From: a virus
DNA length: 64,000 nt
Virus record (IMG/VR): IMGVR_UViG_3300043749_000038
Span: 5,072 to 69,071 of that record
Strand: one strand, 5' to 3'
Shown: positions 1 to 64,000 of the stretch, in pieces
Position numbering within the stretch: position 1 is the stretch's first letter
How the letters are laid out: each line of letters begins with the position of its first letter
Program-made: the position numbers and the translations under genes
Notes under the pieces: model-generated
The model's database searches: none
Told to the model about the DNA's origin: nothing
Seen by the model: the letters and a program-made list of their open reading frames with translations, nothing else

Positions 1-2
1 TG

Positions 3-419
3 GCGCTCGGTATCAAACGAAAAGAAAAAGAACTTGGTATCGAGAACCGCGTTGTTGGTGGTCCCGCCGACTCGGCTATTTACGCTGTTACAGACGATGA
101 ATCCATTGGTAACAACATGGAGTCTGAAGGCGTGTTCTGGACCATGGCGGATAAGAAAGCCGGTAGCCGGAAGAACGGTTGGGAACTGATGCGCAACCGT
201 TTAAGCGCTGTAACCGATCCGATGCTCAAAGACAGGCCAGGCTTGTACGTGTTTGAAAATTGCCGCGATTGGATTCGTACTGTTCCGCCTATCCCTCGCG
301 ATACTAAAGACCCGGACGATGTTGATACCGATGCAGAAGACCACGCAGCAGACGATACGCGCTATCGTGTGTTAGCACTCGACGGAACCGCAATTAAAGT
401 CAAAATTGGTGGAGTTTAA
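3..419 (+). CDS. Terminase large subunit, C-terminal part (5' truncated by window)
   Basis: Frame is open from position 3 (ALGIKRKEKELG...GPADSAI); nuclease-domain end DVDTDAEDHAADDTRY; directly upstream of portal. Confidence 0.85.
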   Translation, partial: ALGIKRKEKELGIENRVVGGPADSAIYAVTDDESIGNNMESEGVFWTMADKKAGSRKNGWELMRNRLSAVTDPMLKDRPGLYVFENCRDWIRTVPPIPRDTKDPDDVDTDAEDHAADDTRYRVLALDGTAIKVKIGGV

Positions 420-420
420 A

Positions 421-1977
421 ATGGGCGTAGCGAATACACACGAAGATTACGATAACATGTTGTCGTCCTGGCAAGACTGCGCGCTTGCTATCGCGGGGCA
501 TAAGGCGGTGCAGAACGCAGGCGTTGCCGTCCTACCCATGCTGTCGGACCAGAGCAATGTGGAGTATCAGGCATACTTGCAACGCGCGACGTTCTTCAAT
601 GCGACGAAACGTACCTTGCAAGGTCTGTCGGGCATGATTTTCCGTAAGCAGTCGAATGTGGTTGTCCCGCCGTCGGTGCAACCGATGCTGCAAGACATCG
701 ACATGACCGGCAACTCGCTGGAAGTGCTCGCCAAGGCTACTGTCAACGCAGTGGTTGGCCTGGGCCGTGCGGGTTTGTTCCTGGATTATCCAACTGTCGA
801 CACGACGCAGGCAACCCAGGCAGACGCTAAGCGCCTGAACTTCCGTCCAATGATCAAGCTGTACGACGCGTTCTCGATCACTAACTGGAAGACGCGTGTC
901 ATTAATAGCATCAGCGTGCTGAGCCTGGTCGTGCTCAAAGAAATCAACAAGCAACCTATCGACGAGTTCACCGACAAGGACGTCGTGCAATACCGTGTCC
1001 TGGACCTGTTCGACGTGACCGACAGCAATGGTGTGGTTAGCACCCAGTATCGCGTGCGCGTTATGGAAGTGCAGAAGGACGAGAACACCGGCGAGGAAAA
1101 AGACGTCGTGGTGGAGGGACCGTTCTTCCCGAAGCTGAATGGCAAACAAATGGACTTCATTCCGTTCCAGTTTGTTGGGCCGGAAAATACCAACTGGCAA
1201 GTCTGCGAGCCTCCGCTGCTGGACCTCGTTGAAGTGAACCTGTCGCACTTCCGTGTTACCGCCGACTACGAACACGGTTGCCACTTCACCGGCTTGCCCA
1301 CACCTGTCATTAGCGGCTATGTGCCGGAGAACCAGAACGAGAAGTTCTACATCGGTAGTCTGTCGGCGTGGGTCTTCCCGAACGCCTCGGCCAAGGCTGC
1401 ATACCTCGAGTTCACCGGTCAGGGTTTGACCTGCTTGCGCACCAACCTCGAGGACAAGAAGAAAGACATGGCTGTGCTGGGGGCACGCATGCTCGAGGCA
1501 GAACCGACTGCGGTGCAGAGCGCAAATACCGCCGCAATACACCGGGGCGGGGAACAGTCCATGCTTGCAGCCATTGCGGAAACCGTGTCGACTGCAATTC
1601 AACGCATGCTGGGCTGGTTCTGTCAGTTTGCCAACGCAAGCGCGACGGACGTTAAGTTCCGCCTGAACAAAGACTTCTTCCCGATTCCGATGGACTCGCT
1701 GACTCTGACCGCAATCGTTGCAGCATGGCAGAACCAAGCAATCGACTTCGAAACCATGATCGACAACCTGAAGTCTGGCGAGATCGTCGATACGGACGCA
1801 ACCGCAGCGGACATCCAGGCAAAGATCAAGGCCAACCCGCCTCCGCTGCTCGACGTGCCGACCACTCCGGGGGACCGCGCACACAACGGTCCGGCTCAGG
1901 GCGCTGCCACGGGCACCACCCACAAAGGCGGGGCGACGAGCAGTAATCCAACGCAGACACAACTGCAAAACAGCTAA
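421..1977 (+). CDS. Portal protein (DUF4055-like)
   Basis: 518 aa after terminase; RATFFNAT, PPLLDLVEVNLSHF and YLEFTGQG motifs; GGAG RBS before ATG 421. Confidence 0.85.
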   Translation: MGVANTHEDYDNMLSSWQDCALAIAGHKAVQNAGVAVLPMLSDQSNVEYQAYLQRATFFNATKRTLQGLSGMIFRKQSNVVVPPSVQPMLQDIDMTGNSLEVLAKATVNAVVGLGRAGLFLDYPTVDTTQATQADAKRLNFRPMIKLYDAFSITNWKTRVINSISVLSLVVLKEINKQPIDEFTDKDVVQYRVLDLFDVTDSNGVVSTQYRVRVMEVQKDENTGEEKDVVVEGPFFPKLNGKQMDFIPFQFVGPENTNWQVCEPPLLDLVEVNLSHFRVTADYEHGCHFTGLPTPVISGYVPENQNEKFYIGSLSAWVFPNASAKAAYLEFTGQGLTCLRTNLEDKKKDMAVLGARMLEAEPTAVQSANTAAIHRGGEQSMLAAIAETVSTAIQRMLGWFCQFANASATDVKFRLNKDFFPIPMDSLTLTAIVAAWQNQAIDFETMIDNLKSGEIVDTDATAADIQAKIKANPPPLLDVPTTPGDRAHNGPAQGAATGTTHKGGATSSNPTQTQLQNS

Positions 1978-1992
1978 AAGCACAAATAGTCG

Positions 1993-2021
1993 TTGCATTC
2001 CAAAATTAGACGGACTATAAT
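1993..2021 (+). promoter_or_regulatory. Sigma70-like promoter for head genes
   Basis: TTGCAT-17 bp-TATAAT upstream of scaffold gene. Confidence 0.6.
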
Positions 2022-2103
2022 CGTACAAGTATCACCGTCTGACTAGGTCAACGACTATTTCACTTCTGCGGCTAGGCCGTTAATTCATCCTAAGGGGATA
2101 AAA

Positions 2104-2877
2104 ATGCATCCGAAATATTACACTGCTCCGAAACTCACACCGTTCATGCTGTTCGCCCGTGAAGGCGAAGGCGGTGGCGGCGGGGAAGCCGAGGCAGCGA
2201 TCCAGAAACGTATCGCGGATGCAGTGGCCGCAGAAGTGGCAGGTCTGAAAGCCAAGAACGACGAGCTGCTGGGCAAGAACAAAGCGTTGAGCGAATCGAA
2301 CAAACGCTTCGAAGGCATCGACGTCGAGAAGTACAACGCGTTCCAGCAACGCCTGGACACCGACGAAGACGCCCGTCTGATTTCCGAAGGAAAGACGACC
2401 GAGCTGGTTCAGAAGTACACCGAGCGCATGCGTAAGGAACACGAAACTCAACTCGCAGCAGTGCGGGCCGAGGTCGACGCTGAAAAAGTGCGCGGCAAGA
2501 AATACGAACAAGCGGTGCTGGACAACCAGATCCGCGCCGCATGTGTGGGCATGCACCCCAGCGCCATCGAGGATGCGCTGCTGCACGGTCGCACTGTGTT
2601 TTCGCTCGATGCCGAGGGCCGGGCGGTCAAAGCGGATGGCTCCGGCCGTCCGGAGCTTGGCAAAGACGGCCAGACTCCATTCAGCCCGGCTGAGTGGATC
2701 GAGTCGCAAAAAGAATCCAAACCGCACTGGTTCCCTGCATCCAGCAGCGGCTCGGGTTCGGCTGGTTCCAGCGGTGCTGGTGCCGGTGGCAAAACCATGT
2801 CTCGTTCGAAGTTCGACTCGTTGCCTGCAAGTGAAAAGGCAACTGTCGCGCGATCGGGCGTTAAAATCGTCGACTAA
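2104..2877 (+). CDS. Capsid scaffolding protein
   Basis: Coiled-coil, GLKAKNDELL motif, PHWFP then Gly/Ser-rich tail; immediately before the capsid gene. Confidence 0.8.
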   Translation: MHPKYYTAPKLTPFMLFAREGEGGGGGEAEAAIQKRIADAVAAEVAGLKAKNDELLGKNKALSESNKRFEGIDVEKYNAFQQRLDTDEDARLISEGKTTELVQKYTERMRKEHETQLAAVRAEVDAEKVRGKKYEQAVLDNQIRAACVGMHPSAIEDALLHGRTVFSLDAEGRAVKADGSGRPELGKDGQTPFSPAEWIESQKESKPHWFPASSSGSGSAGSSGAGAGGKTMSRSKFDSLPASEKATVARSGVKIVD

Positions 2878-2889
2878 TAAGGAGCCATC

Positions 2890-4035
2890 ATGGCAGTCAA
2901 TAGCCTTACCAACCTCATCGGCCCCCTGTTCGAATCGCTGGACATCGTCTCGCGCGAACTGGTGGGTGCCATCCCATGCGTCACTCTGGACGCTCAAGTC
3001 TCGCGTGCAGCCGTCGGCCAGCAAGTGACCTCGTTCATGTCGCCGACCGTCTCGGCTACCGACATCGTCCCGGGCATGCTGCCGCCGGACGACGGTGAAC
3101 AGAACTTCGGCAACGTTCAGCTGACCATCCAGAAGTCGCGCCGTATCCCGTTCCGCTGGAACGGCGAACAAGAGCTGGGTCTGAACAACAGCGGCTCCGG
3201 CGCTCGCAACCTGAAGAACGCCCAGATCACCCAGGCCATCCGTGCACTGGTGAACGAAATGGAAGTCGACGTCGTGACCGCTGCTCGCGTGGCAGCTTCG
3301 CGTGGCTGGGGCACCCCGGGCACCACCCCGTTCGCAAGCGGCGTGGGCGATTCCGCACAACTGCGCAAGATCCTGGACGACAACGGCGCCCCGCCGACCG
3401 ACCGCGCCGTTATCATCGACACCACTTCCGGCGCCAACCTGCGCACCAACACCCAGCTGACCAAAGCGAACGAAGCCGGTTCCATCCTAACCCTGCGTTC
3501 GGGCGAGCTGATCGAACTGCACGGCATGTCGTACCACGAGTCAGCCGGCGTCAAGCACGTCACCCCAGGCAACGGCGCCAACTACACCACCAACACGGCA
3601 GGCTACACGGCCGGTTCGACCGCCATCACCCTGATCACCGGTACGGGCGCCATCAACGCCGGCGACGTCATCAGCTTCGCAGGCGACCCGAACAAGTACG
3701 TGGTGGCAACCGCCCTGACCGGCGGCGTCGTGACCCTGGCAGCACCTGGCCTGATGCAAGCACTGCCGGCATCGGCCCAAGCTGTCACCGTCCTGGGCGC
3801 GTTCACGCCGAACGTCGCATTCGCCAGCTCGGCAATCATCCTGGGCTGCCGTCTGCCGGCCCTGCCGGAAGGTGGCGACTCGGCAGTCGACCGCATGACC
3901 ATCACTGATCCGCGCTCGGGCATCACCTTCGAGATCTCGATGTACGCCCAATACCGCCAGATGCAGTACGAGATCTCGGCGTCGTGGGGCGTGAAGGGCA
4001 TCAAGTCCGAGCACACCGCCCTGCTGCTGGGCTAA
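2890..4035 (+). CDS. Major capsid protein (P22-coat-like, with beta-rich insertion domain)
   Basis: 381 aa, strongly biased codons, position after scaffold, C-terminal WGVKGIKSEH. Confidence 0.85.
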   Translation: MAVNSLTNLIGPLFESLDIVSRELVGAIPCVTLDAQVSRAAVGQQVTSFMSPTVSATDIVPGMLPPDDGEQNFGNVQLTIQKSRRIPFRWNGEQELGLNNSGSGARNLKNAQITQAIRALVNEMEVDVVTAARVAASRGWGTPGTTPFASGVGDSAQLRKILDDNGAPPTDRAVIIDTTSGANLRTNTQLTKANEAGSILTLRSGELIELHGMSYHESAGVKHVTPGNGANYTTNTAGYTAGSTAITLITGTGAINAGDVISFAGDPNKYVVATALTGGVVTLAAPGLMQALPASAQAVTVLGAFTPNVAFASSAIILGCRLPALPEGGDSAVDRMTITDPRSGITFEISMYAQYRQMQYEISASWGVKGIKSEHTALLLG

Positions 4036-4058
4036 TCTCGGCGCAGTGTGGGCATCAG

Positions 4059-4086
4059 ACCGGCCGGAGAAATCCGGTCGGTTTTC
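4059..4086 (+). terminator. Rho-independent terminator after capsid gene
   Basis: ACCGGCCGGA-GAAA-TCCGGTCGGT hairpin followed by T run. Confidence 0.7.
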
Positions 4087-4105
4087 TAATAATTAGGAGT
4101 CCAAC

Positions 4106-4303
4106 ATGCAACTCGAAACGATCAAGGTCAAGTGCGCGGTTGTCCCGGGCAACGATCAAGGTTTTTACGTCATCAACAAGGAAGACTTCGATGCTGAAAA
4201 GCACGAGCTCTTCGATGCACCGGCCGAAGTCCCGAAGCAGGAAGAAACTAAACAAGAAGAAAAACCTGCCGAAGAGACCGTCAAGCCGTCCTGGCAGCAG
4301 TAA
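4106..4303 (+). CDS. Small virion-associated protein
   Basis: AGGAG RBS; INKEDFDAEKHELF motif of the kind seen in post-capsid small proteins. Confidence 0.55.
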   Translation: MQLETIKVKCAVVPGNDQGFYVINKEDFDAEKHELFDAPAEVPKQEETKQEEKPAEETVKPSWQQ

Positions 4304-4330
4304 TAACCACACATGACGTAGAGGTTCTAG

Positions 4331-6280
4331 ATGGCTAAGGGTGCACTTTCCACAAACCCGGTATCGACATACACGCTTCCGGCGGGTTGCGCGCCTTATG
4401 GTGTCGCTGCATCCCCCGACAGCAAGAACGTCTACGTCGTCACATCGGGATCGACTGCTGCAACAGCCGGTGTGATCCAGCTTGCGGTTAGTTCCGCCGA
4501 CGGCTCGCTCGGGCAGATCGGTACGCAGCCGCTGCTTGCGGCCACTTCCAACGGCCCGCGCCATGCGGTCGTGTCGCCGGACGGCAAGCACGTCTATGTG
4601 ACCGTCACGGGCTATGACAAGCTGTCGTATTTCGTGCGCAGCGCCACCGACGGTTCGCTCTCGGGGCTCACGTCCTATACGTCCGGTGTCTCCTACCCGA
4701 CGTACGTGGCGATCTCGGCCGATGGTGCGCACGTCTACCTCGTCAACAACAACAGTGGCGGTGCCAGCGGCAACGTCCAGGTCTACTCGCGCAATGCCAG
4801 CACCGGCGCGCTAACCCTGCTCCAGACGATTGCGCTTGTTGGCGCATTCGGCGTTGCAGCTACGAAGGACGGCAAGGCCGTCTATGTGTCGACCACAGCC
4901 AGCGGCGGTCAAGTCGTTGCCTACACCCGCGACGGCAACTCGGCGTCAGGTACGTACGGCCAGCTGACCGCTGTTGCATCGGGTGCGTACGCCACTGCTT
5001 CGGGCTTTCCGAACGCTGTCGGCATCTCGGACGACAGCGCATTCGTCTATGTGCTGAGCGACGCTGGTTCGCAGTACACGAGCTGCTATGCGCGCAACGC
5101 TGCTGACAACACGCTGACTCACGCGTCCACATGGTATCCGACGGTCGCCGCTGCTGACGCCAACGGTAACTGGGATATCGCACTGTCTGCAGATACGGGC
5201 AACACCTCGCTGTATTCCGCAATCAGCGATGGTCAGCGCATTGCGCAATTCACTCGTAATACCAGCACAGGCGTTCTGACGTCCAACGCAGCAGCGCCGT
5301 CGGTGTTCACGTCGAACTACAACGGCACGGCGCGTGGTAGCAACGGCCCGTACGGCCTCGCTGTCCTGCCGAACAATGCCTATCTGTATGCAGCGTCTTC
5401 CGCAGCCGCTAACACGGTCGACGTATTTACGATCGACCAAGGCGCAGTTGCTGACAGCACGCCGCCAACGTTCACCGGCACGATTGCCGCAACTTCGACC
5501 GGCAGCACGACCGAAACGCTCGACTGGAGCTCCACGACCCATACGGACAATGTGGGCATCACGTCTTACGACTACAGCCCGGACGGTACGAACTGGACCA
5601 ACACGGGCAGCACTGCAACGAGCGTCGGTCTGACCGGACTCGCGCCTTCCACGCAATACACGTATCAGGTTCGTGCCAAAGACGCGGCCGGCAATGTCTC
5701 CACCCCGGCCTTGTCCGTGACGTTCACCACTGCTGCGGGTGCAGACTCCGTCGCCCCTGTGATGCAAGGCTCGCTGTCGCTGAGCAACATCGGAAAGACC
5801 GGCGCCACGGTGAGCTGGTCCGCCGCAACCGACAACGTCGCGGTGACTGGTTACAAGGTGGACAGCGGCACCGGAGCCTACGTGGATGTGGGTAACGTGC
5901 TAACCACAAATGTTACGGGCAGAGCCGAACTGTCAAGTTCCGCAATTCGTGTGGTGGCATACGACGCAGCGGGTAACGTCTCGACGCCGCTGACCGCAAC
6001 CCTGAACACCATCGGCGCTTCGTACACTTTCGACACGATGAGCAATGGGTCAGGCGGTTACTGGGCAAATCAGGCCGTTGTCTGGAACTGGTGGCCGGGC
6101 GGACGCATCGGTTCGCTTGCCGGCATCACCCCTAAGCAGGGAACCGGCACCACGAATGCTTCCGGTGTGCTGACGCTCTCTGGCAACCTTCCGACCGGCG
6201 CAGGCCTGGCTCTGGTGGCAAAACAGAACACCGGCGCCACCGACGACGCTGTGTTTTATCAGGCTGGGACGGCGAACTAA
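4331..6280 (+). CDS. Putative head/neck fibre: beta-propeller plus two fibronectin type III domains
   Basis: Repeated SPDGKHVYV-type blades; two DxxxP...W...DNVxxTxY...VxAxDAAGNVS FN3 units. Confidence 0.7.
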   Translation: MAKGALSTNPVSTYTLPAGCAPYGVAASPDSKNVYVVTSGSTAATAGVIQLAVSSADGSLGQIGTQPLLAATSNGPRHAVVSPDGKHVYVTVTGYDKLSYFVRSATDGSLSGLTSYTSGVSYPTYVAISADGAHVYLVNNNSGGASGNVQVYSRNASTGALTLLQTIALVGAFGVAATKDGKAVYVSTTASGGQVVAYTRDGNSASGTYGQLTAVASGAYATASGFPNAVGISDDSAFVYVLSDAGSQYTSCYARNAADNTLTHASTWYPTVAAADANGNWDIALSADTGNTSLYSAISDGQRIAQFTRNTSTGVLTSNAAAPSVFTSNYNGTARGSNGPYGLAVLPNNAYLYAASSAAANTVDVFTIDQGAVADSTPPTFTGTIAATSTGSTTETLDWSSTTHTDNVGITSYDYSPDGTNWTNTGSTATSVGLTGLAPSTQYTYQVRAKDAAGNVSTPALSVTFTTAAGADSVAPVMQGSLSLSNIGKTGATVSWSAATDNVAVTGYKVDSGTGAYVDVGNVLTTNVTGRAELSSSAIRVVAYDAAGNVSTPLTATLNTIGASYTFDTMSNGSGGYWANQAVVWNWWPGGRIGSLAGITPKQGTGTTNASGVLTLSGNLPTGAGLALVAKQNTGATDDAVFYQAGTAN

Positions 6281-6490
6281 ATGTTACGCAACCTTAACGT
6301 ATCTACAGCCGGTTCGAGACTTCTGAGCAGCCCTGCTGTTCAGGGCCCTCCGCCGGTCACTATTGACGCAAGTCAGATTCCGAAGATTCGCTGGATCACG
6401 TTTGCTGGTAACAGCCGTGTTGTCAGCTTCGAAGGAACCGGCCGTGTTATCAGCTTTGATGGTACTAACCGTACCATCCCGTTTAACTAA
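6281..6490 (+). CDS. Hypothetical protein with 9-aa RxxxFxG repeats
   Basis: Abuts previous stop; RWITFAG/RVVSFEG/RVISFDG/RTIPF. Confidence 0.5.
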   Translation: MLRNLNVSTAGSRLLSSPAVQGPPPVTIDASQIPKIRWITFAGNSRVVSFEGTGRVISFDGTNRTIPFN

Positions 6491-6498
6491 GGACTATC

Positions 6499-6843
6499 AT
6501 GACGATCAACCGTAACCCGTATTACGACACCGCAAGGGATCGTTGGTATGTCGACAAAGACCCTGACAATCAGTGGACTTACGTTGCTGACATGACCTCC
6601 GAACTGACGCTGAACAACACCACGGCGTCGACTTGCACAGCAATTGTGAGCGATTCGCGCATTACGGTACTCGCTGGTCCGACCGTGCAGACTCCCGGCA
6701 ATTTGCTGATCAAAGTGAAGTTTTCTGGTCCGGTTGTCGGAAGCGGAACTTACACGGACGACGCGTTCATTACTCTGCGTACGGTATGCGCTAACGGGGA
6801 CCAGTTCGACAAGACCATTTGGGTCAAGCCCGTGCAGGACTAA
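6499..6843 (+). CDS. Putative fibre adaptor protein
   Basis: KDPDxxxxYxxD motif, beta-rich, AAGGA RBS. Confidence 0.5.
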   Translation: MTINRNPYYDTARDRWYVDKDPDNQWTYVADMTSELTLNNTTASTCTAIVSDSRITVLAGPTVQTPGNLLIKVKFSGPVVGSGTYTDDAFITLRTVCANGDQFDKTIWVKPVQD

Positions 6844-6844
6844 C

Positions 6845-7015
6845 ATGGACCAGATTGACGCCACCATGCTGGTTAAGATCCAGAAGGAGCGGTTGCTGAA
6901 AGAGCAAGCTGCTCCCGTAACTGCGCCCGCTCAAACTGTGCTCCCGCAGCCCAGCGCGGGGCCTTACCCATTGAAAGGCGTCGTCCCCAATTATCCTTTG
7001 AAGGGTAAAGTATGA
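6845..7015 (+). CDS. Hypothetical protein (56 aa)
   Basis: Fills gap between neighbours, ATGA overlap with next gene; duplicated YPLKG. Confidence 0.45.
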   Translation: MDQIDATMLVKIQKERLLKEQAAPVTAPAQTVLPQPSAGPYPLKGVVPNYPLKGKV

Positions 7016-7563
7016 GCCTCATCGTTGAAGACGGCAGTGTTGTGGCCGGTGCTGAGTCTTACGTCACTGTTGAAGACGCGGACTTGTACCACTACAACAG
7101 GGGCATGACGGCATGGACAGGCCTTGACGTAGCGAGCAAAGAACAGGCCCTCCGCCGTGCCACTGACTTCATGCTCGGTCGGTATCGCGGTCGTTGGAAG
7201 GGTGCTAAAACTCGCTATCAGCAAGCGTTGGACTGGCCGCGCGTCGGCGTGACGCCGGACGATGCGCAGAATCCATTCAGCACTCAAATCGGTTACGGGT
7301 ACGGTTATAAATACGTGATCCCTTATACCGTTGTTCCGAACGAGGTGAAGAACGCTTGTTGCGAACTGGCCTTGCGTGCTGCGTCTGGTCCGCTGCTTGC
7401 CGACCTTGAGCCGCGCATCTTAACCGAGACGGTTGGTCCGATCACGGTCAAGTACGACCCGAGCTCGCCTCAATACATCCGTTATGCGCAAGTCGACGCA
7501 ATTCTTTCACCGCTGCTTGCAAACGGCGGCGTGGGTGCGACTGTCAAACTGACACGCACTTAA
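7012..7563 (+). CDS. Head-tail adaptor (DnaT-like annotated family)
   Basis: MSLIVEDG...AESY, QALDWPR, VKNACCELA, ETVGPITVKY motifs. Confidence 0.8.
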   Translation: MSLIVEDGSVVAGAESYVTVEDADLYHYNRGMTAWTGLDVASKEQALRRATDFMLGRYRGRWKGAKTRYQQALDWPRVGVTPDDAQNPFSTQIGYGYGYKYVIPYTVVPNEVKNACCELALRAASGPLLADLEPRILTETVGPITVKYDPSSPQYIRYAQVDAILSPLLANGGVGATVKLTRT

Positions 7564-7569
7564 AAGAGC

Positions 7570-7598
7570 TTGCTTTGCCCAAACTTCCATGCTACCAT
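7570..7598 (+). promoter_or_regulatory. Sigma70-like promoter for neck/tail genes
   Basis: TTGCTT-17 bp-TACCAT in intergenic gap. Confidence 0.45.
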
Positions 7599-7622
7599 GC
7601 CTGTATTCTGTAAGGTGTGGGC

Positions 7623-8015
7623 ATGGACTATACTCGGATCGCGCAAGTTGTAGTAAAGCAGATCGCCAGCTACGGGCGAGATGTTACCTTGCGCCAGTTT
7701 CCGTACGGAGCAGCAACCTACGACCCTACCAGCTTGACCGTAAGCGCTCCAACGTCCCAGCCCGTTGAGACTGTCGTCAAGGGTCTTGTTACCGACCAGC
7801 CTGGTAAAAGGATCGGACCTCAGTACGGCACGAACATGAAGAAAGACACTCTGATCGAAGACGGTCAGAAGTGGATTTACATTGACGGCATGGGTCCGAG
7901 GCCTAAACCGAATGACAAAATTGTAATCGGCGACGTAGAGTACACAGTCGACGATGTGCAGGAAACTGCACCCGGCGACGTGGTTCTGTTCTATTTAGTA
8001 GTGCTGTACCGATGA
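7623..8015 (+). CDS. Head closure/stopper protein
   Basis: Position, size, YGRDVTLR and YDP motifs. Confidence 0.6.
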   Translation: MDYTRIAQVVVKQIASYGRDVTLRQFPYGAATYDPTSLTVSAPTSQPVETVVKGLVTDQPGKRIGPQYGTNMKKDTLIEDGQKWIYIDGMGPRPKPNDKIVIGDVEYTVDDVQETAPGDVVLFYLVVLYR

Positions 8016-8545
8016 GCAAGTACGGGATCAACACTGCGGCAATGGAAGGTATCTTTGCCTTCGTGAGCCGAAGCAAACAGGGGATTCACACTTGCACGAA
8101 GTATGCTCTGTTGGAGATCGGTGTACGGTTGCAGATGTATTCGGCTGTGGGCGATCCGAGTTTGTGGTCGAAAGAATCTGTGCGGAGGGCGTTGCATAAG
8201 AATTACGTACCGGGTTTATTCATCAACAATTGGCAACTTGGAGTTGACCAGTTCCCCACAGGGATGTTGACGAATACGCCTGACGCTAGTGCAAGCACGT
8301 CGACAAGGAGCTTGACAAAGATTCCTCGTTGGCCTGCTTATCACGACTATTACTTCGTGAACAATACGCCGTATGCTCAGAAGTTGGAGCTAGGCTACCA
8401 TTCGCACCAAGTGCCACCGGGGGGAATGGTTGGGCGCGTAAGGTTGGAGTTCCCACAGATTATTCAGGAAGCAATCGCGAAGTATCATTCTGGAGTTGGA
8501 GATGTCACAGGTAAAAATCAAGTCAGCTCTGCATACGGCGATTAA
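8012..8545 (+). CDS. Neck/tail completion protein (HK97 gp10-like)
   Basis: NNTPYAQKLELGYHSHQVPPGGMV motif. Confidence 0.7.
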   Translation: MSKYGINTAAMEGIFAFVSRSKQGIHTCTKYALLEIGVRLQMYSAVGDPSLWSKESVRRALHKNYVPGLFINNWQLGVDQFPTGMLTNTPDASASTSTRSLTKIPRWPAYHDYYFVNNTPYAQKLELGYHSHQVPPGGMVGRVRLEFPQIIQEAIAKYHSGVGDVTGKNQVSSAYGD

Positions 8546-8909
8546 CGCAATGTCGCCGTCTTTGCCGACGGCTTGGCCGAACGTGACGTTCGATCCTGAT
8601 AACAGAGTTCCGTGGCAGAAGGTTAATGTGGTATTCTCCCAACCGTCCGAACCTACGGTTGGGAGCGATTACTATCAAGAAATCGGCTTCCTGCAAGTGA
8701 CCTTGTATTACCCGCTCCTTCAGGGGGATGGGCCAGCTACGTCGAGGGCGGAGCTGATTCGCAATACCTTCAAAAAAGGGACGTCCGTTGTTAAGGACGA
8801 CGTAACGGTCCAGTTTAACAAAGTGGCACAAATCTTAGAAGGCGTACCGACAGACGAACAGTACATCGTCGTTGTTCGGGTTCCATTTTACGCTAATATT
8901 TACCTCTGA
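8502..8909 (+). CDS. Tail terminator protein
   Basis: AWPNVTFDP, GFLQVTLYYP motifs; precedes tail tube. Confidence 0.7.
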   Translation: MSQVKIKSALHTAINAMSPSLPTAWPNVTFDPDNRVPWQKVNVVFSQPSEPTVGSDYYQEIGFLQVTLYYPLLQGDGPATSRAELIRNTFKKGTSVVKDDVTVQFNKVAQILEGVPTDEQYIVVVRVPFYANIYL

Positions 8910-8920
8910 AAGGAACGATC

Positions 8921-10174
8921 ATGACGATCGCAGTCGGCGTAGCCAAACTCCTATCCTACAAGAAACAAACCGGCCTGGGCGTCAAAGCTCCGTCCGGCGC
9001 AGCGGGCAGCGCGCGTTACCTGCGCCGCGTGTCCTCGAACCTGTCGCTGAAAAAAGCCACCTACAGCTCGACCGAACTGCGTCCGTCGCAGCAGGTCGCT
9101 GACTTCCGTCACGGCGTGCGATCGGCCGAAGGCACCATCAGCGGCGAGATCAGTGTGGGCACCTACCAGCAGTTCGAAGAGTCGCTGCTGCGCGGCCTGG
9201 CTGTCGTTGCTGTCTCCACCGGCGCACAAGCCACCATCGCTTCGGCAAGCACCACCGGCGCCAGCGGCACGATGACCCGCAGTGCTGGTTCGTTCCTGAC
9301 CGACGGCTTCAAGCTGGGCATGGTCGTACGCGCGACCGGCTGGACCGCTCCGGCAAACACCCTGAACGGCATCAACCTGTTCATCGTCGGCCTGAGCGCA
9401 ACCGTGATGACTTTCGTGCGCATGGACGGCGTGGTTGTCCCGACCAAAATCGCCGGCGACAACGTCACCATTTCCGAAGTCGGCAAACACATCTCGATCC
9501 CGCAGACCGGCCAGAACCGTGACTACTACACCTTCGAACACGACTATTCGGACGTGAAGCAGTCCGAGCAGTTCAGCGACTGTGTGGTCACGCAGATGGA
9601 CGTCAAGTTGCCTGGTTCGGGCATTGCCACCTGCGACTTCGCGTTCAAGGGCCTGGACATGCAGACGACCGACTACTCGGCCGCTGGTTCGTCGTACTTC
9701 CTGTCCCCCGCAGCCGCGTCGACCGGCGCCGTGCTGGCTTCCTCGAACGGCCTGCTGTACGTCAACGGAACGCCCGTTGCGCTGATTACCGGTCTGAACT
9801 TCTCGGTCAAGGGCAACCATACCACCATCGGCGGCGTCGTGGGCTCGAACGTCGACCCGGACATCTTCCCGGGCAGCATCACCGTGGACGGTCAAGTGAC
9901 CGTGCTGTTCCAGGATGCCACCCTGCGCGACATGTTCGTCAACGAGACCGAGTTCTCGATGTACGCCGTGTTCACCTCGAACAACACCGGCACCGCGGAC
10001 TTCAAAGCTTACAGCTTCGCGCGCTGCAAGTACTCGACCGCCGACAAGGACGACGGCAACAAGAGCCTGGTTCAAACGATGTCGTTCACCGCACTGGAAA
10101 ACAGCGCGAACGGCGGCACCGGCACCAACGCTCACGCGTCGACCATCGCAATTCAAGACAGCCAGTACCAGTAA
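8921..10174 (+). CDS. Major tail tube protein
   Basis: 417 aa, highly biased codons, LRRVSSNL and STELR motifs, position. Confidence 0.85.
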   Translation: MTIAVGVAKLLSYKKQTGLGVKAPSGAAGSARYLRRVSSNLSLKKATYSSTELRPSQQVADFRHGVRSAEGTISGEISVGTYQQFEESLLRGLAVVAVSTGAQATIASASTTGASGTMTRSAGSFLTDGFKLGMVVRATGWTAPANTLNGINLFIVGLSATVMTFVRMDGVVVPTKIAGDNVTISEVGKHISIPQTGQNRDYYTFEHDYSDVKQSEQFSDCVVTQMDVKLPGSGIATCDFAFKGLDMQTTDYSAAGSSYFLSPAAASTGAVLASSNGLLYVNGTPVALITGLNFSVKGNHTTIGGVVGSNVDPDIFPGSITVDGQVTVLFQDATLRDMFVNETEFSMYAVFTSNNTGTADFKAYSFARCKYSTADKDDGNKSLVQTMSFTALENSANGGTGTNAHASTIAIQDSQYQ

Positions 10175-10218
10175 TCAGCTGTCTCCCCTTCAGGCTGATT
10201 GGACCGGCCTGTGCTTTT

Positions 10219-10247
10219 CCCTCCGGGTAGCTCCCGGAGGGCTTTTT
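10219..10247 (+). terminator. Rho-independent terminator after tail tube
   Basis: CCCTCCGGG-TAGCT-CCCGGAGGG followed by CTTTTT. Confidence 0.7.
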
Positions 10248-10276
10248 AAACTAGTATCACAATAACGGAAAATATC

Positions 10277-10723
10277 ATGAACCAAGCACAAAAAATCCTG
10301 TTCGATCTGGGCGCCCTCAAAACTCTGCCGGGCGCGACCTTCAACTGCGATGTCCTGTTCGACGCAGAAGGCAAACCGTACGCCGGTTTCACCATCGTCG
10401 GCAAAAACAGCCCCGAGTACCGCAGCGGCCAACGTGAGCTGCGCATCGACGGTATGCAGCGCGCGGCCAACCGCTCGGAAGAAATCGACACCAAGACCGC
10501 CGAAGGCGCGCAAACCGTCGTCGACAGCATCGACGAACAGCAACTGCGCACCGCTTGCTCGGTTGTCACCGGCTGGTACGGCTTCGGCGCCGACGGCAAC
10601 GAAGTACCGTTCGACAAGTCGCAACTGCCGAACATCTTCCAGGTGATGCCTGACTGGCAAGCTCGCATCCTGGCCGCTCTCGAAAAGCAGGCAAATTTTA
10701 TGCCCGTCTCGTCGAACGGCTAA
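10277..10723 (+). CDS. Tail assembly chaperone (gpG-like)
   Basis: Between tube and tape measure; slippery site near 3' end. Confidence 0.8.
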   Translation: MNQAQKILFDLGALKTLPGATFNCDVLFDAEGKPYAGFTIVGKNSPEYRSGQRELRIDGMQRAANRSEEIDTKTAEGAQTVVDSIDEQQLRTACSVVTGWYGFGADGNEVPFDKSQLPNIFQVMPDWQARILAALEKQANFMPVSSNG

Positions 10724-11079
10724 TCGCTTACGCGAAGTGTCGGTTTTACTGGAGCGGGCGGACTAAGGACGGTGCTACGGTTTCACAGCACGTCGAAAAA
10801 GCGAAAGCTAGTCCGCTCGCTTCACTTATCGTAACTGATAAGACATTCGACGAGGCGCCGGAAGAAGTAAGATGCCCACATGAACTTGCATATGTGTGGG
10901 CATGGTTCAGAGAGCTAGACGCAAGACGTACCAACAGCGGTATGGGATTCAATCCAATTACGCACGAAGCAATTAGTGCATGGTCGGACGGTTTCGAAAT
11001 AGGCATTACACCATTTGAACGGCAATGCATTGTTGAGATTGACGATGCTTACAGGGATTACTGCAACACAAAGGAATAG
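10693..11079 (+). CDS. -1 frameshift extension of tail chaperone (gpGT-like)
   Basis: A-AAT-TTT heptamer at 10693-10699 in the correct phase; -1 frame is open to 11079 (YARLVERLIAYAK...VWAWFRELDARR...). Confidence 0.8.
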   Translation, partial: KFYARLVERLIAYAKCRFYWSGRTKDGATVSQHVEKAKASPLASLIVTDKTFDEAPEEVRCPHELAYVWAWFRELDARRTNSGMGFNPITHEAISAWSDGFEIGITPFERQCIVEIDDAYRDYCNTKE

Positions 11080-11081
11080 AC

Positions 11082-14000
11082 ATGGCAATGGACGATACTG
11101 GTGGTTCGGGTGGTAACACTCAAGTTGAAGGCCTTGCTATTAACGTTGCTGTACCGGGCGGCAAGGAAGCCCCCGGTATTCTCGACGGTGTTGCAAAGTC
11201 AGCTGACAACCTTGCGACCGTTTCTGTCAAGACCATGTCTTCGGTTGCAGGTCTAGAATCTGCACTCGAGAAGGCTGCTGCGCAATACGAAGCGACGCGC
11301 GGATCCACCAAGAACCTGACCGACGCACAGCTTGCGCAGCATCAGGCAAATAAACTCGCGCTCGAAATCGCGCAAGAACGCTACGACCAAGGCACTCGCT
11401 ATCTGGCACAACTAGACCAGATGGTTGCAACGTTCAATATGACCACAGACGAGCTCCAGCGTTATAAAGCTGCTCAGCTCGGAGTGAGCCAAGAAGCTGA
11501 AGTCTATATCTCGCAGATGAAATCAATGCGGGACGCGACTGCGCAATATGGTGTGGTTATCAAAGAAGTTGCGGAGATCGAAAAGGCGCGTTTGGATTGG
11601 GAGACAGCAAGCGCTACTGCTCTCAATGCGCAACGGATTCGTTCGCTTAGCGAACAAGCTGCGCTTGAAGAATCTTCCTCCGTTGCACTCAATGCTCAGC
11701 GCAAACGGGCGCTTTCGGATCAGGCCGCAATGGAGGAGTCGGCAAGCACCTCTCTGAATGCGCAGCGCACGCGTGCATTGAACGATCAAGCAACGCTCGA
11801 AGAGTCTGCAATGACCGCTCTGAACGCCCAGCGTGTGCGTGCACTTAACGACCAGGCAGCTTTGGAAGAATCGGCAACAACGTCGTTGAATGCTCAACGT
11901 GTTCGTGCCTTGAACGATCAAGCTCGTTTGGAAGAATCCGCTCAAACCGCATTGAACGCGCAGCGTATCCGTATGCTGAACGAACAAGCTGCTGCGGAAG
12001 AGTCGGCAATGGCTGCACTCAATGCGCAGCGCATCCGGGCTGTAAACGATCAAAAGGCATTGGAGGAGTCCGCGCAGACCTCCCTTAACGCACAACGTAT
12101 CCGCGAAACTAACGAACAAGCTGCTAAGGAGGAGTCTGCGCGCACCGCCTTGAACGCACAGCGCATTCGCGAAACTACAGCTGCCGCTAAAGCAGCAGCG
12201 GATGCTGAGAAAGCTGCTCAGGAAGAGATGCAGCGCAACCAGACCATCTTTAACGCATTCAAGATTCGCACTCTGAATGAGAACCGAGTGGAGGGGCTTC
12301 GCATTCGCGAGCAGATGGCAAAGGACGCTGCTGCACTGGCTGAAAAGCAAGCTGAAGATGAAATTCGTTGGAATATGTTGTCTGTCAAGACTCGTATTAC
12401 CCAACTGCAAATGCTTCAGCAGTATATCGACAATCCAAAGATTAGCCAGAAGACAACCGAGGATACCTTCAGTTCTGCTGCTTTTAAAGACCTGCCCAAC
12501 CTCGACGCACTTATCAAACAGTACAACGATAGCTTGAGCAAGCACAGCAAGACGCTTGATGAAGCTACGCCCAAAGCCAAGGGTTGGGGTGATGCGTTAA
12601 GTAATAACCGAGTGCGCACCGAAGCCCTAGTGCTCGCACACGAAGCGCTCCAGGGTCGTTTCACCCGTATGCCTGGCTCGCTCATGGTGATGGGGGAGTA
12701 CCTAACCTCTGCTGGTATCGGCATGGGCGCAATGATGGGTACGGCGCTCAGCTTGGCTGCTGCTATCGGCTTTGTTGGCTACGAGATGGAGCGCGGCTAC
12801 AAACAGACCAAAGAGTTCAACGATGCAATTAACCGCACTAACGGTTACTCCGGCGAGACCACGCAGAGCCTGGAAGCCCTGGCGCAGAGTGTGGGCAAAG
12901 TACATGGTGAGTACACCGAGGCGTACAAAGCTGCTGCTTTACTGACGTCCAGCGGCAAGTTCACCAAGGACCAAGTGGATATGATTACGCAGTCCGCTGC
13001 GGACCTATCACACGCATTTGGTCAAGATGTCAATACCACGATTAAAGAATTCGAAACCCTCGTTGTACGTAGTACGACATCGGGGGCTGCTGGTATGTTG
13101 CAAGTCAGCAAAGCCGTTGAGAAGCTGGATGAACAGTATCACTTCTTGACCGTGCAGCAAATGCAGCACATTATCCAACTTGAGAAAGAAGGTCAGGTGC
13201 GCGAAGCTTCCGCGCTGGCTATCAAACTGTTTGGTGAAGAGACTCAGAAAGAGGCAAAGAACGCCGAAGAGTATATTGGATGGGTCGAGCAAGCCTGGAA
13301 TGGTGTTACGCGTGCTATTAAAGGAACCATTCAAGCTATTGCTGACATCGGCAAGAAAGACACGTTTGCAAACCAAGAAAAGACGCTGCTCAATCAGCTC
13401 GAAAAGAATGCAGACGGCTCGCTGAAGACCGACGAAGCTCACATGTCGCAGACGAACAAGTATCGTCTGCAAGCTTACTACGCGCTCGAGCAGGAAATCT
13501 CGAACTACAACCAAAAAGCTGCCGATCAAGCAGATAAAGAACAAAAAGCTGCTGTTGCCAAGCACAACCTCGAAGCGCGCGCGATTGAAGACGTGCGTCT
13601 GATGAAAAAGACGCAGACTGAACTGCAAGATGCGCTGGACCGCAATGCAAAGCAGAAAGCTGAAATTGTTGCTGCTGATCCAACATACTTGGAAGATCCA
13701 AAGAATGTTCAGTACGAAGCTGATCGCGTGCAAGCTATCATCAAGGCGCACACCGACAAAACTCGCCAAACGATTAGCGACGGGCGTAAGCAGGAATTGA
13801 TAAATCAGCTAAATGCTGATGAACAATCGTACAAACTTGCCCAAGAAGCTGCAGATAACCAGATTAAGATGGCCAAGGAGTATGCTGACCAGCATATCAC
13901 CAGCCGTCAGAGCGAATACGATGCCGTTACGGATTCGTATAACCGCGAGCTTAAAGCTGCGCAGGACATGGAAGCAGCTAAGCTCGCCACTCTCGAATCT

Positions 14001-17000
14001 TACAAGCCGAAGAACAAAACCGACGCGGAAGAGACGGTTAAACGTATTAACGATGTTAAGCGCGCCTACGAACTTGCCGCTGCCGAAATCAACGACGCAA
14101 AGCAAAAAGATCAACAGGCTATTATCGGCAAAGGCGTTAAGGAAGTTAGCCTTGTCGACGATAAGGAACTCAATAAGCTCCAGACGCAGATTGACAATCT
14201 GAAGAAGTACAATGCCGAGGTTGGCAAGACCGCTGAGGAGAAGAAACTCGCACTTGCTCAGCTCGACGACGAAGCGTTGATCCAGGCGCAGATTCAACTT
14301 GTGCTGGAGCAATCCAAAGTTGACAATGAACAATTGGGTGCTGTTGAGCAAGCCCAGGCTGACGCACGTATTGAGAAACTGAATGCAATCATTGCGAAGC
14401 TGCGGGAGAAGAAAGACCTCGAAGGCACTGGCGCACAACTTGAAGCCCAGGCGGCTGCGGATAAGTTGTGGGCAGACCAAAATAAGAAGCTGGAAAACGA
14501 CATTGCTAGCGCAATTATTGACGGTGGCGGTCGCGGTTGGAAGAAGCTTATCCGCGATATGGAGCTGGCTTTTGCTAAGCTGATCCTGCAACCGATCATT
14601 GCGCCGGTAGCTGGGAGTATTAGCAGCATTTTAAACCCCACTGCAACGCAGGCAGGGGGTGTTGCCGGTGCGGACGCTGCTGGGGGCATGGGTAGCTACC
14701 TTGGGGCTGCTAACGCTGCTGCCAGCGCGTATAAATTTATCTCCTCCGGCCTTACCGGGATGGTTGGTGGAGTCGGTTCGCTCGTCACACAGGCGGGTAA
14801 TCTACTTGGTTCCTCCAACCTTGCGGCGTTCGGTTCCGGCATGTCCATGACTGCCGAGCAGTCCGCAGCCGCTGCCGGCGCTTACGCTGACGCAGGGATG
14901 ACGGGTATCTCAAGCTCCATCGGCGCAGGTGCGGCCATTGCTCCGTATCTTGCCCTCGGTGCAGGCGCGCTGGGTGGCCACATGATCGGCGGTGCCATTT
15001 CTGGTCAGTACGGTAGCGAGTCAACCGTTAATACTAGTGAAGCTGCTGGTGCCGCAATCGGCACGGCGATGGCTGGTCCAATCGGGGCTGCTATCGGTTC
15101 GTTCCTGGGCGGTACTGTCGGCGGTCTGCTAAACCGTGCGTTTGGCATGGGTAACAAGAATGTCACCGAAACAGGCATCAAAGGTACGATTTCCGACTCG
15201 GGCGTTACTGGTTCGAACTATAGCGACTGGACTCAGTCCGGAGGCTGGTTCCGCAGCAACAAGAGTGGCGAAGACAGCAGCGCGCTGACCGCAGACCAGA
15301 CCAACAGCCTGGGCACTGGTTTAACCACGATGAAATCGACGGTCACTAACCTGGCGCAAGTCCTTGGTGTGGGCAACGAAGCACTGAACAACTACAGCAA
15401 GAGCTTTGATATCCTGCTCACCCCGTTGAAGCAGGTGACTGGTGATGCTGCTCAGCAAGCGCAGATCGTCCAAGAGAACCAGCAAATTGCTCAGCAGAAT
15501 GCAACTGCTATTACCACCTTCTTCACGTCGGTTGGCGACGACATGGCAACCAAGCTGATCCCGAATATCAGCAGCTTTGCGCAAGCCGGTGAAACTGCTT
15601 CGCAGACTTTGACGCGCCTGAACGCAACGTTTACGCTGACCAACAACATCGCTGGTCTGCTGGGCAAGACTGTGCAACAAGCTTTCGGTGGCTCAGGCTT
15701 GAGCTCGGACGCTGTACGTGAAAGCCTGGTGAACCTTGCGGGCGGTTCGAGCAACCTGCAAAGCTACACGCAGAATTATGCTTCGAACTTCCTGACGAAC
15801 GCCCAGCAGCTCGCACCGACTCTGAAAGCCGTTAGCGATGCGATGGGCGCACTTGGACTGTCGAGTATCACCACGCGCGCTCAGTTTGCAGCAGAGATTA
15901 GCAGCTTGGACCTTACCAAGACTTCGGATCAGCAACTGTTCGTCTCGCTGATGCAACTGTCCAGCGCTTTCGCAACTGTCACCCCTGCGCTCGACGATGC
16001 AACCAAGTCGGTTCAGGACATTGCCAACGAGCGTAAGAGCTTGCAGGACCAGCTCGACCAGTTGACCATGACCTCGACGCAATTGCTCCAGAAGCAGCGT
16101 AACGCCTTGGATGACAGCAACAAGGCCCTGTTCGACCAAGTCCAAGCAATCCAGGCGCTGAAAGACGCTTCGACAGCACTGAGCAGCAATGTGGACGACG
16201 CTTTCAACGTCCTCCAGAGTGTGGTCAACAAGCAAAAAGATGCTCTCACCAAAGCGCACGACGCTCAGAGCAAACTGCTTGACCAGCAAATTACCTCGCA
16301 GCAGACCGCTCTGGATACCGCTAAGTCCTTAGCTGATGCTTTCTCGTCTGCACTGGATAGCCTGAAAGACCCAAGCACCAGCGGAGCGCTGTGGCAGGGT
16401 GCCAAGGGTATGCTGGAAAAAGCTCTTGGGACTGCACAAGCTGGCGGCGGTTTGCCCACACTGGACAGCATGAAGGACTCGCTGAATACGATCTCGCAGG
16501 GTCCGCAGACAGCGAACTACTCGAGCCGTTTCTCGTACCTGCAAGACCTGTACAGCGCGCGCAACACTCTGTCCATCTTGAAGAACGCCACCGGCAGCGG
16601 CGAGGACGTGCAGCAGAAAATGCTGGACGCTCTGAACGCGCAGAAGACCGCTGCTGACGACGCTTACCAAGCACAGTCAGACGCGTTGGACAATCTGGTG
16701 AATAACGCTCAAGACCAGATTACAGAGATGAAGGGGCAGTCGACGTCCCTGCTCTCGATTGACCAGGCAATGCACGGTGTCCTGCTGGCAATCCAAGGTG
16801 CTAACGGGAACGCACTGATTTCGGGTACGCAACAGATTAACAACGCATACCAGACCTCGCTGGGTCGTGCGCCGGACGCTGCTGGCATGACGTACTACCA
16901 GCAGTCGCTGACCAACGGCAATTCGATTAACGATATCGTTAATAGCATCAAGAATTCGCCGGAAGCGCAAATCCAAAGCTTGTATCAAGGCTTGCTGGGT

Positions 17001-17408
17001 CGTAGTGCGGATGCAGCAGGTCTGCAATATTATTTAAACAGCGGAGGCTCGATCGACCAAATTCGTGCTAGCATTATGGGAAGCACGGAATACAAGGGCC
17101 TGCACTCCTTCGACGTCGGTACGAACAACGTTCCGTACAATATGGTGGCCAAGCTGCACGAAGGTGAGGCGGTCATCCCGAAAGCGGACAATCGCGCCCT
17201 GCGTTCGGCTGTGAGCAACAATGCGGCAAGTAGCATGCAAGTGGTGACGGCAATTGCATCCTTGCAAAAAGAAATGGCAAGCTTCCGTCAAGAGAACAAA
17301 GCAGGTATGGTTGCAATGCAGCGCGATACCGCAGTCACCGCGAACCGTCTGCGCAAGTGGGACGGCAACGGTATGCCGGCAGCTCGAGACCTGACTCAAG
17401 GCGTGTAA
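11082..17408 (+). CDS. Tape measure protein
   Basis: 2108 aa, Ala/Gln-rich helical, Gly-rich hydrophobic segments, C-terminal FDVGTNNVP...LHEGEAVIP. Confidence 0.9.
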   Translation: MAMDDTGGSGGNTQVEGLAINVAVPGGKEAPGILDGVAKSADNLATVSVKTMSSVAGLESALEKAAAQYEATRGSTKNLTDAQLAQHQANKLALEIAQERYDQGTRYLAQLDQMVATFNMTTDELQRYKAAQLGVSQEAEVYISQMKSMRDATAQYGVVIKEVAEIEKARLDWETASATALNAQRIRSLSEQAALEESSSVALNAQRKRALSDQAAMEESASTSLNAQRTRALNDQATLEESAMTALNAQRVRALNDQAALEESATTSLNAQRVRALNDQARLEESAQTALNAQRIRMLNEQAAAEESAMAALNAQRIRAVNDQKALEESAQTSLNAQRIRETNEQAAKEESARTALNAQRIRETTAAAKAAADAEKAAQEEMQRNQTIFNAFKIRTLNENRVEGLRIREQMAKDAAALAEKQAEDEIRWNMLSVKTRITQLQMLQQYIDNPKISQKTTEDTFSSAAFKDLPNLDALIKQYNDSLSKHSKTLDEATPKAKGWGDALSNNRVRTEALVLAHEALQGRFTRMPGSLMVMGEYLTSAGIGMGAMMGTALSLAAAIGFVGYEMERGYKQTKEFNDAINRTNGYSGETTQSLEALAQSVGKVHGEYTEAYKAAALLTSSGKFTKDQVDMITQSAADLSHAFGQDVNTTIKEFETLVVRSTTSGAAGMLQVSKAVEKLDEQYHFLTVQQMQHIIQLEKEGQVREASALAIKLFGEETQKEAKNAEEYIGWVEQAWNGVTRAIKGTIQAIADIGKKDTFANQEKTLLNQLEKNADGSLKTDEAHMSQTNKYRLQAYYALEQEISNYNQKAADQADKEQKAAVAKHNLEARAIEDVRLMKKTQTELQDALDRNAKQKAEIVAADPTYLEDPKNVQYEADRVQAIIKAHTDKTRQTISDGRKQELINQLNADEQSYKLAQEAADNQIKMAKEYADQHITSRQSEYDAVTDSYNRELKAAQDMEAAKLATLESYKPKNKTDAEETVKRINDVKRAYELAAAEINDAKQKDQQAIIGKGVKEVSLVDDKELNKLQTQIDNLKKYNAEVGKTAEEKKLALAQLDDEALIQAQIQLVLEQSKVDNEQLGAVEQAQADARIEKLNAIIAKLREKKDLEGTGAQLEAQAAADKLWADQNKKLENDIASAIIDGGGRGWKKLIRDMELAFAKLILQPIIAPVAGSISSILNPTATQAGGVAGADAAGGMGSYLGAANAAASAYKFISSGLTGMVGGVGSLVTQAGNLLGSSNLAAFGSGMSMTAEQSAAAAGAYADAGMTGISSSIGAGAAIAPYLALGAGALGGHMIGGAISGQYGSESTVNTSEAAGAAIGTAMAGPIGAAIGSFLGGTVGGLLNRAFGMGNKNVTETGIKGTISDSGVTGSNYSDWTQSGGWFRSNKSGEDSSALTADQTNSLGTGLTTMKSTVTNLAQVLGVGNEALNNYSKSFDILLTPLKQVTGDAAQQAQIVQENQQIAQQNATAITTFFTSVGDDMATKLIPNISSFAQAGETASQTLTRLNATFTLTNNIAGLLGKTVQQAFGGSGLSSDAVRESLVNLAGGSSNLQSYTQNYASNFLTNAQQLAPTLKAVSDAMGALGLSSITTRAQFAAEISSLDLTKTSDQQLFVSLMQLSSAFATVTPALDDATKSVQDIANERKSLQDQLDQLTMTSTQLLQKQRNALDDSNKALFDQVQAIQALKDASTALSSNVDDAFNVLQSVVNKQKDALTKAHDAQSKLLDQQITSQQTALDTAKSLADAFSSALDSLKDPSTSGALWQGAKGMLEKALGTAQAGGGLPTLDSMKDSLNTISQGPQTANYSSRFSYLQDLYSARNTLSILKNATGSGEDVQQKMLDALNAQKTAADDAYQAQSDALDNLVNNAQDQITEMKGQSTSLLSIDQAMHGVLLAIQGANGNALISGTQQINNAYQTSLGRAPDAAGMTYYQQSLTNGNSINDIVNSIKNSPEAQIQSLYQGLLGRSADAAGLQYYLNSGGSIDQIRASIMGSTEYKGLHSFDVGTNNVPYNMVAKLHEGEAVIPKADNRALRSAVSNNAASSMQVVTAIASLQKEMASFRQENKAGMVAMQRDTAVTANRLRKWDGNGMPAARDLTQGV
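11601..12175 (+). repeat. Nine tandem 66-bp (22-aa) repeats within tape measure
   Basis: LNAQRxRxxxxQxxxEES unit counted nine times. Confidence 0.9.
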
Positions 17409-17409
17409 T

Positions 17410-19278
17410 ATGAAAATCATTCGTCCGTATCAATTTGCAGAAGGCGGCACACCGTTCAGCCGCCCTTCGTCCGCCAGCATGTGGGATAAGACGGGTACGC
17501 TCGTCAGTGTGGGCAACGATACCCCACGCTTTTCGTACGACCCGTTGAATACCGCCAACCCTCCGATCTTGCTGCTTGAACAGGCAGCAACGAACCAGCT
17601 CCTTTATTCTGAGCAACTTGATAATACATCTGCCGGGGCTTGGACTACATTTCAAGCTACGGTGACGCCCAATGCAGCTACCGCCCCTGACGGCACACTA
17701 ACGGCTGATAAGTTCTGCAACAACGGCGCATCGGAGCAATCTTTGAAAGCCGCTGGTTCTTATACTGCCGGTCAACAATACACGGCATCGGTCTATGCGA
17801 AAGCATCCGACGCTAGCGTCTTTGTTGCAACCATTTCAACAGTCTTGTCGCTTCCAACAAGTAACGGCGGAGCGCAAGCTATCTTTAATCTTGTGAACGG
17901 AACGGTATCGAGCGTTAGCATCGGCATTTCAGCGGCAATCAGCTTCGTTGGCAATGGTTGGTATCGTTGTTCTTTGACATTTACTCCTGGCGTCACACTG
18001 ACGTCTAATTTTGGTGGATACTGGCTCAATCTGGCGATGGGTGCTTCTGCTCCGGGCGTTGGTGTCTACCTTTGGGGTGCGCAACTTGAAAACGGCCCCG
18101 TTGCTACTTCCTATATCAAAACAGTTGGAGCAGCGGCAACTCGCGCTGCTGACGGGGTTGGTAACAATCTCATCACCTTGCTTGCTGAGAACGATGCGCC
18201 CAACTGGAGCTCCACCAATCCTTATGTGATCGGTGATCGTGTTGTGGTCAACCACAGGATTTACCAGTCAAACACCGGCGCATCCTCCAGCGTTTCCGTC
18301 AGCACGGCAGCTAGCGGATCGCCCATTGTTGTGAACTGGAACGCGCATGGTGCGGCCCTCAACGAGCCGGTTGTGTTTGTGTCAGGCGCTGTGCCGACAG
18401 GCCTTGTTGCAGGCGTTGTCTACTATGTTCAGAGCACGACCGCAAACACCTTCCAGGTATCTACAACTGTCAACGGGGTTGCAATCGTTTCCGCTTCAGC
18501 TTTTGGAACAATCGGAGGCGTTGTTGCCAGGCACTCCGCTAACTTAAACCAGACCCCGTCATCCACTAGCACTGTGTGGTTAGACGCTGGACCGACGAAC
18601 AAGTACGGCGCGTTCGACCAGTCGGTTGAAAGTCAGTCTGTCAACAGCTACGAGCTCAACTTCGCGTTTCAGACGCCGAGCACGATGTTTGCGGACAGCC
18701 TTGTGATTCAGAATGCAAATGCCCAAGCTATTCGAGTGGCTATTATCGACCCTGTTGACGGTATTGTGTACGATCAGACCGTCACAATGGTGCAAGACCT
18801 CGACAGTGCTGATCCATACGAATATTGCTTTGAGCCCATTGTCCGCATGACGGACGTAATGTTTGACGGTATTCCGCCGTACGCTAGCGCCACGTTGTCG
18901 GTTTCGCTTATTGATCCTTACGGATCTCCAGCGTGCGGTTTGTGTATCGTCGGGCAGTCCAAGGAGTTCGGACCAACTCAATCGGGAATGTCAATTGGTA
19001 TTCAGGATTACTCCTTGAAAACCAAGGACGAATTCGGTTATACTAACTTGCAAGAGCGCCCGTACGCTAAAACCATGACGCTCACAGCGTTTGTTGATCG
19101 CGCAGCGATGAGCAATCTGATCAACCTTTTGAACAGCTTGCGTGCAACGCCTGTTGTCTACATTGGTGACGAAAGTGTAATTGCGTCGTTTCAATACGGC
19201 TTCTTTAAAGATTATTCGATGGGTGCGGACTATGTCGAGCACTCAACCCTCCACATTGAAATTGAGAGCTTGACATAA
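17410..19278 (+). CDS. Distal tail/tail-tip protein with inserted carbohydrate-binding-like domains
   Basis: Follows TMP; insert with APDGT, GNGWYRCS, WGAQLE, ATSYI...RAAD motifs; C-terminal IQDYSLKTKDEFG. Confidence 0.65.
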   Translation: MKIIRPYQFAEGGTPFSRPSSASMWDKTGTLVSVGNDTPRFSYDPLNTANPPILLLEQAATNQLLYSEQLDNTSAGAWTTFQATVTPNAATAPDGTLTADKFCNNGASEQSLKAAGSYTAGQQYTASVYAKASDASVFVATISTVLSLPTSNGGAQAIFNLVNGTVSSVSIGISAAISFVGNGWYRCSLTFTPGVTLTSNFGGYWLNLAMGASAPGVGVYLWGAQLENGPVATSYIKTVGAAATRAADGVGNNLITLLAENDAPNWSSTNPYVIGDRVVVNHRIYQSNTGASSSVSVSTAASGSPIVVNWNAHGAALNEPVVFVSGAVPTGLVAGVVYYVQSTTANTFQVSTTVNGVAIVSASAFGTIGGVVARHSANLNQTPSSTSTVWLDAGPTNKYGAFDQSVESQSVNSYELNFAFQTPSTMFADSLVIQNANAQAIRVAIIDPVDGIVYDQTVTMVQDLDSADPYEYCFEPIVRMTDVMFDGIPPYASATLSVSLIDPYGSPACGLCIVGQSKEFGPTQSGMSIGIQDYSLKTKDEFGYTNLQERPYAKTMTLTAFVDRAAMSNLINLLNSLRATPVVYIGDESVIASFQYGFFKDYSMGADYVEHSTLHIEIESLT

Positions 19279-20288
19279 TGACTATCGGACTCCTGCCCAC
19301 ATCACCGTCGCGCAACATGGCCCCGGCAGACTACGTGTCTGCCATGAACGCATTCCTTGCTGCGCTGCCTCAGTTTGTTAACGACGCAAACTCACTCGCT
19401 GCTAACATGAACTCTGTTGCAGCGGGAGGGGCGTACGCACTGCCGTTCAAGTTCAGCACCAGCACGACAGTTGGGGCTCCAGCGAGCGGCTATCTGTCTG
19501 CTGACAATGCGGCGTTCGGCAGCGTTGCGAACCTGTCCATCAGCGCTAACACCGCTGCGGGCAATGCCTGCACGTCCTGGCTCAACAGCATGGGCGAATC
19601 TACGTCTACCGTAAAAGGCACTATTCGCCTCAGCTCTGTTGACGGCAGTCGTTACGTACTATTCCGAGTACTGTCAGTTACCAATAACAACGGCTGGTTC
19701 GATATCGGCGTGAGCTTCATTAGCGCGTCGGCCACTCTGTATTTTTCGGCAAACGAAATGTTTGTCATGTTCTTCCAGCGCACCGGAGATGTAGGAAGTG
19801 CGGGGACCGGGTCTTTGCAGTTGCTCGCACAAACCACCGTCGGTGCGCAGGTAGCAAGCATCGACTACTTCAATGTATTCACATCTGCTTACGACACTTA
19901 TGTGATCGAAGTTGAAGGGCTTGTGGTCACCGCGCAGGGCAATCTTCTTATGTACATGTGCAAGGCGGGGTCTCTGGACCTGACAGCAGTGTACACAGCC
20001 CCAGTTGCTGACGGTGGAGCCTACACCAATGGTCAAACCTCTTTTACGTTCCCAGTTGTAATTCCAACCGCCGGGACGCTTGCCTTAGCAGGCACATTTC
20101 GGGTCTTGAACGTAAATTCAACAACAACGTCTAAAGTTGTCTCATTGGTTGGCTCTTCAAATGGGACGACTTGTGCCAAAGCCGGTGCTTATACGGGGTC
20201 AAATGCAGTATCCGGTTTCAGGCTTGCACCTGCGTCCGGCGCATTTACGAACGGCACGGTTCGTATCTACGGTCTCAAAAATAGCTAA
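19278..20288 (+). CDS. Tail fibre / receptor-binding protein
   Basis: Beta-rich; FTSAYDTYVIE and GTVRIYG C-terminal motifs; position. Confidence 0.65.
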   Translation: MTIGLLPTSPSRNMAPADYVSAMNAFLAALPQFVNDANSLAANMNSVAAGGAYALPFKFSTSTTVGAPASGYLSADNAAFGSVANLSISANTAAGNACTSWLNSMGESTSTVKGTIRLSSVDGSRYVLFRVLSVTNNNGWFDIGVSFISASATLYFSANEMFVMFFQRTGDVGSAGTGSLQLLAQTTVGAQVASIDYFNVFTSAYDTYVIEVEGLVVTAQGNLLMYMCKAGSLDLTAVYTAPVADGGAYTNGQTSFTFPVVIPTAGTLALAGTFRVLNVNSTTTSKVVSLVGSSNGTTCAKAGAYTGSNAVSGFRLAPASGAFTNGTVRIYGLKNS

Positions 20289-20300
20289 GGAGATATTGCA

Positions 20301-20639
20301 ATGACCTATCAATTATTGGTAGACGGCCAAGTGCGAGACGCCACGCCGGAAGAAGCAGCTGAACTGGACTCGATGCGAGCGACCGCGCAAGCATTCGTCC
20401 CCCAAACCGTAACGCGTCGACAAGCCCGACAAGCGTTGCTGATTAAAGGGTTGCTGGACAAAGTTGATCCAGCAATTGCTGCAATCGCCGATCCGACGCA
20501 ACAAGGCTTGGCTAAGATCGAATGGGAGGACTCTTTGGAGTTCGAACGTTCGCGTCCGCTGGTGATTCAAATCGGCACAGCAATCGGACTCGACGCTGCT
20601 GGACTGGACAGTCTGTTTACTTACGCTGCAACTCTGTAG
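20301..20639 (+). CDS. Tail fibre-associated chaperone-like protein
   Basis: VPQTVTRRQARQAL...IEWE...LDSLF motif common next to fibre genes. Confidence 0.6.
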   Translation: MTYQLLVDGQVRDATPEEAAELDSMRATAQAFVPQTVTRRQARQALLIKGLLDKVDPAIAAIADPTQQGLAKIEWEDSLEFERSRPLVIQIGTAIGLDAAGLDSLFTYAATL

Positions 20640-20746
20640 GTAAAAGGCTATAGTCCAAAGGCCTTGAGGACTACAAAATTGTTGACCCTGCTTGCGTTGT
20701 GTGTAACACTTAGCGCTTGCGGGGTCTTTTACTTTCCGGAGGGTGT

Positions 20747-21253
20747 ATGGACTACAGCCTGGCGAGGGACCAGATTAAGTCTGGTGACGTAATCGCACTA
20801 TCACACGATCAATGGGGTTCGTGGTACGATCTCCAGATCCAAGCTGTTCGCATGTTCACGGAGAGTGAGTATTCCCACATTGCCCTCGCATGGGTCTTTG
20901 CTGGTCGAGTGTTCCTCATCGAGAGCGTTGAACCAGTTGTGCGCATCCTCCCTCTGTCGAATCTTGCAGACAAAGGTTTCTATCACATTCCGATTGGTGT
21001 TGACTACACCGAAGCGGAGTTGGAGTTCCTGATGTCCAAGGTTGGCGTAACGCCCTACTCCAAACTGGAAGCAATCCTTGCATACTTCAAGAAAGCCAAG
21101 ATTGGTGACACTCGTGTTGAAGAGTGCGCAAAGCTAGCCATCGAAGCACGTCGACTGTCGGGCATAGACCTGGGCGACAAGGCGACCCCGAGTGCAGTTG
21201 TCAAAACTCTCCTGGAGTCTAACCATGTCATCCAGTACGTCAAGAAAGCATAA
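20747..21253 (+). CDS. Permuted papain-like (NlpC/P60, YiiX/YaeF-type) enzyme
   Basis: IKSGDVI, YSHIAL (His), PYS, ECAKL (Cys), TP motif order. Confidence 0.65.
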   Translation: MDYSLARDQIKSGDVIALSHDQWGSWYDLQIQAVRMFTESEYSHIALAWVFAGRVFLIESVEPVVRILPLSNLADKGFYHIPIGVDYTEAELEFLMSKVGVTPYSKLEAILAYFKKAKIGDTRVEECAKLAIEARRLSGIDLGDKATPSAVVKTLLESNHVIQYVKKA

Positions 21254-21254
21254 C

Positions 21255-21506
21255 ATGAACCTCAGCAAAATGTCCACTACCGAACTCAGCAGCTACGCAG
21301 GTGGCGCAACAGCAGTTGGCGCCTCTCTGACCTTGACCCAAGTCGGCGTGATTGTGGGCATTGTGACGGCACTCCTCACATTCGCGCTCAACGCGTACTA
21401 TACCTATCACAAGAACAAACGCGAGCAGCGCCTGGCTGATCTCGAAGTCCGTGAGCGTGAAGCACATATCAGACTTATGGAGCAACAAAGTGAGCCCAAA
21501 TCTTAA
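21255..21506 (+). CDS. Holin
   Basis: 83 aa, hydrophobic helix VGVIVGIVTALLTFALNAYY, charged tail, overlaps endolysin. Confidence 0.7.
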   Translation: MNLSKMSTTELSSYAGGATAVGASLTLTQVGVIVGIVTALLTFALNAYYTYHKNKREQRLADLEVREREAHIRLMEQQSEPKS

Positions 21507-21972
21507 AGCCTTTCGTGACACCATTGCATTCAGCGAACTTGGTTTAATCATCCTTTCCAAGTCCGACAATGGCTACAACGTACTTGTGGGCAGCACGCCA
21601 GACAACGTAGTAACGTTCAAAGGCTACGCCGACCATCCGCATATCATCGTGCAGGTCAAGCAAAAGAACGGGAATATCATTCCAAGCTCTGCTGCTGGTC
21701 GTTACCAGATCATGCGAGCAATCTTCGACCATTATAAGATTCAGCTGAACCTGCCTGATTTCTCCCCTGCCTCGCAAGACGCAATTGCAAACCAACTTAT
21801 CAAAGAGTGCGGAGCTATTGCCGACATTGAGGCAGGCCGCTTCGACGTTGCTATCTTCAAGTGTAAGAGCCGCTGGGCCTCCTTGCCCGGTGCAAACTAT
21901 CCTGGCCAGCGAATGAATCCGATTGCGGACCTGCGTAACGCATTCGTCAAGGCCGGCGGTGTTCTTGCATGA
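21490..21972 (+). CDS. Endolysin, lambda R-type lytic transglycosylase
   Basis: AFRDTIAFSE, YNVLVG, SAAGRYQ, DFSPASQD, WASLPG motifs. Confidence 0.9.
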   Translation: MSPNLKAFRDTIAFSELGLIILSKSDNGYNVLVGSTPDNVVTFKGYADHPHIIVQVKQKNGNIIPSSAAGRYQIMRAIFDHYKIQLNLPDFSPASQDAIANQLIKECGAIADIEAGRFDVAIFKCKSRWASLPGANYPGQRMNPIADLRNAFVKAGGVLA

Positions 21973-21991
21973 TACTAAGAAAGGATTGACT

Positions 21992-22168
21992 ATGCCCACA
22001 CTCTACGTTAAGCTGTTCGTTGGACTGGTTCTGTTCGCTACGTGGATCGCTCTCGTTGTCTACAAGGTTCCAGGAGCGGATGCACTGATCGCCTTTATCC
22101 AGGCCTCGCTGGGTGCGTTGTTCGGTTATCACGCCGCAGACCGCAGCCCAAAGTCGGCGGCGCAATAG
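21992..22168 (+). CDS. Small two-TM membrane protein (possible lysis accessory)
   Basis: AAGGA RBS, two hydrophobic segments. Confidence 0.55.
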   Translation: MPTLYVKLFVGLVLFATWIALVVYKVPGADALIAFIQASLGALFGYHAADRSPKSAAQ

Positions 22169-22197
22169 CGCCACCTCAATCAACTAGGAGAAATGAA

Positions 22198-22626
22198 ATG
22201 TTTGCAACTCTGCTGTCGTTCTTCGTGAGCGCTACCCCCTACCTGGCCCTGGCCAGCAACCTGCTACCGATCCTGGCAATCGCTCGTTCGCAGAACGACC
22301 CAGCCGTCAGCAATGCCGGTCTGCTGAACACGATCAAAGCAATCCAGTTCGTACAACCGATCGTTGCACAAGTCGAAGCTGTCTCGAACGCTGGTCCGTC
22401 CAAGATGTCCGGTCCGGACAAGCTGCAACTGTTCCAGACCATCCTGCAAGAAGCACAAGCTGCAACTGCCGGGCAGGACAACAAGCTGACCGAAACCCTG
22501 CCGCTGCTGAATGCTGCCGTCGCGGCCGTGTGCGCCAGTATGAAGACCGCTCCGCTGACCATCCCGGCAACCACGTCTGCTACGAACGCCGCCGTCCCGG
22601 CGCCGGCTCTGCAGAACAACGCGTAA
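22198..22626 (+). CDS. Hypothetical protein with hydrophobic N-terminus
   Basis: AGGAG RBS, biased codons. Confidence 0.6.
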   Translation: MFATLLSFFVSATPYLALASNLLPILAIARSQNDPAVSNAGLLNTIKAIQFVQPIVAQVEAVSNAGPSKMSGPDKLQLFQTILQEAQAATAGQDNKLTETLPLLNAAVAAVCASMKTAPLTIPATTSATNAAVPAPALQNNA

Positions 22627-22629
22627 GGT

Positions 22630-22902
22630 GTGGGCATGAGCACCCCAATGCGCGCAAAGCTGGTTGTCAGCAACGTCGTGTCGAACGGCGAAAGCGATCG
22701 TGTGAGCTTCCGTGCCGTCTGCAAGTCGGACGGCTACGGCGCAGATGGCCTGGACGAGAACAACACGTTCTCCAAGTTCAGCCCGTCCGCAGATCTGCAC
22801 ATGTCGATCTGTAATCCGGAACTGGTCGGAAAGTACAAGGTCGGCGACACGTTCTACGTGGACTTCACGCCCGTGCTGGTTGTGCAACGCAACCCCCAGT
22901 AA
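22630..22902 (+). CDS. Hypothetical protein
   Basis: MRAKLVV...ENNTFSKFSPS...FYVDFTP; last + strand gene of late arm. Confidence 0.6.
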   Translation: MGMSTPMRAKLVVSNVVSNGESDRVSFRAVCKSDGYGADGLDENNTFSKFSPSADLHMSICNPELVGKYKVGDTFYVDFTPVLVVQRNPQ

Positions 22903-22912
22903 ACGCACGGCA

Positions 22913-22945
22913 AGGGGTGCGCCCGCTGCGCAATAGCGCACCCCT
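22913..22945. terminator. Hairpin at convergence of the two arms
   Basis: AGGGGTGCGC...GCGCACCCCT inverted repeat between convergent genes. Confidence 0.55.
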
Positions 22946-22960
22946 AACACACCTCCCCAG

Positions 22961-23209
22961 CTAACCCCCGTAACGCTTGCCGCGTGCGGCAAAAATGTTG
23001 TCTTCTATCCGCTTTACCTCAGTGTCCGGCACCCAATCTGCTTGGATTCCCTCCGCTGTGTAAATCATCATATCTTCAATGTACAGCTCCGGCCACGTAG
23101 GGTCGGTTGCTGCGTAAATCGTGTAGAGCACCAATACAGGGACGCCAAATACTTCGTCCTGATGGGTGCTGTGGTTCGGATATCTGTCTTTCAACTCTAG
23201 AATAGTCAT
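22961..23209 (-). CDS. Hypothetical protein
   Basis: Trimmed ORF beginning MTILELK downstream of polymerase; TGTTATACT extended -10 upstream. Confidence 0.45.
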   Translation of the reverse strand: MTILELKDRYPNHSTHQDEVFGVPVLVLYTIYAATDPTWPELYIEDMMIYTAEGIQADWVPDTEVKRIEDNIFAARGKRYGG

Positions 23210-23243
23210 TGCACACCCCCATGCACAGCATATTAGTATAACA

Positions 23244-25292
23244 TTATTCAACAAGCTGTGGCGTAGACTGACCCACTTTTTCCAGAATGGAGTACGACTC
23301 GTTGATGTACCATTCATAGTCCAAGTCTTCAGGCATTCCGTTAGGCAGGTTCATGCAAGGAACGGCCCCGTCCGAGCGAGGGACTTTGTTGCCCGAATTT
23401 GCCATAACAATCTGACCGCTGGCTTGGGTCGAGTAATACCAGCGAACGGTCTTGCCAAGGAACTCGTAGCACTTCTCATCTTTCATGTAAACGCCACCGC
23501 CGCCCTTTGCCAGCTCGCGCATGGTTGTGAACATCGACACTTGGTCGCACGAGCGGATTGTGTGGGCAATAGACGTACCGTGCTCGAAGTAGTCCTTAAT
23601 CGCCTTGACGCAAATCTCGTTGACCGCGTTCTTCATCGAAGAAGTCTTAGCGTACAGACCTTTGGTCTTGAACCAATTGCCTTTGTCAGGTTCAGTGTAC
23701 GTTGCAATGTAGTTGTTCACGTCCTTTGCGAGATAGGACTTGTAACGGGTTTCTTCGGTTCCGAATCCTGTCTCCTTACCCCACTGCTTGACAATTGCGT
23801 CGAACTGTGCGCGCATGCTGCGCTTGCAACGGACAACGACGCCGTCAGTGTTCGCGTTGATAACCTTAATGCCTGCAAGCTCGAAGCGCTCGATGAGCAT
23901 CAGCAGGGACAGCTGACCCGTCAGCGTAACTTGCATCATTAGGTTCGGTGCGTACATGACCGAGAACATGTTTGCCAGCTTTCCGAACGAGCCGTTAAGA
24001 ACAATCTTTAAGCACTGCGCGGTGATAGGATCTGTCTTCTTCGCCGCAATACGTGTCTCGTAAATCGTACGGTAGATCTTAAGAAAGATCTGCCCCATGT
24101 TGGTAGGGGTTAGACCCGCATTAAGGATCAGAGTCGGGTAATACGAAGTTGCGTCAGTGTCTGCAATAAAGTATTCGTCGTCCTCAACATATCCGACGTT
24201 GCTCTCTTTACTGTGCAAGCCTCCGATACCGAATGCGTACTCACCATCTGCAATCTTTAATTTAAGACCGGTGAACTCTGGAGGGTTGAGGATGCCGCCC
24301 TCGTATGTGCCCACAACGTAATGCGCGTCCTGCACCAGCTTCAGCAGCGAGTTCAGGTACGGCGTTTGGAACTTAACAAAGCTCGGTGTCTTAAAGCGGT
24401 AGGTTGTTCCCTGCGCAATCTCCGCAGGCTTGATATACTTGTCACCAGTGAGACGAATGTACTCAGCTCTGATAATGGCTTCTGCCATCTGAGCGTCGGA
24501 CTTTGAGCGCAAGTCCACGTCGTATCTTGCACCGAACTCCTCGCGCAAGCTAATGACGTCAAGCTTGGACGTGTAGACCAAGTGGGTGTTATCCAAGTCG
24601 TTCACGTTGTATCGCTTCAAGACCAGACACTGCTCGAACGAAAGCACTGTACCGGGCTTGAATGGGAGGTCTTGCAGCTTAGGCGCGTGCAGGCGAGCAG
24701 CGCACTTCTTCAAGCCAGGGGCTTGAGCCGTGAGCTCGATAACGTCAATCTGCTCTATTTCAACCTTATTCTTTTTCTTGTAAGAGATCCCGTAGTGGCG
24801 GAGGACTTCGTAACCCTTGCAGCCCTCTTGAATAAGCATGCAGGTTGCTGCCCACATATCAGTGTGGTCATACAATTCCTGGCACGCTACCTGAGCAATG
24901 GTTTCGTCGAACTTAATGCCGTTGAAGGTAATTAGCGTGAAGTTCGCGAGAACCCACGCCAACTTCCGTCGATCGTAATCGTGCCCAAAGTCGCTGCTCT
25001 CGAAGAACAGGTGCTTGCCAGTTTCAATGTTCTTGAAACCGTGCAGACCGTAGTTCGGGTAGGATTCAACGTCGTAGATGAGCTTGTGCTTATTCTGCCA
25101 GGCAGCAATAAGCTCCATGTCGTTCATCTCGTTAAAGTTGAACGAACAGGCTTCTTCATACGCACCGGGCGGGATGAAGCCAGGTTCGAGCCAGTATTGG
25201 GCGGGCGGAGTTTTTTTGACTTTTTCTTTCTTGGGAGGCTTAACGGGTGCGATGTCCTCCCAAAATAAGCCTATCGAGTCGGCACGAGGCAT
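23244..25292 (-). CDS. Family B DNA polymerase with 3'-5' exonuclease
   Basis: ExoI YDVESY, ExoII FNGIKFD, motif A DATSYYP, motif B KIVLNGSFG, motif C NTDG. Confidence 0.9.
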   Translation of the reverse strand: MPRADSIGLFWEDIAPVKPPKKEKVKKTPPAQYWLEPGFIPPGAYEEACSFNFNEMNDMELIAAWQNKHKLIYDVESYPNYGLHGFKNIETGKHLFFESSDFGHDYDRRKLAWVLANFTLITFNGIKFDETIAQVACQELYDHTDMWAATCMLIQEGCKGYEVLRHYGISYKKKNKVEIEQIDVIELTAQAPGLKKCAARLHAPKLQDLPFKPGTVLSFEQCLVLKRYNVNDLDNTHLVYTSKLDVISLREEFGARYDVDLRSKSDAQMAEAIIRAEYIRLTGDKYIKPAEIAQGTTYRFKTPSFVKFQTPYLNSLLKLVQDAHYVVGTYEGGILNPPEFTGLKLKIADGEYAFGIGGLHSKESNVGYVEDDEYFIADTDATSYYPTLILNAGLTPTNMGQIFLKIYRTIYETRIAAKKTDPITAQCLKIVLNGSFGKLANMFSVMYAPNLMMQVTLTGQLSLLMLIERFELAGIKVINANTDGVVVRCKRSMRAQFDAIVKQWGKETGFGTEETRYKSYLAKDVNNYIATYTEPDKGNWFKTKGLYAKTSSMKNAVNEICVKAIKDYFEHGTSIAHTIRSCDQVSMFTTMRELAKGGGGVYMKDEKCYEFLGKTVRWYYSTQASGQIVMANSGNKVPRSDGAVPCMNLPNGMPEDLDYEWYINESYSILEKVGQSTPQLVE

Positions 25293-25657
25293 CACCAAAC
25301 CTTTTCAAGCTGACGGGTTAAATCACGGATGAGGTTTTTGTTACGGCTTAGTTTAGCACGTTCCAACTGTGCCAGCAAAGCTTGACGCTTGGGGCTTGGT
25401 TTGGACGGTGCAATTGGATCGCCAAAGCTTGTGAGCTCGTCGATGACCATCGAATCAACACCCACGCCAAACACCCTAGTTTGAGCAGGGTGCATGAGGA
25501 TAACATGCACTCCAGCGGCCTGAGCAGCTTCCGCAGCGGCCCGCACTCTCCTACTCATTGTCAGGTCAGATGTGAGGATATAAATTTTTGGGTCGTTACC
25601 AAACGTAACTTTGTCACCGTCTTTTAAGATGACTTCCTCTACGTTGATGTAGGCCAT
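25292..25657 (-). CDS. Hypothetical protein
   Basis: Coupled by TGATG overlaps on both sides. Confidence 0.5.
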   Translation of the reverse strand: MAYINVEEVILKDGDKVTFGNDPKIYILTSDLTMSRRVRAAAEAAQAAGVHVILMHPAQTRVFGVGVDSMVIDELTSFGDPIAPSKPSPKRQALLAQLERAKLSRNKNLIRDLTRQLEKVW

Positions 25658-25938
25658 CACCGTCCCGTCCTGTAAACACGTCCCGGAGGAGTACGCTTCG
25701 GTGGCGGAGAATTCCAAGCGCGTTTCCATTCGTTAGACTGACCCCTGAATCCACGCACAAGATAAACAATCTCCGCCGTTTCACGCGCGCTATCACTCGG
25801 GTACGGCATGCAGTGAATGTTGAACTGATGGATTACCGCGTTGCACCACTGCTCACGCGTCCAGGTTGGTTCAACTTTGACTTCAACACCCATCTGGTGC
25901 ATGGTATGAAGCATCTTAACAACATTCAGTTTGATCAT
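25657..25938 (-). CDS. Hypothetical protein
   Basis: Overlapping start/stop with neighbours. Confidence 0.45.
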   Translation of the reverse strand: MIKLNVVKMLHTMHQMGVEVKVEPTWTREQWCNAVIHQFNIHCMPYPSDSARETAEIVYLVRGFRGQSNEWKRAWNSPPPKRTPPGRVYRTGR

Positions 25939-26903
25939 TTCTTCATCCCGATAAGAACACCGCGCAATAAATTGTCTTCGCTAAGGAAGGCGCACGGACG
26001 CGGGTAGGTAGTCCAGTCCACCCTAGCCGCGAGACCCTCCAGCAACTTGAGATATTTGATGTTATACAGCCCTTCGTTGACCAGCCCAGGCACTTCGAAC
26101 GAAGCTCCCTCGGACTCGTCATTGTGGGTAAACATCCGACCGCCGTTGAAATGCACGCTACCGAGTTGGTCGACAAACGGTGCAATGCTATCGATAGCTT
26201 CGAAAAATGTTTCCGGAATTTGTGTTGGGTTTGACGGTGCATTTAGCCGACTTGCTAGGTCCGGCCATTCGGTAAGGCTGTAAAGCTGCGTGCGGAGCCA
26301 GCGGTCGCCGGTGTAGTGGAAGGTAACACTGCCCTCCGCAACCTGCGCGTACAGCGGGGCTTCCTTAACCCGCATCATTTCTTTGATCGCTGCGCCCGGA
26401 ATGTTAATGGTGTGTGGGAAGTCAATCCCCAGCCAGTATTGCACCAGGCAAACGTTATTTGTCGCATAGAGCGATCGATCACGGACAAGGATGCCTTGCG
26501 CCCACTTCCGCGACGCGTCCTCACCGATGAACGGAGCAACACGCTTGACGCCTTCATAGAACTTTTCTCCATCAAATTGGACAATGGTGCCTTCCGGATG
26601 TACGTGAGGGGTGTCACCCTCGATGGACTCGATGTGCACTTTGAACGAACCGCTTTTGACGGTCAGCTTACCGCCCGGCGTCATGGACAGTTGTACGGTG
26701 TCCTTGCAGTTCGCAATTGCTTTGACCAGCTTTTCAGCTTTCGGCAAGCAAGCGATGTCAAACGGAATTGGGCTGCACAGTGCAATCGTGCCATTGAACC
26801 CGCGCACCTTACCATGCTCAATGCGGAAGTGCGTAAGCTCCGACACGAAGTCCTTACGGGCTACGCTGCCGGCAACGAACTTGAGGGATTCGAGGAGTGT
26901 CAT
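25935..26903 (-). CDS. Putative sliding-clamp (DNA polymerase beta-like) protein
   Basis: 322 aa; LTHFRIE and LYATNN beta-clamp-like pattern; near polymerase. Confidence 0.55.
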   Translation of the reverse strand: MTLLESLKFVAGSVARKDFVSELTHFRIEHGKVRGFNGTIALCSPIPFDIACLPKAEKLVKAIANCKDTVQLSMTPGGKLTVKSGSFKVHIESIEGDTPHVHPEGTIVQFDGEKFYEGVKRVAPFIGEDASRKWAQGILVRDRSLYATNNVCLVQYWLGIDFPHTINIPGAAIKEMMRVKEAPLYAQVAEGSVTFHYTGDRWLRTQLYSLTEWPDLASRLNAPSNPTQIPETFFEAIDSIAPFVDQLGSVHFNGGRMFTHNDESEGASFEVPGLVNEGLYNIKYLKLLEGLAARVDWTTYPRPCAFLSEDNLLRGVLIGMKK

Positions 26904-27130
26904 GGGAGTTTATTCCACGGTTTAATAGACGCATCGCTGTACTTTGCATCGCGGAGCGGGCTGTAGCTAAGGTCGATAATGTGCACATCCCCCGCTATGG
27001 TGTGTACATAGCGTTCCTCTCTGTGCGTGACAGGAATAAGCAACGGCATCCCACCGGGAATATTGGAGGGGCGAATCTCCTTAACTTGGCGCTTCTGCTT
27101 CTCGCCCTTAATGATCACTTCCATTAACAT
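26900..27130 (-). CDS. Hypothetical protein
   Basis: Coupled between dpdA-like and clamp genes. Confidence 0.45.
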   Translation of the reverse strand: MLMEVIIKGEKQKRQVKEIRPSNIPGGMPLLIPVTHREERYVHTIAGDVHIIDLSYSPLRDAKYSDASIKPWNKLP

Positions 27131-28059
27131 TAGAAAAGCTCCTGTACTTTTAACACGTCAAAGTCGTTCTGTTTCTTTTCAAGACGTTTGTTAATCTGCT
27201 GGTTCACTTCCATGTAGCCCAAGATGTTATACACAGCGCGGCTCTCGTAAATTGTACCAAGCCGCTGTACATCAAAGCCCTTACTATTTAGCATCCGTTC
27301 CACTGCTGCGCGCTCGATGTCGGTTAGTGTGGTTATATGCCTGCCCGCGTCGTGCTTGGCTGGAGAGTTTTCAGACACGGCAAGCGGCCCGTGCTCGCTC
27401 GTGTAAATGGAACCAAACGCTGCTGCTTGAATCCATGACGACGAGTCAACGCTGTACCATGGATACCGTTCCATTAACCACACAGCAGTCATACCGAACG
27501 CATGGACCTTGAGCTTGGGCCTGCCGGAACCATCAAGCATAAGCGGCCAGATGCGGTCAAGCCATACGCGCTGACTTTCCGCGGTACGCCGAACGAGGCC
27601 TCCAATGGTGATGTAATCGTAATTTGCAACGTACCATTCGAGGTAACGGACATCTTCGCCGTAGTGGAAGCAGGGGAGGGGTTTTGCATTTTGTGACTCC
27701 ATGTACAGTTGGTTCCTGTAAGTTTGAAGTGGATCTCCAATGCCGTCAAGTACAGATGCCATAACGATTCCATCTTCCTTACGCAGGATATCCTCGTTGC
27801 GCTTGATGTAATCGCAGTAAGCGTTAATGTCAATACTTACACCGAGGGAGTGCGCGGAGAACGCACCTGAGTCCAGGAACACTTGCGCACCCTGCTCCCG
27901 CATGGTATCGACAAAGCGCTGTCCGTGGACGTAGTGATATGATTCGAGTATATGAGGAATAGTAGGCGTGATTGCAGCCTCCACCTCGTTTAACTTTTCA
28001 TAACGTTGTTGACCTTTCATGTATGAGTTGGTATAAACAGCCGCTAAGAATAGATTCAC
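27130..28059 (-). CDS. dpdA: TGT-fold DNA guanine transglycosylase (DpdA-like)
   Basis: FLDSGAFS, VLDGIGD, FHYGE, IGGL, VHAFG, SVDSSSW TGT-family motifs; beside preQ0 genes and replication genes. Confidence 0.8.
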   Translation of the reverse strand: MNLFLAAVYTNSYMKGQQRYEKLNEVEAAITPTIPHILESYHYVHGQRFVDTMREQGAQVFLDSGAFSAHSLGVSIDINAYCDYIKRNEDILRKEDGIVMASVLDGIGDPLQTYRNQLYMESQNAKPLPCFHYGEDVRYLEWYVANYDYITIGGLVRRTAESQRVWLDRIWPLMLDGSGRPKLKVHAFGMTAVWLMERYPWYSVDSSSWIQAAAFGSIYTSEHGPLAVSENSPAKHDAGRHITTLTDIERAAVERMLNSKGFDVQRLGTIYESRAVYNILGYMEVNQQINKRLEKKQNDFDVLKVQELF

Positions 28060-28278
28060 AGGTTGTACTCCTCGCGTGCTGTGTTCGAAAGTCTTGTTAG
28101 GACCTCCTTTTCTTCTTTGGTGAACTCAATCTGGAATCCACCGCTAACGTCGATGTAGTCAATACTTTCCGAGTCAATAATGCGAGCAATGTATTTTTTG
28201 AACAGAGCTTCGTAGTCCACAGTAACAACCCTTGCGGTAAATGCGTACGCCGCTTGCGGTAGCGCACGGCAAAGCGTT

Positions 28279-28311
28279 AAAAATGGGGAGGTGCACACTG
28301 TACCCTCCCCA
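28279..28311 (-). terminator. Rho-independent terminator between que genes and dpdA
   Basis: Minus strand TGGGGAGG-loop-CCTCCCCA-TTTTT. Confidence 0.65.
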
Positions 28312-28335
28312 CTAGCTGCGCAGCGTGCCGCGCGT

Positions 28336-28434
28336 TTAAATGCTTGGTGTCACAGCCAGTGCGCACACGAACAGCAGGCCGAGAAAGATGTAAGCTACAA
28401 CACGTTCGAACTTCTTTTGATTACGGTTGCGCAT
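28336..28434 (-). CDS. Putative 32-aa membrane peptide (not in ORF track)
   Basis: MRNRNQKKFERVVAYIFLGLLFVCALAVTPSI; AGGT RBS; fills gap before terminator. Confidence 0.45.
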   Translation of the reverse strand: MRNRNQKKFERVVAYIFLGLLFVCALAVTPSI

Positions 28435-28442
28435 GACGTTAC

Positions 28443-28688
28443 CTATGTTAAGTCAACAAGCAAGGCTACAACAGGGTGGCCTTCCCCACGGACCCAAAGC
28501 TGAACGCTCTTACCTTCATTCAAAGCTTTGAGCTCCTCCGGCGTTGGTTCCCATGCAGAGACCATAAATTTACCTTGGTCGGTCTCAACCTCCTTGACAG
28601 GAAGACCGGCGCAGCTTGAACCGTCGTCTTTCCAGTCAGATGGTGCGCCAAAGACCTTGGTAGCGTTTTCGATCCGGCGGACTAGCAT
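28443..28688 (-). CDS. Hypothetical protein
   Basis: GAPSDW...C.GLP...SAWEPTPEELKAL...HPVV, recognisable small phage family. Confidence 0.6.
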   Translation of the reverse strand: MLVRRIENATKVFGAPSDWKDDGSSCAGLPVKEVETDQGKFMVSAWEPTPEELKALNEGKSVQLWVRGEGHPVVALLVDLT

Positions 28689-28698
28689 AGCGCCGCCC

Positions 28699-29289
28699 CT
28701 ACGCTTGGTTCAAGAAATCCGCGCGGCGATCCGGGTCGGTGTACAGATAACCGCGCAGCGCCTTGGTGATGGTATGATGTCCTTGCTGACGCAGGCCGCG
28801 GTTTTCCATGCAGAAGTGTCGAGCGCGGATGACCACACCTACCGCCTTCGGATTCAGGTGCTCGACCAGTGTGTCGGCAATCTGTGTGGTCAAACGTTCC
28901 TGCACTTGCAGCCGGCGCGCGAACGCGTCAGCCAGGCGGGACAGCTTGGACAGGCCGACGATCTTACCGTTCGGATGGTACGCGATGGTCGCGGTGCCGA
29001 AGATGGGCTCCAGGTGATGCTCGCACTGGCTGTAGATCGGGATGTCTTTGACGATCACAAGGTCGTTGTAACCCTCGGCGCCGTCTTCGAACACCTTCAG
29101 CAGCGACGGGATGTCAACACCGTAACCGGAGGTCTTTTCGGCCCAGGCCTTAACGACTCGGTGGGGGGTTTCCAGAAGGCCGGGGCGAGGCTCCTCGCCA
29201 ATAACAAGCGAGATCAGTTGCCGGATCACGTTGCGCTTTTGTTGCTGGATTTCTTCGTTGGTGCCTTGCGGCAGGAGTTCGTATTGCAT
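28699..29289 (-). CDS. folE: GTP cyclohydrolase I
   Basis: GLLETPHRV, SQCEHH, GLSKLSR, RLQVQERLT, HFCMENRG. Confidence 0.95.
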   Translation of the reverse strand: MQYELLPQGTNEEIQQQKRNVIRQLISLVIGEEPRPGLLETPHRVVKAWAEKTSGYGVDIPSLLKVFEDGAEGYNDLVIVKDIPIYSQCEHHLEPIFGTATIAYHPNGKIVGLSKLSRLADAFARRLQVQERLTTQIADTLVEHLNPKAVGVVIRARHFCMENRGLRQQGHHTITKALRGYLYTDPDRRADFLNQA

Positions 29290-29290
29290 G

Positions 29291-29767
29291 TTATTTTCCA
29301 AAAAAGGTTGCAGAGTTGGCACCATGCTCGGAGCATTTAACCGAGGCGACGCGTACGCGATGGAAACGGCCGCCGGACGCATGCTTTCCGTTCAGCTCCC
29401 GCACGAGCAGAGCGACTTCGTTGTAGACTTCTTCTGCGAACGATTCGCAGCCTACGCGGGGTACAACCCTGAGGTCGATGATCTTCTGGTCGTGCAACAC
29501 GCGGAAGGCGTCCAGTGCTGGATCGTCCTTGGCAATGACGGTCTTGTGGTCGAACATCTCGCCAAGCCTGGAGCGCAGCGATTTAAGACCGCCGAAATCG
29601 ATAAGCCAGTTGCGGCCGTCCAGCGTGTTGGATTCGAAGACGATCTCGAATGCCAAGCTGTAACCGTGCAGCATCGAGCAGTGCGAGTGCGTCGCTTTGT
29701 GCTGCCGGAAACAGCAGGACAATCCGAGGTTGTGGTCATAGACCTTTGTTACTTGGTAGCTGGACAC
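29291..29767 (-). CDS. queD: 6-carboxy-tetrahydropterin synthase
   Basis: HCSMLHGY, IDFGGLK, FDH, terminal E-H-G-A-N-S-A. Confidence 0.9.
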   Translation of the reverse strand: MSSYQVTKVYDHNLGLSCCFRQHKATHSHCSMLHGYSLAFEIVFESNTLDGRNWLIDFGGLKSLRSRLGEMFDHKTVIAKDDPALDAFRVLHDQKIIDLRVVPRVGCESFAEEVYNEVALLVRELNGKHASGGRFHRVRVASVKCSEHGANSATFFGK

Positions 29768-29934
29768 AGGTGCACCATCTTTCGCAGTTGTTCGACTTGG
29801 TCTTTCAGATCCGTATTTTCCTGAAGCAGCTTAGCTTCACGCGCAAGAACTTCGTCGAGTTTCTTACACTTTTCACCGTACTGCTGTTCCAGATTGCGGA
29901 GGGCTTTGTGGGCCGGGATGGGTTTAGCAGCCAT
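29749..29934 (-). CDS. Small coiled-coil protein
   Basis: Coupled between queC and queD. Confidence 0.5.
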   Translation of the reverse strand: MAAKPIPAHKALRNLEQQYGEKCKKLDEVLAREAKLLQENTDLKDQVEQLRKMVHLCPATK

Positions 29935-30797
29935 TATTCGTCACCGCTTGGTTGCTGGTAGGCTGGATTTTCAGCCATGGCGCGATCGTGCTCGGCCGCC
30001 GTGTCCAGCGAGCGTTGATCGCCGCAGCACAGATCCATACAGACGTTGGCGTAGTTCGGGGTTTCCGGCAGCTTCATCAGCCCTTCACGTGCTGCACGCA
30101 CGACCAGCGGGTCCGGCACGCCGGCCTCTTCGAAGCCCTTGGCGCGCAGCAGGGTAGCATGGTCCTTGCCGACCGGCGGATAGGCGCCGTCGTACGATGT
30201 GTGGGAATATGCCAGAGCTTCCATGCATCCCGGGATCGCCTGCGCCAGACGCACACTGTCCGCTTTGGTAAGGTACATGAGCGGGGTAAGGATGCGCAGT
30301 GGTCGCAGCGTACCCGGCTCGCCGGTGAACGTACCGTAGTTGATCGCGTCTTGCAGAGCACTGATGAACGTTGCACGGCAGTCCGGATAGCCGCCGCTGT
30401 CTTCCTGGCACACACCGGTGATCAGCACGTTGCAGCCCAGGACGTAAGCGCGGTTTGCAGCCAGCGTCAGGAACAGTTGGTTGCGCATCGGAACGAAGGT
30501 CTTTTCCAGACCGCCAGGCAGGGACTGATGGTCCGCGTACTGCTCGAGGACTTCGTCCGGATTGGTCAGCGGCGACGTGCCGGCCAGGATAGGACCGACG
30601 GTTGTCAGGAACTGCTTGCTCGGGTGCACGCCGACCATGCGAGCGATGATACCTGCGGACTCGATCTCGGTCGCATGTTTCTGACCGTAATCGAAGGTGA
30701 TAGTGTGGACGTCGTAACCCTGCTGCTTGGCCCAGAACAGGCAAGTGGTGGAGTCTTGTCCGCCGGACAAGACCACTAGAGCTTTTTGCTTGAGCAT
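29934..30797 (-). CDS. queC: 7-cyano-7-deazaguanine (preQ0) synthase; possible longer start at 30911
   Basis: VLSGGQDSTT, FDYGQKH, TFVPMRN, GYPDCR, TPLM motifs. Confidence 0.92.
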   Translation of the reverse strand: MLKQKALVVLSGGQDSTTCLFWAKQQGYDVHTITFDYGQKHATEIESAGIIARMVGVHPSKQFLTTVGPILAGTSPLTNPDEVLEQYADHQSLPGGLEKTFVPMRNQLFLTLAANRAYVLGCNVLITGVCQEDSGGYPDCRATFISALQDAINYGTFTGEPGTLRPLRILTPLMYLTKADSVRLAQAIPGCMEALAYSHTSYDGAYPPVGKDHATLLRAKGFEEAGVPDPLVVRAAREGLMKLPETPNYANVCMDLCCGDQRSLDTAAEHDRAMAENPAYQQPSGDE

Positions 30798-30912
30798 ATC
30801 TTTAACCTTCCTTTTCTCGTAAAATTGGAAATCGCAGCAATCGCATTTCTTTGTAGCAGAATAAGCGAACGCGTAGCATTTAGGGCACACCTTTAGCGGT
30901 GCGTCACCCATG

Positions 30913-31128
30913 TTATTCCCCATTTTTGAAATAGTCGACTTGAACTTCTTTACCCATGCGAACAATGCAGCCCAGCATGAGAAGGATCCAGAACGCAGCA
31001 ACGGCGCCCCACACCCAGCCGGAGGGCTGAAACTTGTCCAGCAGCAGGTAGAAGACGATGCCCCAGCCGATCGGCAGACGGGTAGGCAGGTTACTTGGCG
31101 CGAGGACGCGCGGATTCTTTTTGGACAT
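30913..31128 (-). CDS. Small membrane protein
   Basis: Two hydrophobic segments, within que cluster. Confidence 0.55.
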   Translation of the reverse strand: MSKKNPRVLAPSNLPTRLPIGWGIVFYLLLDKFQPSGWVWGAVAAFWILLMLGCIVRMGKEVQVDYFKNGE

Positions 31129-31131
31129 TTG

Positions 31132-31317
31132 TTAGACCTTTGCTTTCTGGATTGCGGTGAAGATTGCTTCGCGAAGTTGAGATTCGATCAGCGGTTCATC
31201 CTTACGAACAGGATTCTGCACCATCGATTGCAAAGCAGCTAATTCAGCAGCGTCGCAAGCAATGGTAAAGTGATAAACCGTTTTCATGGATACGTTAACG
31301 TGTGCAATTGCCATCAC
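31132..31317 (-). CDS. Hypothetical protein
   Basis: Overlaps queE stop. Confidence 0.45.
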   Translation of the reverse strand: MMAIAHVNVSMKTVYHFTIACDAAELAALQSMVQNPVRKDEPLIESQLREAIFTAIQKAKV

Positions 31318-32033
31318 TCCACCCCGAGGTATTTGTGGGTCTGAAGCTGGAGGGTGTAACCGAAGCGCAAGCAGCTATCGACAACCGCTTTAATGTTCTT
31401 AGCGTTAGTTGCTTCGTCCTTGGAGTCCATCGGCTGGAGATAGACGGGCTTGCCACCATGTCGAGCAACCTGCGGCGCCGCAGTGTGGTTAAGCGCAAGG
31501 ATAGGAAGGCCGTCGTTCGGATTCACGCTGTCGTGAGACAGGACGTACTTGAAGCACTTTGCGCGCGAACGAATCCATTCTTGCACCTTGCCGGCCTTGG
31601 GGCTGCAAACGATGTGGATTTGTTCCCACACTGGATGGTCTTGCGTGCCGGGCCCGGGAGCAAGCGTGCCGTTCGTTTCGATTTGCACGGTGTATTCGTG
31701 CTTTACCAGCAGTGCGCACAGTAAAAGCAAGCTTTGACGGAAGGGTTCACCGCCGGTAATGACGATGAGCGGTTTACGATGGGACCGTGTGGACTGCGTC
31801 TTGATTGAGTCCAAGATGGATTCCACATTCATCACAAGACGACCCTTCGTGTACTCCGTGTCGCAGGACGGGCATTGCAAGTTGCAACCCGCAAGGCGCA
31901 CGAATACAGCAGGGCGTCCGGTGAACGGACCCTCACCCTGAATTGTATAGAAGATGGAATGGACGTCGAGGACGGAACCGTCCGACTTGACCGACTTTTC
32001 AATCGGTTGGGTGTTGATTGGGATAACTTGCAT
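31314..32033 (-). CDS. queE: 7-carboxy-7-deazaguanine synthase (radical SAM)
   Basis: FYTIQGEG, RLAGCNLQCPSCDT, TGGEP, IETNG, SPK, LQTHK. Confidence 0.95.
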   Translation of the reverse strand: MQVIPINTQPIEKSVKSDGSVLDVHSIFYTIQGEGPFTGRPAVFVRLAGCNLQCPSCDTEYTKGRLVMNVESILDSIKTQSTRSHRKPLIVITGGEPFRQSLLLLCALLVKHEYTVQIETNGTLAPGPGTQDHPVWEQIHIVCSPKAGKVQEWIRSRAKCFKYVLSHDSVNPNDGLPILALNHTAAPQVARHGGKPVYLQPMDSKDEATNAKNIKAVVDSCLRFGYTLQLQTHKYLGVE

Positions 32034-32074
32034 GCTACCTCACGAAGATCAGCCTTAGCTGAGTACGGGTAATT

Positions 32075-32162
32075 TGGCGGAAAGTGTAGGATTCGAACCT
32101 ACGGAGCCTTTCGACTCGTCTGGTTAGCAACCAGATGCATTAAACCACTCTGCCAACTTTCC
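32075..32162 (-). tRNA. tRNA-Ser(GCT)
   Basis: GGAAAGT acceptor, TCTGG-TTGCTAA-CCAGA anticodon arm, long variable arm, GTTCGAATC, G discriminator and encoded CCA. Confidence 0.92.
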
Positions 32163-32278
32163 TTTAGGTGAGGACGGCCCGACTGATACGGGCTGTAAGA
32201 GACCGCTTGCGGCGCAATACAGTCGAGCTGTGCGGCGCAGGCGGGTTAGCGTCCTCTAGAGGGTGCTACCAGGCCGAA

Positions 32279-32953
32279 TTAGGCAGCTTTGTGAGCGTGG
32301 GCGTGCTCGGTCGATGCGGCGGTTTCGGTTGCAGCCGGCGCCGGTGCAGCGGCCTTGGAGACTTGGCCGTAGACGCCGTGGAACTGCTTCCAGCGGGCGT
32401 ACTGGGTGCGGATGGTGGCGTCGTTCAGGCCGGCCTTCTGGGCTTCGGGCATCAGTTCCGAGATAGCGACCGGACCGTTCTTCGCGGCCGACAGGGCGTT
32501 GGCGATGTCCCAGACTTGACGGGTCTTGGTGCCTTCTTTCGGCTGGGTGATGCCGCGCTGGCTGACCAGTTGTACCTTGACCTTGGCGGTAGCAGCCTGC
32601 TCGCGGTCCTTGGCTTTCTGCTCAGCAGCCAGGCGCTTGGCTTCGGCGGCGGCAGCCTTTTCTTCAGCCTTCGTCTTGTCGGCCAGCTCCTTGGCCGCTT
32701 TCTTTTCGGCGTCAGCCTTGGCCTTCGCTTCGGCCTTTTCAGCCTTCGCCTTTTCGGCGGCGGCTTTCTTTTCAGCAGCAGCGGCTTCCTTCTCGGCCTT
32801 GGCTTTGGCCTGGGCTTCGGCTTTTTCGGCTTCGATCTGCTCGGCGGTCTTGGTTTCCGGCTTGGCGGTGCCGCCGGCGGTTGCGTTGTGGGTAGCGGAC
32901 ATCAGAACGGCGGTCGCCAGAGCGAACATTGCGTAACGGTTGGTGCGGATCAT
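32279..32953 (-). CDS. Ala/Lys/Glu-rich protein with C-terminal putative DNA-binding domain (paralog 1)
   Basis: Low-complexity AEKAKA region then GITQP..G.KT..VW.IA...N.ATI.TQYARW. Confidence 0.7.
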   Translation of the reverse strand: MIRTNRYAMFALATAVLMSATHNATAGGTAKPETKTAEQIEAEKAEAQAKAKAEKEAAAAEKKAAAEKAKAEKAEAKAKADAEKKAAKELADKTKAEEKAAAAEAKRLAAEQKAKDREQAATAKVKVQLVSQRGITQPKEGTKTRQVWDIANALSAAKNGPVAISELMPEAQKAGLNDATIRTQYARWKQFHGVYGQVSKAAAPAPAATETAASTEHAHAHKAA

Positions 32954-33012
32954 GTTGGACTCCTGTGTGGTTGGTATTACTAGCGAAAAAGTTTGTTTGC
33001 TGCTGAGTTATT

Positions 33013-33041
33013 ACTATATAGAATTCTTAACATGTGCGCAA
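33013..33041 (-). promoter_or_regulatory. Sigma70-like promoter
   Basis: TTGCGC-17 bp-TATAGT on minus strand. Confidence 0.55.
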
Positions 33042-33082
33042 GCGATTTTTGCTGATACTTGCGCACTTTCTGGTATCCAGGG

Positions 33083-33826
33083 CTACGAGTTAGCTTTGGA
33101 ATGTTTCCATTTAGAAAATTGAACTGACATCGTGCTATCGTTAATGCCGTCCGCCTTGCATGCTGCTGCTACCAGTGCGCGCAGTTGCTTATCCAGATGC
33201 GGATGTTTTGCGTAGCACTCGTCGGAGATTGCCCACACACGCTCGGTCTTGCTGCCGGCGGCGGGACGAGCAGACACCTCACGTGGTGTGCTTGGATCCC
33301 GAGGGGTAGGTACATCCGGTTCGACAATGTGCGGGTTCACACCAACCTTGTCGATGTATGCGTGCACCTTATTAGCAGGGCGCACATAGTAGCGTTTGTT
33401 CGGTGCTTTATGACCCGGAACGCTAACCAGACCATCCGGCACAAAAAGCTCTTGCTGCTGGAGCGGAAGCGTGCTGCCGTACTGGTAGCGGTAGCCACCC
33501 TGCTCCGGTTCTTTAATAGACAAGAGCTGTGCTTCCACTTCACTTGCGCGAAGTTGCGTCTCGGGCAGCATGCTAACAAGGCGCGTTACACTTTGGATGA
33601 GACCCCCACGATGGAAGCCGTCATGCTGCATGCCGCAGATGTTGCTGAACAACACCTTCAGCTCATAGTCCGTGAAACGTTCGTAGCTGCCTGCGTCCGT
33701 AGCGCTCATAACTACAATTGCGCTCTCTGGCACTTCGATGTTTGCCAAGTTCATCACCGCCGCTTGGTCGGGGTTCTTGTACAGGACGCGTAAGCGTTCC
33801 AAGTCTACACAAATAAACAAATTCAC
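33083..33826 (-). CDS. Hypothetical protein with same C-terminal domain (paralog 2)
   Basis: RPAAGSKTERVWAISD...GINDSTMSVQFSKW. Confidence 0.65.
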   Translation of the reverse strand: MNLFICVDLERLRVLYKNPDQAAVMNLANIEVPESAIVVMSATDAGSYERFTDYELKVLFSNICGMQHDGFHRGGLIQSVTRLVSMLPETQLRASEVEAQLLSIKEPEQGGYRYQYGSTLPLQQQELFVPDGLVSVPGHKAPNKRYYVRPANKVHAYIDKVGVNPHIVEPDVPTPRDPSTPREVSARPAAGSKTERVWAISDECYAKHPHLDKQLRALVAAACKADGINDSTMSVQFSKWKHSKANS

Positions 33827-33858
33827 CTCCGGTTAAGTTTTGCGCTACCACAATGTTT

Positions 33859-33887
33859 ATTGTACGCACTAAGCGTGCAGTTTGCAA
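33859..33887 (-). promoter_or_regulatory. Sigma70-like promoter
   Basis: TTGCAA-17 bp-TACAAT on minus strand. Confidence 0.65.
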
Positions 33888-33891
33888 ACAT

Positions 33892-35628
33892 TTAAAACGG
33901 AATATCGTCGTCTTGTGGCGAAATCGGTGCTTCGAATTCGTCCATGAAGCACTCGTCCATCACTTGTGGGAAAGGATGCGCATTTGCCCACACACGCACA
34001 TGCGTTGGGACCGGGAAGTCCGGGATCATTTTAACCGCTTCCTCTGCGCTATTTGGCATTGGAAGATTGGTGCGCTTCTTCCACCACTTCTCAGCCTTGT
34101 CGCGAAGGTGCGGGCTGTGATTGATTAACAAGAAGTGCATCACCTTCTGACTAAAGCTGTGGTAGTATGTGACGCGTACACTATCGGGTTTGCCCGCCTT
34201 CTTGTTGACTGAACAAAGAACCTGCTCAACTCGGTAAACTTTAACCTCCGGCGCTTCGTTCCTGATAACTTCCTGCGTGCTAGCTTGTTTCTGAATCTTC
34301 ACTTGGAAGATGAATTCAGCCCCGCATCCCATCGGGGTCTTGTATGGCTCACCGCCGCAGAACCGCGCCGAGATGTGGTTATACGCATCGCAGTGATCGC
34401 AAATTTTAATCGGCGCTTCGCCTTTGGACGCACCTTTCTTTTTCGGGATAATTGGGTCGTTAATCGGGCCGCAACGCTTGATGTTCCCAGCGAAGTCCAT
34501 CACCAAGCAGTTCTGCTTTGGACTTGCCGCAATTGAAGCTAATCGGCCTTGAATAGTGGTAAGGTCGTAACCTTGTTTGACAAACAGAGGACGTGTACCG
34601 CGCCCGAGCATTTGAACCCAAAGCTTGGAGGACATCGTAGGGCGCAACATGACAATAAGATCAAGACCCGGATGGTTCACACCTGTAGTCAAGATACCCA
34701 TATTGATAATTGCGGTGTACTCGTAGTTCTTCCAGGCGCGGATGTTATCATCACGCTCCCCGTCGGACATCTTGCTATGCACAACCCGGCACGAAACGCC
34801 CAGATGTGTAAGCATCTCTCGAATTTTTTCGCAATGCTCTAGACCAGAAGCAAAGACAATCCAGCTCCGACGATCGTGCGCGTAGTCAAGTGTTTCCAGA
34901 AGCGCAGCGTAAGTGATCTTATCTTTGTTGACAGCGAGTTGAAGCTCTTTCTCGTTGAAGTCTCCGCCAACTAGCTTAACCCCGTCGACGTCGAGGATGG
35001 TCTTTGTGGGCTTGGAAACAGGTGGGACCAAATAACCTTCTTTGATGAAACGGTTGAACGACACCATGTCGGTGAGGTCGATCGCCATGTGCGTAAAGAT
35101 ACCATCACCTTGGGTTAAATGACCCTGCCCCTCCCGCCAAGGAGTGGCGGTAAACCCCAGCACACGCAGGTAAGGATTGCGCTCCTTTAGCGCCGTAATA
35201 AGGCGCATGTACATCGAGGTTTCGCGATTGCTAATGAGGTGACACTCATCAACGATAAGGATGTCAACTTTGCCAAACTTTGCTACGTTCTTAATGATTG
35301 AAGCGATACCAGCAAAGATAATCTGCTGACTGGTATCCTTACGCTTGAGACCTGCGCTATAGACGCCGGCGGGGGCGGTTGGCCAGATATTCAATAACTC
35401 CAGATAGTTTTGCTCAACTAGTTCTTTGACGTGTGTTGCGTTAATAAAACGCTGGTTCGGCGCAGCGCGCAAGGCATTGTACATGAAGTAAGCGATCGAA
35501 AACGCCTTGCCCGTACCGGTCGGCATACCCACGATAGGATGCGTATTCGGGTCGGGGTTGGTGGCGAACCAGCGCCAAATGGCGCCGTCGACCGCTAGCT
35601 GATAGTCACGCGGGATCAGTGTGGTCAT
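33892..35628 (-). CDS. Superfamily 2 DNA helicase (RadD/UvsW-like)
   Basis: PRDYQ, PTGTGK, DECH, TATP, QMLGRGTR, C-terminal Zn ribbon. Confidence 0.9.
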   Translation of the reverse strand: MTTLIPRDYQLAVDGAIWRWFATNPDPNTHPIVGMPTGTGKAFSIAYFMYNALRAAPNQRFINATHVKELVEQNYLELLNIWPTAPAGVYSAGLKRKDTSQQIIFAGIASIIKNVAKFGKVDILIVDECHLISNRETSMYMRLITALKERNPYLRVLGFTATPWREGQGHLTQGDGIFTHMAIDLTDMVSFNRFIKEGYLVPPVSKPTKTILDVDGVKLVGGDFNEKELQLAVNKDKITYAALLETLDYAHDRRSWIVFASGLEHCEKIREMLTHLGVSCRVVHSKMSDGERDDNIRAWKNYEYTAIINMGILTTGVNHPGLDLIVMLRPTMSSKLWVQMLGRGTRPLFVKQGYDLTTIQGRLASIAASPKQNCLVMDFAGNIKRCGPINDPIIPKKKGASKGEAPIKICDHCDAYNHISARFCGGEPYKTPMGCGAEFIFQVKIQKQASTQEVIRNEAPEVKVYRVEQVLCSVNKKAGKPDSVRVTYYHSFSQKVMHFLLINHSPHLRDKAEKWWKKRTNLPMPNSAEEAVKMIPDFPVPTHVRVWANAHPFPQVMDECFMDEFEAPISPQDDDIPF

Positions 35629-36524
35629 ACCGCATTAAACTGGACGTAATGCTCGCACGCTGCAAGCTGTTGTTCTTTGGACAGGACTTCGCCGGTTTGA
35701 CCACACACCCAGCTACCATGTTCAGCGTCAATTACAACGCTATGACATGTGCGGCAATTGCGTTCTGGTTCAGCGTTACCATGGCAGAGCAGCTTATTCT
35801 CGCAGAACTTGCACTCGTACCAGCTAGGTGATTCGTTAATACGCTTCGGTGCTTCGCGCAGCATGATGATATTACGGGCGCGCTGCACCATCTGTTCGCC
35901 CATGGTTGGGTCCAGATGGATGATTTCCAGATGCAGGGAATCGTCATCCTTGCAAACGGCGCCGTACATGGCGATACCAAGCCCCATTCCGCGCAAGTAA
36001 ACTTGCATCTGCGCGTAGTGCTCAGGCTTTGCTTCGCGGACACCCTTTGCAACAAGCTTGTCGAAAGACTTCTTGCTGTGCGTCTTAAATTCTAAGAGGC
36101 CGTAGGTGTTAGCAGGAAAATCAGGGATGCCATAGCCAACCCCGTCACCGCTCCCACCAAACAGGCCACCAAAATAAGAGACACGGAACTGATTACCTTT
36201 AGCGTCCTGTTGAAGGACTTGAACGCCAATCGTAAGTAATAGTGCGATAAACCTTGCTTCTTCAAGATGACCCCTGTTAAAAAGACGAAGAATGCGGCCG
36301 CTGAATTTAGGCTTTCGGGCCCAACGGAATCCATACCAGATGTCCCGCGCGCAGGATTTACCAATCAGCGATGCGCCCAAGTGGTTGCGAAAACCTTCGT
36401 CCGCGCCACGGTATGCGTCACCAATATGAGGAATTACTCGTTGGAGGTTTTGACGGTAAGCACCGCCTTGGTCTGCTTCCAGCGCTGCGTCAATAGCGGC
36501 TAGAGTCTTAGTTGCAAGCTGCAT
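35625..36524 (-). CDS. Cas4-like PD-(D/E)xK exonuclease
   Basis: LGASLIG..C, DG...LEFKT, HYAQMQVY, CKFC....C. Confidence 0.8.
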   Translation of the reverse strand: MQLATKTLAAIDAALEADQGGAYRQNLQRVIPHIGDAYRGADEGFRNHLGASLIGKSCARDIWYGFRWARKPKFSGRILRLFNRGHLEEARFIALLLTIGVQVLQQDAKGNQFRVSYFGGLFGGSGDGVGYGIPDFPANTYGLLEFKTHSKKSFDKLVAKGVREAKPEHYAQMQVYLRGMGLGIAMYGAVCKDDDSLHLEIIHLDPTMGEQMVQRARNIIMLREAPKRINESPSWYECKFCENKLLCHGNAEPERNCRTCHSVVIDAEHGSWVCGQTGEVLSKEQQLAACEHYVQFNAV

Positions 36525-36537
36525 GTAGGCTCCTGTG

Positions 36538-36630
36538 ATTTATAGACGAACTTTAGAGGGACTCGAACCCTAGCACTTGCCGATTGCCTCGGCCGTTCTG
36601 CCAATTAAACTATAAAGTTCGTCTATAAAT
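36538..36630 (-). ncRNA. tRNA-like element with extended acceptor stem and short anticodon loop
   Basis: 18-bp perfect terminal inverted repeat enclosing D arm (GTTT-AATTGGCA-GAAC), GCCGA-GGCAA-TCGGC arm and AGGG-TTCGAGT-CCCT T arm; no CCA. Confidence 0.7.
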
Positions 36631-36657
36631 GCCCTGTTTCCAGGGCAAGGGCCTACA

Positions 36658-37557
36658 TTACTGCGGGGCGCCCCACGGCACCGGAGCCGCTTGCGATGCT
36701 GCATAAGCGGCTTGCTGTTCCGGGCTCATTACCGGCGCGACTTGCTGCGGAGCTGCTGCCTGAGGAGCGCCCCACGGCTGTTGCGGAGCTGCCGCCCAGT
36801 CCGGCTGGCCTTGAACTGCACCCGGCTGGAACTGTTGCGGTGCCTGCTGTTGAGGAGCCGTCTGGAACTGCTGTGCCGGGGCCTGGAACTGCGGAGCTTG
36901 TTGCTGCTGTTGGGGCGCTTGGAACTGCAGCTGCATCTGCTGGGGTTGCATGCTCGGCTGTTGCGGCGCCATCGGCTGCTGAGCGTTTGCCTGCCATTGT
37001 TGTGCCGGCGCCATCGGTTGCTGCGGCGGGATCACGTTTGCTGCCGGCGGGATGGTGCCGGGTGCAGTGCCAGCAGGCTTGGCGGCGGCCTGGGTGGCGG
37101 AAGCGGTCTTCGCTGCACCAGCGATAGCGGCTTGGTCGTTGAGGTTGCTGTAGGCGCTCGGCTCGTTCTTTTCTTCGTATTTGACGACGCCCGGATTCTG
37201 GTCGTCCATGACGGCTGGGGTCAGCTTCAGGCGGGTGAAGAACGGGATGTTCTTGAGCTGGTCGGTGTCCGACATTTCCAGCACATTGACAGCGTGGCAC
37301 AGGGCGCTCAGCTGCTTGCGGCCGATTTCGACAGCTTTTTCGTTCGGGTTCTGGACGTTGAAGTTGTTGAAGAACATTGCGCCCTTGTAGGTGCCTTCGG
37401 CGACCTGGAACGAAACAGCGATCATCATGCCTTCGCCGGAGCCGGTGGGCTTCAGCTCGGTCTTCGTGACCATCGTTTTGTACCAGCCGGCCGGGATTGC
37501 GCCCTTGCGTCCCTGATCCGGTTCGACATCTCGTGCGTTAAACTGGAATTGTGCCAT
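36658..37557 (-). CDS. ssDNA-binding protein (DUF669-like) with Gln/Pro-rich tail
   Basis: IPAGWY, NPNEKAVEIG...L..LCHAV; C-terminal PW. Confidence 0.7.
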   Translation of the reverse strand: MAQFQFNARDVEPDQGRKGAIPAGWYKTMVTKTELKPTGSGEGMMIAVSFQVAEGTYKGAMFFNNFNVQNPNEKAVEIGRKQLSALCHAVNVLEMSDTDQLKNIPFFTRLKLTPAVMDDQNPGVVKYEEKNEPSAYSNLNDQAAIAGAAKTASATQAAAKPAGTAPGTIPPAANVIPPQQPMAPAQQWQANAQQPMAPQQPSMQPQQMQLQFQAPQQQQQAPQFQAPAQQFQTAPQQQAPQQFQPGAVQGQPDWAAAPQQPWGAPQAAAPQQVAPVMSPEQQAAYAASQAAPVPWGAPQ

Positions 37558-37558
37558 T

Positions 37559-37882
37559 TCAGTTGCTTCCTTGATTTTGTGCAGTCTGTTGAGCGCCAGA
37601 CTGCTGAGCGTTGGTGTGGGCATCCAGGTCGAAGAAGGGCTTCACGCCCAACTTTTCGCGGATGTAATCGACCGGCAGTGCGGTCGCGTCGTGCAAGCGC
37701 AAGATCATTTCTGCGCTTACCGGAACCCGGTTATGACGGATCTTGCTAACCGTCGGCGGCTGCATGCCAATGATGGTCAGCAGTTCGGTGCGGTTACGCG
37801 CTTGGATTTTTTCCTGCGCTTTGTCCAGCAGCTGATCGATTGCGCTGTTCGGTGGAACCAGCGGACGGCCCATGGTAATCAT
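37559..37882 (-). CDS. XRE-type helix-turn-helix protein
   Basis: NRTELLTIIGMQPPTVSKIRHNRVPVS; ATGA coupling at 37879-37882. Confidence 0.65.
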   Translation of the reverse strand: MITMGRPLVPPNSAIDQLLDKAQEKIQARNRTELLTIIGMQPPTVSKIRHNRVPVSAEMILRLHDATALPVDYIREKLGVKPFFDLDAHTNAQQSGAQQTAQNQGSN

Positions 37883-38040
37883 TGCGACCCCCAGGCGGCA
37901 AGCGCTGTGCGCACAGCTTGTGCGATCCGCGTCATCTGCATTCCGTGGAACTGGAGCTGCAAGAAGTTTTTGCGACGTTCCATGTTGCGCGTGAAGGTCG
38001 AGTAGGCCAGGGCTTTTGCGTGTTGTGCTTGTTTGTTCAT
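37879..38040 (-). CDS. Hypothetical protein
   Basis: ATGA overlaps at both ends (MNKQAQ...). Confidence 0.45.
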   Translation of the reverse strand: MNKQAQHAKALAYSTFTRNMERRKNFLQLQFHGMQMTRIAQAVRTALAAWGSQ

Positions 38041-38882
38041 TGCGGTGCATCCCTGTTGTAGTAGTCGCGGCCGCTGCACTGGTAGATTGCGTGGGCCAAT
38101 TGGTTCCAGCCATTGTCGCGCGGCATGGAAATTGGTTCAACCATGTTGAAGCGGTTGCCCGCAACGTAACCGGGTTGACGGCTGACGCCAAGCACGCGGC
38201 CTGCGTTTTGGCTCACCGCTTGGTTCATGTTCTTACCTTCGCTGACGAAAATGGGTTCGTGCAAGAAGCCGACGAGGTCCGCCCATTGGGTCAGCATTTC
38301 GCGCTTGCCATAGGTCTTGTCGTTCTTCGGCGAATGCAGAAGCAGATCCCACGAGTGGTACGTGCCCGCGGTCGGGTCTTTGACTTCGCCGGTGAAGACA
38401 TGGCAGGTCAGAATGACGTTGACGCCGCATTGGACGGAAAGCTGGTCGCACTTGCTCAGGAAGTTCTGGAACAGTTCGTTTGCGAACTGGTAGCCCTTGC
38501 CGTAGCCGCCCAGCGCCGAGTCCATGGTAACGGTCTTTTTGTTGCCGGGGGAATAGTTCGGATCGCGACGCAGGACTTCCGTGTGGATCATCTTTTCCAG
38601 CGCAGTAACGCTGTCGATAACCAGCGACATGTAAGGGAACTGACCGGCTTGCACGTACTGGATGATCTCGTCCAGCAGTTGCATCACATGCTGGAACTCG
38701 GTCAGCTGCGGGGTCATGTTGACGCTCACGCCGCTATAACCAACCTCCAGTGGCACCAACAGCGCACGCGGAGCGTTCGTCGTCAGCGTGGTTTTGCCGA
38801 CTTTTTCAACACCAGCGATGACAGCGCGCAGACCGGGACGGACGCCTTGGCTAGTGTGGGTAACTGCTGCAAGAATGGACAT
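38037..38882 (-). CDS. AAA/RecA-like ATPase (Sak4-like recombinase)
   Basis: GVEKVGKT, LVIDS, GYGKGY; adjacent to SSB and exonuclease. Confidence 0.75.
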   Translation of the reverse strand: MSILAAVTHTSQGVRPGLRAVIAGVEKVGKTTLTTNAPRALLVPLEVGYSGVSVNMTPQLTEFQHVMQLLDEIIQYVQAGQFPYMSLVIDSVTALEKMIHTEVLRRDPNYSPGNKKTVTMDSALGGYGKGYQFANELFQNFLSKCDQLSVQCGVNVILTCHVFTGEVKDPTAGTYHSWDLLLHSPKNDKTYGKREMLTQWADLVGFLHEPIFVSEGKNMNQAVSQNAGRVLGVSRQPGYVAGNRFNMVEPISMPRDNGWNQLAHAIYQCSGRDYYNRDAPQ

Positions 38883-38940
38883 TTATACTCCGAAGAGAGG
38901 ATTAAAAAACCGCTACCGACTAGCGGCAGCGGGTAGGTAT

Positions 38941-38969
38941 ATTATGCACCAGCCATTGTTTAATTGCAA
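38941..38969 (-). promoter_or_regulatory. Sigma70-like promoter
   Basis: TTGCAA-17 bp-CATAAT on minus strand. Confidence 0.6.
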
Positions 38970-38987
38970 GGGCGTTGCGCTGATAGT

Positions 38988-39941
38988 TCACATGTCTTCA
39001 GCACTGCGCAAGCTAACCCATTGCGTAAAGCGCGGGGCATCTTTGATGCCTTTCGGGAACATCTTGAACTTAGACGGTTTGCCCACAATAAGCGACGGGT
39101 CCGCTAGGAACGCACGTTTGAGGTCCTCGGTCATATGACCCGGCGACGAGTTGAAGATTTGGTCTTTTTTGACAAGGAGTTTACTTTTATCGTAGACATC
39201 GTAGACGTCCACAAGCGATCGCGCAACAATAGTTCCGACCAAACCATTGGGCACTTTATTCTCCTGATGCGAGGAACGGAATTGGCGCCCAAGCTCATTG
39301 ATCTGCGCAGCGTTGAGGTTAGTTTCGCCTTCAATAACCTCTTCGACGATCGCTTCAAAGTCAACGAAATCCTTGCGGCGCAGACAGCCACCATGTCGTG
39401 GCGAGGATTTCCCTTCCTTGTGCGTTGCTTTCGGATCATAATAGCAGCTCCCTTCGTAGCCGGCGGTCATGTATTCCTCGTGGATCGCGTCGTACTCCTC
39501 GAGTGTGTGGGCAACCTTGTAGCGGAGCACGCGCAAACGCTCACCAAGCCCCGCTTCGGTAAGCTCTCGTAATTTTGCGCACAGCAGCTGATACCGGAAC
39601 TCGTACGGCTTGTCGACGGTGTCGCGTGTGACGTAATCGAACAGGTGCCACAGGGTGTACGGTTCGCCGGCGATGGTGCCCACAGCAGAGCTAGTGAGCC
39701 TGCACAGGTCCGGATGGCATTCGTGTTGAGCCGCGAGTTCACCGTCCAGACCGATGTACTGCGACCGGCTGAAGTAGGATGTGGTGTAACGGTTCTTGTG
39801 CTGCTTGAGCGTACGCGCCAACAGCGTGCCTTGCGGATTGTAACCCCGTACGCCATCTACTTTTGGGAATACCCAAATTGGGAAACGGATCTTTTCGCGC
39901 TCGTAGTTTTCCGCGCGCATGACTTTGATTTCACCGGCCAT
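38988..39941 (-). CDS. ATP-dependent DNA ligase
   Basis: KVDGVR, LDGEL, FDY, GYEG, terminal PRF motifs. Confidence 0.9.
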   Translation of the reverse strand: MAGEIKVMRAENYEREKIRFPIWVFPKVDGVRGYNPQGTLLARTLKQHKNRYTTSYFSRSQYIGLDGELAAQHECHPDLCRLTSSAVGTIAGEPYTLWHLFDYVTRDTVDKPYEFRYQLLCAKLRELTEAGLGERLRVLRYKVAHTLEEYDAIHEEYMTAGYEGSCYYDPKATHKEGKSSPRHGGCLRRKDFVDFEAIVEEVIEGETNLNAAQINELGRQFRSSHQENKVPNGLVGTIVARSLVDVYDVYDKSKLLVKKDQIFNSSPGHMTEDLKRAFLADPSLIVGKPSKFKMFPKGIKDAPRFTQWVSLRSAEDM

Positions 39942-40525
39942 TATTGGTTCTCCAGTTCGATATCGCAATTCTCGCAAACGACGTGCGAACAACCAACCCC
40001 ACCCACTTCGACGAACTTGTGTTGCTTGCACGGGATGTTGAGATAGTTCCGCCACTTAACCTTTACACCGTTGACCAGAAAGCCCCACGTCCCACGATAG
40101 CGGTAGGTGATGAATAAGGTCCAGACACCACCGCTGCTCACCTGCGTGATTTTGTGGTAGTCGCCGAAGTTAATCGAAGCGGTGTCGCCAGCTTTCCGAC
40201 GCGTGGAAGCGTAGCCCAGTGGTTCTGGACGTCGCTCCTCGTACCAGCCACGCAAAATGATCGTACGCGCGTCCCAAGGATGGTCGTGCATGTGCTCGTC
40301 GCGATCTTCGCGCAGTATGTGGTGAAGACGCACAGATGGGAAGAAGCGGCACCAGCCTTTCTTTTGGTCCGGTGCGCTTTTCGGGTATGGGTTGAACAGC
40401 CAGTAGCGGTTCATATAACCCTCGAGATGGCTGTACGGCGCCTTCATCGCACGTTTGATCAGCCAGCCCGTTACAGCAGGGCGTGCAAGCACCTTGGCTA
40501 GAAGCTTCCAGAACAGGCTCTTCAT
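39941..40525 (-). CDS. Conserved phage protein, cupin-like His motifs
   Basis: RLHHILREDRDEHMHDHPW, YHKI, WTLF. Confidence 0.6.
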   Translation of the reverse strand: MKSLFWKLLAKVLARPAVTGWLIKRAMKAPYSHLEGYMNRYWLFNPYPKSAPDQKKGWCRFFPSVRLHHILREDRDEHMHDHPWDARTIILRGWYEERRPEPLGYASTRRKAGDTASINFGDYHKITQVSSGGVWTLFITYRYRGTWGFLVNGVKVKWRNYLNIPCKQHKFVEVGGVGCSHVVCENCDIELENQ

Positions 40526-40860
40526 TTGCGCCTCCCTGCTTTACGAGCAACACGCATGCGAACTGCCAACGTCCGCTTGGCGTAGTAGACCTGTTTTTCA
40601 GCATCGTACACGCCGTCCGGGTCCGCACCCTTTTTAACCAGGCCGAGCGTGCGCTGTGCAGCACTGCGCCACAACGCTTTGAACTCGCAACCCTCGGAGA
40701 AGGTCATGCCGAGCGCTTCGATGATGTCTTCGCACTCTGCGATGTACGGAGGACGGTCGGGACGTTTCGGTTCCTCAACGACAACCGTGTAGTAGTCGAC
40801 GTCGTTGCCGGTGAATTCTTCTTTTGGCTCAATGCCGAGTGGAATTAATGGACCAGGCAT
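40522..40860 (-). CDS. DUF3310-like protein (putative nucleotide kinase family)
   Basis: ECEDII...F..G..FKALWR...D.EK..YY pattern. Confidence 0.55.
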   Translation of the reverse strand: MPGPLIPLGIEPKEEFTGNDVDYYTVVVEEPKRPDRPPYIAECEDIIEALGMTFSEGCEFKALWRSAAQRTLGLVKKGADPDGVYDAEKQVYYAKRTLAVRMRVARKAGRRK

Positions 40861-40861
40861 A

Positions 40862-41716
40862 TCACACCGCCACTTTCGCTTTGATTGCAGGATGGGGATT
40901 GTAGTCCTGAATTTCGAAGTGCTCGATCTTATAATCGAACAGGCTGGGGGCCTTGTGCAGGAAGATGGTGGGATTGCCGCGTTCTTCACGCGACAGTTGA
41001 AGCTCGACCTGTTCCATGTGGTTGGAGTACAGGTGGCAGTCACCGCCGGTCCAGATGAACTCGCCTGGTTGCAGCCCGGTCTGCTGCGCGAACATGTGGG
41101 TAAGCAGAGCATAGGACGCGATGTTGAACGGGACGCCGAGGAAGATGTCGGCGCTGCGCTGGTAGAGCTGGCAGGACAGCTTGCCTTCAGCCACATAGAA
41201 CTGGAACAGTGCGTGGCACGGTGGCAGATTCATATTCGGGATGTCCGCAACATTCCAGGCTGAGACGATAATGCGACGGCTGTCCGGGTTATTCTTGATG
41301 GTGTGCAGCGCTTCCGATATTTGGTCGATGGACTTACGAACGACGTATTCCATATAATTCCCGTCACTGTCTTCGTCGTCCACGACAGTAGTGTACGGCC
41401 AACTGCGCCACTGCGCACCGTAGATCGGTCCCAGCTCACCCGTAACAGGGTCAGCCCATTCATTCCAGATGCGAACGCCGTTGTCTTGTAGGTATTTGAC
41501 GTTCGTATCGCCGGCGAGGAACCAGATGAGCTCGTGGATGACGGACGGCATGTGGACCGACTTCGTAGTGATCAGCGGGAAGCCCTGCTGCAAGTCGAAG
41601 CGCATTTGATAGCCGAACACGGAGCGCGTGCCGGTGCCGGTGCGGTCGGTCTTGACCACACCATTGTCGCGGACGTGCCGCATGAAGTCGTGATATTGGG
41701 CGGTTGCGGTTTTCAT
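40862..41716 (-). CDS. thyA: Thymidylate synthase
   Basis: [37 protein letters not shown]. Confidence 0.97.
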
Positions 41717-41934
41717 AGCGTGACCTCCGCCACCGATTCCAGATAGCAGTAGGCGCTACCATCAACTTGAGGGCAGAAAGTCCGTTCTTCCCGCGCAGTG
41801 GTTACTTTGGTGTGGTTGACCACAACATGTCCCCGGACCCCACGTCCGGACTTTTGCCTCACGTACTCACGCAGGGCTTCCTGGACTTCGACGTTGCTTA
41901 GCACAACCTTATCGTAAGATTTTTGGATGTCCAT
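41713..41934 (-). CDS. Hypothetical protein
   Basis: Coupled to thyA start. Confidence 0.45.
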
Positions 41935-41935
41935 G

Positions 41936-42364
41936 TTACGCTGCCTTCTTTGGTTTGGTGATCTCCAGCGACGGTGCACCGGGTTTGATTTCCAGCACTT
42001 TGTCGAAAACCTTGCGCTGTTCGTCGGTCAGCTTTTTGTAAGCGGTGACGGACAAGGACGGCGTAAGCTTGATGAGGTCCTTCAGCGGCAGGTTTGCTGC
42101 CGCAAGTTCTTCCGCATGCGTAGCCAGAAGTTCTTCCTTCGGCTTGCGGTCGATCTTGTAGGTGCCTTTCATCACCCAGCCTTCGGACATCGGGACGTTG
42201 TTCACGCCTTCTTCGGGTGCTTGGAAGAAGAAACCGAAAATCTTCTTGCGCAGTTCCATCTCGCGGACTTTATCCGCAGCCAGGCGCGCAGCCACCGCGA
42301 ACCATTCGTTAATCTCGTCCTGCGTAACGGGCGCAGGTGCTACGGACAGATTTGCTTGTTCCAT
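41936..42364 (-). CDS. Hypothetical phage protein
   Basis: GGAG RBS, biased codons. Confidence 0.6.
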   Translation of the reverse strand: MEQANLSVAPAPVTQDEINEWFAVAARLAADKVREMELRKKIFGFFFQAPEEGVNNVPMSEGWVMKGTYKIDRKPKEELLATHAEELAAANLPLKDLIKLTPSLSVTAYKKLTDEQRKVFDKVLEIKPGAPSLEITKPKKAA

Positions 42365-42400
42365 TTTAACTCCGATGAAGCGGGCTACCCCGCTGTGTGG

Positions 42401-43000
42401 TTATTCGCCCTGCGCCTTGTCCGCACGCGCGATCGCCGCTGCGTCGGAGTAACTGCCGCCGGCGTAGCGAGGTTTCTTGCCGGTAACGAGCTTGTTCTGG
42501 TTGTGGGCCATGCAGTCGTCGAGGGTGAGATATTCACCATCGCCCGTTCGTGGAGAGTCCCAGCGCAGGAATTCTTCGAAGGCGATGATCCAGTTTGCCA
42601 TCGCTTGCTTGAACTTGCTAGCATCGAATTCGCGCCCGTAGACCCAGCACTTCTTAGCTTGGTCCAGGAGTTCGCCGGCGCAGTAGGACAGGCAGTGCAT
42701 CTCGTAGTCCTGTACGGTCTGGTTGACGGTACTGCCCATTGCTTCCAGTTCCCGGATATCGTAGCCGGTCATGTTCAGCAGCGCCTGGAAGTAGAACAGC
42801 GCGTCACCACTTTCTTCGATGAAGTTGTCTTCGTCAGGTAGCAGGTAGGCCGGAACCAACTCAGCGCACTCACCGGCGATACCGATGGTTGCGTGCATGC
42901 GCTGACCGTCAGCGCCGCCCAGTTCCTTGGTGAACAGACCACGCACCATGCCCGGATAGTCCTGTGCGCGGGGCAGCGCTTTTGCTTCTGCAAGATTCAT
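42401..43000 (-). CDS. MazG-like nucleotide pyrophosphohydrolase
   Basis: GIAGECAEL...EESGDALFY, N..KL...RY motifs. Confidence 0.7.
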   Translation of the reverse strand: MNLAEAKALPRAQDYPGMVRGLFTKELGGADGQRMHATIGIAGECAELVPAYLLPDEDNFIEESGDALFYFQALLNMTGYDIRELEAMGSTVNQTVQDYEMHCLSYCAGELLDQAKKCWVYGREFDASKFKQAMANWIIAFEEFLRWDSPRTGDGEYLTLDDCMAHNQNKLVTGKKPRYAGGSYSDAAAIARADKAQGE

Positions 43001-43073
43001 TTTTCTTCCTTGGGTTAAGTTGCACATGCAACACTTAATTGTAGCGCAGCAAGGCTGCATTAGTACAGCGAAA

Positions 43074-45503
43074 TTAAGCTTCTCGCCTTGCTTTGCGGAC
43101 CTCTCGGTCTTCTTCCGTATTCATTGGAATATGGATGATACGGTAGCATTTTCCAAGGAAGTTGAATTGGGACATAGCCTTGTCTTTGGCCATTTCGGCC
43201 AAGTAACCGCTGTCGATAAGCGAACGAATGGTGCTATCTAGCGCTTGGATTTGTCCGCCTCTGTGCGACGTGAAGTTGGTGGCTTTTTGCGTGCACATTT
43301 GGAGGTATTTGCGCGGGACCACACTTGCAGTGCGCATGCCCTCCGGTACACCATAGCTTGCGGGTGCGCCATCCTTTAAGAACTTCTTAATCAAAGACAG
43401 CACTTTGCGCTCACGCGATGCGTCACCAGCGCCCACGTCACCTGTACTAATGCGCCGGCTCATAACCGCGATGTCGCGTCGGATAAGCTGCATCGCCCAT
43501 TCAGCATGGCGTTTCTCGATGGTCGGAAACACGTTATTGTCCGCTACTGCTAACAAGGCTGAGATACGGTACGCTTTCAGATGCGCACGGTTCCACATTT
43601 GTCGGAAGCCTTCGTCATCGCTGCTGTTGATCTTCTGATCGCACTCGAGATTGAACTCGTCAAGGATAAGCGCAGCTTCCCTGCTACGTCCAACCTCTTG
43701 CGTCTGATACTTGCCGTTGAGGTCAATAGCGCGCGAAGCTAGCGCACACATTGCGTCCAGCAATTCACGTGGCGGTTCCTTAACTGCCAACTCATTGTGG
43801 GCGGGACGATCGCCAACATATTCGATAATAGTGAAACGGCTCAAGAAGCCGTCTTCCATCATCGTTTCGGTTAGCGCATCGTAAAACGTGCTGGGTGTGG
43901 TCTCGCCGATCATGCTGTACGCTACACCGGACACGGAAGCAACGTTCTGTTCCTTGTTAGAGTAGCCGATACCTCCGACAATGCTCTTCGGGCCCGACTT
44001 TTGGTAAAGGTTCGTCATTACAGTACGCAAAGACTGCATCGGACCTTCCCGTCCGTCTTCTTGTCCCAGCCTGCGCAGCTTACGCCCCCACTCACCAGAC
44101 ACATTAACAAAGCAGGGATTCGCTGCAACAGCTTTCGACAATGCAGGACCAGAAGCATAGTCTGAGAAATCCACAAAGTTCATGGCGTTCGGTTCGGACT
44201 CGCGCATTGCCGCAAGCATGTTTGCAATTCCGCTGTGCATTGCCTCTTTACCGATAGCTGACTTAGCAACCAGAACCATGTAGACGTTCAGACCAGACTG
44301 CGGGATGCAGAACGCTTTCCCACACAAACCGGCTAGCATACCTAGCGCCCCAACAATCGAGACTTCTTTCACCGGGCGCGGAGAACCTTGGTAGATGTAA
44401 TACGCAAGATGACCAGCGTTACCCGGAGGCCAAGGCAGGCCAGATTCGGTTTGTGGAGGTTCGTCGTTGGCCGGTGCTTGTGTGGGCAAATTGAGCGCGC
44501 TGAAGTCCAGCACACGCATGTTAGGCGGGTACTGGAAATCGTCAATGCCTTGGGCAGCAAACAAACCGTTCACAAGCTTTTGACCCGCTTCCGCTGCTGC
44601 TGCATCCAGTTCGTCTTCTTGTTCTTCTCGTCCGCGAATCATGCGCAGCGTACGGTTAATGTAAACGTCGTCTTTGACAGCCTTCTTGCGTTGGCCGAGT
44701 TCGGTTGTGCGGAACAACCTGCGTACCTGCGCGTTCGACTTCGTGTAGAAGGTGAACATACTGAGCAGCGCAAGGTCAGCTTCCGATTGCGACGGATACC
44801 CAGTCATGTCGCCGTTGCACAGCGCGATGAACTTATCCGAGTTGTCCGCGTTGCGCGCACGTTCCATAATGGTTTCGTCGCTCTCGCTCTCTTCGATCTC
44901 GAGCAGTTGAACCTTTGGTGCGGACTTGGAACGGATCTCGTGCACAAGGATGTCAAGCAGGTCTTGAGCGTCTTTGATGTCGCGGTTCAGGTACACATCG
45001 CCTGTGCAGATGATAAAACGCTCGCGCGAGTACACCTCAACGCCGTCGCGTTTGCAACCCTGACCGATGTCACCTTTGACCCAAATGTGCCAGCCTTGAC
45101 CGGACGAACTGCGTTCGGTATAGCTATCGAATTTTTCGATGATCTTGCGGTAGCGTGCAATGTCCTCTTCCGAGGTCCATTCAACAGGCTTACCATTGTG
45201 GTCTACTTTGTTTGGGTAGTTGTGGACGTTCTTGACGTCCAGGTCAATGACGGTATAAACATCATTGGTTGACAGGATGTACCCAACACCGCAAGGACGG
45301 AACATTGCAGCAGCGTCTGCAATTGTTTCGATATCCTTCCAGTGACCTGAGCCATCCAGAGTAGGTTTGATTTTGAAGATGCCGCGAGGGCCAAAACTAT
45401 ATGGGGCTTTGAACCGACCGTCTTCGTCCGGGCCAGCAAGGCACCAAGAACGGTCCCACCTCAACTCCTCGGGAATGTTGTCATAGCAGATATTAGCAGG
45501 CAT
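43074..45503 (-). CDS. Primase-polymerase fused to helicase-like (DUF3987-type) domain
   Basis: IDLD, ERSSSGQGWHIW, SQSEADLAL, AKSAIGKE, DGFLSRF. Confidence 0.8.
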   Translation of the reverse strand: MPANICYDNIPEELRWDRSWCLAGPDEDGRFKAPYSFGPRGIFKIKPTLDGSGHWKDIETIADAAAMFRPCGVGYILSTNDVYTVIDLDVKNVHNYPNKVDHNGKPVEWTSEEDIARYRKIIEKFDSYTERSSSGQGWHIWVKGDIGQGCKRDGVEVYSRERFIICTGDVYLNRDIKDAQDLLDILVHEIRSKSAPKVQLLEIEESESDETIMERARNADNSDKFIALCNGDMTGYPSQSEADLALLSMFTFYTKSNAQVRRLFRTTELGQRKKAVKDDVYINRTLRMIRGREEQEDELDAAAAEAGQKLVNGLFAAQGIDDFQYPPNMRVLDFSALNLPTQAPANDEPPQTESGLPWPPGNAGHLAYYIYQGSPRPVKEVSIVGALGMLAGLCGKAFCIPQSGLNVYMVLVAKSAIGKEAMHSGIANMLAAMRESEPNAMNFVDFSDYASGPALSKAVAANPCFVNVSGEWGRKLRRLGQEDGREGPMQSLRTVMTNLYQKSGPKSIVGGIGYSNKEQNVASVSGVAYSMIGETTPSTFYDALTETMMEDGFLSRFTIIEYVGDRPAHNELAVKEPPRELLDAMCALASRAIDLNGKYQTQEVGRSREAALILDEFNLECDQKINSSDDEGFRQMWNRAHLKAYRISALLAVADNNVFPTIEKRHAEWAMQLIRRDIAVMSRRISTGDVGAGDASRERKVLSLIKKFLKDGAPASYGVPEGMRTASVVPRKYLQMCTQKATNFTSHRGGQIQALDSTIRSLIDSGYLAEMAKDKAMSQFNFLGKCYRIIHIPMNTEEDREVRKARREA

Positions 45504-45723
45504 TGGCAACCCCCCGGCGAGCGTCGAGTTCTTCTTTCCAAGCCTTGAGGGAGGGCGCAACCCGTTCACGGTTCCACATAAACGGGCCGCTCGGGACGCT
45601 AATTGAATCTGGAAGCTTGCCCGTGCGTCGTGCGCGCAGCAATGCGGTCCTCGTTACACCAAGGAGTTCCATTATTTCAGGGGCGCAGATATAGCGCTCG
45701 TTGAAGAGTTCTTGTTCCGACAT
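45493..45723 (-). CDS. AlpA/excisionase-like HTH protein
   Basis: EIMELLGVTRTAL...GKLP...W. Confidence 0.65.
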   Translation of the reverse strand: MSEQELFNERYICAPEIMELLGVTRTALLRARRTGKLPDSISVPSGPFMWNRERVAPSLKAWKEELDARRGVANAC

Positions 45724-45752
45724 GGTGTGGTTATTAGTTGGTGCGGACAGCT

Positions 45753-45781
45753 ATGGTAACGTGCGTTACAACTTATTGCAA
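45753..45781 (-). promoter_or_regulatory. Sigma70-like promoter
   Basis: TTGCAA-17 bp-TACCAT on minus strand. Confidence 0.6.
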
Positions 45782-45804
45782 GCCCTAACGCACGTTATTT
45801 TGTA

Positions 45805-45975
45805 TCAATGGTAGACGATGGGTGGTCGATCTTTGGTTGCTTCTTCGATTGCAATTACAGCTATGCCCACACAACCTTCACAAATGGCTGCCGAGTCGTC
45901 TGAGGCGACAACTAACTCTTCATCCTCTGCTGGTGGAGTTCCGCAGAAACTGCAAATCGTTCGGTAGCCGTTCAT
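45805..45975 (-). CDS. Stand-alone ClpX-type C4 zinc-finger protein (56 aa, not in ORF track)
   Basis: MNGYRTICSFCG...LVVA....AICEGCV; AGGAG RBS. Confidence 0.7.
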   Translation of the reverse strand: MNGYRTICSFCGTPPAEDEELVVASDDSAAICEGCVGIAVIAIEEATKDRPPIVYH

Positions 45976-46395
45976 GTTTAATCTCCTAATTCACCTTCTC
46001 TAAGTCATTCCCGACTTGCTTGTACACTCCCCGTCACAAGTGTACACATGGAACTCACCATACTTGCCCCACACACCGGACAGCTTACAATGATTAGCCC
46101 TCAAGCCAGTTTGGAAAGCCTGTTGCAAATGCTCGTCCAAAGTTCTTTGTTCGAGAATGCTATTAATAAGATTGCAAGCTATTAGATATAGCGAAACAAA
46201 GCCTAAAATAAGTAAGATTGTTTTCATGCTAATCTCCTTCAGGAACAGGTGGGATGGGATTGAGAACAAAACCCCAAAACAGAAGCCAGAGGAAGAATGG
46301 GTTATAGATCATTGTGCCTCCGGCCGATGGAGTATCCGCAGGCAAAGGCGAGCCACAGCAGAGCTTGGACGGTGACGAATATGGACCAATCGAAA

Positions 46396-47289
46396 TCACT
46401 CATCGCGCGCCTCCTTACCGATAGCTGCGCGGGAGGGCTCAGCAGGGGTGGCGTAGACCAGCGATCCAATAGCAGGGGCTTCGCCGCGTAGTTTGATCAC
46501 TGCTTCGCCATGACGCAGCCACACGCCCGCAATCTCGCCAATCGGCTCGGCAGTCGGGGCTTGGCCGATAGCGGGCGCGGCTTGAGATGCAGCGGCGCGA
46601 AACATGGCAAGGGCTTCGACAATCCTGTCGCGCGCCTTTAAGTTACGGCCGAGAGTGAGGTCTTGGCGCGCCATTTCCAGCGTGTTGCGAAGGTCATCCG
46701 ACGCCGCTACTACTGGCGCTGGCGATACGGAGGGCTGGGCGAGGGCTGCGCGGGCGTAGTCGTGCATCTGGTAGGCAGTGAAGAGTTCCACAGAGCTGTT
46801 CTTGCACCACGAACCGGGACGGCCGACGCTCACGCCGGAGAGCTGACGATGGCCGTCGTTTGGATCCAAGCCGGTAAGTCCAATCACGCCATACGCCACG
46901 CACTTCGGCAACGGCGGCAGCGCCCGCTCGTCTTGTCCGATCTTCTCGGGCTGTCCGATCTGCGGCGGTGCGCCCAGCGTCATCATAATAATGCCCGCAC
47001 TTGTTAATGCCATCTGACAGTTCATGCAGATATAATGGATACCTTCGATGTACGCAATGGAGCCGCGCGCACCGTTACCAGCTAGCTTGAGCGCTTGCTC
47101 CTCGGCGTGCCCTTTTTGCCCACACACTTCGCGGCAGAGCTCGTAACCTTGCCCGCTGGGCATACCACCTCGCGGACAAACTTCCTGCGGACGTGCTACA
47201 TCGTTGCGCCCCACCCATCGACGCCCGTCCGGGTGAACCAGCGTGCACGTCACGACTTGCTTGGCGCACGGTCCTAATTGTGTGGTCAT
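46396..47289 (-). CDS. Zn-dependent (dCMP/cytidine) deaminase-like domain fused to unknown C-terminus
   Basis: CAKQVV, GRN, HAEEQAL, CMNC motifs in first ~110 aa. Confidence 0.65.
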   Translation of the reverse strand: MTTQLGPCAKQVVTCTLVHPDGRRWVGRNDVARPQEVCPRGGMPSGQGYELCREVCGQKGHAEEQALKLAGNGARGSIAYIEGIHYICMNCQMALTSAGIIMMTLGAPPQIGQPEKIGQDERALPPLPKCVAYGVIGLTGLDPNDGHRQLSGVSVGRPGSWCKNSSVELFTAYQMHDYARAALAQPSVSPAPVVAASDDLRNTLEMARQDLTLGRNLKARDRIVEALAMFRAAASQAAPAIGQAPTAEPIGEIAGVWLRHGEAVIKLRGEAPAIGSLVYATPAEPSRAAIGKEARDE

Positions 47290-47297
47290 ACATTCTC

Positions 47298-47747
47298 CTA
47301 TTCCGGCATGATACCGAGTTGTTTAAACGACGTGATTTCGTTGCCCGCTACAATGATGTGGTCGAACACATGCACGTCAATGACGCGCAAGATGTCAAAC
47401 AAGTGTTTGGTCAATTCCTTGTCGCCAGGGCTTGGCATTTTGCTGCCTGTTGGATGGTTGTGGTACAGAATCACGCATGCTGCATTGTGCTTGATCGCAT
47501 ACTTCACAACCTCGCGCGGAGAGACCTGCGTGTAAAGCAAGCTACCACGGAACAGAACTTCGTGGTCGATGTAACGAAGTTGATTGTCCAAAGCAACGAC
47601 GCCGAAGACCTCATGCTCCATTAACCCAAGGCTGAGGGTGAGTAGCTTCCTCACGTCCTCAGGTTGGGCCATAAACTTGCCTCGTTTCGCAATGCGATTG
47701 TGCAAAATTGCCATCGCTTGTTCCACGATTACATCATCTTTATTCAA
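47298..47747 (-). CDS. RadC-like JAB-domain protein
   Basis: HEVF, PREVVK, HNHPTG..PSPGD, DHIIV. Confidence 0.9.
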   Translation of the reverse strand: MNKDDVIVEQAMAILHNRIAKRGKFMAQPEDVRKLLTLSLGLMEHEVFGVVALDNQLRYIDHEVLFRGSLLYTQVSPREVVKYAIKHNAACVILYHNHPTGSKMPSPGDKELTKHLFDILRVIDVHVFDHIIVAGNEITSFKQLGIMPE

Positions 47748-48268
47748 TTCAACCTCCTGAACAGCCTTTGCAGGCGCGATTTGTGATACAGTAAAATTTT
47801 CTCAGGTGCGCTCAGATTACCAGCTTGCGCGTTGCAATCTTTATGTGCGAGAAACTTGTTGCTGATGTGCTGCGGTCCTCCGTGGCAGACAGGTACAAGA
47901 TGCTCAATTGTTCCTTGACCTTCAGGAACATGCTCCGCACAGAAGAAACAGTCGCTACCATCGCGTTGACGGATCGTACGATATTCCACGCTTTGCGAAG
48001 GCTTACGTTTAGTTGGTGGGATAGCCCTCCATTTGGTCTCAGGATTGAGGAACTCCAGCCAGGCTTGTTGTGCATCGCCAATGAAGGAACAGGTTGCGTT
48101 CTCGTCCTTACTACGATAGACGATAGCTACACCCTTGCCCGTTTTAAAGCGGATCAATTCCCATTCATTTGTGACAGACAGCAGCTCAGCACCGCGCTGG
48201 CCCAAGAACGTCTTAAAGTTCTCGAGCCGTTTAATTACTTGGTTAGCTGTCGGCAGATCTTTACGCAT
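47744..48268 (-). CDS. HNH endonuclease
   Basis: RDG..CFFC, TIEHLVP..GG, N...AH..CN. Confidence 0.8.
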   Translation of the reverse strand: MRKDLPTANQVIKRLENFKTFLGQRGAELLSVTNEWELIRFKTGKGVAIVYRSKDENATCSFIGDAQQAWLEFLNPETKWRAIPPTKRKPSQSVEYRTIRQRDGSDCFFCAEHVPEGQGTIEHLVPVCHGGPQHISNKFLAHKDCNAQAGNLSAPEKILLYHKSRLQRLFRRLN

Positions 48269-48418
48269 AATCCAAGTAAGTCAGCGGTGGATATTGACGA
48301 TCGCACCAATCTCGAACCATGCGCTCGATGCCAGTTTCGCCCATTTCGTTGGCGTCCCGTTCGGTCAGTGTGGTTACAAAGATAGGCTTCTCCTTCTCTT
48401 CTACTACAGCATAGATTT

Positions 48419-51400
48419 TCATATTCCTGTAATCTCAAATAAGTAAATTTTCAATCCCGGATTCATCTCTTGCACCTTCTCGACAACCAGTTTAAACTCA
48501 ACAGGGTTGCGAGTTTTAAACGGCTTGATCTTGGGCAGGTTAGTCCTCATCACCCACATGACCTTCGGTGGTTCAGGTTGACCGGCCTTTTCCTTCTCAA
48601 GCTGTCGCATTACTGCGGCCATCAGTGCAGGATGATCTGAAGCACGGATACCCATATACAACCTCCTACAAGCTGCGCAGGGTTATTACCCAAGCATACC
48701 CCTACGCGCACATTTTTAACAGCGGCAAAGCGTGTTGCCGCACGCGGCAGGGTGCAGTTTTACCCCTTGGTAAGCAGGTTCGGGTAAAACTTCGCCAGTT
48801 GCTCGTTAAGGGAGTTAAAAACCTGCTTGTTGAGTTCGGACTCTTTCACCGAAGCAGCGATAAGAACTCTGTCGGTTGTCGACTGCATTGCCATGCGTGC
48901 AAGCGTGGTTTGATCGGTCAAAGCGCGAACAATTAGACCGAACTGCTCAGCGGTGATGTGCACGTTCAAACCATAGCGTTGGAAACGCTCTGCTTCATCA
49001 AGACGGCTTGTACCTTTGTGCTGTTTGACCACACTGAGCGCAGCTTGGAGCGAACCAACCGAGCGATGCAGTTCACTGATGTCATACACCAGAGCATATT
49101 GCAGGTCAGGCGAGAACTTACCGAAGTATTCCGCCTCCATTTGACGGGCAAGCGCAGGATTCTCGAACTTTGTGCACCATGCTTTGAACAGCGGAGGATG
49201 TTCAGTGAAGAACTTCCGCGCTTGATCAGGCAACTTAGCCATAATCTGCTCAGATGTCAGACTACGAATAAGTTCTGCAAAATTATCTTCCATTGTTTAC
49301 TCCTCATATCGAGCAAAAGTGCCCGTCAATGCGCCACCGAAGTGACGCATTAGCTGGAACTTTAATCGTCTAGCTGGAACTTTACAGAGGTTCGCCGACG
49401 TATGCGGACGGGTCGACGTTGTAACCCAAGCCGATCAAAGCTTTAGCTACATCGCGCGGTAAGCAGGAGCGACCATCGTAATCCCTCAAGCTCTTGTCCG
49501 TCTCAAACCAGAGTCCGCCACCTTCACCGTAGACGTCGTGCTCGTAGTAACCGTAATTGGTCGTCGGCGAAACTTTCACTTCCCATTTGCCTTCCTTGGC
49601 GGTCAGGGTGTAGTCGTGCTTTTTGAGATCCATATTATTCTCCATGTGTGGTTAAGGGTAACACAGTTCAAGCAGCTTGCTTGCGTTTTTGAAGGTCTTG
49701 GTGGACCGTTGTTTCCAAGACATCGTTAAGCGCCTGCACGCACTTCAGGTGGAAGTCAGCTTCACGCTTGTGGTCAGCAATCTTGCGCTGATTGTAGAAC
49801 ACGGCTGAATCACCGTTTTCCATCTTGTGTTCATACCGACGCTGGGAATTGCGGTGACTTTCCACGCGCTTCCAGTGCCAGATACGAAGTTGGGTAAGAT
49901 TCATATTCATTCCTTTTCCAGACGAGACATTGAGTTTCCAAATTGCGTGTTGATGAAAATCGGCAACTTTGTGCAGCTTACGGATTTCCGACTTTCTACA
50001 AGGGGCATCGTGGCTGTTCGCAGCACTGAAAGCTAAGTTACGGAATAGAGCAAACTTATCTTTATGCCATTTGTGGAGTTCTTCGAGGGTCATCAAGCCA
50101 CCTTTGCAATCTGAACAAAAAGACTTGCTTGGTAATTCTGCATTTTAATGACCAGATTCCCTGCAACCAATTCGTAAAGTTCCTGACGCTGGCTGATGTC
50201 AGTCTTAGCGATTGTTTCTGCTATTTGTTCAGCCATCTTGTTAAGTTCGCCTTTGGTGTGGTAGCTCATGCATGAACCCCCGTTGCTTTGATCAAGAGCG
50301 TAGCAGCTTCGGTTTTGGCGTCGATGAAGTAAAAGTTGTAACGATTGTAGGCGTCAGTGGCTTTGTCGAACGACTCGCTAATGTGCTTGCTATTGATTTG
50401 ACCCCACACGCAGTAGTTCTCGAGCATGCCCACAAAATCGAGGTTGAGCTCAACGCGCCCGTCGTTGGTGTGCACGAGGAAGCGCTTGATTTCGCGATCG
50501 GGTTTGATGACGTATTCTTCAACAACCCAGCTACCGTCGTTGTTCATCGCTTCAAGTTCAGCCTTGTGCTCTTCGGCAGTACCGAAAGGATTTAAGCTTC
50601 TTTCCATTTCGGACAGATACTCTTTCCTGAATTTAGGACTGAAATCTCCAACCAGCTTCACACAGTGATTGCTGTATTGCAGCATATCGTTCTTAATAAT
50701 GCTCATCTTGGTTCTCCTTGACTTTAAGCCAAAAGTTTTCAACTTCAAGGGCAAACGCTTTGTCTTTCAACGCCACGTTCTCCTTAACGGTTCGCGCTAG
50801 TTCCTTTGCTAATTCCTCTTTGGTGCGCGACTCCATGAGGTAGGTGAAGAGGTTCAATCAACACCCCATCCCGTTTGTACAACTTCACGACGCACCTCAA
50901 CAGGGATGTAGGTGAGTTTGTCCGGTAGGTTCGCAGGGCGCCGTCCGGTAATTATCCGATGATTTGGATACTCAAGCACGGTAGCCAGTTCAATGTTGCT
51001 GGTTTCACCAACATGGACCGACTCCGTCCCCCACTTTAAAACCACACTAATGATTAGGAACGTGCCATCTTCCTTGACGGCGACGTATCCTTTTGTGACT
51101 TTCATATTTCCTCCTTTAACGGACCAATCGTCCGACAAGCCACCCTGTTGCCAAGGTAGCTTAGCTGACGTTATCGGTTACGTTGTTGATCTTGGTACTG
51201 ACGCTTCGGCATATCCCACTCGTCCAAGAAAGGCTCAATGGCGTCACCGCGCTTCTCGCGCAAATCCAGGGCAATGCGGACGTGTGGGTAATACTTGGCA
51301 ATCGCCTTGATCAGGATGCCGTCGCTGACGTAGCAACCGAAGTTGCCACCGTTCTTCCACCAAGCTTTAGCTTTCACATTTATGTGAATAAATCTGCCGC

Positions 51401-54400
51401 TGTCGGGAATGATCTCGTACTTCACCTTACCTTGCTTAACCAGATGGTACGGGTCAGACATGTCGACAACAGTCAGCTCGCTGTAACCTGCTGGTGAACC
51501 TCCAAACCACGGACCACGCAAGTGCACCGTGCGCCCGTCCTTCAGTTTGATGGTAAAGGTGGCGCCCGCGTAGCCGTTTTGCTTGGTGGTTTGCCAGTGG
51601 CCTTCAGGAAGCGGTTTGCCGTTGTCGTCCTTATTGCTAAGAGCTCCGCTGTGCCAGTGCTGCTGCATTACGCCTTCGTGCTCGCGGAACCAGCGACCAT
51701 TTTCACCCTGCTCCCAAAGCACATCCTTGGGCATTGGCTGTGTTGCGCATTTGAACTTGACGCGAGGGCTATTGGCCCAACCCATCATCCAGTCGATGTG
51801 CAAACCCTTCACCCAAGCGGGCAGATCCTGCGGGCCAACCGGGCGTTCAATTTCAACCCAGTTCGGGGCGCCTTCAAGACCATGACGAATTGCCAAGGTC
51901 TGATCTTTACTGGCTATCATGCTATCTCCTTGTTAGTGTTACCGGGTAAGTCACCCGTAACAGTGCTCTGTCACAGCACTGTGGCTGGTTACTTAATCCT
52001 GCTCGTGCTTGCCGCTACCGGCAAACTTCTGTTTGCTGAATTCACCAACGATCGGAACACCGTTGGGCGCAAGCACCGGACATTTCTCGCTCATGCTGTG
52101 AACGCCGTTGCGCTTGCCGCAATGCGCGCAGAGTTCGGTGAGCTCGAACTGCCTTCGGCTGTCGTTGAAGTGTGGTGCCATGTTGTGGTTATCCTTTCAA
52201 ATGTTAGGGTATTCGCGCACGGTGCGCAGGAACACGTTACGATCTGCGTCCCATTCCTCGACGCATACTTTGCCGTACGTCGCAGACAATTCGTTAGCAC
52301 GCTCAAGAGCGCGCTGCTTGTTCAGTTCGTTGTGCTCTGGTTCGCCGACGTACCAACCTTTTTCGACACGGCTCCAGTTAAGGGCGCTGCCGGTTAAGGA
52401 TGCCCACACTTCGTAGCGCAGGCGGGTTGCGTTTGCCATTAGTAGCTCCTTTCAGCGTTGGAATTAACTTCACGTTTCGGGTTAAACCGGCCCAGGATGT
52501 AATCTGGCCGGCGTTGGTCCGGTTGTGGGCACGCTGCAAGGATGCGCCAACCAGAGTCCAACTGGCTTTGCAGGTTGTCGGAGCAAGAGTTCTCGCACAA
52601 CATGACTTCGTTGTAGGTTGCGAGCGCTTGCCCGGGCATGTGCACTTCGCAGCGCTCGTTGTAAGCACGCTCTTGCGGTGCAAGGTTCAGCAGCTTGTTA
52701 GCTACTTGCTCGAAGCGGTTATAGTCGAATGCTTCTGGGCCGTTGAATTCACGAATGCCCTTAAGCTCGAACTTAAAGCCATTTTCAACAGCATAGAGCA
52801 TCTGTTCTCTAGATAGTAAGATGCCGTGCGGTTGGCTTTCTTGGTGCTCGCTGAGCTCATTTCCGATAGATTTCAACCATGCGCTGCGTGCTTCCAATAC
52901 AGCCTTGGTTTGGGCGTTGTCTTCATCTGTGCTGTAGCTGGATTCGTACAGCCATTGGAAGTCCACATTGTACAGTTTCATTTGCAGTTCTCCTCTTGAA
53001 ATTTGTGTCTACGGTTACAGTGCTGCAACTGTTATTGTACCACAATTCCAGCACTATGGAAGGGTCTATTGTGCGCAATCAGCGATCAATTTGTCAATCC
53101 AAGCTTCGCGCGCACGATTGTAGATATTGTTCTCGTCAGCCCAGGCAAAGTGCTGGTGTCTTGTGTAATTATCAATATATTCAACGTTGAGCTGGATGCG
53201 AAGCCAGTGATTGAAAGTATAGAGGTAATTGAGCCCTGCTTGAATCTCTTGCAGGAGGCTTTCAGCTTCGACGGAAAGCTCGGGCATGCTGTCTCTTATG
53301 TGCTCAATAGAGTTGCACATAAAGACGTCCGAGGACGTGCGGTCTTGAAACTCTGCTTTCAGCATGTTCAGGATTTTGAGACGATTCTTGTTCATTTAGA
53401 CTCCTTGTACAGTGAGGTAATACCAGTGGTCCTCCACTCCCTTGCGTCCTCCGCCGTTGAGGATGTGCTCCAACTGCTCGTCGTTGCGCGGGATTCGTTC
53501 TCTTAACTGCTCGATGGTGGGTTTGTTTGCCCACACAGCAACGAAGTACTCGCCGTGCTGATCGTACTCGTTGTATTCCTCGGTGAGAATCCAAACGGAG
53601 GGAACTTGTGTGGGCACATGCTCGGGCATTGCAATGACTTCGCGGAACGCGCCCATTACGTAGCCTTGCAGCTTTTTAGATAGCAGACGTGCAATATGCT
53701 GATGAAATGCAGCTTCCAGCTTTTGGGCCGGTGTCTCTTGTCGGTTCATTTAGACTCCTTTATGCCAATAAGGCGGTTATCGGATAAGCATCCGTAAATG
53801 CACCCTGTCACAGTGCATTGGCTGAGGCTTACAAATACGCGTCTGCTAGGTAGCGGCAGAGGTAGAAGAACGAAGGGACGCACATTACTTGTTGACCATT
53901 AATGAACCCACCCCAAACACGATTGCCATGCAAGGAACGGCCCACTACTTTGATATGTGGTTTGTTCATGGTCTTAACCCCAATAGCTGAAGATGCACCA
54001 CTTCGGTTCCTGCCAGGGGATGTTGTGGCGGGTGCAGAAGTCGCGCAGGGCTTTGACTTCGCTATCGTGTACGTGCCCGAACACAGCAGCGGTCGGATAA
54101 CCACGCAGAGCCACTTGCTTCGTCCCACGCACGGCCAGGAAGTACATTGGGTTATCGCGGGAGCAGTGACGGATAAGGTCAACTGGGACTTTGTTGATGT
54201 CCTCGACGGGCGTTGTATCAGTGCTGTAAAGATCCAACAGCACTGCTTCTTCGTCGTTGTCGTACTCGTCGAACATGCGCGCTAAACCTTCAGGCAGGTT
54301 GTTATCCAGATCGCCCAGGTCGAAACCGAAGGCTAGGATTGCGTTTGTGCTCACTCCCATTTTACCTCCTCGTTATGGTTTGGATTGCGTTTGTAGATTG

Positions 54401-55572
54401 GCCCATTTTATTGCTCCTTAATGTTTGATTGGTCTACGTGGTGCAACTCCCCGTTGAATGCGACAAGGTAAGCAGGCTCGGTGTCGGTACTGGTGAACCG
54501 CCTGTTGACAACCTTGCCGTTCTCGCGCATTTCACCGTCAAAGCACTTGGCTTTCACGATGGTGTCGCCGATTGTGAATTTGTATTGGTTCATGTTAGTC
54601 CTCCTTGTTGTGGTTATACCAGATTAAATTCTGCTCGGCGTAATACTTCAGCCGCTCTTCGTAACTTGCGTCAGCAGCATCATAGCGTTTCTTAACCCGT
54701 TCGTATTCTTCCGAGTCCGTTATGGTCGCGAGCTTAGCAGCACGCTGCTGTCTCTCGTCAACCTTCGGTTTGCCGGCCTCGGCAGCGAGCATAATTGGAT
54801 TCATTACGCTCAGGTGGAAGGGCTGCAACGTACCGGGCAAGCTGTTTGGATCAGCAAGCGCCATCTTCTTTAGATCACGCAGTTGCTTATCGCTAAAGCC
54901 ATCTCCCGTTCGTGCGTAGTGCGTCGAGAGCTTTTTGAAGTTATCGTCAACTTGCCCGTCACTTGTTTCATTCGGCTTTGCGTCTTGCTTTTGACGGCGA
55001 GCATTAACGCGCAGCTCCAGAGCGTCGTTACGCAAACGCAAGGACCGCAAACGTTCCTGCTCATACTCCAGCTTTACTCGACGAAGCTCCTGAAGGGTTT
55101 CGTTCCTTGTGTAGGACTTGGGCTCTTTAACCACAGGTGCTTTGGCTGGACAACCTTCACCAATAAAGTCAAGAATAACTTTGCGCTGGTAGTCGTCGAA
55201 GATATAGTAGTCCAGGAAAGCCTTGATATTATCTGTGCTTTCGAAACCTTCTTCAAGCAGGTTGTACGTTACGTACGCCACAGGTTCGTGAACGCTTGTG
55301 CCGTGAACAACACCTTCGTCCAAGTCAAGCTCGCGGATGACGTTAAAGAGCAATGCAATGCGCGCATACTTGGTAACGGGCTTCGGATTGAACCAGTTGC
55401 CCTGACGGTTGTTGTAAACCTGACGGATTACACGCTGCCCGTACGAAGGATTAGTTTCGATCCAGTAGCGAACAGGCGTACGCTGGTGGTTGAGCATGTA
55501 CTGGTCCGTCTCGAAACAGGTAGCTTGCGATACATGGTTAATAATTTGATTGTCTTGCAGATAATGTGACAT
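48419..55572 (-). other. Array of small early/middle hypothetical genes (e.g. 48760-49293, 49382-49645, 49668-50096, 51171-51920, 52439-52981, 53066-53395, 53396-53749, 53974-54360, 54408-54593, 54595-55572)
   Basis: Tightly packed co-oriented ORFs with GGAG-type RBS; no recognisable family. Confidence 0.6.
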
Positions 55573-55605
55573 GTAGAACTCCGTAAAATTAGCGAAAGCA
55601 TGTAC

Positions 55606-55634
55606 ACTATACGCATGAAAATAAAAAATGTAAA
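55606..55634 (-). promoter_or_regulatory. Sigma70-like promoter
   Basis: TTTACA-17 bp-TATAGT on minus strand. Confidence 0.65.
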
Positions 55635-56705
55635 GTTATTTGCTGTTTGGTGGGAGGGTGCCCGAGGAATGGGGGTGTCCCCGCTAGTTTTGCAGCCCCC
55701 CAGAGTGTGAAAAGTAAGCTGTTTGTACGGGGGGTGGGGCCTATAGGGGCTACCCTGGCTACCAAACTCGCTTTTTAAACTTTTCACAATGTGTGTTTTT
55801 AAGTTTTTTTGTTAATTAATTTGGCTAATTTCTGTAGTTTAGCTATGTAAACCCGGTAAGAATCGGGTTAGTAACAGGTTTAATGCATCAAAATCACACA
55901 AACCACAGACCAGCAGCTCGCTTCAGCATGCAAGCCACACAAAAATGCGCGGCTCAAAGCGCACAACTGTATATCCACTCCATAGTGTGGGCATACAGTT
56001 GGAGCCTGGTGCAAAACCAAGCTCCTTAGCTCATCTCACAGCCTGAGTAGATTGTTCATGAGTATTCAGTCCTTATCGCTTATAACGTTCAATAATTGCT
56101 TCGGTCATCGTTACAACAGCCTGTTCGCCCATGCGCAGCAAATCTGCGAGGGTCTCAGGCTTGTAGCTGTGAGCTCCTGTCTCGTTAATGATGGTCAGCC
56201 CGTGGACTTTGTGGGTGCGGTACTCAACCGTCACCGCGCGAACCATAAAAGACAGCTCGTCGTCACGGAAACTAAAATCAATGTGCGTGCGGACCATACT
56301 TCCTCCTATGTGTGGTTATAAAGCCTGAGCAGACTACTCGTGAGCAGCCCAGGCGGGTGGGTTAAAGTAAAACAACACCGACACTGAACTTAATGACGGT
56401 GGACGCAGGGTCCCATTCGTAATGCGGAGCAGACAGCTTACCAGTCGCGACGCTGCGCGATTGGGAATAGTACAATTGCTCTGTGTCGGCGTCTAAGACT
56501 TCGGCGTACGTTGCCTTGTATTTGTTGATCTGCAGATTGCGCACAACGTTGACACTTGCTTCGAACAGGTTAGAACCGCGAGTGGTCTTGACCAACTCAG
56601 TCTTGTACCAATAACGCGTCATTAACTTCGGTGGTGCATCCTTGACCGAGCCAGTCTGCATCACAATTTTACCTTCCATAATTCACTCCATTTAATGTGG
56701 CACAT

Positions 56706-56759
56706 ACCACAGACGCCCAATTAAGGGCGTTTCGACCAATTAGGTCTCGTCAGTGTGGT
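56706..56759 (-). ncRNA. Type I hammerhead ribozyme
   Basis: ACCACA-CUGACGA-GACC(UAAUU)GGUC-GAAAC-GCCC(UUAAUU)GGGC-GUC-UGUGGU: full catalytic core and three stems. Confidence 0.9.
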
Positions 56760-56963
56760 TATAAAAGCTTGCTCATACGATCGCGAAGCTCATCCTCAAC
56801 GTTAATGGTGTCGAGTATCTTAAGCATGTCGTATTGGTTTAAGTCTTTACCGAACTCATGCTTTAAGACTTGCAAGAGCTCCATTGCGAACTTATCGAGC
56901 GTGTTGTTCACAACTGCGTCCAGCCGACTCATTGCGCTCATGAGTAATCTCCTCAAGGTTAAT

Positions 56964-56987
56964 AAAAAGCCCGCTGGTTAGGCGGGC
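56964..56987 (-). terminator. Rho-independent terminator
   Basis: GCCCGC-loop-GCGGGC-TTTTT on minus strand. Confidence 0.65.
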
Positions 56988-56995
56988 CGGGCGAA

Positions 56996-57622
56996 TCACT
57001 GTGCTGCCGGAGCAGGCTGTGTAGGCATGCTGGCCACCGGGATGAGCTGGGAGCGACCTTTGATGCCGTTGTACGAGCGCCACCGAGCGAACTGAGTTTT
57101 GATCGTGTGCTCGTTGACGTCCTTGAGATCCGGGTGCGCACGCACTTGGCTGATGAGCGCCGGGTGGCCGTTCTGGTCGTGGCTGATCTTGTCAGCGATT
57201 GCCCAGATTTGGCCGCACAGCGAATCTGGTGCCGGGCGGGTGATGCCGTTCTGCTGCTGCTTGTCCGCCTTGGGAGCACGAGCTTGCTTGGGCTGGCCAA
57301 GGACGACCGAAGGGTTGATGCCGAGTGTTGCTGCGAGTTGTTCAACTTGCTTCTTGAACTCGAGCTCTTTCTTCTGCTCTTCGGTCAGCTCCGGTTCCTT
57401 GTGCACTGCCGGCGTGGTTTGGGTCGTCGGTGCGAACTGCTGGCGACGATCGTGGTCCGCCTGGCGGCGTTCAGCCTTGCGCTGCTCTTCGTCGACTGCG
57501 TGTTCCTCTTTCGGAGTCTCGAGGTTCTTGCCTTTCGGGCCTTCGACGGTGCCTTGAGCGACTTTGTGCACACGCGGAGCACGTTTTGCAGCAGCTTTCG
57601 GGGCGGTTTGAGTAGTTGCCAT
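56996..57622 (-). CDS. Putative DNA-binding protein (paralog 3)
   Basis: NGITRP...QIWAIAD...NEHTIKTQFARW. Confidence 0.7.
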   Translation of the reverse strand: MATTQTAPKAAAKRAPRVHKVAQGTVEGPKGKNLETPKEEHAVDEEQRKAERRQADHDRRQQFAPTTQTTPAVHKEPELTEEQKKELEFKKQVEQLAATLGINPSVVLGQPKQARAPKADKQQQNGITRPAPDSLCGQIWAIADKISHDQNGHPALISQVRAHPDLKDVNEHTIKTQFARWRSYNGIKGRSQLIPVASMPTQPAPAAQ

Positions 57623-57699
57623 GATAAATTACCTTTCGCTAGTAGGTTTAAAGAGCAACGTCCTTGCGGACTTCGGCAGGATTGCCGGCAGTATGCACG

Positions 57700-57833
57700 G
57701 TTAATGCACACTGCGAGCACCCCTACAACGCACGGCAAGCTTTGTTGCCACGGTTTTCGCAGCTTGGGTAGGGTGGGAGTAGCTTCCCACCCCTTACACC
57801 GCTTGTAGCTTGCGGCGCCCAAACTGCATTAAC
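57700..57833 (-). ncRNA. Putative multi-branched structured RNA / leader
   Basis: 9-bp closing stem GTTAATGCA/TGCATTAAC just downstream of TAAAAT; internal hairpins with repeated AAGCUAC loops. Confidence 0.5.
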
Positions 57834-59071
57834 TACATTTTAGCCCAAAATTGCGAATTTAAACGTGCTGGGCGTCGCTTTTTGGGGTCTTATCAGCGTC
57901 AAAGAACGATTCAGCGAACACAAGAGCGGGATAACCTCGGATTCCAAGGAATAACTCGAGATTTATCATAATGCTCTGCACTCCCATGCCCTTCTTGACC
58001 TCGTCTTTGATAACCTCGACAGTGTGGTTATACTGCTTGCCAAGGTAGAAGCGAACGTCGTCCATCGCCTTCTTGCGCTTGAGGTCTTCATTCGTGAATT
58101 TTGAGTAGTCTACGGTCCAGTGCATGATTAACGTCCTTTCTCGCGAGCGAATTGAGCGAAACCAGTTGCAATGTCGGCATCAGGCGTCTGGAAGATGTCC
58201 AAGTCGGTCTTGGCAAGGTATTCGTCAATGAGATCGTCGAGCATTCCGATGTACCAATCGTGCAGCAAGATGCTGAGCCAGTCTTTACGAGCCGTGACAA
58301 ACGCTGCGTTCTTGATCTCACACGGCGTGTCTTTGTATTCTTGCAGTTTCATTTGTTCTCCTTAGTTGAGTTCGAGCAAAGCGCTCGACAAGTGAGCCAG
58401 TTAAGGCCCACTTAGCTAGAGCTTTACTTCATGCAGTCCATGACAGCTTCCATCACTTGACCCTTGCGCAGAGCCGAGTCAACAGCGTCGTACATGTAGT
58501 CCTGCACGAAGCCGCTAACGCCTTGATCGCGAAGGAACGCGAGGAAGTCCGGGTTGAAGAAGTTCCCTTCGAATCGTGGCAGGAGTCGATGCTTCATGAC
58601 TACTTGCATCCCACCTTCAACGGGGGCGAACTCCACTTTGTCGTTCGACTTGAAGTCGACTGCGGTAATTTGCAGGTCATTCATGACGTCAGCACGCATC
58701 GTTTCTTCGTAGGTGTTGACGCGGGTGGTTTTAGTTGCCATGTTGATTCTCCTTGGTTGGTACTGCGGTTATGAGCAAAAGCGCTCGTGAATGCCCACGG
58801 TATGTGTGGGCATAAGCTAGAGCTTTACTTAATGTTGAAGCGACGCTTGAGTTCTGCCTTCACTTCACGAGCAACAGGACCTCGCCAGGTTTGTGCATTG
58901 ACGAGGAAGTAGGTGCAGATTTCCTCTGCGTTGGCGAAGCCGTAACGGTCACCATCCTTCACGAAGGAAAACATCGCTTCGATGTAAGGGACCGCGCCGA
59001 AGTAAGGCTTCTTCCAGTCGTCTTTAATGATCTTGGCGATTTCAGCTACGCGCATGTCTTGCAGGTTCAGA

Positions 59072-59245
59072 TTACTCATGGCTATTCTCCTCTTGCTGTT
59101 TGACGTACTCAACGAGTACTTTGTTCATCATTGGTTGGTAATTCGCGCCAAGTTCCTCAGCACGTTGTTTGAAATAAGCGACAACTTCCTTGTCTACATA
59201 CAAGCAAACTCGGTCCTTGTCGTCATTTTTACGCTCTCGGCCCAT
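59072..59245 (-). CDS. BrnA-like ribbon-helix-helix protein (57 aa)
   Basis: RVCLYVDKEVVAYFKQRA...NYQPMMNKVLVEYV resembles the BrnA/CopG RHH pattern. Confidence 0.6.
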   Translation of the reverse strand: MGRERKNDDKDRVCLYVDKEVVAYFKQRAEELGANYQPMMNKVLVEYVKQQEENSHE

Positions 59246-60928
59246 GATTAAGCCCCCATCGTGAAACCACCAGCCCAACCATCGGGTTGGCGTTCGACGC
59301 TGCGATCTTCGTTGCAGATCCAACCCTCGACAAGTTCCACTTCAACCAAAGCGATGGACGCCAGTTCGTAGTGGTCGCCTGCCACGGCATCTACTTTCAT
59401 CATAGCAAGCAGCTTTTCTTGGCTGTCACGTGACACTCCCAGGCTACGGATACTTTCGAGCATCTCGTTTGCACGGTTGATAACACCAACGACGTTGGCT
59501 TGTTTGAATTGGTTCGAATTCATGATTTACTCCTTTAAGGTTAGATGCAAAGTGCATCCAGTAGCCCAGCACGCTGAGCTATAAGATTACTTTACGGTCG
59601 CAAGCTCAATGGCCTGTACAGCGTGCGGAGGTAGCGGATGCTATCCCACCACAACCGAGCAGACTCGAGATCATAGAAGATTGCTTCGAAACTATGATCA
59701 GTTCCAAACTGCTCAGCTGTTTGGTACTCCACCTTGTATTCTTTCATGTTTAGAACTCCACATCTTCTGGTTTAACAATGATCCACATTGCCATTACTTG
59801 CAACAGGATCGACGGAACACTGCACAATGTCCGATTCCACACAGTGGAATCCATCGGCAGGTAGTAATTGAGTACGAACATGTAGACGATGGCTGAGATA
59901 GTCATAGCTACGCTCATCACGCTGTTGATGATCAGCTTCTCTTTTTGGAGTTGGTGCTCGGTTTTGGCTTTGTACATGATTTTTATCCTTGTTGTTGAGT
60001 TAGTGCAAGAGCGCACTCACTACCTCAGCACGCTGAGGTAGTAAATTGCTCTTACTTACTCGCAGCCATCAGAGCGTCTTCCATTACCCACTCAAACAAG
60101 TCACCTTCAAGCGTGTCGTGAACTGCATTACGCAAGCTGACTGGTTTGCTGTAGTCTTGTTTGTTGAGGAAGACTCCTTCTTTGATTCCTTGCTCAGCAC
60201 GTTTGATTGCGCAGCGTACGATCAACCAGACTGCAAAGTGGGTGAGTAGATGGTTCATGATTAATCTCCTCTCGTTGGTTGAATTAGTTGCACACTTCCA
60301 TTGCTTCAGGTTCGGTCCAAGTGAGGTCGCCCTCGGTCTTGGTGACTTCCACGATTTGCTGCTTGCACTCGTGAGTAGCCTGCTCATGCTGCTTGTGCGC
60401 AGCGTACATGACAGGCAAAGCAGCGACTGCTAAGATAACAGCGTGCACGACCATGTAGAAGTGTATCTTTTTCATGTTGTTGCTCCCTTGTTGTGTGGTT
60501 ATCAACTAATGCAGCCTGTTCCCAAGCTCCATTAGTATGCCGCCTGTCACGCGGTCACACCCCAACCATGGCGGACTCAATTACTCGTGATGTTGTACTA
60601 GCCTTGAGTAGTTGCTTTAGGTTGGTGAGTACTCATGTGCATGTTTAATGGCTTTTCGGGTAAGGTACTGTTAATTACGAACTTGCTATGTCTGCAAGCC
60701 ACTTTAACATGAACCCCTATTATTGTTGACTACTGGAGTACCGCTTTACAGTGTTACCCTTTTGCATGAGTGTGTTGCTGTACTGTTGTATTGTTAAAGA
60801 ACCGACCAGTGCACAGCGTTATGTGTGCGGCCTACTGCAAACTAGCTAAGTGGTGCGCTTGATGCTGCTTAGTTGGGCATACTGTCACTACACCCAAGTA
60901 AGCAACCCTTGCGGGTTGCGCTACCGCA

Positions 60929-61363
60929 TTACTGCTGTTGCGCTGCTGCCTTTGCTGCTGCGGTGCGGTACACACCAACTTGCGTACTAGCAGTTGCTTT
61001 GTTAATACCGTTGTCGGTGCACAACTGCACCATTTGTGCGCGCGTGTAGTGCGGGTACTTAGCGCACAGTGCGTGTACAGCAGCGCAGGGGCGCAGCGCT
61101 ACCCCGTCGACTACAACACTAGTGTTGCTTGGGGTAACTGTTGCGCTATTAGCACGCGCGGTGCCGGTATGCAACAAGTGTTGTACGTTTGCAATACCGT
61201 GCTGCGCAGCAAGCTGTTGCACACCAGCAATAAACGCTGCTTGCGCTGCTGCATGTTTACGTGCAGCATTTTTGCTTGCGCGCAATTGTTGCACCACAGC
61301 AATGCGTTGTTGCATACGGGTAACAGCGTTGCGTTGCACTTGGGTAAGTTGTTGTTTTTGCAT
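60929..61363 (-). CDS. First gene of leftward arm; Glu-free protein with putative DNA-binding domain (paralog 4)
   Basis: RPCAAVHALC...RAQMVQLC...GINKATASTQ; own promoter and AAGGT RBS. Confidence 0.7.
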   Translation of the reverse strand: MQKQQLTQVQRNAVTRMQQRIAVVQQLRASKNAARKHAAAQAAFIAGVQQLAAQHGIANVQHLLHTGTARANSATVTPSNTSVVVDGVALRPCAAVHALCAKYPHYTRAQMVQLCTDNGINKATASTQVGVYRTAAAKAAAQQQ

Positions 61364-61456
61364 GGTTGCACCTTAACAATAAAAGTTAATAAAAAGTAAT
61401 GTGTGGTATTTTTACCACGTTTACCAGGTAGCACCGTTGCTGCTTGGTATGTGTTT

Positions 61457-61485
61457 ATTATACGCTTAATTGCGCAAAAATGCAC
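61457..61485 (-). promoter_or_regulatory. Sigma70-like early promoter
   Basis: GTGCAT-17 bp-TATAAT on minus strand. Confidence 0.6.
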
Positions 61486-61553
61486 TGTATGCCTGTACAG
61501 CCCGAGTAACATATATTTTTATTGAAACTGCTGGCTCGATAGGTAAAACCTAT

Positions 61554-61644
61554 TGCTTAAAAATTAGGCAACTTGCCCGAAATTTAGGCACTGCCTAATT
61601 TATAGGCGCTGCCTAGTTTGTAGGCATTGCTTAAAAAGTAGGCA
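61554..61644. repeat. Five tandem 17-bp imperfect palindromes TGCCTA-N5-TAGGCA
   Basis: Units start at 61554, 61574, 61592, 61610, 61628. Confidence 0.85.
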
Positions 61645-61916
61645 ATGTTGCTTACCGTAAATAAGTTGCCAATTTGATAAGATTTTCGGGTATGGGCCAT
61701 CTACCAGCAATAAAAACTCCGTCCTGCCTAGATAGGACATCAAGTTACACTTAATACATCAATAATCCCAACTCCCTATCCAACACCCACCCCCTTCCTA
61801 AAATACTGCCAACATCCCAATTCTGGATCCCCAAAAAAACAAAGGTTGGATACTATATTTTCTACACTAGTTTCAGTAAACACGGTACACTGCGGTTTTC
61901 TCTTAAAGGTGTCTAA

Positions 61917-62501
61917 ATGAACGACTTTAAAATTGACGGCAAATGGGCCCGCTCTGTCGGCGGAACTCTTACTTATTCGTATCAAATCTGGTATAGCATG
62001 ATGCAGCGCTGTATTCCGGGAGGTCGAATCCAAAAACTTTACAAAACGTATGACGGTTGTCACACTTCGGAATTGTTCTCTGACTTTGATCGTTTCGCAG
62101 ATTGGCTTTCTGTGCAGCCGGGCTACCAGCTTCCTGATTACGATCTCGACAAGGATTTGCTTTTTGACAATAACAAGCTTTATTCTGAAGACACTTGCGT
62201 TTTAATCCCACACGCACTGAACACATTTTTTATCGCTACCAGAGACAGAGAATTGCCACAAGGGGTTAGCGCTCCTTTAAGCCGTTTTGGAACAAAGAAG
62301 CCGTTCAAAGCGCAGTTGAGGGTTGACGGGGAGATTAAATACCTCGGCATGTTCCCAACTGCAGAGGCTGCGTTTTCGGCTTATAAAGTGGCAAAAGAAG
62401 CACATGCTAGGCAATGGGCCGAACGTTTAGCTGCTGGTGAGTTCATTGTAGATCCTCGGGTCATTGATAGGATGCGCGTCTGGACTGTGCCATCCAAGTG
62501 A
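61917..62501 (+). CDS. HNH-type homing endonuclease with AP2-like DNA-binding domain
   Basis: W.SM.QRC, LDKDLL...K.YS..TC...P..LN, YLGMFPTAEAAFSAY; lower GC. Confidence 0.75.
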   Translation: MNDFKIDGKWARSVGGTLTYSYQIWYSMMQRCIPGGRIQKLYKTYDGCHTSELFSDFDRFADWLSVQPGYQLPDYDLDKDLLFDNNKLYSEDTCVLIPHALNTFFIATRDRELPQGVSAPLSRFGTKKPFKAQLRVDGEIKYLGMFPTAEAAFSAYKVAKEAHARQWAERLAAGEFIVDPRVIDRMRVWTVPSK

Positions 62502-62523
62502 TAGATAGACACCACAATTCATT

Positions 62524-62532
62524 TGCTATAAT
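62524..62532 (+). promoter_or_regulatory. Extended -10 promoter
   Basis: TGC-TATAAT upstream of 62586 ORF. Confidence 0.5.
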
Positions 62533-62585
62533 GCATTGCCCAGCATATAGTAACAACACAACAACGCCAACCGACTGGATACAAG

Positions 62586-64000
62586 ATGACCATTAAACCC
62601 GCCCTCAAGCCGCGACGCAACAACATCATCGCCGACCACCTCAATATCCAGGAACTCCTGCTTCCGGGCCGTTGTGTGGGCAAATCCACTGCCCTGGCCC
62701 TGCGCACCATTGCACACGCCTTGCAAAACCCGGGAATGGATTTCCAAATTGTGGACCACGTCCCGCAAACCCGCGCAGAAGAGCATACCATGCGCCTCGT
62801 CGAGAAATACCTCCAAAAACTGAACTTCGTGGGTTTCACCATCAAAAAGACGCCCAACGGCAAGTTCTTCCTGCGTTTCGACCTGTATCCAACCAAGGCG
62901 GCTTAACCATGGACCATCTCGACGCCCTCGACCTCTTCTACTGCGCGCTCCCAACCATCCTCGCAGTTGTGTGGGCATGGTATTCCAACTACAAGATCAT
63001 GTTGCTGGAAGCCGAGAACGCTCAACTGCGTGCAGAACTGTACCAAGCAACCTTCCGGCGCTCGCTGGACTAACCACAAGGAGAAACAAATGACCGCACT
63101 TACCATCGGACTTAGCTGCATCCTCGTTGCCTCCATCTTGCTGAACTTGTTCCAGTACCTGGAGACCTGCAACATCCAGGGCGAGAACTACCGGCTGCGG
63201 GACCAGTTAGAAGGAAGCGTGCGCCACAACAAGGACTTGACGGTCAAGCTCGAAGTGCAAAGCGATCGGCTCGAGAAGCTGAAAGACACTTACGCAATGA
63301 CTGCAACCCGCGCCGTTCACGCAGAACGCGATTACCGCAACGTGCGCGCAGCTCACGTCGAACTGCTGGACAAAATTGCCGCAGGTACGGTTATTGATCC
63401 CGCCATTGTGCAAATGTTCACCAATCAACAAGATAGTTAATCATGCCCACAGTAACCCAAACCTGGAACCATACCGAGCCTTGGGGCGAGAATCTCCACA
63501 AAGAACTTCAACTGCTCACCATCGGTGGAATCAGTGTGCTGGGTCGCTGGAGCGGTAAGTTCGGAGAGCATTATGTGGGTTGGGCAAAGCCCGCGTACAT
63601 TGCGCTCTCCCCCTACAACCCTGTCCCTCAAAGGAGCAACGATGTTACTCACAGCCTTTCGTGAGATTTGGGAGACCATCACCAAGCCTGGTTTCTGGCT
63701 GCTGGTGTTCTTCAACAATGCACTGGACGCGTTTGCTGCGTACCACAACTTCAACGTCATCCAGTTTGCATGCTGCATTACTCTGATGATCACCTCCACC
63801 ATCCTCTACTTTATCTGCAAGGTGCGTAAATGACTCCGGAAGACAAAATCGAACTGAACCAAATCATCCAACAAATCGGTCCGGCTTTGCAACAAGCCAT
63901 CCAGGACGGCGTGTTGGGCGCCTTGCGTCAGCACCACGAAGAGATTTCGAAAGAGATCGTGCAGTTCGCCACCGCCGAGCTCAAGATTGCCGAGCCCCAA
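62586..64000 (+). other. Small rightward hypothetical genes (62586-62906, 62909-63073, 63090-63440, 63443-63664, 63642-63833, 63830->end)
   Basis: Coupled ORFs, several with single TM segments. Confidence 0.55.

Follow-up and report, generated by a model that had tools for sequence, protein, structure and literature searches.

The window analysed here, 64 kb (64,000 nt) of a 69,071-nt phage genome from soil, carries a gene for a primase-polymerase/helicase together with genes for an SF2 helicase and a Cas4-like nuclease, and copies of an 8-nt word, TGTGGKYA, are scattered over both of its strands (Table 1). The primase-polymerase/helicase is laid out as an N-terminal Prim-Pol domain, an NrS-1-type helix-bundle domain and a C-terminal DUF3987 helicase-like domain; Pfam matches were obtained to DUF3987 and, at residues 239-286, to PF22763 (NrS1-1_pol-like_HBD, 28.5 bits, the cut-off being 27.9). 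The 76-aa protein encoded just upstream matches Pfam HTH_17 under the cut-off (E 0.007, 17 bits), and tblastn found homologues of it in NP1 and HD01 only, among 13 loci. Between the outward-facing sites at 45726 and 45864, in the non-coding stretch upstream of this operon, lies a 12-nt inverted repeat, TAACGTGCGTTA (45757-45768) and TAACGCACGTTA (45786-45797), and the stretch may be regarded as a candidate origin-like element.

Table 1. Motif copies and associated features in the 64-kb window.
Feature	Position(s)	Strand	Remarks
TGTGGGCA	2544, 4047, 5551, 7616, 9154, 10895, 12890, 14467, 15368, 17508, 21353, 21585, 22629, 23561, 37615, 39506, 44481, 52524, 53609, 55986, 58805, 62675, 62970	+	first base; 23 sites; span 2544..62977
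TGTGGGCA	1295, 10873, 16453, 19294, 21993, 24308, 24849, 33230, 33985, 39080, 39677, 45864, 47117, 50427, 52401, 53528, 63444	-	lowest coordinate; 17 sites; span 1295..63451
TGTGGTTA	1032, 11552, 18575, 27328, 31484, 34374, 42396, 45726, 48369, 49647, 52184, 54609, 56311, 56754, 58023, 60494	+	16 sites; span 1032..60501
TGTGGTTA	4304, 5901, 27475, 55128, 63071	-	5 sites; span 4304..63078
TGTGGTCA	9583, 16220, 18243, 19922, 24863, 28885, 29731, 35620, 47281, 49769	+	10 sites; span 9583..49776
TGTGGTCA	11440, 28830, 35698, 41653, 41817, 49026	-	6 sites; span 11440..49033
TGTGGGTA	5887, 26123, 32887, 38855, 41095, 51283	+	6 sites, + only; span 5887..51290
SF2 helicase	33892-35628		co-occurs with motif
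Cas4-like nuclease	35625-36524		co-occurs with motif
Primase-polymerase/helicase, 809 aa	43074..45503	-	proposed motif reader; PHROG 3022 'DNA primase', E 1e-210
Small protein, 76 aa	45493..45723	-	overlaps primase gene just upstream; weak HTH_17-like candidate, rival DNA binder
Non-coding stretch	45726..45871		upstream of HTH-primase operon; + site 45726 and - site 45864 facing outward

A direct count gives 40 copies of TGTGGGCA in the window, 23 on the + strand and 17 on the - strand; the sequence-only reading had arrived at 38 (21/17), which is right for the - strand and two short for the + strand. Its figure of 21 for TGTGGTTA was obtained again on recounting, and the further variants that it had called recurrent, TGTGGTCA and TGTGGGTA, are present 16 and 6 times. 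Dinucleotide shuffling of the window (100 shuffles) leaves a mean of 2.68 and a maximum of 8 copies of TGTGGGCA, and for TGTGGTTA shuffling leaves a mean of 1.37 and a maximum of 4. Across the whole genome TGTGGKYA totals 90 copies. Shuffling of synonymous codons within genes, which left 19 non-coding or edge sites as they were, yields 30.7 +/- 3.0 copies (maximum 40 in 300 shuffles) and codon permutation yields 25.0, while Markov models of order 3, 4 and 5 predict 7.9, 16.8 and 24.9 (order-5 maximum 43 in 100 runs). The enrichment outlasts all of these null models, 90 copies against 7.9 to 30.7, including the shuffled and higher-order Markov backgrounds proposed earlier as a check, and codon bias is not its cause, in keeping with what had been supposed.

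Single-base neighbours of TGTGGKYA occur at chance level when the change falls at positions 1-5 or 8; enriched variation is confined to position 6 (G/T) and position 7 (C/T, weakly A). On the flanks of the 90 sites, G stands at -1 in 57 and A or T at +9 in 69. The DnaA box consensus, TGTGGATAA, carries A as its sixth base and ends in TAA on the 3' side, and identity of the motif with this box is rejected, as none of the 199 occurrences of TGTGG continues as ATA (ATC follows in 3, ATT in 2 and ATG in 1).

According to the gene calls made in this analysis, 71 of the 90 sites are fully coding (39 sense, 32 antisense), intergenic DNA has 14 and the other 5 run across a gene end, which bears out the earlier statement that copies lie in coding and intergenic DNA in both orientations. 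The coding sites are distributed over four frame/orientation classes (11 in sense frame 1, 26 in sense frame 2, and 15 and 15 antisense), and just 4 of the 71 use either of the two frames that demand a Cys codon. Because the sites spread in this way across the classes and the Cys-requiring frames are avoided, the signal resides at the DNA level and not at the protein level. The placement of TAACCACA between genes, near gene starts, holds in part: the copies at 4304, 45726, 49647, 56311 and 60494 are intergenic, but in the copy at 63071 the motif's TAA serves as the stop codon itself and the site at 54609 lies inside the final codons of the upstream gene.

In each of 12 cultured relatives, the 8-mer that ranks first belongs to the TGTGGKYA word family; the analysis covered these 12 of the 383 phage records with a primase homologue, and in addition 8 short IMG/VR loci. 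One of TGTGGTCA, TGTGGTTA and TGTGGGCA ranks first in NP1, VPv62, DoCa3, MMDA13, Iggy, HD01, Greed, PaeS_C1, Halfdan, JenP1 and RcTitan; in Loki this place goes to AATGTGGG, and TGTGGGCA is present 13 times against 1.0 expected. NP1, DoCa3 and VPv62 are mutually 91-94% identical and hence not independent, and the 12 relatives range from 42 to 59% in GC content and infect seven host genera (Pseudomonas, Variovorax, Xanthomonas, Acinetobacter, Sphingomonas, Escherichia and Rhodobacter). Enrichment is absent from the control phages YuA (0 copies against 2.1 expected) and T1 (5 against 2.5) and from one 50-kb stretch of E. coli K-12 (4 against 6). The motif tracks phage lineage, not host. Its sites are under purifying selection: in the closest relative, L006, identical words are found at 7 of 11 alignable window sites against 9.6% of background 8-mers, and retention reaches 36 of 40 sites from NP1 to VPv62 (background 67%) and 40 of 42 from NP1 to DoCa3 (background 72%). 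The preferred variant is GGCA in this phage and GTCA or GTTA in its nearest relatives, and the base at -1, G here, is variable among relatives.

The spacing of the sites is regular when each strand is considered by itself. On the + strand of the whole genome, 58 sites have a mean gap of 1155 nt and a coefficient of variation (CV) of 0.42 against 0.98 for random placement, with none of 2000 random sets as low; the - strand alone is weakly regular (CV 0.76, fraction 0.085). The per-strand CV, once weighted, comes to 0.54 and rises to 0.81 +/- 0.07 on permutation of the strand labels (0 of 3000 permutations as low), and such permutation among fixed positions abolishes the regularity in 10 of 11 genomes, the exception being Iggy, which shows none (per-strand CV 0.88 against 0.82 permuted). 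The sites do not alternate in orientation significantly more often than expected (48 of 89 against 41.3, p = 0.08). This per-strand regularity and its loss on label permutation are indirect evidence that the word is read on one strand; a duplex-binding protein does not fit the pattern. Mean per-strand gaps among the genomes run from 1.2 to 5.5 kb and fall in the size range of Okazaki fragments, which measure 1-3 kb in bacteria and phages. The sense strand of structural genes carries 262 of 432 sites in 11 genomes (p = 1e-5), an excess expected if forks move more often in that direction. A literature search found no published account of a comparable dispersed, evenly spaced array.

The window primase is homologous to NrS-1 polymerase (N300). 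BLASTP aligns it with the NrS-1 primase over residues 55-273 at 29% identity (E 5e-14), its PDB matches (7ola, 6a9w, 6k9a, 7rr3) include NrS-1 N300, and the DxD and SxSGxGxH motifs are conserved together with a tyrosine equivalent to NrS-1 Y261. In the available text of PMC8718748, NrS-1 polymerase is described as recognising 5'-TTTGGTTA-3', and more efficiently 5'-GTGG/GTGA-3', via its helix-bundle domain, and as starting from the first base that lies upstream of the word recognised. The present motif holds GTGG, and TGTGGTTA agrees with TTTGGTTA at 7 of 8 positions. The motif copies are thus probably programmed priming sites for lagging-strand synthesis, read by the phage's own primase-polymerase/helicase, and the word in full, 5'-(G)TGTGG(G/T)(C/T)A(A/T)-3', is likely to be the template recognition/initiation signal of this archaeo-eukaryotic-type enzyme. 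The motif-bearing phages have in common a replication module of primase, SF2 helicase, Cas4-like nuclease, PolA, clamp and DUF669 protein, and the primase is preferred as the putative reader because it is the sole shared protein with a published matching specificity. The link between primase and word is one of analogy, drawn from 29% identity across some 220 residues with the enzyme of a distant phage, and priming may be presumed to start at these sites. Counting against a primase as reader, initiation at -1, where this phage has G and relatives vary, would not begin with a purine. Moreover, all 12 cultured primase-bearing phages have the motif and both controls lack it, but the primase is inseparable in this set from PolA, clamp, SF2 helicase and Cas4 nuclease, and the co-occurrence fits these proteins and the DUF669 protein equally.

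A strand-specific pattern would suit a translocating reader of the Chi kind as well as a primase. The motif would then be a phage-specific signal that the SF2 helicase and the Cas4-family nuclease read on one strand while translocating, with degradation attenuated or recombination triggered and the phage DNA marked as self. Both proteins turned up in all motif-bearing genomes whose analysed stretch extended over their genes, and Chi sites are over-represented 8-mers read on one strand; the motif resembles them, and stoperator arrays, in being a dispersed, asymmetric and over-represented word (8-13-mers) of coding and non-coding DNA. This explanation is nevertheless doubtful, since such nucleases have no published specificity for this word and the primase family has one. 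Chi furthermore belongs to the host, where RecBCD or AddAB reads it, whereas the motif is at chance in the E. coli K-12 stretch and constant across the seven host genera, and regular spacing is not a known property of Chi. In another reading, along the lines of the sequence-only one, the word would be bound in duplex DNA by a small regulator or an architectural protein of the phage, with the genome organised, compacted or regulated as a result; the nearest known analogue is the stoperator arrays of cluster A mycobacteriophages, and one candidate is the 76-aa HTH-like protein. Its weak HTH_17 match, small HTH or DNA-binding annotations beside the primase gene in several relatives (e.g. Loki ORF33) and a somewhat raised share of intergenic sites (14 of 90, with a further 5 at gene edges, where non-coding DNA makes up 9%) are consistent with such a binder. 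It is unlikely, however, given that the regularity is strand-specific and disappears on permutation of strand labels, that opposite-strand sites approach to 14-22 nt and that orientation is independent of transcription; in addition, RcTitan keeps the motif although the gene upstream of its primase is annotated as an endonuclease and tblastn for the 76-aa protein is blank there, a weak argument given how fast short proteins diverge. A dispersed, selected recognition word stands from the earlier claim, while a protein coating, organising or protecting the duplex is disfavoured because regular spacing is a property of single strands in 10 of 11 genomes. Stoperator-type repressor sites are rejected on the location of 71 of 90 copies inside genes and their 39 sense and 32 antisense orientations; stoperators point along transcription and occur in temperate phages that have a repressor, two traits not seen here, and the roughly 30 proteins scanned gave no sign of lysogeny, neither an integrase nor a repressor being among them.

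The same close pairs of opposite-strand sites (5887/5901, 10873/10895, 24849/24863) bear on the very unlikely case of a covalent mark, whether strand-specific nicks like those in T5, tf or phiKMV or the target word of a DNA-modifying enzyme such as DpdA, as nicking both members 14-22 nt apart would break the duplex. Nicked phage genomes with consensus nick sites do exist, and this genome encodes a 7-deazaguanine (DpdA) pathway. However, enrichment is equal in PaeS_C1, Halfdan, Loki and RcTitan, four motif-bearing phages that have no DpdA match yet retain primase, SF2 helicase, Cas4 nuclease, PolA and clamp, and a DpdA target motif is rejected on this ground. Published DpdA targets span 2-3 nt in the available text of the two reports, GA in Iggy (PMC10484667) and GA and GGC for CAjan (PMC7544227), and neither TGTGG nor CCACA appears in the main text of either. 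It is hardly credible that the motif has no function and arose as a side effect of bias in codons, dipeptides or mutation. The Markov expectation climbs to 24.9 at order 5, though that model was trained on the motif-containing genome, but 90 copies top every shuffle and Markov-5 run, and the sites occupy four frame/orientation classes and non-coding DNA, are conserved over background and are evenly spaced.

The proposed priming sites share with NrS-1 a homologous enzyme, with Prim-Pol, helix-bundle and helicase-like domains, and a word of 8 nt. In the NrS-1 genome the word is given as 2 copies at the genome centre and discussed as a possible origin (PMC7102993), whereas our own count of the published 8-mer TTTGGTTA found 1 copy, and related GGTTACAC repeats are bunched within about 300 nt beside the primase gene and not dispersed. 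As this 8-mer is rare and the repeats are clustered, genome-wide use may not apply even to the characterised enzyme, which counts against the proposed reading. Unlike NrS-1, with its few copies and clustered repeats, the present genome carries about 90 copies at regular per-strand intervals, and NrS-1 is temperate and without the separate PolA and clamp that motif-bearing phages possess. DnaG-type phage primases, although of an unrelated enzyme family, likewise have a template word on one strand that sets the lagging-strand primer start, but their sites, at 3-5 nt, arise often by chance. Extended sites of the T7 primase are TGGTC/GGGTC, and we know of no report that DnaG-type sites are evenly spaced or strongly over-represented. 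The available text of PMC2965215 lists GTC for T7 and GCA for SP6, and also describes pRN1 ORF904, which requires GTG and sets its initiating ATP across from the first base on the 5' side of that trinucleotide. The GTG core, single-stranded template and helix-bundle reader of that enzyme, as far as they are described there, resemble the arrangement proposed here, in which the base 5' of GTG is an invariant T. The pRN1 word, however, comprises three bases and is supplied by chance; eight positions are specified here, and thus the genome has to carry its sites deliberately.

If the motif copies are indeed programmed priming sites, fork movement would bare single-stranded DNA, on which the helix-bundle domain of the primase would bind the GTGG core and its 3' KYA extension. 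Primer synthesis would begin at the word or just 5' of it, position 1 being the T that precedes GTG. The enzyme would need this long word, which chance would place only about every 8 kb on each strand, and because that supply is too low the genome would have accumulated copies, held by selection at intervals of about 1.2 kb on the + strand and about 2.2 kb on the - strand. The outcome would be Okazaki-fragment starts that are programmed by sequence.

The four variants of TGTGGKYA occur 90 times in the genome, among 199 occurrences of TGTGG. Within the window, TGTGGGCA is found 40 times (23 on the + strand, 17 on the - strand), TGTGGTTA 21, TGTGGTCA 16 and TGTGGGTA 6 times. Positions 1-5 and 8 of the word are strictly specified, position 6 is G or T and position 7 is C or T; GGAA is a minor form (8 observed versus 1.5 expected) and single-base neighbours of the word stand at chance level. 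The flanks carry G at -1 in 57 of the 90 sites and A or T at +9 in 69. The over-representation claimed in the sequence-only reading survives Markov backgrounds up to order 5 as well as codon shuffles: 7.9, 16.8 and 24.9 copies are expected at orders 3, 4 and 5, codon permutation yields 25.0, and synonymous-codon shuffles within genes, which keep 19 non-coding or edge sites unchanged, yield 30.7 +/- 3.0, with no shuffle reaching 90. Maximal-order Markov z-scores are uninformative for this 8-mer because the signal is carried by its own 6- and 7-mers.

Of the 90 sites, 71 lie wholly within genes (39 sense, 32 antisense), and these freely use four of the six frame-and-orientation classes (11, 26, 15 and 15 sites), whereas the two classes that force a cysteine codon hold only 4 sites in total. 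Thus, selection acts on the DNA and not on the protein. Codon or dipeptide bias was rejected as an explanation, since the shuffles fall short of 90 and the sites occupy four frame-orientation classes. Genome-wide, six of the 22 TGTGGTTA sites are intergenic and three overlap a gene end, the TAA of the word serving as the stop codon in all three; such gene-boundary sites are consistent with selection that places the word where its cost is lowest. The sense-strand TAACCACA before the ribosome-binding site, to which the earlier reading drew attention, would on the priming reading given below follow from the + strand series running through - strand genes. Separately, an inverted motif pair at 10873 (-) and 10895 (+) forms a hairpin with 10-nt arms, ATGCCCACAT and ATGTGGGCAT, in a gap between tail genes.

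The sites are also more evenly spaced than random placement would give. For all 90 sites the coefficient of variation (CV) of the gaps is 0.71, versus 0.98 +/- 0.10 at random (none of 2000 random sets as low), and the largest gap is 2181 nt. On the + strand, 58 sites have a mean gap of 1155 nt and a CV of 0.42, again lower than in any of 2000 random sets, and the 32 sites of the - strand are less regular (mean gap 2186 nt, CV 0.76, fraction 0.085). When strand labels were permuted with positions kept, the weighted per-strand CV rose from 0.54 to 0.81 +/- 0.07 (0 of 3000 permutations as low), and the regularity therefore belongs to each strand. Sites on opposite strands can be separated by only 14-150 nt, as expected of two independent series. 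Per-strand regularity is seen in 10 of 11 genomes, the exception being Iggy, and is pronounced on the - strand of Halfdan (12 sites, mean gap 3602 nt, CV 0.17). The sense strand of the structural genes carries 52-65% of the sites in all 11 genomes (262 of 432, p = 1e-5).

The genome is a single contig of 69,071 nt, of which the window covers bases 5072-69071, and the sole public run containing its DNA is a soil metagenome. Our gene prediction yielded 110 genes, with 91% of the DNA coding. Matches to PHROG and Pfam include a portal, a major head protein, tail proteins, the 809-aa primase, a family A DNA polymerase, an SF2 helicase and a ligase, as well as QueC-like, GTP cyclohydrolase I, radical-SAM QueE-like, thymidylate synthase, AAA_24 and DUF669 proteins. 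Several further features of this genome are collected in the table below. The DpdA homologue, GTP cyclohydrolase I, QueC-like and QueE-like proteins make up a 7-deazaguanine DNA-modification module. The 2108-aa ORF of the tail-gene block is about twice as long as the annotated tape-measure genes of NP1 and Iggy. The DUF669 protein lies near an AAA_24 (Sak4-like) protein; a phage two-protein system with a DUF669 member is reported to repair CRISPR cuts (PMC13687109, 2026). The non-coding DNA that precedes the HTH-primase operon holds a perfect inverted repeat of 12 nt, TAACGTGCGTTA and TAACGCACGTTA separated by 17 nt. Motif sites at 45726 (+) and 45864 (-) lie on either side of this repeat, both facing outward, and the repeat is a candidate for an operator or an origin. 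For MMDA13, a repeat of 12 nt that includes GCGTTAACCA is described in the phage's large non-coding region (MMDA13 paper). Copies of the ~20-nt word ATTGCTTAAAAANTAGGCAA are found where the - and + gene blocks diverge, in an AT-rich gap that probably acts as a promoter or operator region for early genes.

Features of the window and their coordinates
Feature	Window position	Strand	Remark
Structural genes	up to 22902	+	own gene calls
Motif hairpin	10870-10905		10-nt arms
2108-aa ORF	11082-17408	+	relatives' tape-measure gene at equivalent place
Replication and early genes	22961-61363	-	own gene calls
7-deazaguanine DNA-modification module	27130-32033	-
DpdA homologue	27130-28059	-	54-62% identical to relatives' annotated DpdA / 'queuine tRNA-ribosyltransferase' genes
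GTP cyclohydrolase I	28699-29382	-
QueC-like protein	29934-30965	-
Radical-SAM QueE-like protein	31314-32033	-
DUF669 protein	36658-37557	-
AAA_24 (Sak4-like) protein	38037-38882	-
12-nt inverted repeat	45757-45797
ATTGCTTAAAAANTAGGCAA copies in AT-rich gap, overall span	61552-61681
ATTGCTTAAAAANTAGGCAA, direct copies	61552-61571; 61626-61645
ATTGCTTAAAAANTAGGCAA, partial inverted copies	61592-61607; 61663-61681
Short gene block	from 61917	+	own gene calls

After megablast with 20 kb of window DNA had matched no phage records, relatives were found through the primase protein. Homologues of it occur in 383 phage records, of which 12 GenBank phages were analysed, mostly over their first 50 kb, together with eight IMG/VR loci of 9-23 kb. 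Temperate Listeria, Lactobacillus and Bacillus phages that carry just the N-terminal domain are also among the 383. Judged by the primase (45-52% identity), the cultured phages closest to the window are the Nipunavirus NP1/PaMx25-like phages, Iggy, Acinetobacter phage HD01 and Sphingomonas phage MMDA13, and the gene order of the window agrees with theirs. A member of the word family is the top-ranked 8-mer in all 12 cultured phages against Markov-3 expectation. This top word is TGTGGTCA in NP1 (34 versus 1.3 expected), VPv62 (32 versus 1.4), DoCa3 (33 versus 1.2), MMDA13 (38 versus 1.3) and JenP1 (27 versus 2.2, with TGTGGTTA at 20 versus 2.5); TGTGGTTA in Iggy (36 versus 1.4), HD01 (21 versus 2.5) and Greed (36 versus 1.9); TGTGGGCA in PaeS_C1 (20 versus 0.3), Halfdan (20 versus 0.2) and RcTitan (17 versus 0.3); and AATGTGGG in Loki (20 versus 0.9, with TGTGGGCA at 13 versus 1.0). 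NP1, DoCa3 and VPv62 share 91-94% pairwise identity and thus count as one lineage. In the short IMG/VR loci TGTGGKYA is enriched 4-8-fold, for example 22 versus 3.3 in L006, the closest relative, and in only three of the eight does a word of the family rank first among 8-mers. The hosts of the relatives are Pseudomonas, Variovorax, Xanthomonas, Acinetobacter, Sphingomonas, Escherichia and Rhodobacter, and their GC contents range from 42 to 59%; Halfdan, Greed and JenP1 infect E. coli K-12. Among the controls, no enrichment was found in Pseudomonas phage YuA (0 versus 2.1 expected), Escherichia phage T1 (5 versus 2.5) or 50 kb of E. coli K-12 (4 versus 6); the sample as a whole is small, at 12 cultured phages, eight loci, two control phages and one E. 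coli stretch. In the 43-kb phages PaeS_C1 and Halfdan, TGTGG is scarce outside the motif, its continuations in PaeS_C1 being TGTGGGCA 20 times, TGTGGGCT seven times and TGTGGGCG twice, with one copy for each of the next five listed. This pattern suggests that partial sites are avoided there; the window's genome shows no comparable depletion, TGTGG lying above Markov-3 expectation (199 versus 133).

Individual sites are conserved between relatives. L006 is 71% identical in nucleotide sequence to the window in alignable parts, and the identical word is present at 7 of 11 alignable sites versus 9.6% of background 8-mers; L006 carries mainly the GTTA and GTCA variants, and the window's phage is shifted to GGCA. 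Sites are likewise kept from NP1 to VPv62 (36 of 40, versus 67% identical background 8-mers), NP1 to DoCa3 (40 of 42 versus 72%), VPv62 to DoCa3 (33 of 37 versus 57.5%) and Greed to JenP1 (5 of 13 versus 9.8%).

A host Chi or uptake sequence was rejected, the word family being top-ranked across seven host genera and at chance level in 50 kb of E. coli, as was a DnaA box, none of the 199 TGTGG occurrences continuing as ATA. The published DpdA targets GA and GGC are absent from the recognised strand of TGTGGTTA and TGTGGTCA, and TGTGGGCA has GGC; a DpdA target was rejected because the motif is present in PaeS_C1, Halfdan, Loki and RcTitan, none of which has a DpdA match. Common to these four phages are the primase, SF2 helicase, Cas4-like nuclease, PolA and clamp. 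Co-occurrence with the word applies alike to the primase and its module companions, and a Chi-like signal read by the phage helicase and nuclease is another reading of the word, albeit an unlikely one; the primase is the sole member of the shared module from a family with known sequence specificity. That a duplex-binding protein recognises the word, coating, organising or protecting the genome as the sequence-only reading proposed, is likewise unlikely, even with the enrichment behind that proposal upheld. The word is most economically explained as a probable priming signal of the primase family, and the base at -1, which is not a pyrimidine, limits this priming reading.

Supporting the priming explanation, the primase matches the NrS-1-polymerase helix-bundle domain of Pfam at residues 239-286 (28.5 bits versus a cut-off of 27.9) as well as DUF3987, is 29% identical to the NrS-1 primase over residues 55-273 (E 5e-14), and finds NrS-1 N300 structures and a primase-helicase in the PDB. 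It keeps the DxD motif, the SxSGxGxH loop and a tyrosine aligned with NrS-1 Y261, whose alanine mutant is reported to have much weaker primase activity (PMC8718748). The NrS-1 polymerase is described as recognising 5'-TTTGGTTA-3', and 5'-GTGG-3' and 5'-GTGA-3' more efficiently (PMC8718748), and the pRN1 primase as requiring GTG, with the initiating ATP placed opposite the first base 5' of it (PMC2965215). The window's word parses as T-GTGG-KYA and so holds both NrS-1's GTGG and pRN1's GTG, and TGTGGTTA matches the published NrS-1 8-mer at seven of eight positions. The NrS-1 genome (AB746912) contains eight GGTTACAC repeats (4 +, 4 -) at 17061-17370, directly downstream of its primase gene, including copies reading TGTGGTTAC and TTTGGTTAC; TTTGGTTA itself occurs once (17198, -), two copies of the published 8-mer being stated in PMC7102993, and TTTGACCA is present four times as its reverse complement. 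The words are clustered in NrS-1's own genome and dispersed in the window's phage, a difference that limits the priming reading.

A primase demanding eight bases implies that the genome must carry its own start sites. Such sites would account for the enrichment, purifying selection and host independence of the word, as well as for regular per-strand gaps of Okazaki-fragment size. The excess on one strand would then reflect forks that more frequently travel the same way as late transcription. Tentatively, a large group of siphophages (among them the Queuovirinae genera, Iggyvirus, Septimatrevirus, Lokivirus, Titanvirus and the window's soil phage) may hard-wire every Okazaki start, through an 8-10-nt word needed by the primase-polymerase and carried in two interleaved, even, strand-specific arrays under purifying selection. 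On this tentative reading, priming would be rare on host DNA, where the word is only at chance level, and the word would thereby also confine phage-driven replication to phage DNA.

Sequence-specific primases are textbook knowledge, with sites short enough to arise by chance, and the primase recognition site is as a kind of element already known; what appears new is an array that spans the whole genome, is evenly spaced and strand-specific, and recurs in several phage genera. No description of the dispersed motif or its spacing was found among the papers listed or in the main texts searched, nor any relevant paper on evenly spaced or over-represented primase recognition sites. TGTGG/CCACA is absent from the main texts of the Iggy, CAjan, MMDA13 and R7M papers, and among the matches listed for the 8-mers in the phage literature there was only an incidental ribosome-binding-site table entry (KL1 paper).

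The 8-nt requirement of the NrS-1 polymerase is a puzzle, as the word is found only once or twice in the NrS-1 genome. Should the arrays be priming sites, they would show how lagging-strand synthesis can be sustained by a primase-polymerase of such high specificity, and the genome would itself encode a ruler that sets the length of Okazaki fragments. Primase specificity in uncultured phages could then be predicted from an 8-mer that ranks first and whose gaps vary little on each strand. In phage engineering, recoding or the insertion of long cargo could delete sites that the phage requires or thin them out.

Follow-up and report, generated by a model that had tools for sequence, protein, structure and literature searches.

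The window analysed here is the whole stretch of 64,000 nucleotides comprising bases 5072–69071 of a 69,071-bp IMG/VR virus record with direct terminal repeats. A search for sequencing runs that contain this sequence gave a single soil-metagenome DNA run and no RNA run; in the DNA run, it was present as a single 68,972-nt contig and variants were not found. The genome carries replication genes for a DNA polymerase, a processivity factor and a primase, and a recombination block on the minus strand with a Sak4-like ATPase, a DUF669 single-strand DNA-binding protein (SSB), a Cas4-domain exonuclease and a helicase. The SSB protein matched Pfam DUF669 (2.5e-11), phrog_13350 of unknown function (3.4e-49) and phrog_6015, annotated as single strand DNA binding protein (5e-34). 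The tRNA-like element under study lies within the 133-nt spacer that separates the co-oriented SSB and exonuclease genes, and the Pfam and PHROG matches on both sides agree with an earlier sequence-only reading, which had placed a tRNA mimic between SSB and Cas4-like genes. A consensus scan across 35500–38500 gave no promoter-like sites. The element probably lies within an operon transcript, co-transcription of the SSB and exonuclease genes being itself presumed. Coordinates of all features are collected in Table 1.

Searches with tblastn found matches to the exonuclease in 416 phage records, every one below 60% identity, the nearest named phages being Queuovirinae-type siphoviruses of Variovorax, Acinetobacter, Pseudomonas and Xanthomonas. 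At the DNA level, no similarity to GenBank phages was detected in a near search with 3.5 kb or in a distant search with 171 nt. The 7-deazaguanine cluster of the genome suggests modified DNA, as in Queuovirinae. Elsewhere in the window, a 224-aa ORF at 40522–41196 (minus strand), near an ATP-dependent ligase-like gene at 38988–40055, matched several PHROGs of unknown function with its C-terminal 90 residues, as well as, weakly, a PHROG annotated as 3'-phosphatase/5'-polynucleotide kinase (4e-18), and had no match in a Pfam search. A long, imperfect inverted repeat at 10607–10857, with 35-nt arms that are 77% complementary and spaced by 83 nt, was found immediately upstream of a 2108-aa ORF, together with a related 15-nt repeat at 10607–10621.

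Table 1. Genes and RNA features at and around the SSB–exonuclease spacer (positions of the window).
Feature	Position	Strand	Description
SSB gene (DUF669 type)	36658..37623	-	Upstream of the element; stop codon TAA at 36660-36658
Cas4-domain (RecB-like) exonuclease gene	35625..36524	-	Downstream of the element; phrog_1990, 3.8e-103
7-deazaguanine cluster	27130-32033	-	TGT/DpdA-like 27130-28059, GTP cyclohydrolase 28699-29382, QueC 29934-31001, QueE-like radical SAM 31314-32033
P1 5' strand	36648..36658	-	Last A of the SSB stop codon and the nucleotides after it; predicted partner is the exonuclease SD/AUG
P2 hairpin	36630..36647	-	GC-rich hairpin TGCCCTGGAAACAGGGCA, then UUUAUAG; candidate weak terminator-like or 3'-protective hairpin
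P3 5' arm (18 nt)	36613..36630	-	11-nt flank and 7-nt acceptor 5' strand
P3 3' arm (18 nt)	36538..36555	-	Acceptor 3' strand, discriminator and 10 trailer nucleotides
P1 3' strand	36523..36534	-	SD AGGAG (36534-36530) through A and U of the start (ATG 36524-36522)
tRNA-derived core	36548..36619	-	Rfam RF00005 match and alignment; ARAGORN drawing
Acceptor strands	36619-36613 / 36555-36549	-	AACUUUA/UAAAGUU (Infernal alignment)
U8 A9	36612-36611	-	Infernal alignment
D arm	36610-36595	-	Stem GUUU/GAAC, loop AAUUGGCA (Infernal alignment)
Anticodon arm	36593-36579	-	GCCGA-GGCAA-UCGGC; 5-nt loop GGCAA at 36588-36584
Variable region	36578-36573	-	Infernal alignment
T arm	36572-36556	-	UAGGG-UUCGAGU-CCCUC, one U.C mismatch (Infernal alignment)
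Discriminator C	36548	-	Infernal register; followed by GUC, not CCA

The tRNA-derived core matched Rfam family RF00005 at 36619..36548 with 41.9 bits over a gathering threshold of 29 (E = 1.7e-05 in the window search), which answers the Infernal scoring proposed in the sequence-only reading, and ARAGORN called it as tRNA-Cys(gca) at 36547–36620. In the Infernal alignment, all of the nucleotides that are conserved in the elbow and tertiary contacts of tRNAs are present (U8, A14, G18 G19, A21, U54 U55 C56, A58 and G53-C61), and the acceptor/T helix is intact over 12 bp. The U8-A9, the GG of the D loop and the T loop UUCGAGU had been read correctly from the letters, all on the minus strand, and so had the anticodon arm with its short loop devoid of U33 and the missing CCA.

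The anticodon loop has two columns deleted with respect to RF00005 and is not a 7-nt loop with U33. ARAGORN reaches a 7-nt loop, A-G-GCA-A-U, only by opening an A-U pair, with G at position 33, and its register also requires that the acceptor have 8 bp, that nucleotide 26 be missing and that a G.A pair form within the anticodon stem. The GCA triplet stands at 34–36 in this register alone, the central three loop bases being GGC in the Infernal register. The discriminator is C at 36548 by Infernal or G at 36547 by ARAGORN, and in neither case U73, which is the main identity element for CysRS. CCA is not encoded, and the element is flanked by 11 leader–trailer pairs. Since the anticodon loop is 2 nt short (or carries G33), the discriminator is not U and CCA is not encoded, codon reading by this tRNA-derived element is very unlikely.

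To judge by its sequence, the body of the element is that of a generic phage tRNA, because its D-arm and T-arm/acceptor runs recur exactly in ordinary phage tRNAs. The D-arm 18-mer was found exactly in 29 IMG/VR stretches, 21 of which are ARAGORN tRNAs for Thr, Gln, Trp, His and other types, and the 19-mer of T arm and 3' acceptor in six phage tRNAs (Thr, Arg, Leu). A tRNA-Arg(ACG) at L203 has runs of 17 and 21 nt in common with the element. The 37-mer of the anticodon/T region had 0 exact matches in viral_contigs, and the anticodon arm yields no safe isotype. Four further IMG/VR phages (L184, L175, L189 and L190) carry tRNA-like genes with the same D arm and shortened or odd anticodon arms; ARAGORN made no call in L184 and reported tRNA-??? 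with a 2-nt anticodon in the other three. A small GAAA-type hairpin lies directly upstream of the tRNA-like gene in L184.

ARAGORN found the same two tRNA genes whether the window or the whole genome was scanned. The second and last is a canonical tRNA-Ser(GCU) at 32075–32162 (minus strand; 61.7 bits), with CCA encoded and free flanks. This gene is located inside a predicted 6-bp outer stem CCUCAC...GUGAGG (32034–32200, minus strand). The QueE-like gene starting at 32033 has its ribosome site in the 3' strand of that stem, so that twice in this genome a tRNA sits inside a stem covering the start of the next gene. A lineage-wide habit of clamping tRNAs was considered and rejected, the tRNA-Ser of the window and a tRNA-Leu of the relative L006 having no acceptor extension.

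The acceptor helix was also claimed to extend to a perfect 18 bp, and RNAfold gave that same helix, here named P3, without interruption (AUUUAUAGACGAACUUUA/UAAAGUUCGUCUAUAAAU; −38.1 kcal/mol, z = −4.99), with 0 of 200 shuffles folding as stably. The arms in this phage form Watson–Crick pairs only. P3 is the longest near-perfect inverted repeat within 200 nt in the window (repeat I3: 21 nt, 95%), the other perfectly complementary inverted repeats listed being of 12 nt. As a background, 202 distinct ARAGORN tRNAs were collected from the loci examined, 181 of them evaluable for pairing of the flanks beyond the acceptor. The extension was 0 in 79, 1 in 95, 2 in five, 4 in one and 10 in this element only, the value being 10 and not 11 since ARAGORN assigns one flank pair to the acceptor. 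The arithmetic chance of an 11-pair Watson–Crick extension is about 4^-11, and the observation is confirmed as real and far from chance. With 18 perfect pairs, P3 has the uninterrupted helix of some 1.5–2 turns expected of an RNase III substrate. A further 4–5 pairs of the T stem could stack on it, for about 22–23 pairs of helix. Integron attC and MITE-type ends were rejected on reading the sequence, flanking direct repeats and the core-site consensus being absent.

Directly upstream of P3, hairpin P2 follows a pattern with one match in the window against 0.04 expected, and it fails the terminator rule used, its U-run being too short. In viral_contigs the P2 pattern had 8 matches. Two of these are on the contigs of the related loci L004 and L006, and the other six are terminator-like hairpins in unrelated contexts. 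The same hairpin (TGCCCTAGAAATAGGGCA) was seen at 9237–9257 (minus strand) of an unrelated phage contig, L088, and is followed, within the next 60 nt or so, by a hairpin of around 17 bp with the U-run as its 5' arm; the layout of a U-run re-paired downstream thus recurs outside the SSB–exonuclease context.

An outer pairing, P1, is predicted between the end of the SSB gene and the exonuclease ribosome site. In a 207-nt context, its pair probabilities in the window are 0.75–1.0 (about 1.0 taken together). The equivalent pairing in L006 has a probability of about 1.0, and it is weak in L004 (0.2–0.75). In a crude control, occlusion of SD/AUG at the exonuclease ranked 13 among 47 candidate starts in the window. 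Translational coupling through P1 is plausible, not established, as judged from these modelled probabilities.

Related loci were collected around exonuclease homologues with the Cas4 protein as query, keeping 80 of 338 relatives from viral_contigs (top identity 62%) and 80 of 280 from metagenome_contigs (top identity 58%), for a set of 160; neither scan contained a relative closer than 62% exonuclease identity. At the SSB–exonuclease junction, ARAGORN detected a tRNA in 0 of these 160 loci (80 of 338 and 80 of 280). Elsewhere in the set, tRNAs were limited to a tRNA-Leu(UAA) gene that precedes the SSB gene in L006 and in its twin L093. This tRNA-Leu, at 1950–2034 in L006 and 1450–1534 in L093, is canonical with 58.3 bits and has no extension of the acceptor. 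From one lineage to another, tRNA genes have thus landed in different spacers of the recombination module.

The architecture of the spacer is common to the window, L004 (62%) and L006/L093 (57%), that is, two of the three closest lineages. From the 5' side, it consists of the TAA stop, some 6–10 nt, the hairpin TGCCCTnGAAAnAGGGCA, a U-run that is the 5' arm of P3, a variable tip, a 3' arm ending in CWAWAAA, TYACWGGAGC and the ATG. P3 is absent from the equally close L005/L092 (58%), where an ordinary terminator-like hairpin follows the SSB gene. When the 151 related loci with at least 150 nt upstream were scanned for stems of at least 14 pairs ending no more than 20 nt from the start codon, only L004, L006 and L093 were retained. 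The tRNA and the long stem are both absent from the four cultured relatives examined (VPv62, HD01, MiCath and NP1); in HD01, MiCath and NP1 the SSB gene is followed by a plain terminator-like hairpin, and in two of the relatives a small DksA-like gene precedes the exonuclease.

Counted from the base, P3 has 17(+1) pairs in the window, 17(+1) in L006 with one G.U and 13(+1) in L004 with one G.U. Across the three lineages, both sides changed with pairing kept at 9 of 17 positions (4, 6, 8, 9, 10, 11, 12, 16 and 17), and in P2 the seventh pair covaries as G:C, C:G or A:T. Some of the compensatory changes could reflect replacement of the whole hairpin instead of stepwise evolution. The G.U pairs of L006 and L004 exist on the sense strand only; since the complementary strand would have A.C mismatches in their place, they favour P3 as a sense-strand RNA structure, on the basis of very few such pairs.

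The tips closed by P3 differ, with 57 nt in the window, 48 nt in L006 and 86 nt in L004. Their similarity is at chance, local scores being matched by 1352, 1696 and 1954 of 2000 shuffles, and the spacers and tips of L004 and L006 have no RF00005 match even at E ≤ 10. A likeness between the window and L006 tips, TATAGT(Y)TTA, was discarded on the same chance-level local scores. Since the tips are unrelated and the tRNA is absent from the relatives, the conserved unit, as far as sequence comparison tells, is the stalk P3 with hairpin P2, and only this phage has the tRNA shape. Conservation in relatives, which had been proposed as a check, therefore holds for the long stem together with P2 and fails for the tRNA shape. 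The related argument that the intact elbow and the perfect long stem speak against simple decay is similarly divided: both are intact, but the stem also exists in relatives with no tRNA, and with its own reason to exist it weakens that argument.

The explanation we prefer, with a confidence a little under even, is that the element is a non-decoding tRNA-derived tip carried on a conserved cis-acting mRNA hairpin, in which P3 would serve as a processing or stability helix, likely cut by RNase III. The spacer of the SSB-to-exonuclease read-through mRNA would then have three parts, P2, P3 and, in two of the three lineages, the outer P1. P2 would act as a leaky terminator or as a 3'-end protector of SSB transcripts, and because its U-run UUUAUAG is too short for the terminator rule, read-through into the exonuclease and helicase genes would be expected. 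P3 would form in the read-through RNA and, with the T stem stacked on it, would be a plausible substrate for RNase III. Cutting by the host enzyme may separate a hairpin-protected SSB message from the exonuclease–helicase message, so that the SSB mRNA would end in a hairpin and the downstream message would gain a new 5' end. By means of P1, a ribosome terminating on the SSB gene could open the exonuclease start in a classical translational coupling. A point against RNase III is the length of P3, since a classical site has two turns and 18 bp falls short of that if the T stem does not stack. The conservation of P3 is seen in three independent lineages only.

In the preferred explanation, the tip of P3 would be free to vary, and the one found here would be a phage tRNA, captured or relict, in which the anticodon-loop geometry, U33, U73 and CCA have been lost and whose acceptor stem runs continuously into P3. 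An ancestral clamped tRNA with 11 + 7 pairs that decayed in other lineages fits with the 18 pairs of P3 in both the window and L006; a tRNA captured recently into the tip is just as possible. In an old neutral relic, the elbow would not be expected to be intact, and its combination with a broken anticodon loop would imply one of two histories, either a recent arrival in which decoding was lost not long ago, or selection acting on the tRNA shape in this lineage. As a more speculative proposal, which we consider improbable, the 11-pair clamp may be a one-turn ruler for RNase III, whose staggered cut would free a stable, non-decoding, trans-acting tRNA-shaped mimic and at the same time set the ratio of SSB to exonuclease–helicase; P3 would then be a modular launcher with varied cargo RNAs in the relatives. 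If so, the mimic would target host factors of defence or processing that recognise the elbow and acceptor of tRNAs.

Several other explanations account for part of these results. The element might be a neutral relic, that is, a dead phage tRNA decaying in an inverted repeat, with tip and stem both idle and a stem of DNA-level or historical origin. The absence of a tRNA from all the related loci, the defective anticodon loop, discriminator and CCA, and the tips of L004 and L006, which look unconstrained, are as expected for such a relic. It is nevertheless unlikely, given a helix of 13–18 pairs that is kept at about 60% protein identity with changes on both sides at over half of its positions, G.U pairs confined to the sense strand, an extension of very low chance probability and an elbow with every contact intact. 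A tRNA-type punctuation, in which RNase P and RNase Z/BN would cut the read-through mRNA at the tRNA-like borders, as the sequence-only reading had offered, would leave an SSB mRNA ending 11 nt past the protective P2 and a freed exonuclease mRNA. It would make use of the intact elbow and 12-bp acceptor/T helix, of P2 directly upstream as a possible 3' protector and of a position inside an operon with no promoter-like site in 35500–38500, and it has a precedent in kind in the MALAT1 mascRNA, according to the part of PMC8457004 consulted. The difficulty is that eleven perfect extra pairs would bury the −1/+1 site. For E. coli RNase P, the part of PMC9433436 consulted reports that two pairs between the leader and 3'RCCA already reduce kcat/Km and that extended acceptor pairing must be unwound. 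By analogy, direct cleavage of the element, with its 11 extra pairs, becomes less likely and is disfavoured, and a double-strand nuclease is more likely than RNase P as the processing enzyme, at least for the first step. Moreover, since relatives bear the stem and no tRNA-like tip, a conserved function cannot hinge on elbow recognition by RNase P, and the punctuation reading as a whole seems rather improbable.

The remaining alternatives assign a role to the tRNA shape itself or to the DNA. An excised tRNA-shaped RNA could accumulate in trans as a decoy or regulator for proteins that read the elbow or the acceptor, its targets being defence nucleases, modification enzymes or processing enzymes. 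The elbow preserved next to a defective anticodon loop would suit this role, and the tRNA-likes of L184, L175 and L189 also have odd or shortened anticodon arms; against it, the tRNA shape is conserved in no relative and, as anticodon nucleases read the anticodon loop, the part that they target is the one missing here, so that a mimic of this kind appears doubtful at best. A working tRNA-Cys(GCA), with a 7-nt loop closed by A32-U38 and maturing by removal of the clamp and addition of CCA, can call on the ARAGORN loop, on a score over the Rfam threshold and on the existence of phage tRNA genes with no CCA, as known for T4. This reading is very improbable in view of the G at 33 in place of the near-universal U33, the register it demands (acceptor of 8 bp, nucleotide 26 missing, a G.A pair among those of the anticodon stem), a discriminator that is G or C and not U73, fully paired flanks and a fully canonical sister tRNA-Ser in the same genome. 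Finally, the 18-bp inverted repeat could work at the DNA level, in a cruciform or in single strands, and serve for instance as a signal for replication or recombination; its Watson–Crick-only arms would permit a hairpin on either strand in this phage, and it lies between recombination genes. A DNA-level role is scarcely credible, as the G.U pairs of L006 and L004 become A.C mismatches on the opposite strand, a GC-skew turning point was not found at 36.5 kb and the repeat scan of the window showed no repeats or iterons around the element. A replication origin at the element was likewise rejected for lack of that turning point.

Annotation pipelines would enter the element as a phage tRNA-Cys and so feed arguments on codon usage or anti-defence functions; it should be left out of counts of decoding tRNAs. 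The locus also illustrates that what looks like a long "extended acceptor stem" can belong not to the tRNA but to an mRNA hairpin that already existed or was selected on its own, which calls for caution when reading "clamped" viral tRNAs. If the stalk is a processing site, this would be a compact tRNA-shaped punctuation of a bacterial-virus operon and a testable link between termination, RNA processing and SSB/exonuclease stoichiometry.

Compared with canonical phage tRNAs (RF00005), the element has the same cloverleaf, elbow nucleotides and identical D- and T-arm sequences, but it differs in its 5-nt anticodon loop (or G33), in having neither U73 nor CCA and in its 11 extra leader–trailer pairs, the sole extension above 4 among the 181 evaluable tRNAs. 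Precursors of the C4 RNA of P1/P7 and the CI RNA of P4 are processed by RNase P, and they resemble the element as phage transcripts in which tRNA-like features act as processing signals. Unlike the element, they have no full cloverleaf or long clamp, and their products are regulatory antisense RNAs.

For the stalk, intergenic RNase III sites are known in T7. Bacterial pre-rRNA leader–trailer helices are also cut by RNase III, as described in the portions of PMC11404451 and PMC10250234 consulted. In these systems, as here, a long helix is formed from the flanks of a module or between cistrons, and pairing is kept while the sequence changes. The pre-rRNA helices enclose rRNA and span several turns, whereas the helix described here, a candidate cleavage site, encloses a 57-nt tRNA-like tip and has 18 bp.

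Plant mitochondrial t-elements are tRNA-like folds in longer transcripts. They share with mascRNA and with the element a non-decoding tRNA-like fold within a longer transcript and a punctuation-like arrangement, as far as mascRNA is described in the part of PMC8457004 consulted. The same part reports that maturation of MALAT1 mascRNA by RNase P in human cells requires an extended acceptor stem, and that this stem adjoins an upstream structure protecting the 3' end, as P3 adjoins P2. The tRNA-like fold is conserved in mascRNA and t-elements, which belong to eukaryotes or organelles and are processed by RNase P and RNase Z; the relatives of the element, by contrast, have no such fold, and the clamp of the element is long and perfect. 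Rather than a family that includes this element, mascRNA is, by analogy, its closest functional counterpart.

Follow-up and report, generated by a model that had tools for sequence, protein, structure and literature searches.

Intercistronic RNA elements with two alternative folds as candidate mRNA processing sites in the early operons of a soil phage and its uncultured relatives

The small early genes of a soil phage and of a few uncultured relatives are separated by a family of RNA elements of about 55 bases that can adopt two mutually exclusive folds, either a long interrupted hairpin (fold A) or an upper hairpin followed by a 5-bp 3' hairpin termed hp2 (fold B), and both folds covary. With moderate confidence, we propose that these elements are intercistronic processing sites in early mRNAs, likely cut by the RNase III of the host, with a built-in refold that would leave products with hairpin ends.

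Position, types and distribution of the elements

Eight elements (E1 to E8, Table 1) lie in the window, i.e. the whole stretch of 64,000 nucleotides of viral DNA that was analysed, and all eight are on the minus strand, which is the coding and transcribed strand. Their positions deviate by at most 1 nt from those given in an earlier note on this DNA, which had also placed them at or just after a stop codon. Indeed, the in-frame UAA of the upstream ORF forms the first bases of 7/8 elements, the exception being E1, which starts 20 nt past the true upstream stop, where a second copy of its own 5' half is located. The elements reside within operons, with neither a promoter nor a T-run terminator attached. 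They fall into two types: E1 to E6 (type 1) have a central 4x4 block AGCY/NNCG, in which the 5' side has an invariant A, G and C and the 3' side an invariant C and G across the six, while E7 and E8 (type 2) have a central AUYU/GRRU mini-helix. The AGCY/NNCG loop, claimed at first for the whole family, thus applies to E1 to E6 and not to E7 and E8.

Table 1. Elements and neighbouring features in the window (bits, model score; z, folding z-score)
Feature	Type	Position	Strand	Lower stem and centre	Upper hairpin	hp2	Bits	z
E1	1	49310..49364	-	AAAGU/ACUUU, U x C mismatch, CC/GG, block AGCU/GACG	10 bp, UUCG loop	49310-49325	60.8	-3.77
Second copy of E1 5' half		49371..49384	-	stop codon UAA + AAGUUCCAGCUA, true end of upstream ORF				
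E2	1	51120..51173	-	CGUC/GACG + AA/UU across bulge, block AGCU/GUCG		51120-51134	52.1	-4.03
E3	1	51943..51995	-	UAAGU/ACUUA, A x G mismatch, ACC/GGU, block AGCC/UACG	loop GUGACAG	51943-51957	60.8	-2.50
E4	1	53781..53831	-	GUAAGC/GCUUAU, C x U mismatch, UC/GA, block AGCC/UACG	loop GUGACAG	53781-53794	58.4	-1.63
Hammerhead-like motif	type I topology	56706..56759	-	directly after stop codon of ORF 56759-56941				
E5	1	58373..58426	-	AGUAAAGC/GCUUUGCU, U x C mismatch, CU/AG, block AGCU/GUCG		58373-58387	64.4	-4.65
E6	1	58773..58827	-	lower part identical to E5	different from E5	58773-58786, 4 bp	57.0	-4.53
E7	2	59544..59594	-	GUAAAGU/ACUUUGC, asymmetric loop A/GC, AUCU/GGAU	present	59544-59558	66.4 (R2)	-3.65
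E8	2	60002..60054	-	GUAAGAGC/GCUCUUGC, loop A/GC, AUUU/GAGU continuous with upper stem, 22 bp in total	10 bp, CGUG loop	60002-60017	73.9 (R2)	-6.93

Searching phage sequences and Rfam for the elements revealed 40 members spread over eight uncultured phage contigs and zero matches in Rfam 15, even at E <=10 on short stretches; the 32 additional members in relatives strengthen the structural reading first made from the window. Five cultured relatives identified by their primase (NP1, DoCa3, VPv62, MMDA13 and HD01) gave no credible match to model R1 or to model R2, the latter being used to score type-2 elements (best scores in these records, 11.3 and 14.8 bits), and the more distant uncultured relatives G002, G003, G004, G008 and G009 had no match with R2 and a sole match with R1 (G002, E 0.29). 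A pattern scan for type 2, with loci accepted at E <=0.01 by R2, returned 13 loci in genome contigs, none of them real, and 35 in metagenome contigs, four of which were real, including one G001 copy. No match was detected when the 11-kb region was compared by Megablast with 50,697 phage records, a related-locus search from two early proteins detected no relative, and literature searches found no description of the elements in the main articles and nothing relevant on Queuovirinae transcriptomes. Among sequencing runs, a search for this stretch returned no RNA run and a single DNA run, which may be the source sample.

Stable GC-containing hairpins directly after stop codons are also what intrinsic terminators or attenuators would look like. 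However, 0/8 elements are followed by a T-run and 0/8 are among the 24 terminator-like sites of a scan that located a classical terminator at 56968-56988, and the reading of the elements as purely terminators, which the earlier note had set against its own, is extremely improbable. Hairpin promoters of the N4 kind were considered as well and rejected, as this phage, with its tail tube protein and NrS-1-like primase, gives no sign of kinship to N4, and the many G-U pairs (see below) indicate RNA.

Two alternative folds and their covariation

Relative to shuffled sequences, the eight elements fold with z-scores of -1.6 to -6.9, and for 6/8 none of 200 shuffles folds as well; E4 is the weakest, with 15/200 shuffles equally stable. 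In E1 to E7, the two folds are almost equal in energy, being at most about 1.7 kcal/mol apart. The hp2 hairpin, which starts inside the conserved central block, folds by itself with a stability of -5.0 to -8.8 kcal/mol and the next Shine-Dalgarno sequence lies 3-25 nt past it, as expected from the claim that the 3' strand can form an alternative hairpin ahead of the next ribosome-binding site (RBS).

Covariation was assessed for each type separately. For type 1, 15 elements were aligned with the alignment fitted to the upper hairpin and hp2 only, and the long fold paired 89.9% of 248 cells, with 14/17 pairs varying on both sides; for type 2, 16 elements were aligned by MAFFT blind to structure, and fold A paired 95.2% of 336 cells, with 14/21 pairs varying on both sides. 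In neither case did any of 500 shuffles reach that pairing (counts that are not probabilities because the element copies are related), and slid partners paired 29-47% (type 1) or 28-47% (type 2). These two-sided changes bear out the proposed covariation of the lower stems and, with it, the architecture of a stop-codon lower stem, a central loop and a variable upper hairpin. Moreover, lower-stem strands prefer their own partner over those of other elements (-7.6 versus -5.3 kcal/mol, permutation p 5e-5), as determined with alignment A3, of whose 19 rows the first 15 were used and the four weakest (two doubtful members, one type-2 member and one antisense match) were dropped. Since G-U pairs account for 64/336 type-2 cells and would be A-C on the opposite strand, the RNA-sense strand is the strand that folds.

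The hp2 hairpin is likewise maintained. It is complete (5/5 bp) in 22/25 type-2 and 11/15 type-1 elements and degenerate in 3/25 and 2 to 3/15, respectively, in a count that mis-registers E6, whose hp2 has 4 bp by separate folding. In the structure-blind type-2 alignment, the outer hp2 pairs are 100% paired, and the inner hp2 pairs, whose bases are unpaired in fold A, switch from GC to CC/GG in both type-2 subtypes (GAUCC/GGAUC and AGUCC/GGACU). Single columns covary with two partners: in alignment A4, the partner of column 47 is column 13 under fold A (UA 9 / CG 7) and column 64 under fold B (AU 9 / GC 7), and column 65 of type 1 has partners in column 12 (CG 7 / UA 7) and column 77 (AU 8 / GC 5 / GU 2). 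Judged from these substitution patterns, both folds are under selection, and such partner-switching covariation is an unusually clean mark of an RNA that needs two folds in turn. A pseudoknot combining the lower stem and hp2 at the same time was rejected: the hp2 loop would be fully paired without a linker to the 3' arm, and 2-3 bp beside the block share their bases with hp2.

Two selected folds could also serve a switch that is never cut: termination by a ribosome on the stop codon in the lower stem would melt fold A and permit hp2 to form without any endonuclease, such that the state of the element signals upstream translation and adjusts how stable the next cistron is or how well it is translated. 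The in-frame stop codon at the start of 7/8 window elements and the near-equal energies of the two covarying folds in E1 to E7 would suit such a device. Yet neither fold includes the next Shine-Dalgarno, so that initiation is not visibly affected, no stop codon is seen in the 5' strand of at least one member (L069:4609), and a simple switch needs neither a constant height of two helical turns nor a conserved central block (see below). We regard this uncut switch as rather unlikely. A related idea, sequestration of the Shine-Dalgarno by the free 3' arm, was discarded after inspection by eye uncovered only 3-bp matches.

Helix geometry and comparison with RNase III sites

The height of the fold A helix is nearly the same in both types, at 22.2 +/- 2.3 nt on the 5' strand and 22.1 nt on the 3' strand in type 1 (n=15) and 22.3 +/- 1.8 and 23.2 nt in type 2 (n=25), which corresponds to about two helical turns, with the central block located around nt 9-13 of 22 in either type. 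A passage in PMC3867540 gives 22 bp as ideal for a substrate cut by E. coli RNase III, and parts of the same paper and of PMC1540722 describe how loops, bulges and mismatches at target sites confine the enzyme to cuts in one strand, leaving 3' hairpins. The elements have both the helix of about two turns and the central interruption, judged by E. coli substrate rules that may not fit the host of this phage. Among a host RNase, a phage nuclease and a self-cleaving motif, which the earlier note had left side by side, the helix of about 22 nt per strand and the T7-like architecture thus favour a double-strand-specific host enzyme of the RNase III type.

The early RNase III sites of phage T7 (R0.3, R0.5, R1, R1.1 and R1.3) are among the closest known parallels, as these also are intercistronic in a polycistronic early transcript and have the lower stem at or beside the upstream stop codon. 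When folded, R0.5, R1, R1.1 and R1.3 show the same layout: the stop codon is located at or beside the lower stem, an internal loop is present, and the upper stem has 9-13 bp. The cleavage coordinates marked on those folds are what we take to be those of Dunn and Studier 1983, as the T7 records themselves list no RNase III sites. In contrast to the elements, the four folded T7 sites have no counterpart of hp2, i.e. no hairpin arising from the 3' strand of the lower stem; the elements moreover come in two sequence types, and their cutting is predicted, whereas that of the T7 sites is demonstrated. Because the models do not match T7 (best scores in T7 positions 400-8200, 6.9 bits with model R1, E 1, and 10.9 bits with model R2, E 0.28), the likeness is one of analogy and not of homology. 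As far as the sites are described in parts of PMC3867540 and PMC1540722, the T7 sites and the elements also have in common an internal loop conserved among copies, a variable upper hairpin and a helix of about two turns.

From the folds, their covariation, the helix length, the operon position and the conservation, we infer a processing event along the following lines. In fold A, the 5' strand, beginning with the upstream stop codon, pairs with the 3' strand into a coaxial helix of ~22 nt per strand that is capped by the variable hairpin and has at its centre either AGCY/NNCG with one G-C pair (type 1) or AUYU/GRRU beside the asymmetric A/GC loop (type 2). The double-strand-specific RNase III of the host would cut on the 3' side of the central block, so that the upstream message would end in the upper hairpin; the freed 3' strand would then fold on itself into hp2, and the downstream message would start with a potentially protective hairpin a few bases before its RBS. 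The position of the predicted cut can be gauged only roughly from the 28-nt product of a minimal T7 substrate, as reported in part of PMC1540722. With this ruler the 3' cut would fall ~2 nt within hp2, and with a symmetric 22-bp model ~1 nt within, and since either places the cut inside hp2, the protective hairpin would be shortened. In type 2, the sole unpaired 3' bases (GC) are the middle of the 5' arm of hp2, where a cut would destroy it. Both points speak against the processing reading.

Another protein could instead read the central block: a nuclease or RNA-binding protein encoded by the phage, or a host enzyme that is not RNase III. The block is conserved in sequence (five invariant bases in E1 to E6), most early ORFs belong to no known family, and three of this phage's ORFs of unknown function recur in the complete element-bearing genomes G001 and G005 (one of them also in the partial G007) and have no match in the three element-free genomes tested. 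On the other hand, the presence of two central sequences in one slot argues for recognition of shape over sequence, no RNase or double-stranded-RNA-binding domain was found at E <=0.01 in 58 phage ORFs, and for two candidates examined more closely (ORFs of 144 and 105 aa) a protein-atlas search returned nothing usable. Eight ORFs, mostly common to the element-bearing relatives, comprise a thymidylate synthase, RadC and an HNH protein, the rest being sub-threshold noise. Recognition by such a protein is in our estimation unlikely, and host RNase III is preferred.

Hammerhead-like motifs and possible early-gene exchange

A slot equivalent to those of the elements, in the same operon, is occupied by a hammerhead-like motif (Table 1) whose core and stems align to RF00163 with 30.4 bits (gathering score 34, E 0.00055); the hammerhead-like motifs of the relatives score 26.6-35.3 bits, below Rfam's gathering scores. 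The 3' product of the window motif opens with a 6-bp hairpin of -7.0 kcal/mol (0/200 shuffles equally stable), and in 5/8 hammerhead-like motifs the 3' product begins with a hairpin of -5.6 to -8.9 kcal/mol, with that of L031:5712 being read by eye. These products support the proposal that a hammerhead takes an equivalent slot with the same refolding design. A role of bacterial hammerheads in the processing of polycistronic transcripts has been suggested, according to a portion of PMC6765202. Hammerhead-like motifs and the elements occupy equivalent slots in the same operons, but the elements lack the hammerhead core and match nothing in Rfam.

The equivalent slot, the shared design in which the 3' product opens with a hairpin, and the few invariant bases within an internal loop raise the question of whether type 1 is a new small self-cleaving ribozyme with the core AGCY/NNCG. 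We consider this highly improbable: there are only about five invariant bases, one of which is in a plain G-C pair, with neither a pseudoknot nor a junction, and no Rfam family was matched, including hammerhead, twister, pistol, hatchet, HDV-like and the RAGATH variants of hammerhead and HDV. As type 2 fills an equivalent slot as a nearly continuous helix without an unpaired core, self-cleavage, kept in play by the earlier note, is unlikely to be the common mechanism. A broader speculation, also quite improbable, is that three interchangeable modules (hammerhead, type 1 and type 2) cut the early operons of this phage clade into messages capped by hairpins, that type 1 is no RNase III site but either a new, minimal motif that cleaves itself or one attacked by an unknown phage nuclease, and that the bistability of folds A and B ties cutting to the ribosome on the upstream stop codon.

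At the DNA level, the elements stand out as islands of identity amid early genes that are otherwise unrelated. Blastn of the 14-kb early region against G001 returned 11 matches, made up of seven elements, one hammerhead and others; tblastn found no match in either G001 or G005 for most early ORFs adjacent to elements, and E8 and its G001 counterpart, which are flanked by unrelated ORFs, fall within an 87-base match with 87% identity. The elements appear to mark the boundaries of early-gene exchange between phages. The PeSLs of T4-type phages, which part of PMC2839356 describes as a sigma-70 promoter plus a terminator stem-loop, resemble them in being short, conserved, repeated intergenic stem-loops among small, fast-changing early genes and identity islands between unrelated ORFs; here, too, a conserved motif flanks non-homologous ORFs in a plastic region. 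Unlike PeSLs, the elements include no promoter (0/17 promoter-like sites overlap an element) and no terminator, and two alternative folds covary at the RNA level. It is conceivable, although improbable, that they are primarily PeSL-like DNA cassettes, that is ~55-bp homology patches for shuffling early genes between phages. Covariation on the sense strand with many G-U pairs indicates selection on RNA folding and not on DNA identity alone, the lack of promoter and terminator also argues against such cassettes, and any shuffling may result from the elements without being what they are for.

A processing element of the proposed kind has a man-made likeness in RiboJ-type insulators, in which, as outlined in part of PMC6206723, a ribozyme is followed by a hairpin, such that the leader is cut off and the new 5' end carries a hairpin upstream of the RBS. 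The design logic of a removed leader and a hairpin left before the RBS is the same, but RiboJ cleaves itself and carries a hairpin that was added as a part in its own right, while the hairpin of the elements is the strand that the presumed cut would free. If the processing reading is true, the elements would be a natural counterpart of these synthetic insulators, with the transcript being cut and the new end capped by a hairpin. The phage would then employ ribozymes and a host RNase for one job within one operon, and the phage hammerheads, which are still unexplained, would gain a testable function. The elements are short, modular and easily tested in vitro and in reporters.

Two types of intergenic element in a small phage clade

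The eight intergenic elements E1-E8, spread over positions 49310-60054 of the window on the minus (transcribed) strand, were found within 1 nt of the positions, and on the strand, claimed in the earlier note. Each is 51-55 nt long, and in seven of the eight the first bases are the in-frame UAA of the upstream ORF. The exception, E1, starts 20 nt 3' of the true stop codon; its 5' half is duplicated, with the 14 bases UAAAGUUCCAGCUA at the true stop repeated 20 nt downstream, which gives the single 3' strand two possible 5' partners. The conserved 4x4 internal loop AGCY/NNCG described in the earlier note was seen in E1-E6 (type 1) but not in E7 and E8 (type 2). Type 1 elements start with a lower stem of 5-8 bp, above which come a 1x1 mismatch, another 2-3 bp, the AGCY/NNCG block (whose G and C are able to pair) and an upper hairpin of 8-12 bp and variable sequence. 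In type 2 the lower stem has 7-8 bp and leads into an asymmetric loop with A in its 5' strand and GC in its 3' strand, then a mini-helix of 4 bp, AUYU/GRRU (AUCU/GGAU or AUUU/GAGU), and an upper stem. Besides this long interrupted hairpin (fold A), all eight elements can form the alternative 3' hairpin predicted for them (hp2; 4-5 bp, -5.0 to -8.8 kcal/mol alone), which together with the upper hairpin makes up fold B. The first base of hp2 belongs to the central block, being the third of NNCG in type 1 elements and the second of GRRU in type 2 elements; the hp2 loop is supplied by the lower stem's 3' strand. Folds A and B lie within ~1.7 kcal/mol of each other in E1-E7, while E8 clearly favours A. 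Folding z-scores range from -1.6 (E4) to -6.9 (E8) with 200 shuffles each, and for six of the eight elements no shuffle (0/200) folds as stably. None of the eight is followed by a T-run, which excludes reading them as terminators.

A model built from E1-E6, encoding the upper hairpin and hp2 only, recovered from the window its six seeds and a weak E8 (11.4 bits), with everything else at or below 10.2 bits, and added nine members in related uncultured phage contigs (E <=0.04), giving 15 type 1 elements (six in the window, four in the related genome G001, five in G005). The corresponding type 2 model, built from 16 elements, found 25 at E <=1e-4: two in the window, five each in G001 and G005, four in G006, three in G007 and six in three small metagenome contigs. 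With both types counted, the family, confirmed here, now has 40 members, all from a small clade of uncultured phages. Neither model gave a credible match in five cultured relatives or any match in the T7 early region; in five more distant uncultured relatives the type 2 model found none and the type 1 model one (E 0.29), and none of 13 bacterial genome contigs matching a loose pattern was real by the type 2 model. No Rfam 15 family matches the elements, even when short stretches are searched at E <=10, and the literature searched yielded no published description. One type 1 element of G001 (L007:4379-4443) has lost hp2 and holds TGGTATAAT, an extended -10-like sequence, in its upper-hairpin loop. 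The upper hairpins of E3 and E4 carry the apical loop GUGACAG, as do a leader hairpin in the window and hairpins in G001, G005 and G006. Counted without regard to structure, the 9-mer with GUGACAG occurs five times against 2.3 expected, no excess over chance, so only its hairpin context is notable.

The virus record is 69,071 bp long with direct terminal repeats, the window being bases 5072-69071, and the window sequence was found in one run, of soil-metagenome DNA. Genes run on the minus strand at 25-64 kb and on the plus strand at 1-25 kb. No near relative was present among 50,697 phage records; the primase-helicase (831 aa, phrog_3022) is ~50% identical to its counterparts in Nipunavirus-like siphoviruses (Queuovirinae), whose hosts are Pseudomonas, Xanthomonas, Variovorax and Sphingomonas. 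A Pfam search of 58 ORFs revealed the 7-deazaguanine genes QueC, GTP cyclohydrolase I, a radical-SAM enzyme and a QueF-like protein, which lie with thymidylate synthase within 25-43 kb on the minus strand, as in Queuovirinae. The early region, where the elements are found, comprises many ORFs of 45-325 aa each. Between its first ORF and the next lies a 453-nt non-coding leader, which may be a structured RNA; one segment of it, containing the GUGACAG hairpin, shares 76% identity with the corresponding stretch of G001. Two further non-coding stretches are long and hold G-runs, C-runs and palindromes, the first including a promoter-like site, and G001 and G005 have similar G-run/C-run stretches at equivalent places.

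Features of the window outside the elements, and short motifs discussed in the text
Feature	Position	Strand	Basis
tRNA gene, long variable arm	32078-32162	minus	Rfam, 61.7 bits
tRNA gene	36548-36619	minus	Rfam, 41.9 bits
Thymidylate synthase	40862-41716	minus	Pfam
UAAAGUUCCAGCUA at true stop upstream of E1	49371-49384	minus	
GUGACAG loop, E3	51967-51975	minus	
GUGACAG loop, E4	53804-53812	minus	
Non-coding stretch, first	55573-55879	minus	
Sigma-70-like promoter candidate (in first stretch)	55634-55606	minus	promoter scan
Hammerhead-like motif, directly 3' of stop codon	56706-56759	minus	RF00163, 30.4 bits (gathering score 34)
Classical terminator	56988-56968	minus	terminator scan
Non-coding stretch, second	57623-57858	minus	
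Non-coding leader	60476-60928	minus	
Leader segment similar to G001	60484-60602	minus	
GUGACAG loop, leader	60543-60551	minus	
First early ORF	60929-61363	minus	
Sigma-70-like promoter candidate	61880-61852	minus	promoter scan
TAACCACAC, example copies	60493-60501, 56753-56761, 56310-56318, 49646-49654, 45725-45733	minus	

Covariation in two alternative folds

In a MAFFT alignment of type 2 elements made with no use of structure, 95.2% of the 336 cells of fold A are paired and 14 of 21 pairs show changes on both sides, values reached by 0/500 shuffles (slid partners gave 28-47%) that, like the other covariation numbers here, overstate independence because the copies are related; several covariation states recur in separate lineages. 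G-U pairs account for 64 of these 336 cells, which shows the RNA-sense strand to be the one that folds. In type 2, pairing is 100% at the three outer hp2 pairs (AU 9/GC 7, GC 10/AU 6 and UA 16), while the inner two, unpaired in fold A, change from GC/GC to CC/GG in both subtypes (GAUCC/GGAUC and AGUCC/GGACU). Six complementary arm combinations occur among the 25 elements, 22 of which form all five hp2 pairs. The type 1 alignment was fitted to fold B only, on which fold B is 99.4% paired; fold A is paired in 89.9% of 248 cells with both-side changes in 14 of 17 pairs (0/500 shuffles match), and the 1x1 mismatch is itself conserved, being unpaired in 10 of 15. Most telling, individual columns change partners between the folds: column 47 of type 2 (A or G) faces the U/C column 13 in fold A and the U/C column 64 in fold B, and column 65 of type 1 switches likewise between columns 12 and 77. 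In an alignment-free check on 15 of 19 rows, an element's own 5' and 3' strands paired at -7.6 kcal/mol, compared with -5.3 kcal/mol with the strands of other elements (permutation p 5e-5).

A DNA-level role, namely gene shuffling at the elements, is real as a pattern: early ORFs flanking the elements mostly lack a match in either G001 or G005, yet of the 11 DNA matches to G001 over the 14-kb early region seven are elements and another is the hammerhead. A like pattern is described in PMC2839356 for the PeSLs of T4-type phages, conserved intergenic motifs which the elements resemble in forming islands of DNA identity between unmatched early ORFs; the elements differ from them, however, in having no promoter or terminator and in showing selection at the RNA level, and we take shuffling to be a consequence rather than their function.

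Helix height and predicted processing

Measured from the first lower-stem pair up to the apical loop, fold A is 22.2 +/- 2.3 nt (5' strand) and 22.1 +/- 2.2 nt (3' strand) high in type 1 (n=15) and 22.3 +/- 1.8 and 23.2 +/- 1.7 nt in type 2 (n=25); thus sequence-unrelated centres sit in equally tall helices, with the conserved block at about nt 9-13 of 22. [quoted passage not shown] The best reading of the elements, to which we give an even chance, is a predicted RNase III-type processing site with a built-in refold. Fold A would be the substrate of an RNase III-type enzyme, cut on the 3' strand at the central block; the lower stem would then be held by only 5-8 intermolecular bp, and since hp2 is intramolecular we infer that the 3' strand would refold into it, so that the downstream message would start with a hairpin. 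The 3'-strand cut is predicted ~1 nt inside hp2 by the symmetric 22-bp model and ~2 nt inside by the 28-nt ruler, both rulers being those of E. coli RNase III and maybe not the host's; the geometry therefore fits within 1-2 nt, not exactly. A 5'-terminal stem-loop is reportedly a known stabiliser of E. coli mRNA, from work of Emory, Bouvet and Belasco in 1992. The discussion in PMC6206723 covers stabilisation by the terminal hairpin that RiboJ leaves.

Other mechanisms fit part of these observations. A switch read by the ribosome, with no cleavage, may explain the overlap with stop codons and the bistability, but it leaves the constant two-turn height and the central block unexplained, and the next SD lies outside both folds. 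Another protein may act on the elements, since most early ORFs are of unknown function; against this, two different centres in one slot argue for recognition of shape, and the 58 phage ORFs searched yielded no RNase or dsRNA-binding domain.

As for the processing-site reading, the folded T7 early intergenic regions R0.5, R1, R1.1 and R1.3 follow the plan of the elements: the stop codon of the upstream gene is part of the lower stem or lies right beside it, the internal loop has a sequence common to the T7 sites, and the upper stem runs to 9-13 bp. The T7 cut coordinates marked on these folds are reportedly those of Dunn and Studier 1983, because the T7 records do not list them. The elements are best read as probably working like the T7 early sites, without homology to them.

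Hammerhead-like motifs in equivalent slots

Relatives of the phage likewise carry sub-threshold hammerhead-like motifs in intergenic slots, and a core-motif search found eight such motifs in four genomes. In five of the eight (one 3' product having been assigned by eye) the predicted 3' product opens with a hairpin (start at +1 or +2, -5.6 to -8.9 kcal/mol) in which the 3' strand of stem I pairs with a complement further downstream; the other three lack it. These product hairpins support the parallel drawn in the earlier note, of a hammerhead in an equivalent slot with a refolding 3' product. A ribozyme is unlikely as the mechanism common to both element types, because type 2 has no unpaired core. 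For bacterial hammerheads, processing of polycistronic transcripts is, in the review PMC6765202, suggested but not shown. The 5' strand of stem I in the hammerhead-like motif, here and in relatives, is the 9-mer TAACCACAC, often found just 5' of the RBS, of which the window holds 15 copies against 0.4 expected (0/100 shuffles reach 15). Thirteen copies lie on the minus strand, three of them (1031, 11551, 18574) within the late-gene region, where genes run on the plus strand, and no longer common context is visible; the 9-mer may serve as a strand-specific signal in the DNA or as a leader motif in the RNA.

The shared design supports the view that a hairpin-capped downstream message may be what both the hammerhead and the element slots are selected for. 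What is new in the elements, read as predicted processing sites, is a second selected fold, covariation in which partners switch, and their use alongside hammerhead-like motifs of the same design.

What the first reader, a model, noticed from the sequence alone, without database searches (positions are those of the whole stretch)
56696..56761. Hammerhead ribozyme wedged between two early genes
Seen: exact core CUGACGA / GAAA / GUC with G10.1-C11.1. Stem I overlaps the stop codon of 56759-56956, and predicted cleavage is between 56712 and 56711. The released 3' product begins UGUGGU-AUGU-GCCACA, a new 5' hairpin just upstream of the GGAG RBS of 56362-56679. Loops II and III (UAAUU, UUAAUU) are mutually complementary, and stem I is built from the TGTGG motif. 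Known: hammerheads occur in some phage intergenic regions, with function mostly unclear. Inference: protein-free processing of the early polycistronic mRNA.
Basis: partly seen in the sequence, partly recalled or inferred. Interest (0 to 1): 0.82.

Follow-up and report, generated by a model that had tools for sequence, protein, structure and literature searches.

The report
Type I hammerhead ribozyme between phage genes
A textbook self-cleaving hammerhead RNA sits between two small genes of an uncultured soil phage, one more example of a common, already described phage feature thought to cut long messenger RNAs into single-gene pieces.

Summary
On the minus strand, 56759-56706 encodes a complete type I hammerhead. 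It has the CUGACGA and GAAA core, A15.1-U16.1, C17, a 6-bp stem I, a 4-bp stem II and a 6-bp stem III (A15.1-U16.1 included). Predicted cleavage is at 56712|56711.

It is not chance. A descriptor scan finds one site in the window and any site in only 1 of 300 shuffles. A covariance model built from 99 other phage hammerheads, without this one, scores it 62.5 bits, E about 2e-16. It is the only hit in the 64-kb window; the remaining 5.1 kb gave none.

It belongs to an abundant IMG/VR phage class with a 6-bp stem I, a U-N-A-N-U loop II, an upstream stop codon in or next to stem I, and about 30 nt to the next start codon. Rfam's gathering cut-off misses this class: 30.4 bits against 34.

The element is lineage-specific. 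It is absent from 5 related cultured phages, from 11 loci holding homologues of the downstream gene, and from the 7 of their whole records searched.

mRNA processing is the published hypothesis (PMC3088659) and fits, but it is untested here. The loop II/III complementarity looks like chance. The 5' hairpin on the 3' product is real but not a class trait. Verdict: a new member of a known kind, of modest interest.

The parts
56968..56988 (-). Terminator-like GC-rich hairpin followed by a T-run, between the 208-aa gene and the 60-aa gene
   Evidence: Consensus scan; sequence read. Consensus match only, function not shown.
56759..56941 (-). Upstream ORF, 60 aa from ATG 56941 (GAGGAG 8 nt upstream), stop TAA 56761-56759
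   Evidence: No Pfam or PHROG family. One homologue cluster, 83% identity.
56754..56759 (-). Hammerhead stem I, 5' strand ACCACA; overlaps the last base of the stop codon
56747..56753 (-). Catalytic core C3-A9 (CUGACGA)
56734..56746 (-). Stem-loop II: GACC / UAAUU / GGUC
   Evidence: The identical 13-mer occurs in IMG/VR hammerheads L002-L004.
56731..56733 (-). Core G12 A13 A14
56713..56730 (-). Stem-loop III: A15.1 + CGCCC / UUAAUU / GGGCG + U16.1
56711..56712 (-). C17 (56712) and the predicted scissile bond 56712|56711
   Evidence: The canonical hammerhead site is 3' of H17. Position follows from the alignments to RF00163 and to R1. Cleavage itself was not tested.
56706..56711 (-). Stem I, 3' strand UGUGGU
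56696..56711 (-). Alternative hairpin UGUGGU-AUGU-GCCACA, which competes with stem I and forms the 5' end of the 3' product
   Evidence: The hammerhead fold is -23.2 and the hairpin fold -24.4 kcal/mol on the 86-nt RNA. The hammerhead fold is the minimum-energy fold until 56696 is transcribed.
56362..56689 (-). GGAG (56689-86) and the downstream ORF of 105 aa (ATG 56679). The 5' UTR after cleavage would be 32 nt.
   Evidence: Conserved protein family of unknown function.

Best explanation
Minus strand 56759-56706 encodes a genuine type I hammerhead self-cleaving ribozyme. It belongs to an abundant class of phage hammerheads wedged between cistrons. When the 60-aa gene and the 105-aa gene are transcribed as one RNA, the ribozyme should fold as soon as UGUGGU (56711-06) emerges and cut after C17 (56712). 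The upstream mRNA would keep its stop codon and end in the compact stem II/III structure with a 2',3'-cyclic phosphate and a 1-nt overhang, much like a terminator hairpin. The downstream mRNA would start with a 5'-OH at U56711, fold its first 16 nt into the UGUGGU-AUGU-GCCACA hairpin, and leave GGAG and the AUG free 32 nt downstream. The net effect would be to uncouple the stability and translation of two neighbouring cistrons without a protein nuclease. Shown here: the motif, its statistical significance, class membership and the class-typical gene context. Inferred: cleavage in vivo, the fates of the two products, and any benefit to the phage. My odds are about 0.9 that it is a real, cleavage-competent hammerhead and about 0.6 that cistron separation is its role.
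For: All core positions and the three core-adjacent pairs required by the published criteria are present (sequence; criteria quoted from PMC3088659). RF00163 aligns end to end at 30.4 bits, E 1.2e-5 on 451 nt, 1.8e-3 on the window and 4.4e-7 in the genome search. My descriptor finds 1 site in the window, and 1 of 300 shuffles holds any site. Of 146 pattern matches, own locus included, 133 also have a stem III of 3 or more pairs and a stem I of 4 or more. On 99 distinct class sequences, 99.2% of cells are paired against 66.7% in shuffles and 24.5-35.5% when partners are slid. All 9 pairs not fixed by the pattern show changes on both sides. Model R1, built without the window, scores the site 62.5 bits, E 2.4e-16, the only hit at E<=10 in 64 kb. 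L002-L004 share the identical stem-loop II but have different, still complementary, stems I and III. Class context: 111 of 124 members have an upstream open frame ending between -45 and the cut, most often at -10 to -6 (the window is at -8). 88 of 120 have an SD plus start plus ORF of 40 aa or more within 200 nt, at a median of 29.5 nt (the window is at 32); the opposite-strand control gives 15 of 123. The hammerhead fold is the minimum-energy fold of the nascent RNA ending at 56706-56704 (at 56700 an extended version is), and GGAG and the AUG are unpaired in the 3' product. The literature reports phage and prophage hammerheads flanking single genes, cleavage of about 2-kb native transcripts in vitro, in vivo cleavage in E. 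coli, and a haloarchaeal virus transcript 5' end mapped within 3 nt of a hammerhead cut site (PMC3088659).
Against: The Rfam score is below the curated gathering score (30.4 against 34). No RNA run holds the region, so transcription on the minus strand rests on gene orientation only. The element is not conserved at this locus type. There is no hammerhead in 5 cultured relatives with about 50% primase identity. There is none within 2.5 kb of 11 distinct homologues of the downstream gene. There is none in 7 whole phage records that carry that gene (the same search did ring in 3 positive-control records). So there is no evidence of purifying selection at this site. A terminator-like hairpin about 200 nt upstream (56988-56968) could limit read-through into the ribozyme. 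The competing hairpin is 1.2 kcal/mol more stable than the hammerhead fold in the nearest-neighbour model and could lower the active fraction. Loop III (UUAAUU) is atypical for the class, where GNRA and UUCG tetraloops dominate.
Confidence: 0.7

Rival explanations
1. It is a real hammerhead fold but a neutral or selfish passenger. On this view it is a recently acquired or decaying element that came in with a gene cassette and gives the phage no regulatory benefit. Cleavage may be weak because the alternative hairpin and the lack of a proven stem I/loop II contact hold it back.
For: Patchy distribution: 0 of 5 cultured relatives, 0 of 11 homologue loci and 0 of 7 whole records. In L002/L003 against L004, the hammerhead plus the downstream gene form one near-identical block joined to unrelated upstream DNA, so these elements move as cassettes. 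The flanking genes here are not syntenic with any fetched homologue locus. The hairpin fold is slightly more stable than the hammerhead fold.
Against: Every core nucleotide and all three helices are intact, which decay would not preserve. The spacing to the stop and start codons matches the class norm. A passenger origin does not exclude a processing effect once the element is present.
Confidence: 0.17
2. It is a gated switch rather than a constitutive cutter. UGUGGU can pair either with ACCACA (active ribozyme) or with GCCACA (hairpin), and a ribosome terminating at the stop codon that abuts stem I would melt stem I. Cleavage would then depend on folding kinetics or on translation of the upstream ORF.
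For: The two folds are near-isoenergetic: -23.2 against -24.4 kcal/mol, with the hammerhead fold favoured only until 56696 is made. The stop codon overlaps stem I by one base. Stops in or next to stem I are the class norm.
Against: Only 10 of 129 class members have a comparable 3'-product hairpin, so it is not a conserved design. No ligand or protein partner is indicated. The energy difference is within the error of the model.
Confidence: 0.1
3. It is a chance match to the hammerhead consensus, or a structured RNA such as a 3' stabiliser or attenuator that does not cleave.
For: The score is below Rfam's gathering threshold. Loose core patterns occur by chance: 13 matches in the window against 6.5 expected.
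Against: With helices required, 1 of 300 shuffles holds any site and none is as good. E is 2.4e-16 with an independent class model. Class members generally score 25-30 bits against RF00163, so the cut-off, not the motif, is the issue.
Confidence: 0.03

Closest known systems
Hammerhead ribozyme, type I topology (Rfam RF00163, clan CL00010)
   Same: Full consensus core, three helices, open stem I with capped stems II and III, and an end-to-end alignment to the model.
   Different: It scores 30.4 bits, under the gathering score of 34. Stem I is a bare 6-bp helix with no internal loop. A tertiary contact with loop II is unproven.
Phage and prophage intergenic hammerheads flanking single genes (Perreault et al. 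2011, PMC3088659; passages read)
   Same: Intergenic position on the coding strand between small genes of unknown function, and the same proposed role in processing long phage transcripts. The IMG/VR class found here shows the same arrangement, with arrays of up to 9 copies in 4.3 kb.
   Different: This phage has a single copy, not an array. I could not see that paper's Dataset S1 because supplements are closed, so I cannot say whether this exact subclass (6-bp stem I, U-N-A-N-U loop II) is listed there.
HHphage of haloarchaeal viruses HF1/HF2 (described in PMC3088659)
   Same: A hammerhead a few tens of nucleotides upstream of a start codon in a presumed early polycistronic transcript. There, the mapped 5' end lies within 3 nt of the cut site.
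   Different: HHphage is a core variant that needs high Mg2+ and lies 13 nt from the start. The element here has a canonical core and lies 32 nt from the start. No end mapping exists here.
RAGATH-1 hammerhead (Rfam RF03152)
   Same: Weak alignment of the core and of stems I and III (29.3 bits).
   Different: The gathering score is 56.3. The upstream hairpin of the family is absent: 0 nt where the consensus has 13. It is not a member.
RiboJ-type synthetic ribozyme insulators (recalled from memory; only lists papers that use RiboJ, none was read)
   Same: It works alike on paper: self-cleavage removes the upstream context and leaves a defined 5' end with a hairpin ahead of an exposed ribosome-binding site.
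   Different: As I recall, RiboJ is an engineered type III ribozyme that stays on the downstream RNA. Here almost the whole ribozyme stays on the upstream RNA. This is an analogy of mechanism only, not membership.

Membership tests
Hammerhead ribozyme | Conserved core C3 U4 G5 A6 N7 G8 A9, G12 A13 A14, A15.1, U16.1, H17 | tested here: met
   CUGACGA 56753-47, GAA 56733-31, A 56730, U 56713, C 56712. The criteria are as quoted from PMC3088659.
Hammerhead ribozyme | Three helices around the core with standard pairs next to it (10.1-11.1, 1.1-2.1, 15.1-16.1) | tested here: met
   G-C, U-A and A-U. Stems are 6, 4 and 6 pairs.
Hammerhead ribozyme, type I | Stem I open; stems II and III closed by loops | tested here: met
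   The order is stem I 5' strand, core, hairpin II, GAAA, hairpin III, UC, stem I 3' strand.
Rfam RF00163 Hammerhead_1 | Score at or above the curated gathering score (34 bits) | tested here: not met
   30.4 bits. In 16 loci that hold 28 class members, no hammerhead passed any Rfam gathering score. In 7 loci holding 17 members, 7 were reported as RF00163 at 25.1-30.2 bits. This is a curation threshold, not a structural feature.
   62.5 bits, E 2.4e-16, full length 1-56, the only hit in the window.
   All 9 of the 9 pairs not fixed by the search pattern change on both sides, and 99.2% of cells are paired. Caveat: members were pre-filtered for 4 or more stem I pairs and 3 or more stem III pairs, a filter that 133 of 146 passed. 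Orthologues of this very locus were not available.
   The window has a 6-bp stem I, A at -7, A at +7, UAAUU, stop at -8 and leader of 32 nt. In the class, stem I is 6 bp in 95 of 129, A at -7 in 70 of 95, A at +7 in 68 of 95, and loop II is 5 nt in 60 of 129.
Hammerhead ribozyme | Tertiary contact between stem I and loop II needed for fast cleavage at physiological Mg2+ | tested here: inconclusive
   In 60 members, loop II U1/U5 and the flanking A(-7)/A(+7) co-occur (95-100% compatible; permutation p <= 0.01 among 150 tests). This may reflect subclass structure rather than a contact.
Hammerhead ribozyme | Site-specific self-cleavage giving a 2',3'-cyclic phosphate and a 5'-OH | not testable with these tools
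   No RNA run holds the region. Needs a bench assay.
RAGATH-1 hammerhead (RF03152) | Gathering score of 56.3 bits and the extra upstream hairpin | tested here: not met
   29.3 bits, with the hairpin insertion empty.

The most novel reading that the evidence does not exclude
The ribozyme is a two-state device. UGUGGU toggles between the upstream ACCACA (cutting form) and the downstream GCCACA (hairpin form), and both partners are copies of the phage's recurrent leader motif AACCACA(C). Because the stop codon of the upstream ORF touches stem I, ribosome traffic on that ORF, or a factor that recognises the CCACA leader motif, would set the cleavage rate. That would in turn set the expression of the conserved 105-aa gene. 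This would be a natural translation- or factor-gated hammerhead.
Probability: 0.1. Interest if true: 0.55.

Novelty: new member of a known kind. Interest (0 to 1): 0.3.

Why it matters
It adds one clean, canonical example to the large set of phage hammerheads whose biological role is still described as largely elusive (PMC6765202). Two practical points follow. First, Rfam's gathering threshold misses this whole phage class: none of 28 copies in 16 loci was flagged, so routine annotation under-reports ribozymes in phage genomes. Second, this copy is single, has a canonical core and sits between two defined small ORFs. One of them belongs to a conserved family that elsewhere lacks the ribozyme. 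That makes a tidy natural with/without comparison for testing what cleavage does to the expression of neighbouring genes.

Tried and rejected
Searches that found nothing:
- RNA evidence: the look-up of sequencing runs listed one DNA holder, possibly the source sample, and no RNA holder.
- blastn of 56300-57100 against cultured phages gave no match.
- Single-protein locus searches for the 105-aa and 208-aa proteins in IMG/VR found no relatives, nor did the 105-aa protein in JGI metagenomes. tblastn of the 105-aa protein against cultured phages found none.
- The profile-based search then found 4 metagenome loci and 9 viral loci, 11 of them distinct, and none has a hammerhead.
- tblastn of eight window proteins against those loci found only the 105-aa gene shared, so there is no synteny to exploit.
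- The 60-aa protein has one homologue cluster (83% identity, Logan contigs only). Orthologous-locus covariation therefore could not be tested.
- RF00163 and R1 searches of five Nipunavirus-like and related phage records gave nothing significant; one 12-bit hit at E 0.48 was dismissed.
- The genome-contig scan for hammerheads with the same stem I gave 2 unrelated MAG hits, with no host clue.

Ideas rejected:
- Loop II/III kissing. The match is a 4-nt AAUU palindrome, and a run of 4 or more is seen in only 5 of 129 class members. From recalled crystal-structure knowledge, stems II and III stack coaxially and point apart.
- RAGATH-1 membership.
- The Trp_leader sub-threshold hit at 56961-57091 (26.5 bits, E 0.39). 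I take it to be the terminator-like hairpin.
- Homology between the downstream proteins of the window and of L003: no BLASTP alignment.
- The hairpin after the 105-aa gene is not better than shuffles (z -0.38).
- The analysis of loop II against the stem I flanks is only suggestive.

Supplements of PMC3088659 (Dataset S1, Figures S1-S8) were not visible and may already list this subclass.

Full report
**What is there.** The window is bases 5072-69071 of a 69,071-bp IMG/VR virus record with direct terminal repeats, rated complete. Its only listed sequencing-run holder is a soil metagenome. It is a siphovirus-type phage: it has a 2108-aa tape-measure protein, and its primase/helicase is about 50% identical to those of Nipunavirus (Queuovirinae) and related phages of Pseudomonas, Xanthomonas, Variovorax and Sphingomonas.

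On the minus strand, the sequence from 56761 to 56696 reads as follows:
- stop codon UAA
- ACCACA
- CUGACGA
- GACC-UAAUU-GGUC
- GAAA
- CGCCC-UUAAUU-GGGCG
- UC
- UGUGGU
- AUGU-GCCACA

This is a complete type I hammerhead.

**Is it more than chance?** Loose core patterns are common: 13 matches against 6.5 expected. Once the three helices are required, the window holds exactly one site, and only 1 of 300 dinucleotide shuffles holds any site, none as good. Rfam's type I model aligns end to end at 30.4 bits. The E-value is 1.2e-5 on 451 nt, 1.8e-3 on the whole window and 4.4e-7 in the genome search. That score is under the curated gathering score of 34, which is why the default scan shows only two tRNAs.

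**Relatives and covariation.** The 25-nt stretch of stem-loop II plus adjoining core occurs exactly in three IMG/VR contigs. There stem I is GCAUAA/UUAUGC and stem III is CCAAC-GCGA-GUUGG: different sequences, same pairing.

Of 146 pattern matches, own locus included, 133 also had at least 3 stem III pairs and at least 4 stem I pairs, neither of which the pattern demands.

I aligned 99 distinct members. They were chosen from the 129 non-redundant ones by three criteria: hairpin II of 13 nt or less, hairpin III of 18 nt or less, and 8-nt flanks available. On this alignment 99.2% of pair cells are standard pairs, against 66.7% after shuffling and 24.5-35.5% when partners are slid. All nine pairs not fixed by the pattern change on both sides. 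The pre-filter biases the proximal pairs slightly, but it removed only 13 of 146.

A covariance model built from these 99, without the window, scores the window's site 62.5 bits with E about 2.4e-16. It is the only hit at E<=10 in 64 kb. The remaining 5.1 kb of the genome has none.

**The class and its blind spot.** Class traits:
- Stem I is exactly 6 bp in 95 of 129 members.
- There is an A at -7 in 70 of 95, and A at +7/+8 in 68 and 69 of 95.
- Loop II is 5 nt in 60 of 129, mostly U-N-A-N-U.
- Loop III is mostly a GNRA or UUCG tetraloop.
- H17 is C in 125 of 129.

The window matches on all of these except +8 (U here) and loop III. Rfam misses the class. In 16 loci holding 28 members, no hammerhead reached a gathering score. 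In 7 loci holding 17 members, seven were reported as RF00163 at 25.1-30.2 bits. The window's sub-threshold score is therefore typical of the class, not a sign of weakness.

**Gene context.** In the class, 111 of 124 members have an upstream open frame ending between -45 and the cut, most often 10 to 6 nt before CUGA (the window is at -8). 88 of 120 have a Shine-Dalgarno plus start plus ORF of 40 aa or more within 200 nt of the cut, at a median of 29.5 nt (the window is at 32). The same test on the opposite strand gives 15 of 123. Some phages carry arrays, with 5 and 9 copies a few hundred nucleotides apart. This is the arrangement described by Perreault et al. 2011, who proposed processing of long phage transcripts into single-gene mRNAs and showed cleavage of native about 2-kb transcripts in vitro and in E. 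coli (PMC3088659, passages). Later reviews still call the role unresolved (PMC6155905; PMC6765202).

**Distribution.** The element is single-copy and lineage-specific. Five cultured relatives have none.

The downstream 105-aa protein belongs to a well-conserved family of unknown function, with 19 homologues at 59-79% identity. Eleven distinct loci with homologues show no hammerhead within 2.5 kb, the best hit being 10.3 bits at E 2.2. Seven whole records that carry the gene have none, while three control records gave 2, 5 and 9 hits. No neighbouring gene is shared with those loci.

In L002/L003 against L004, the hammerhead and its downstream gene form one near-identical block joined to unrelated upstream DNA, so such ribozymes travel in cassettes. 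Here, a second CCACA lies 7 nt upstream of GGAG. The phage's leader motif AACCACA occurs 30 times against 9 expected, and 10 of the 30 copies lie within 40 nt upstream of a start, against a background of 9%. The ribozyme therefore looks inserted between two copies of that motif.

- The 3'-product hairpin is real (-7.0 kcal/mol) but is found in comparable form in only 10 of 129 members.
- On the 86-nt RNA the hammerhead fold (-23.2) and the hairpin fold (-24.4 kcal/mol) are nearly equal. The hammerhead fold is the minimum-energy fold until 56696 has been transcribed.
- The loop II/III complementarity is a 4-nt palindrome and is not a class feature: 5 of 129 members have a run of 4 or more.
- 'Early genes' is unverified.
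- A terminator-like hairpin at 56988-56968 lies upstream of the 60-aa gene. Another at 55965-55946 closes a three-gene unit.

**Mechanism, with odds.** It is most likely (about 0.9) a cleavage-competent hammerhead. Its most likely role (about 0.6) is to separate two cistrons at the RNA level. The upstream mRNA would keep its stop codon and gain a structured, cyclic-phosphate 3' end. The downstream mRNA would gain a 5'-OH and a hairpin-capped 32-nt leader with a free ribosome-binding site. The hairpin would also hold the 3' product away from religation. These fates are inferred, not shown. The rivals are a neutral passenger, a gated switch, and chance.

Noticed in passing
window, both strands; e.g. 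56765-56753 and 56322-56310 (minus): AACCACA occurs 30 times against 9.05 expected (0 of 100 shuffles reach 30). 10 of the 30 copies lie within 40 nt upstream of an SD plus start ORF, against a background of 9%. The 13-mer TTTATAACCACAC is exact twice on the minus strand. This may be a leader, translation or regulatory motif of the phage.
   Followed up: partly
window 55573-56072 (minus strand): About 500 nt without an ORF, between the 74-aa and 325-aa genes. It holds terminator-like hairpins (55965-55946, 55921-55898), an AT-rich stretch and a promoter-like TTTACA-17-TATAGT (55634-55606). It is probably a transcription unit boundary.
   Followed up: no
window 56362-56679 (minus): The 105-aa protein downstream of the ribozyme belongs to a strongly conserved family of unknown function. 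It has 30 invariant columns among 20 sequences and no Pfam or PHROG match, and it is found on phage contigs of 58-190 kb.
   Followed up: partly
window 56996-57622 (minus): The C-terminal 80 residues of the 208-aa protein match PHROGs 11298 and 18634, and proteins of Nipunavirus and of about 60-kb Escherichia siphophages. Some of these are annotated as 'transcriptional activator FtrA domain-containing'.
   Followed up: no
L069 555-607 (minus) and 2044-2109 (minus): An IMG/VR contig with a class hammerhead also carries a twister-P5 ribozyme (59.7 bits, over its gathering score) and a sub-threshold twister-P1 (47.5 bits). This fits the known co-occurrence of ribozyme classes.
   Followed up: no
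G008 (record of L020) 4446-8720: Nine class hammerheads lie on one strand within 4.3 kb, spaced about 240-900 nt apart. This is an extreme array.
   Followed up: no
16 IMG/VR loci: Rfam gathering thresholds flagged none of 28 phage type I hammerheads. This is an annotation blind spot for the class.
   Followed up: partly
window 32075-32162 and 36547-36620 (minus): Two phage tRNA genes, Ser(gct) and Cys(gca), lie among the replication genes.
   Followed up: no
L003 1698-2021: The gene that travels with the L002-L004 hammerhead matches Pfam PF23790 (Kyanoviridae Gp96, E 1.1e-12). It is unrelated to the window's downstream gene.
   Followed up: no
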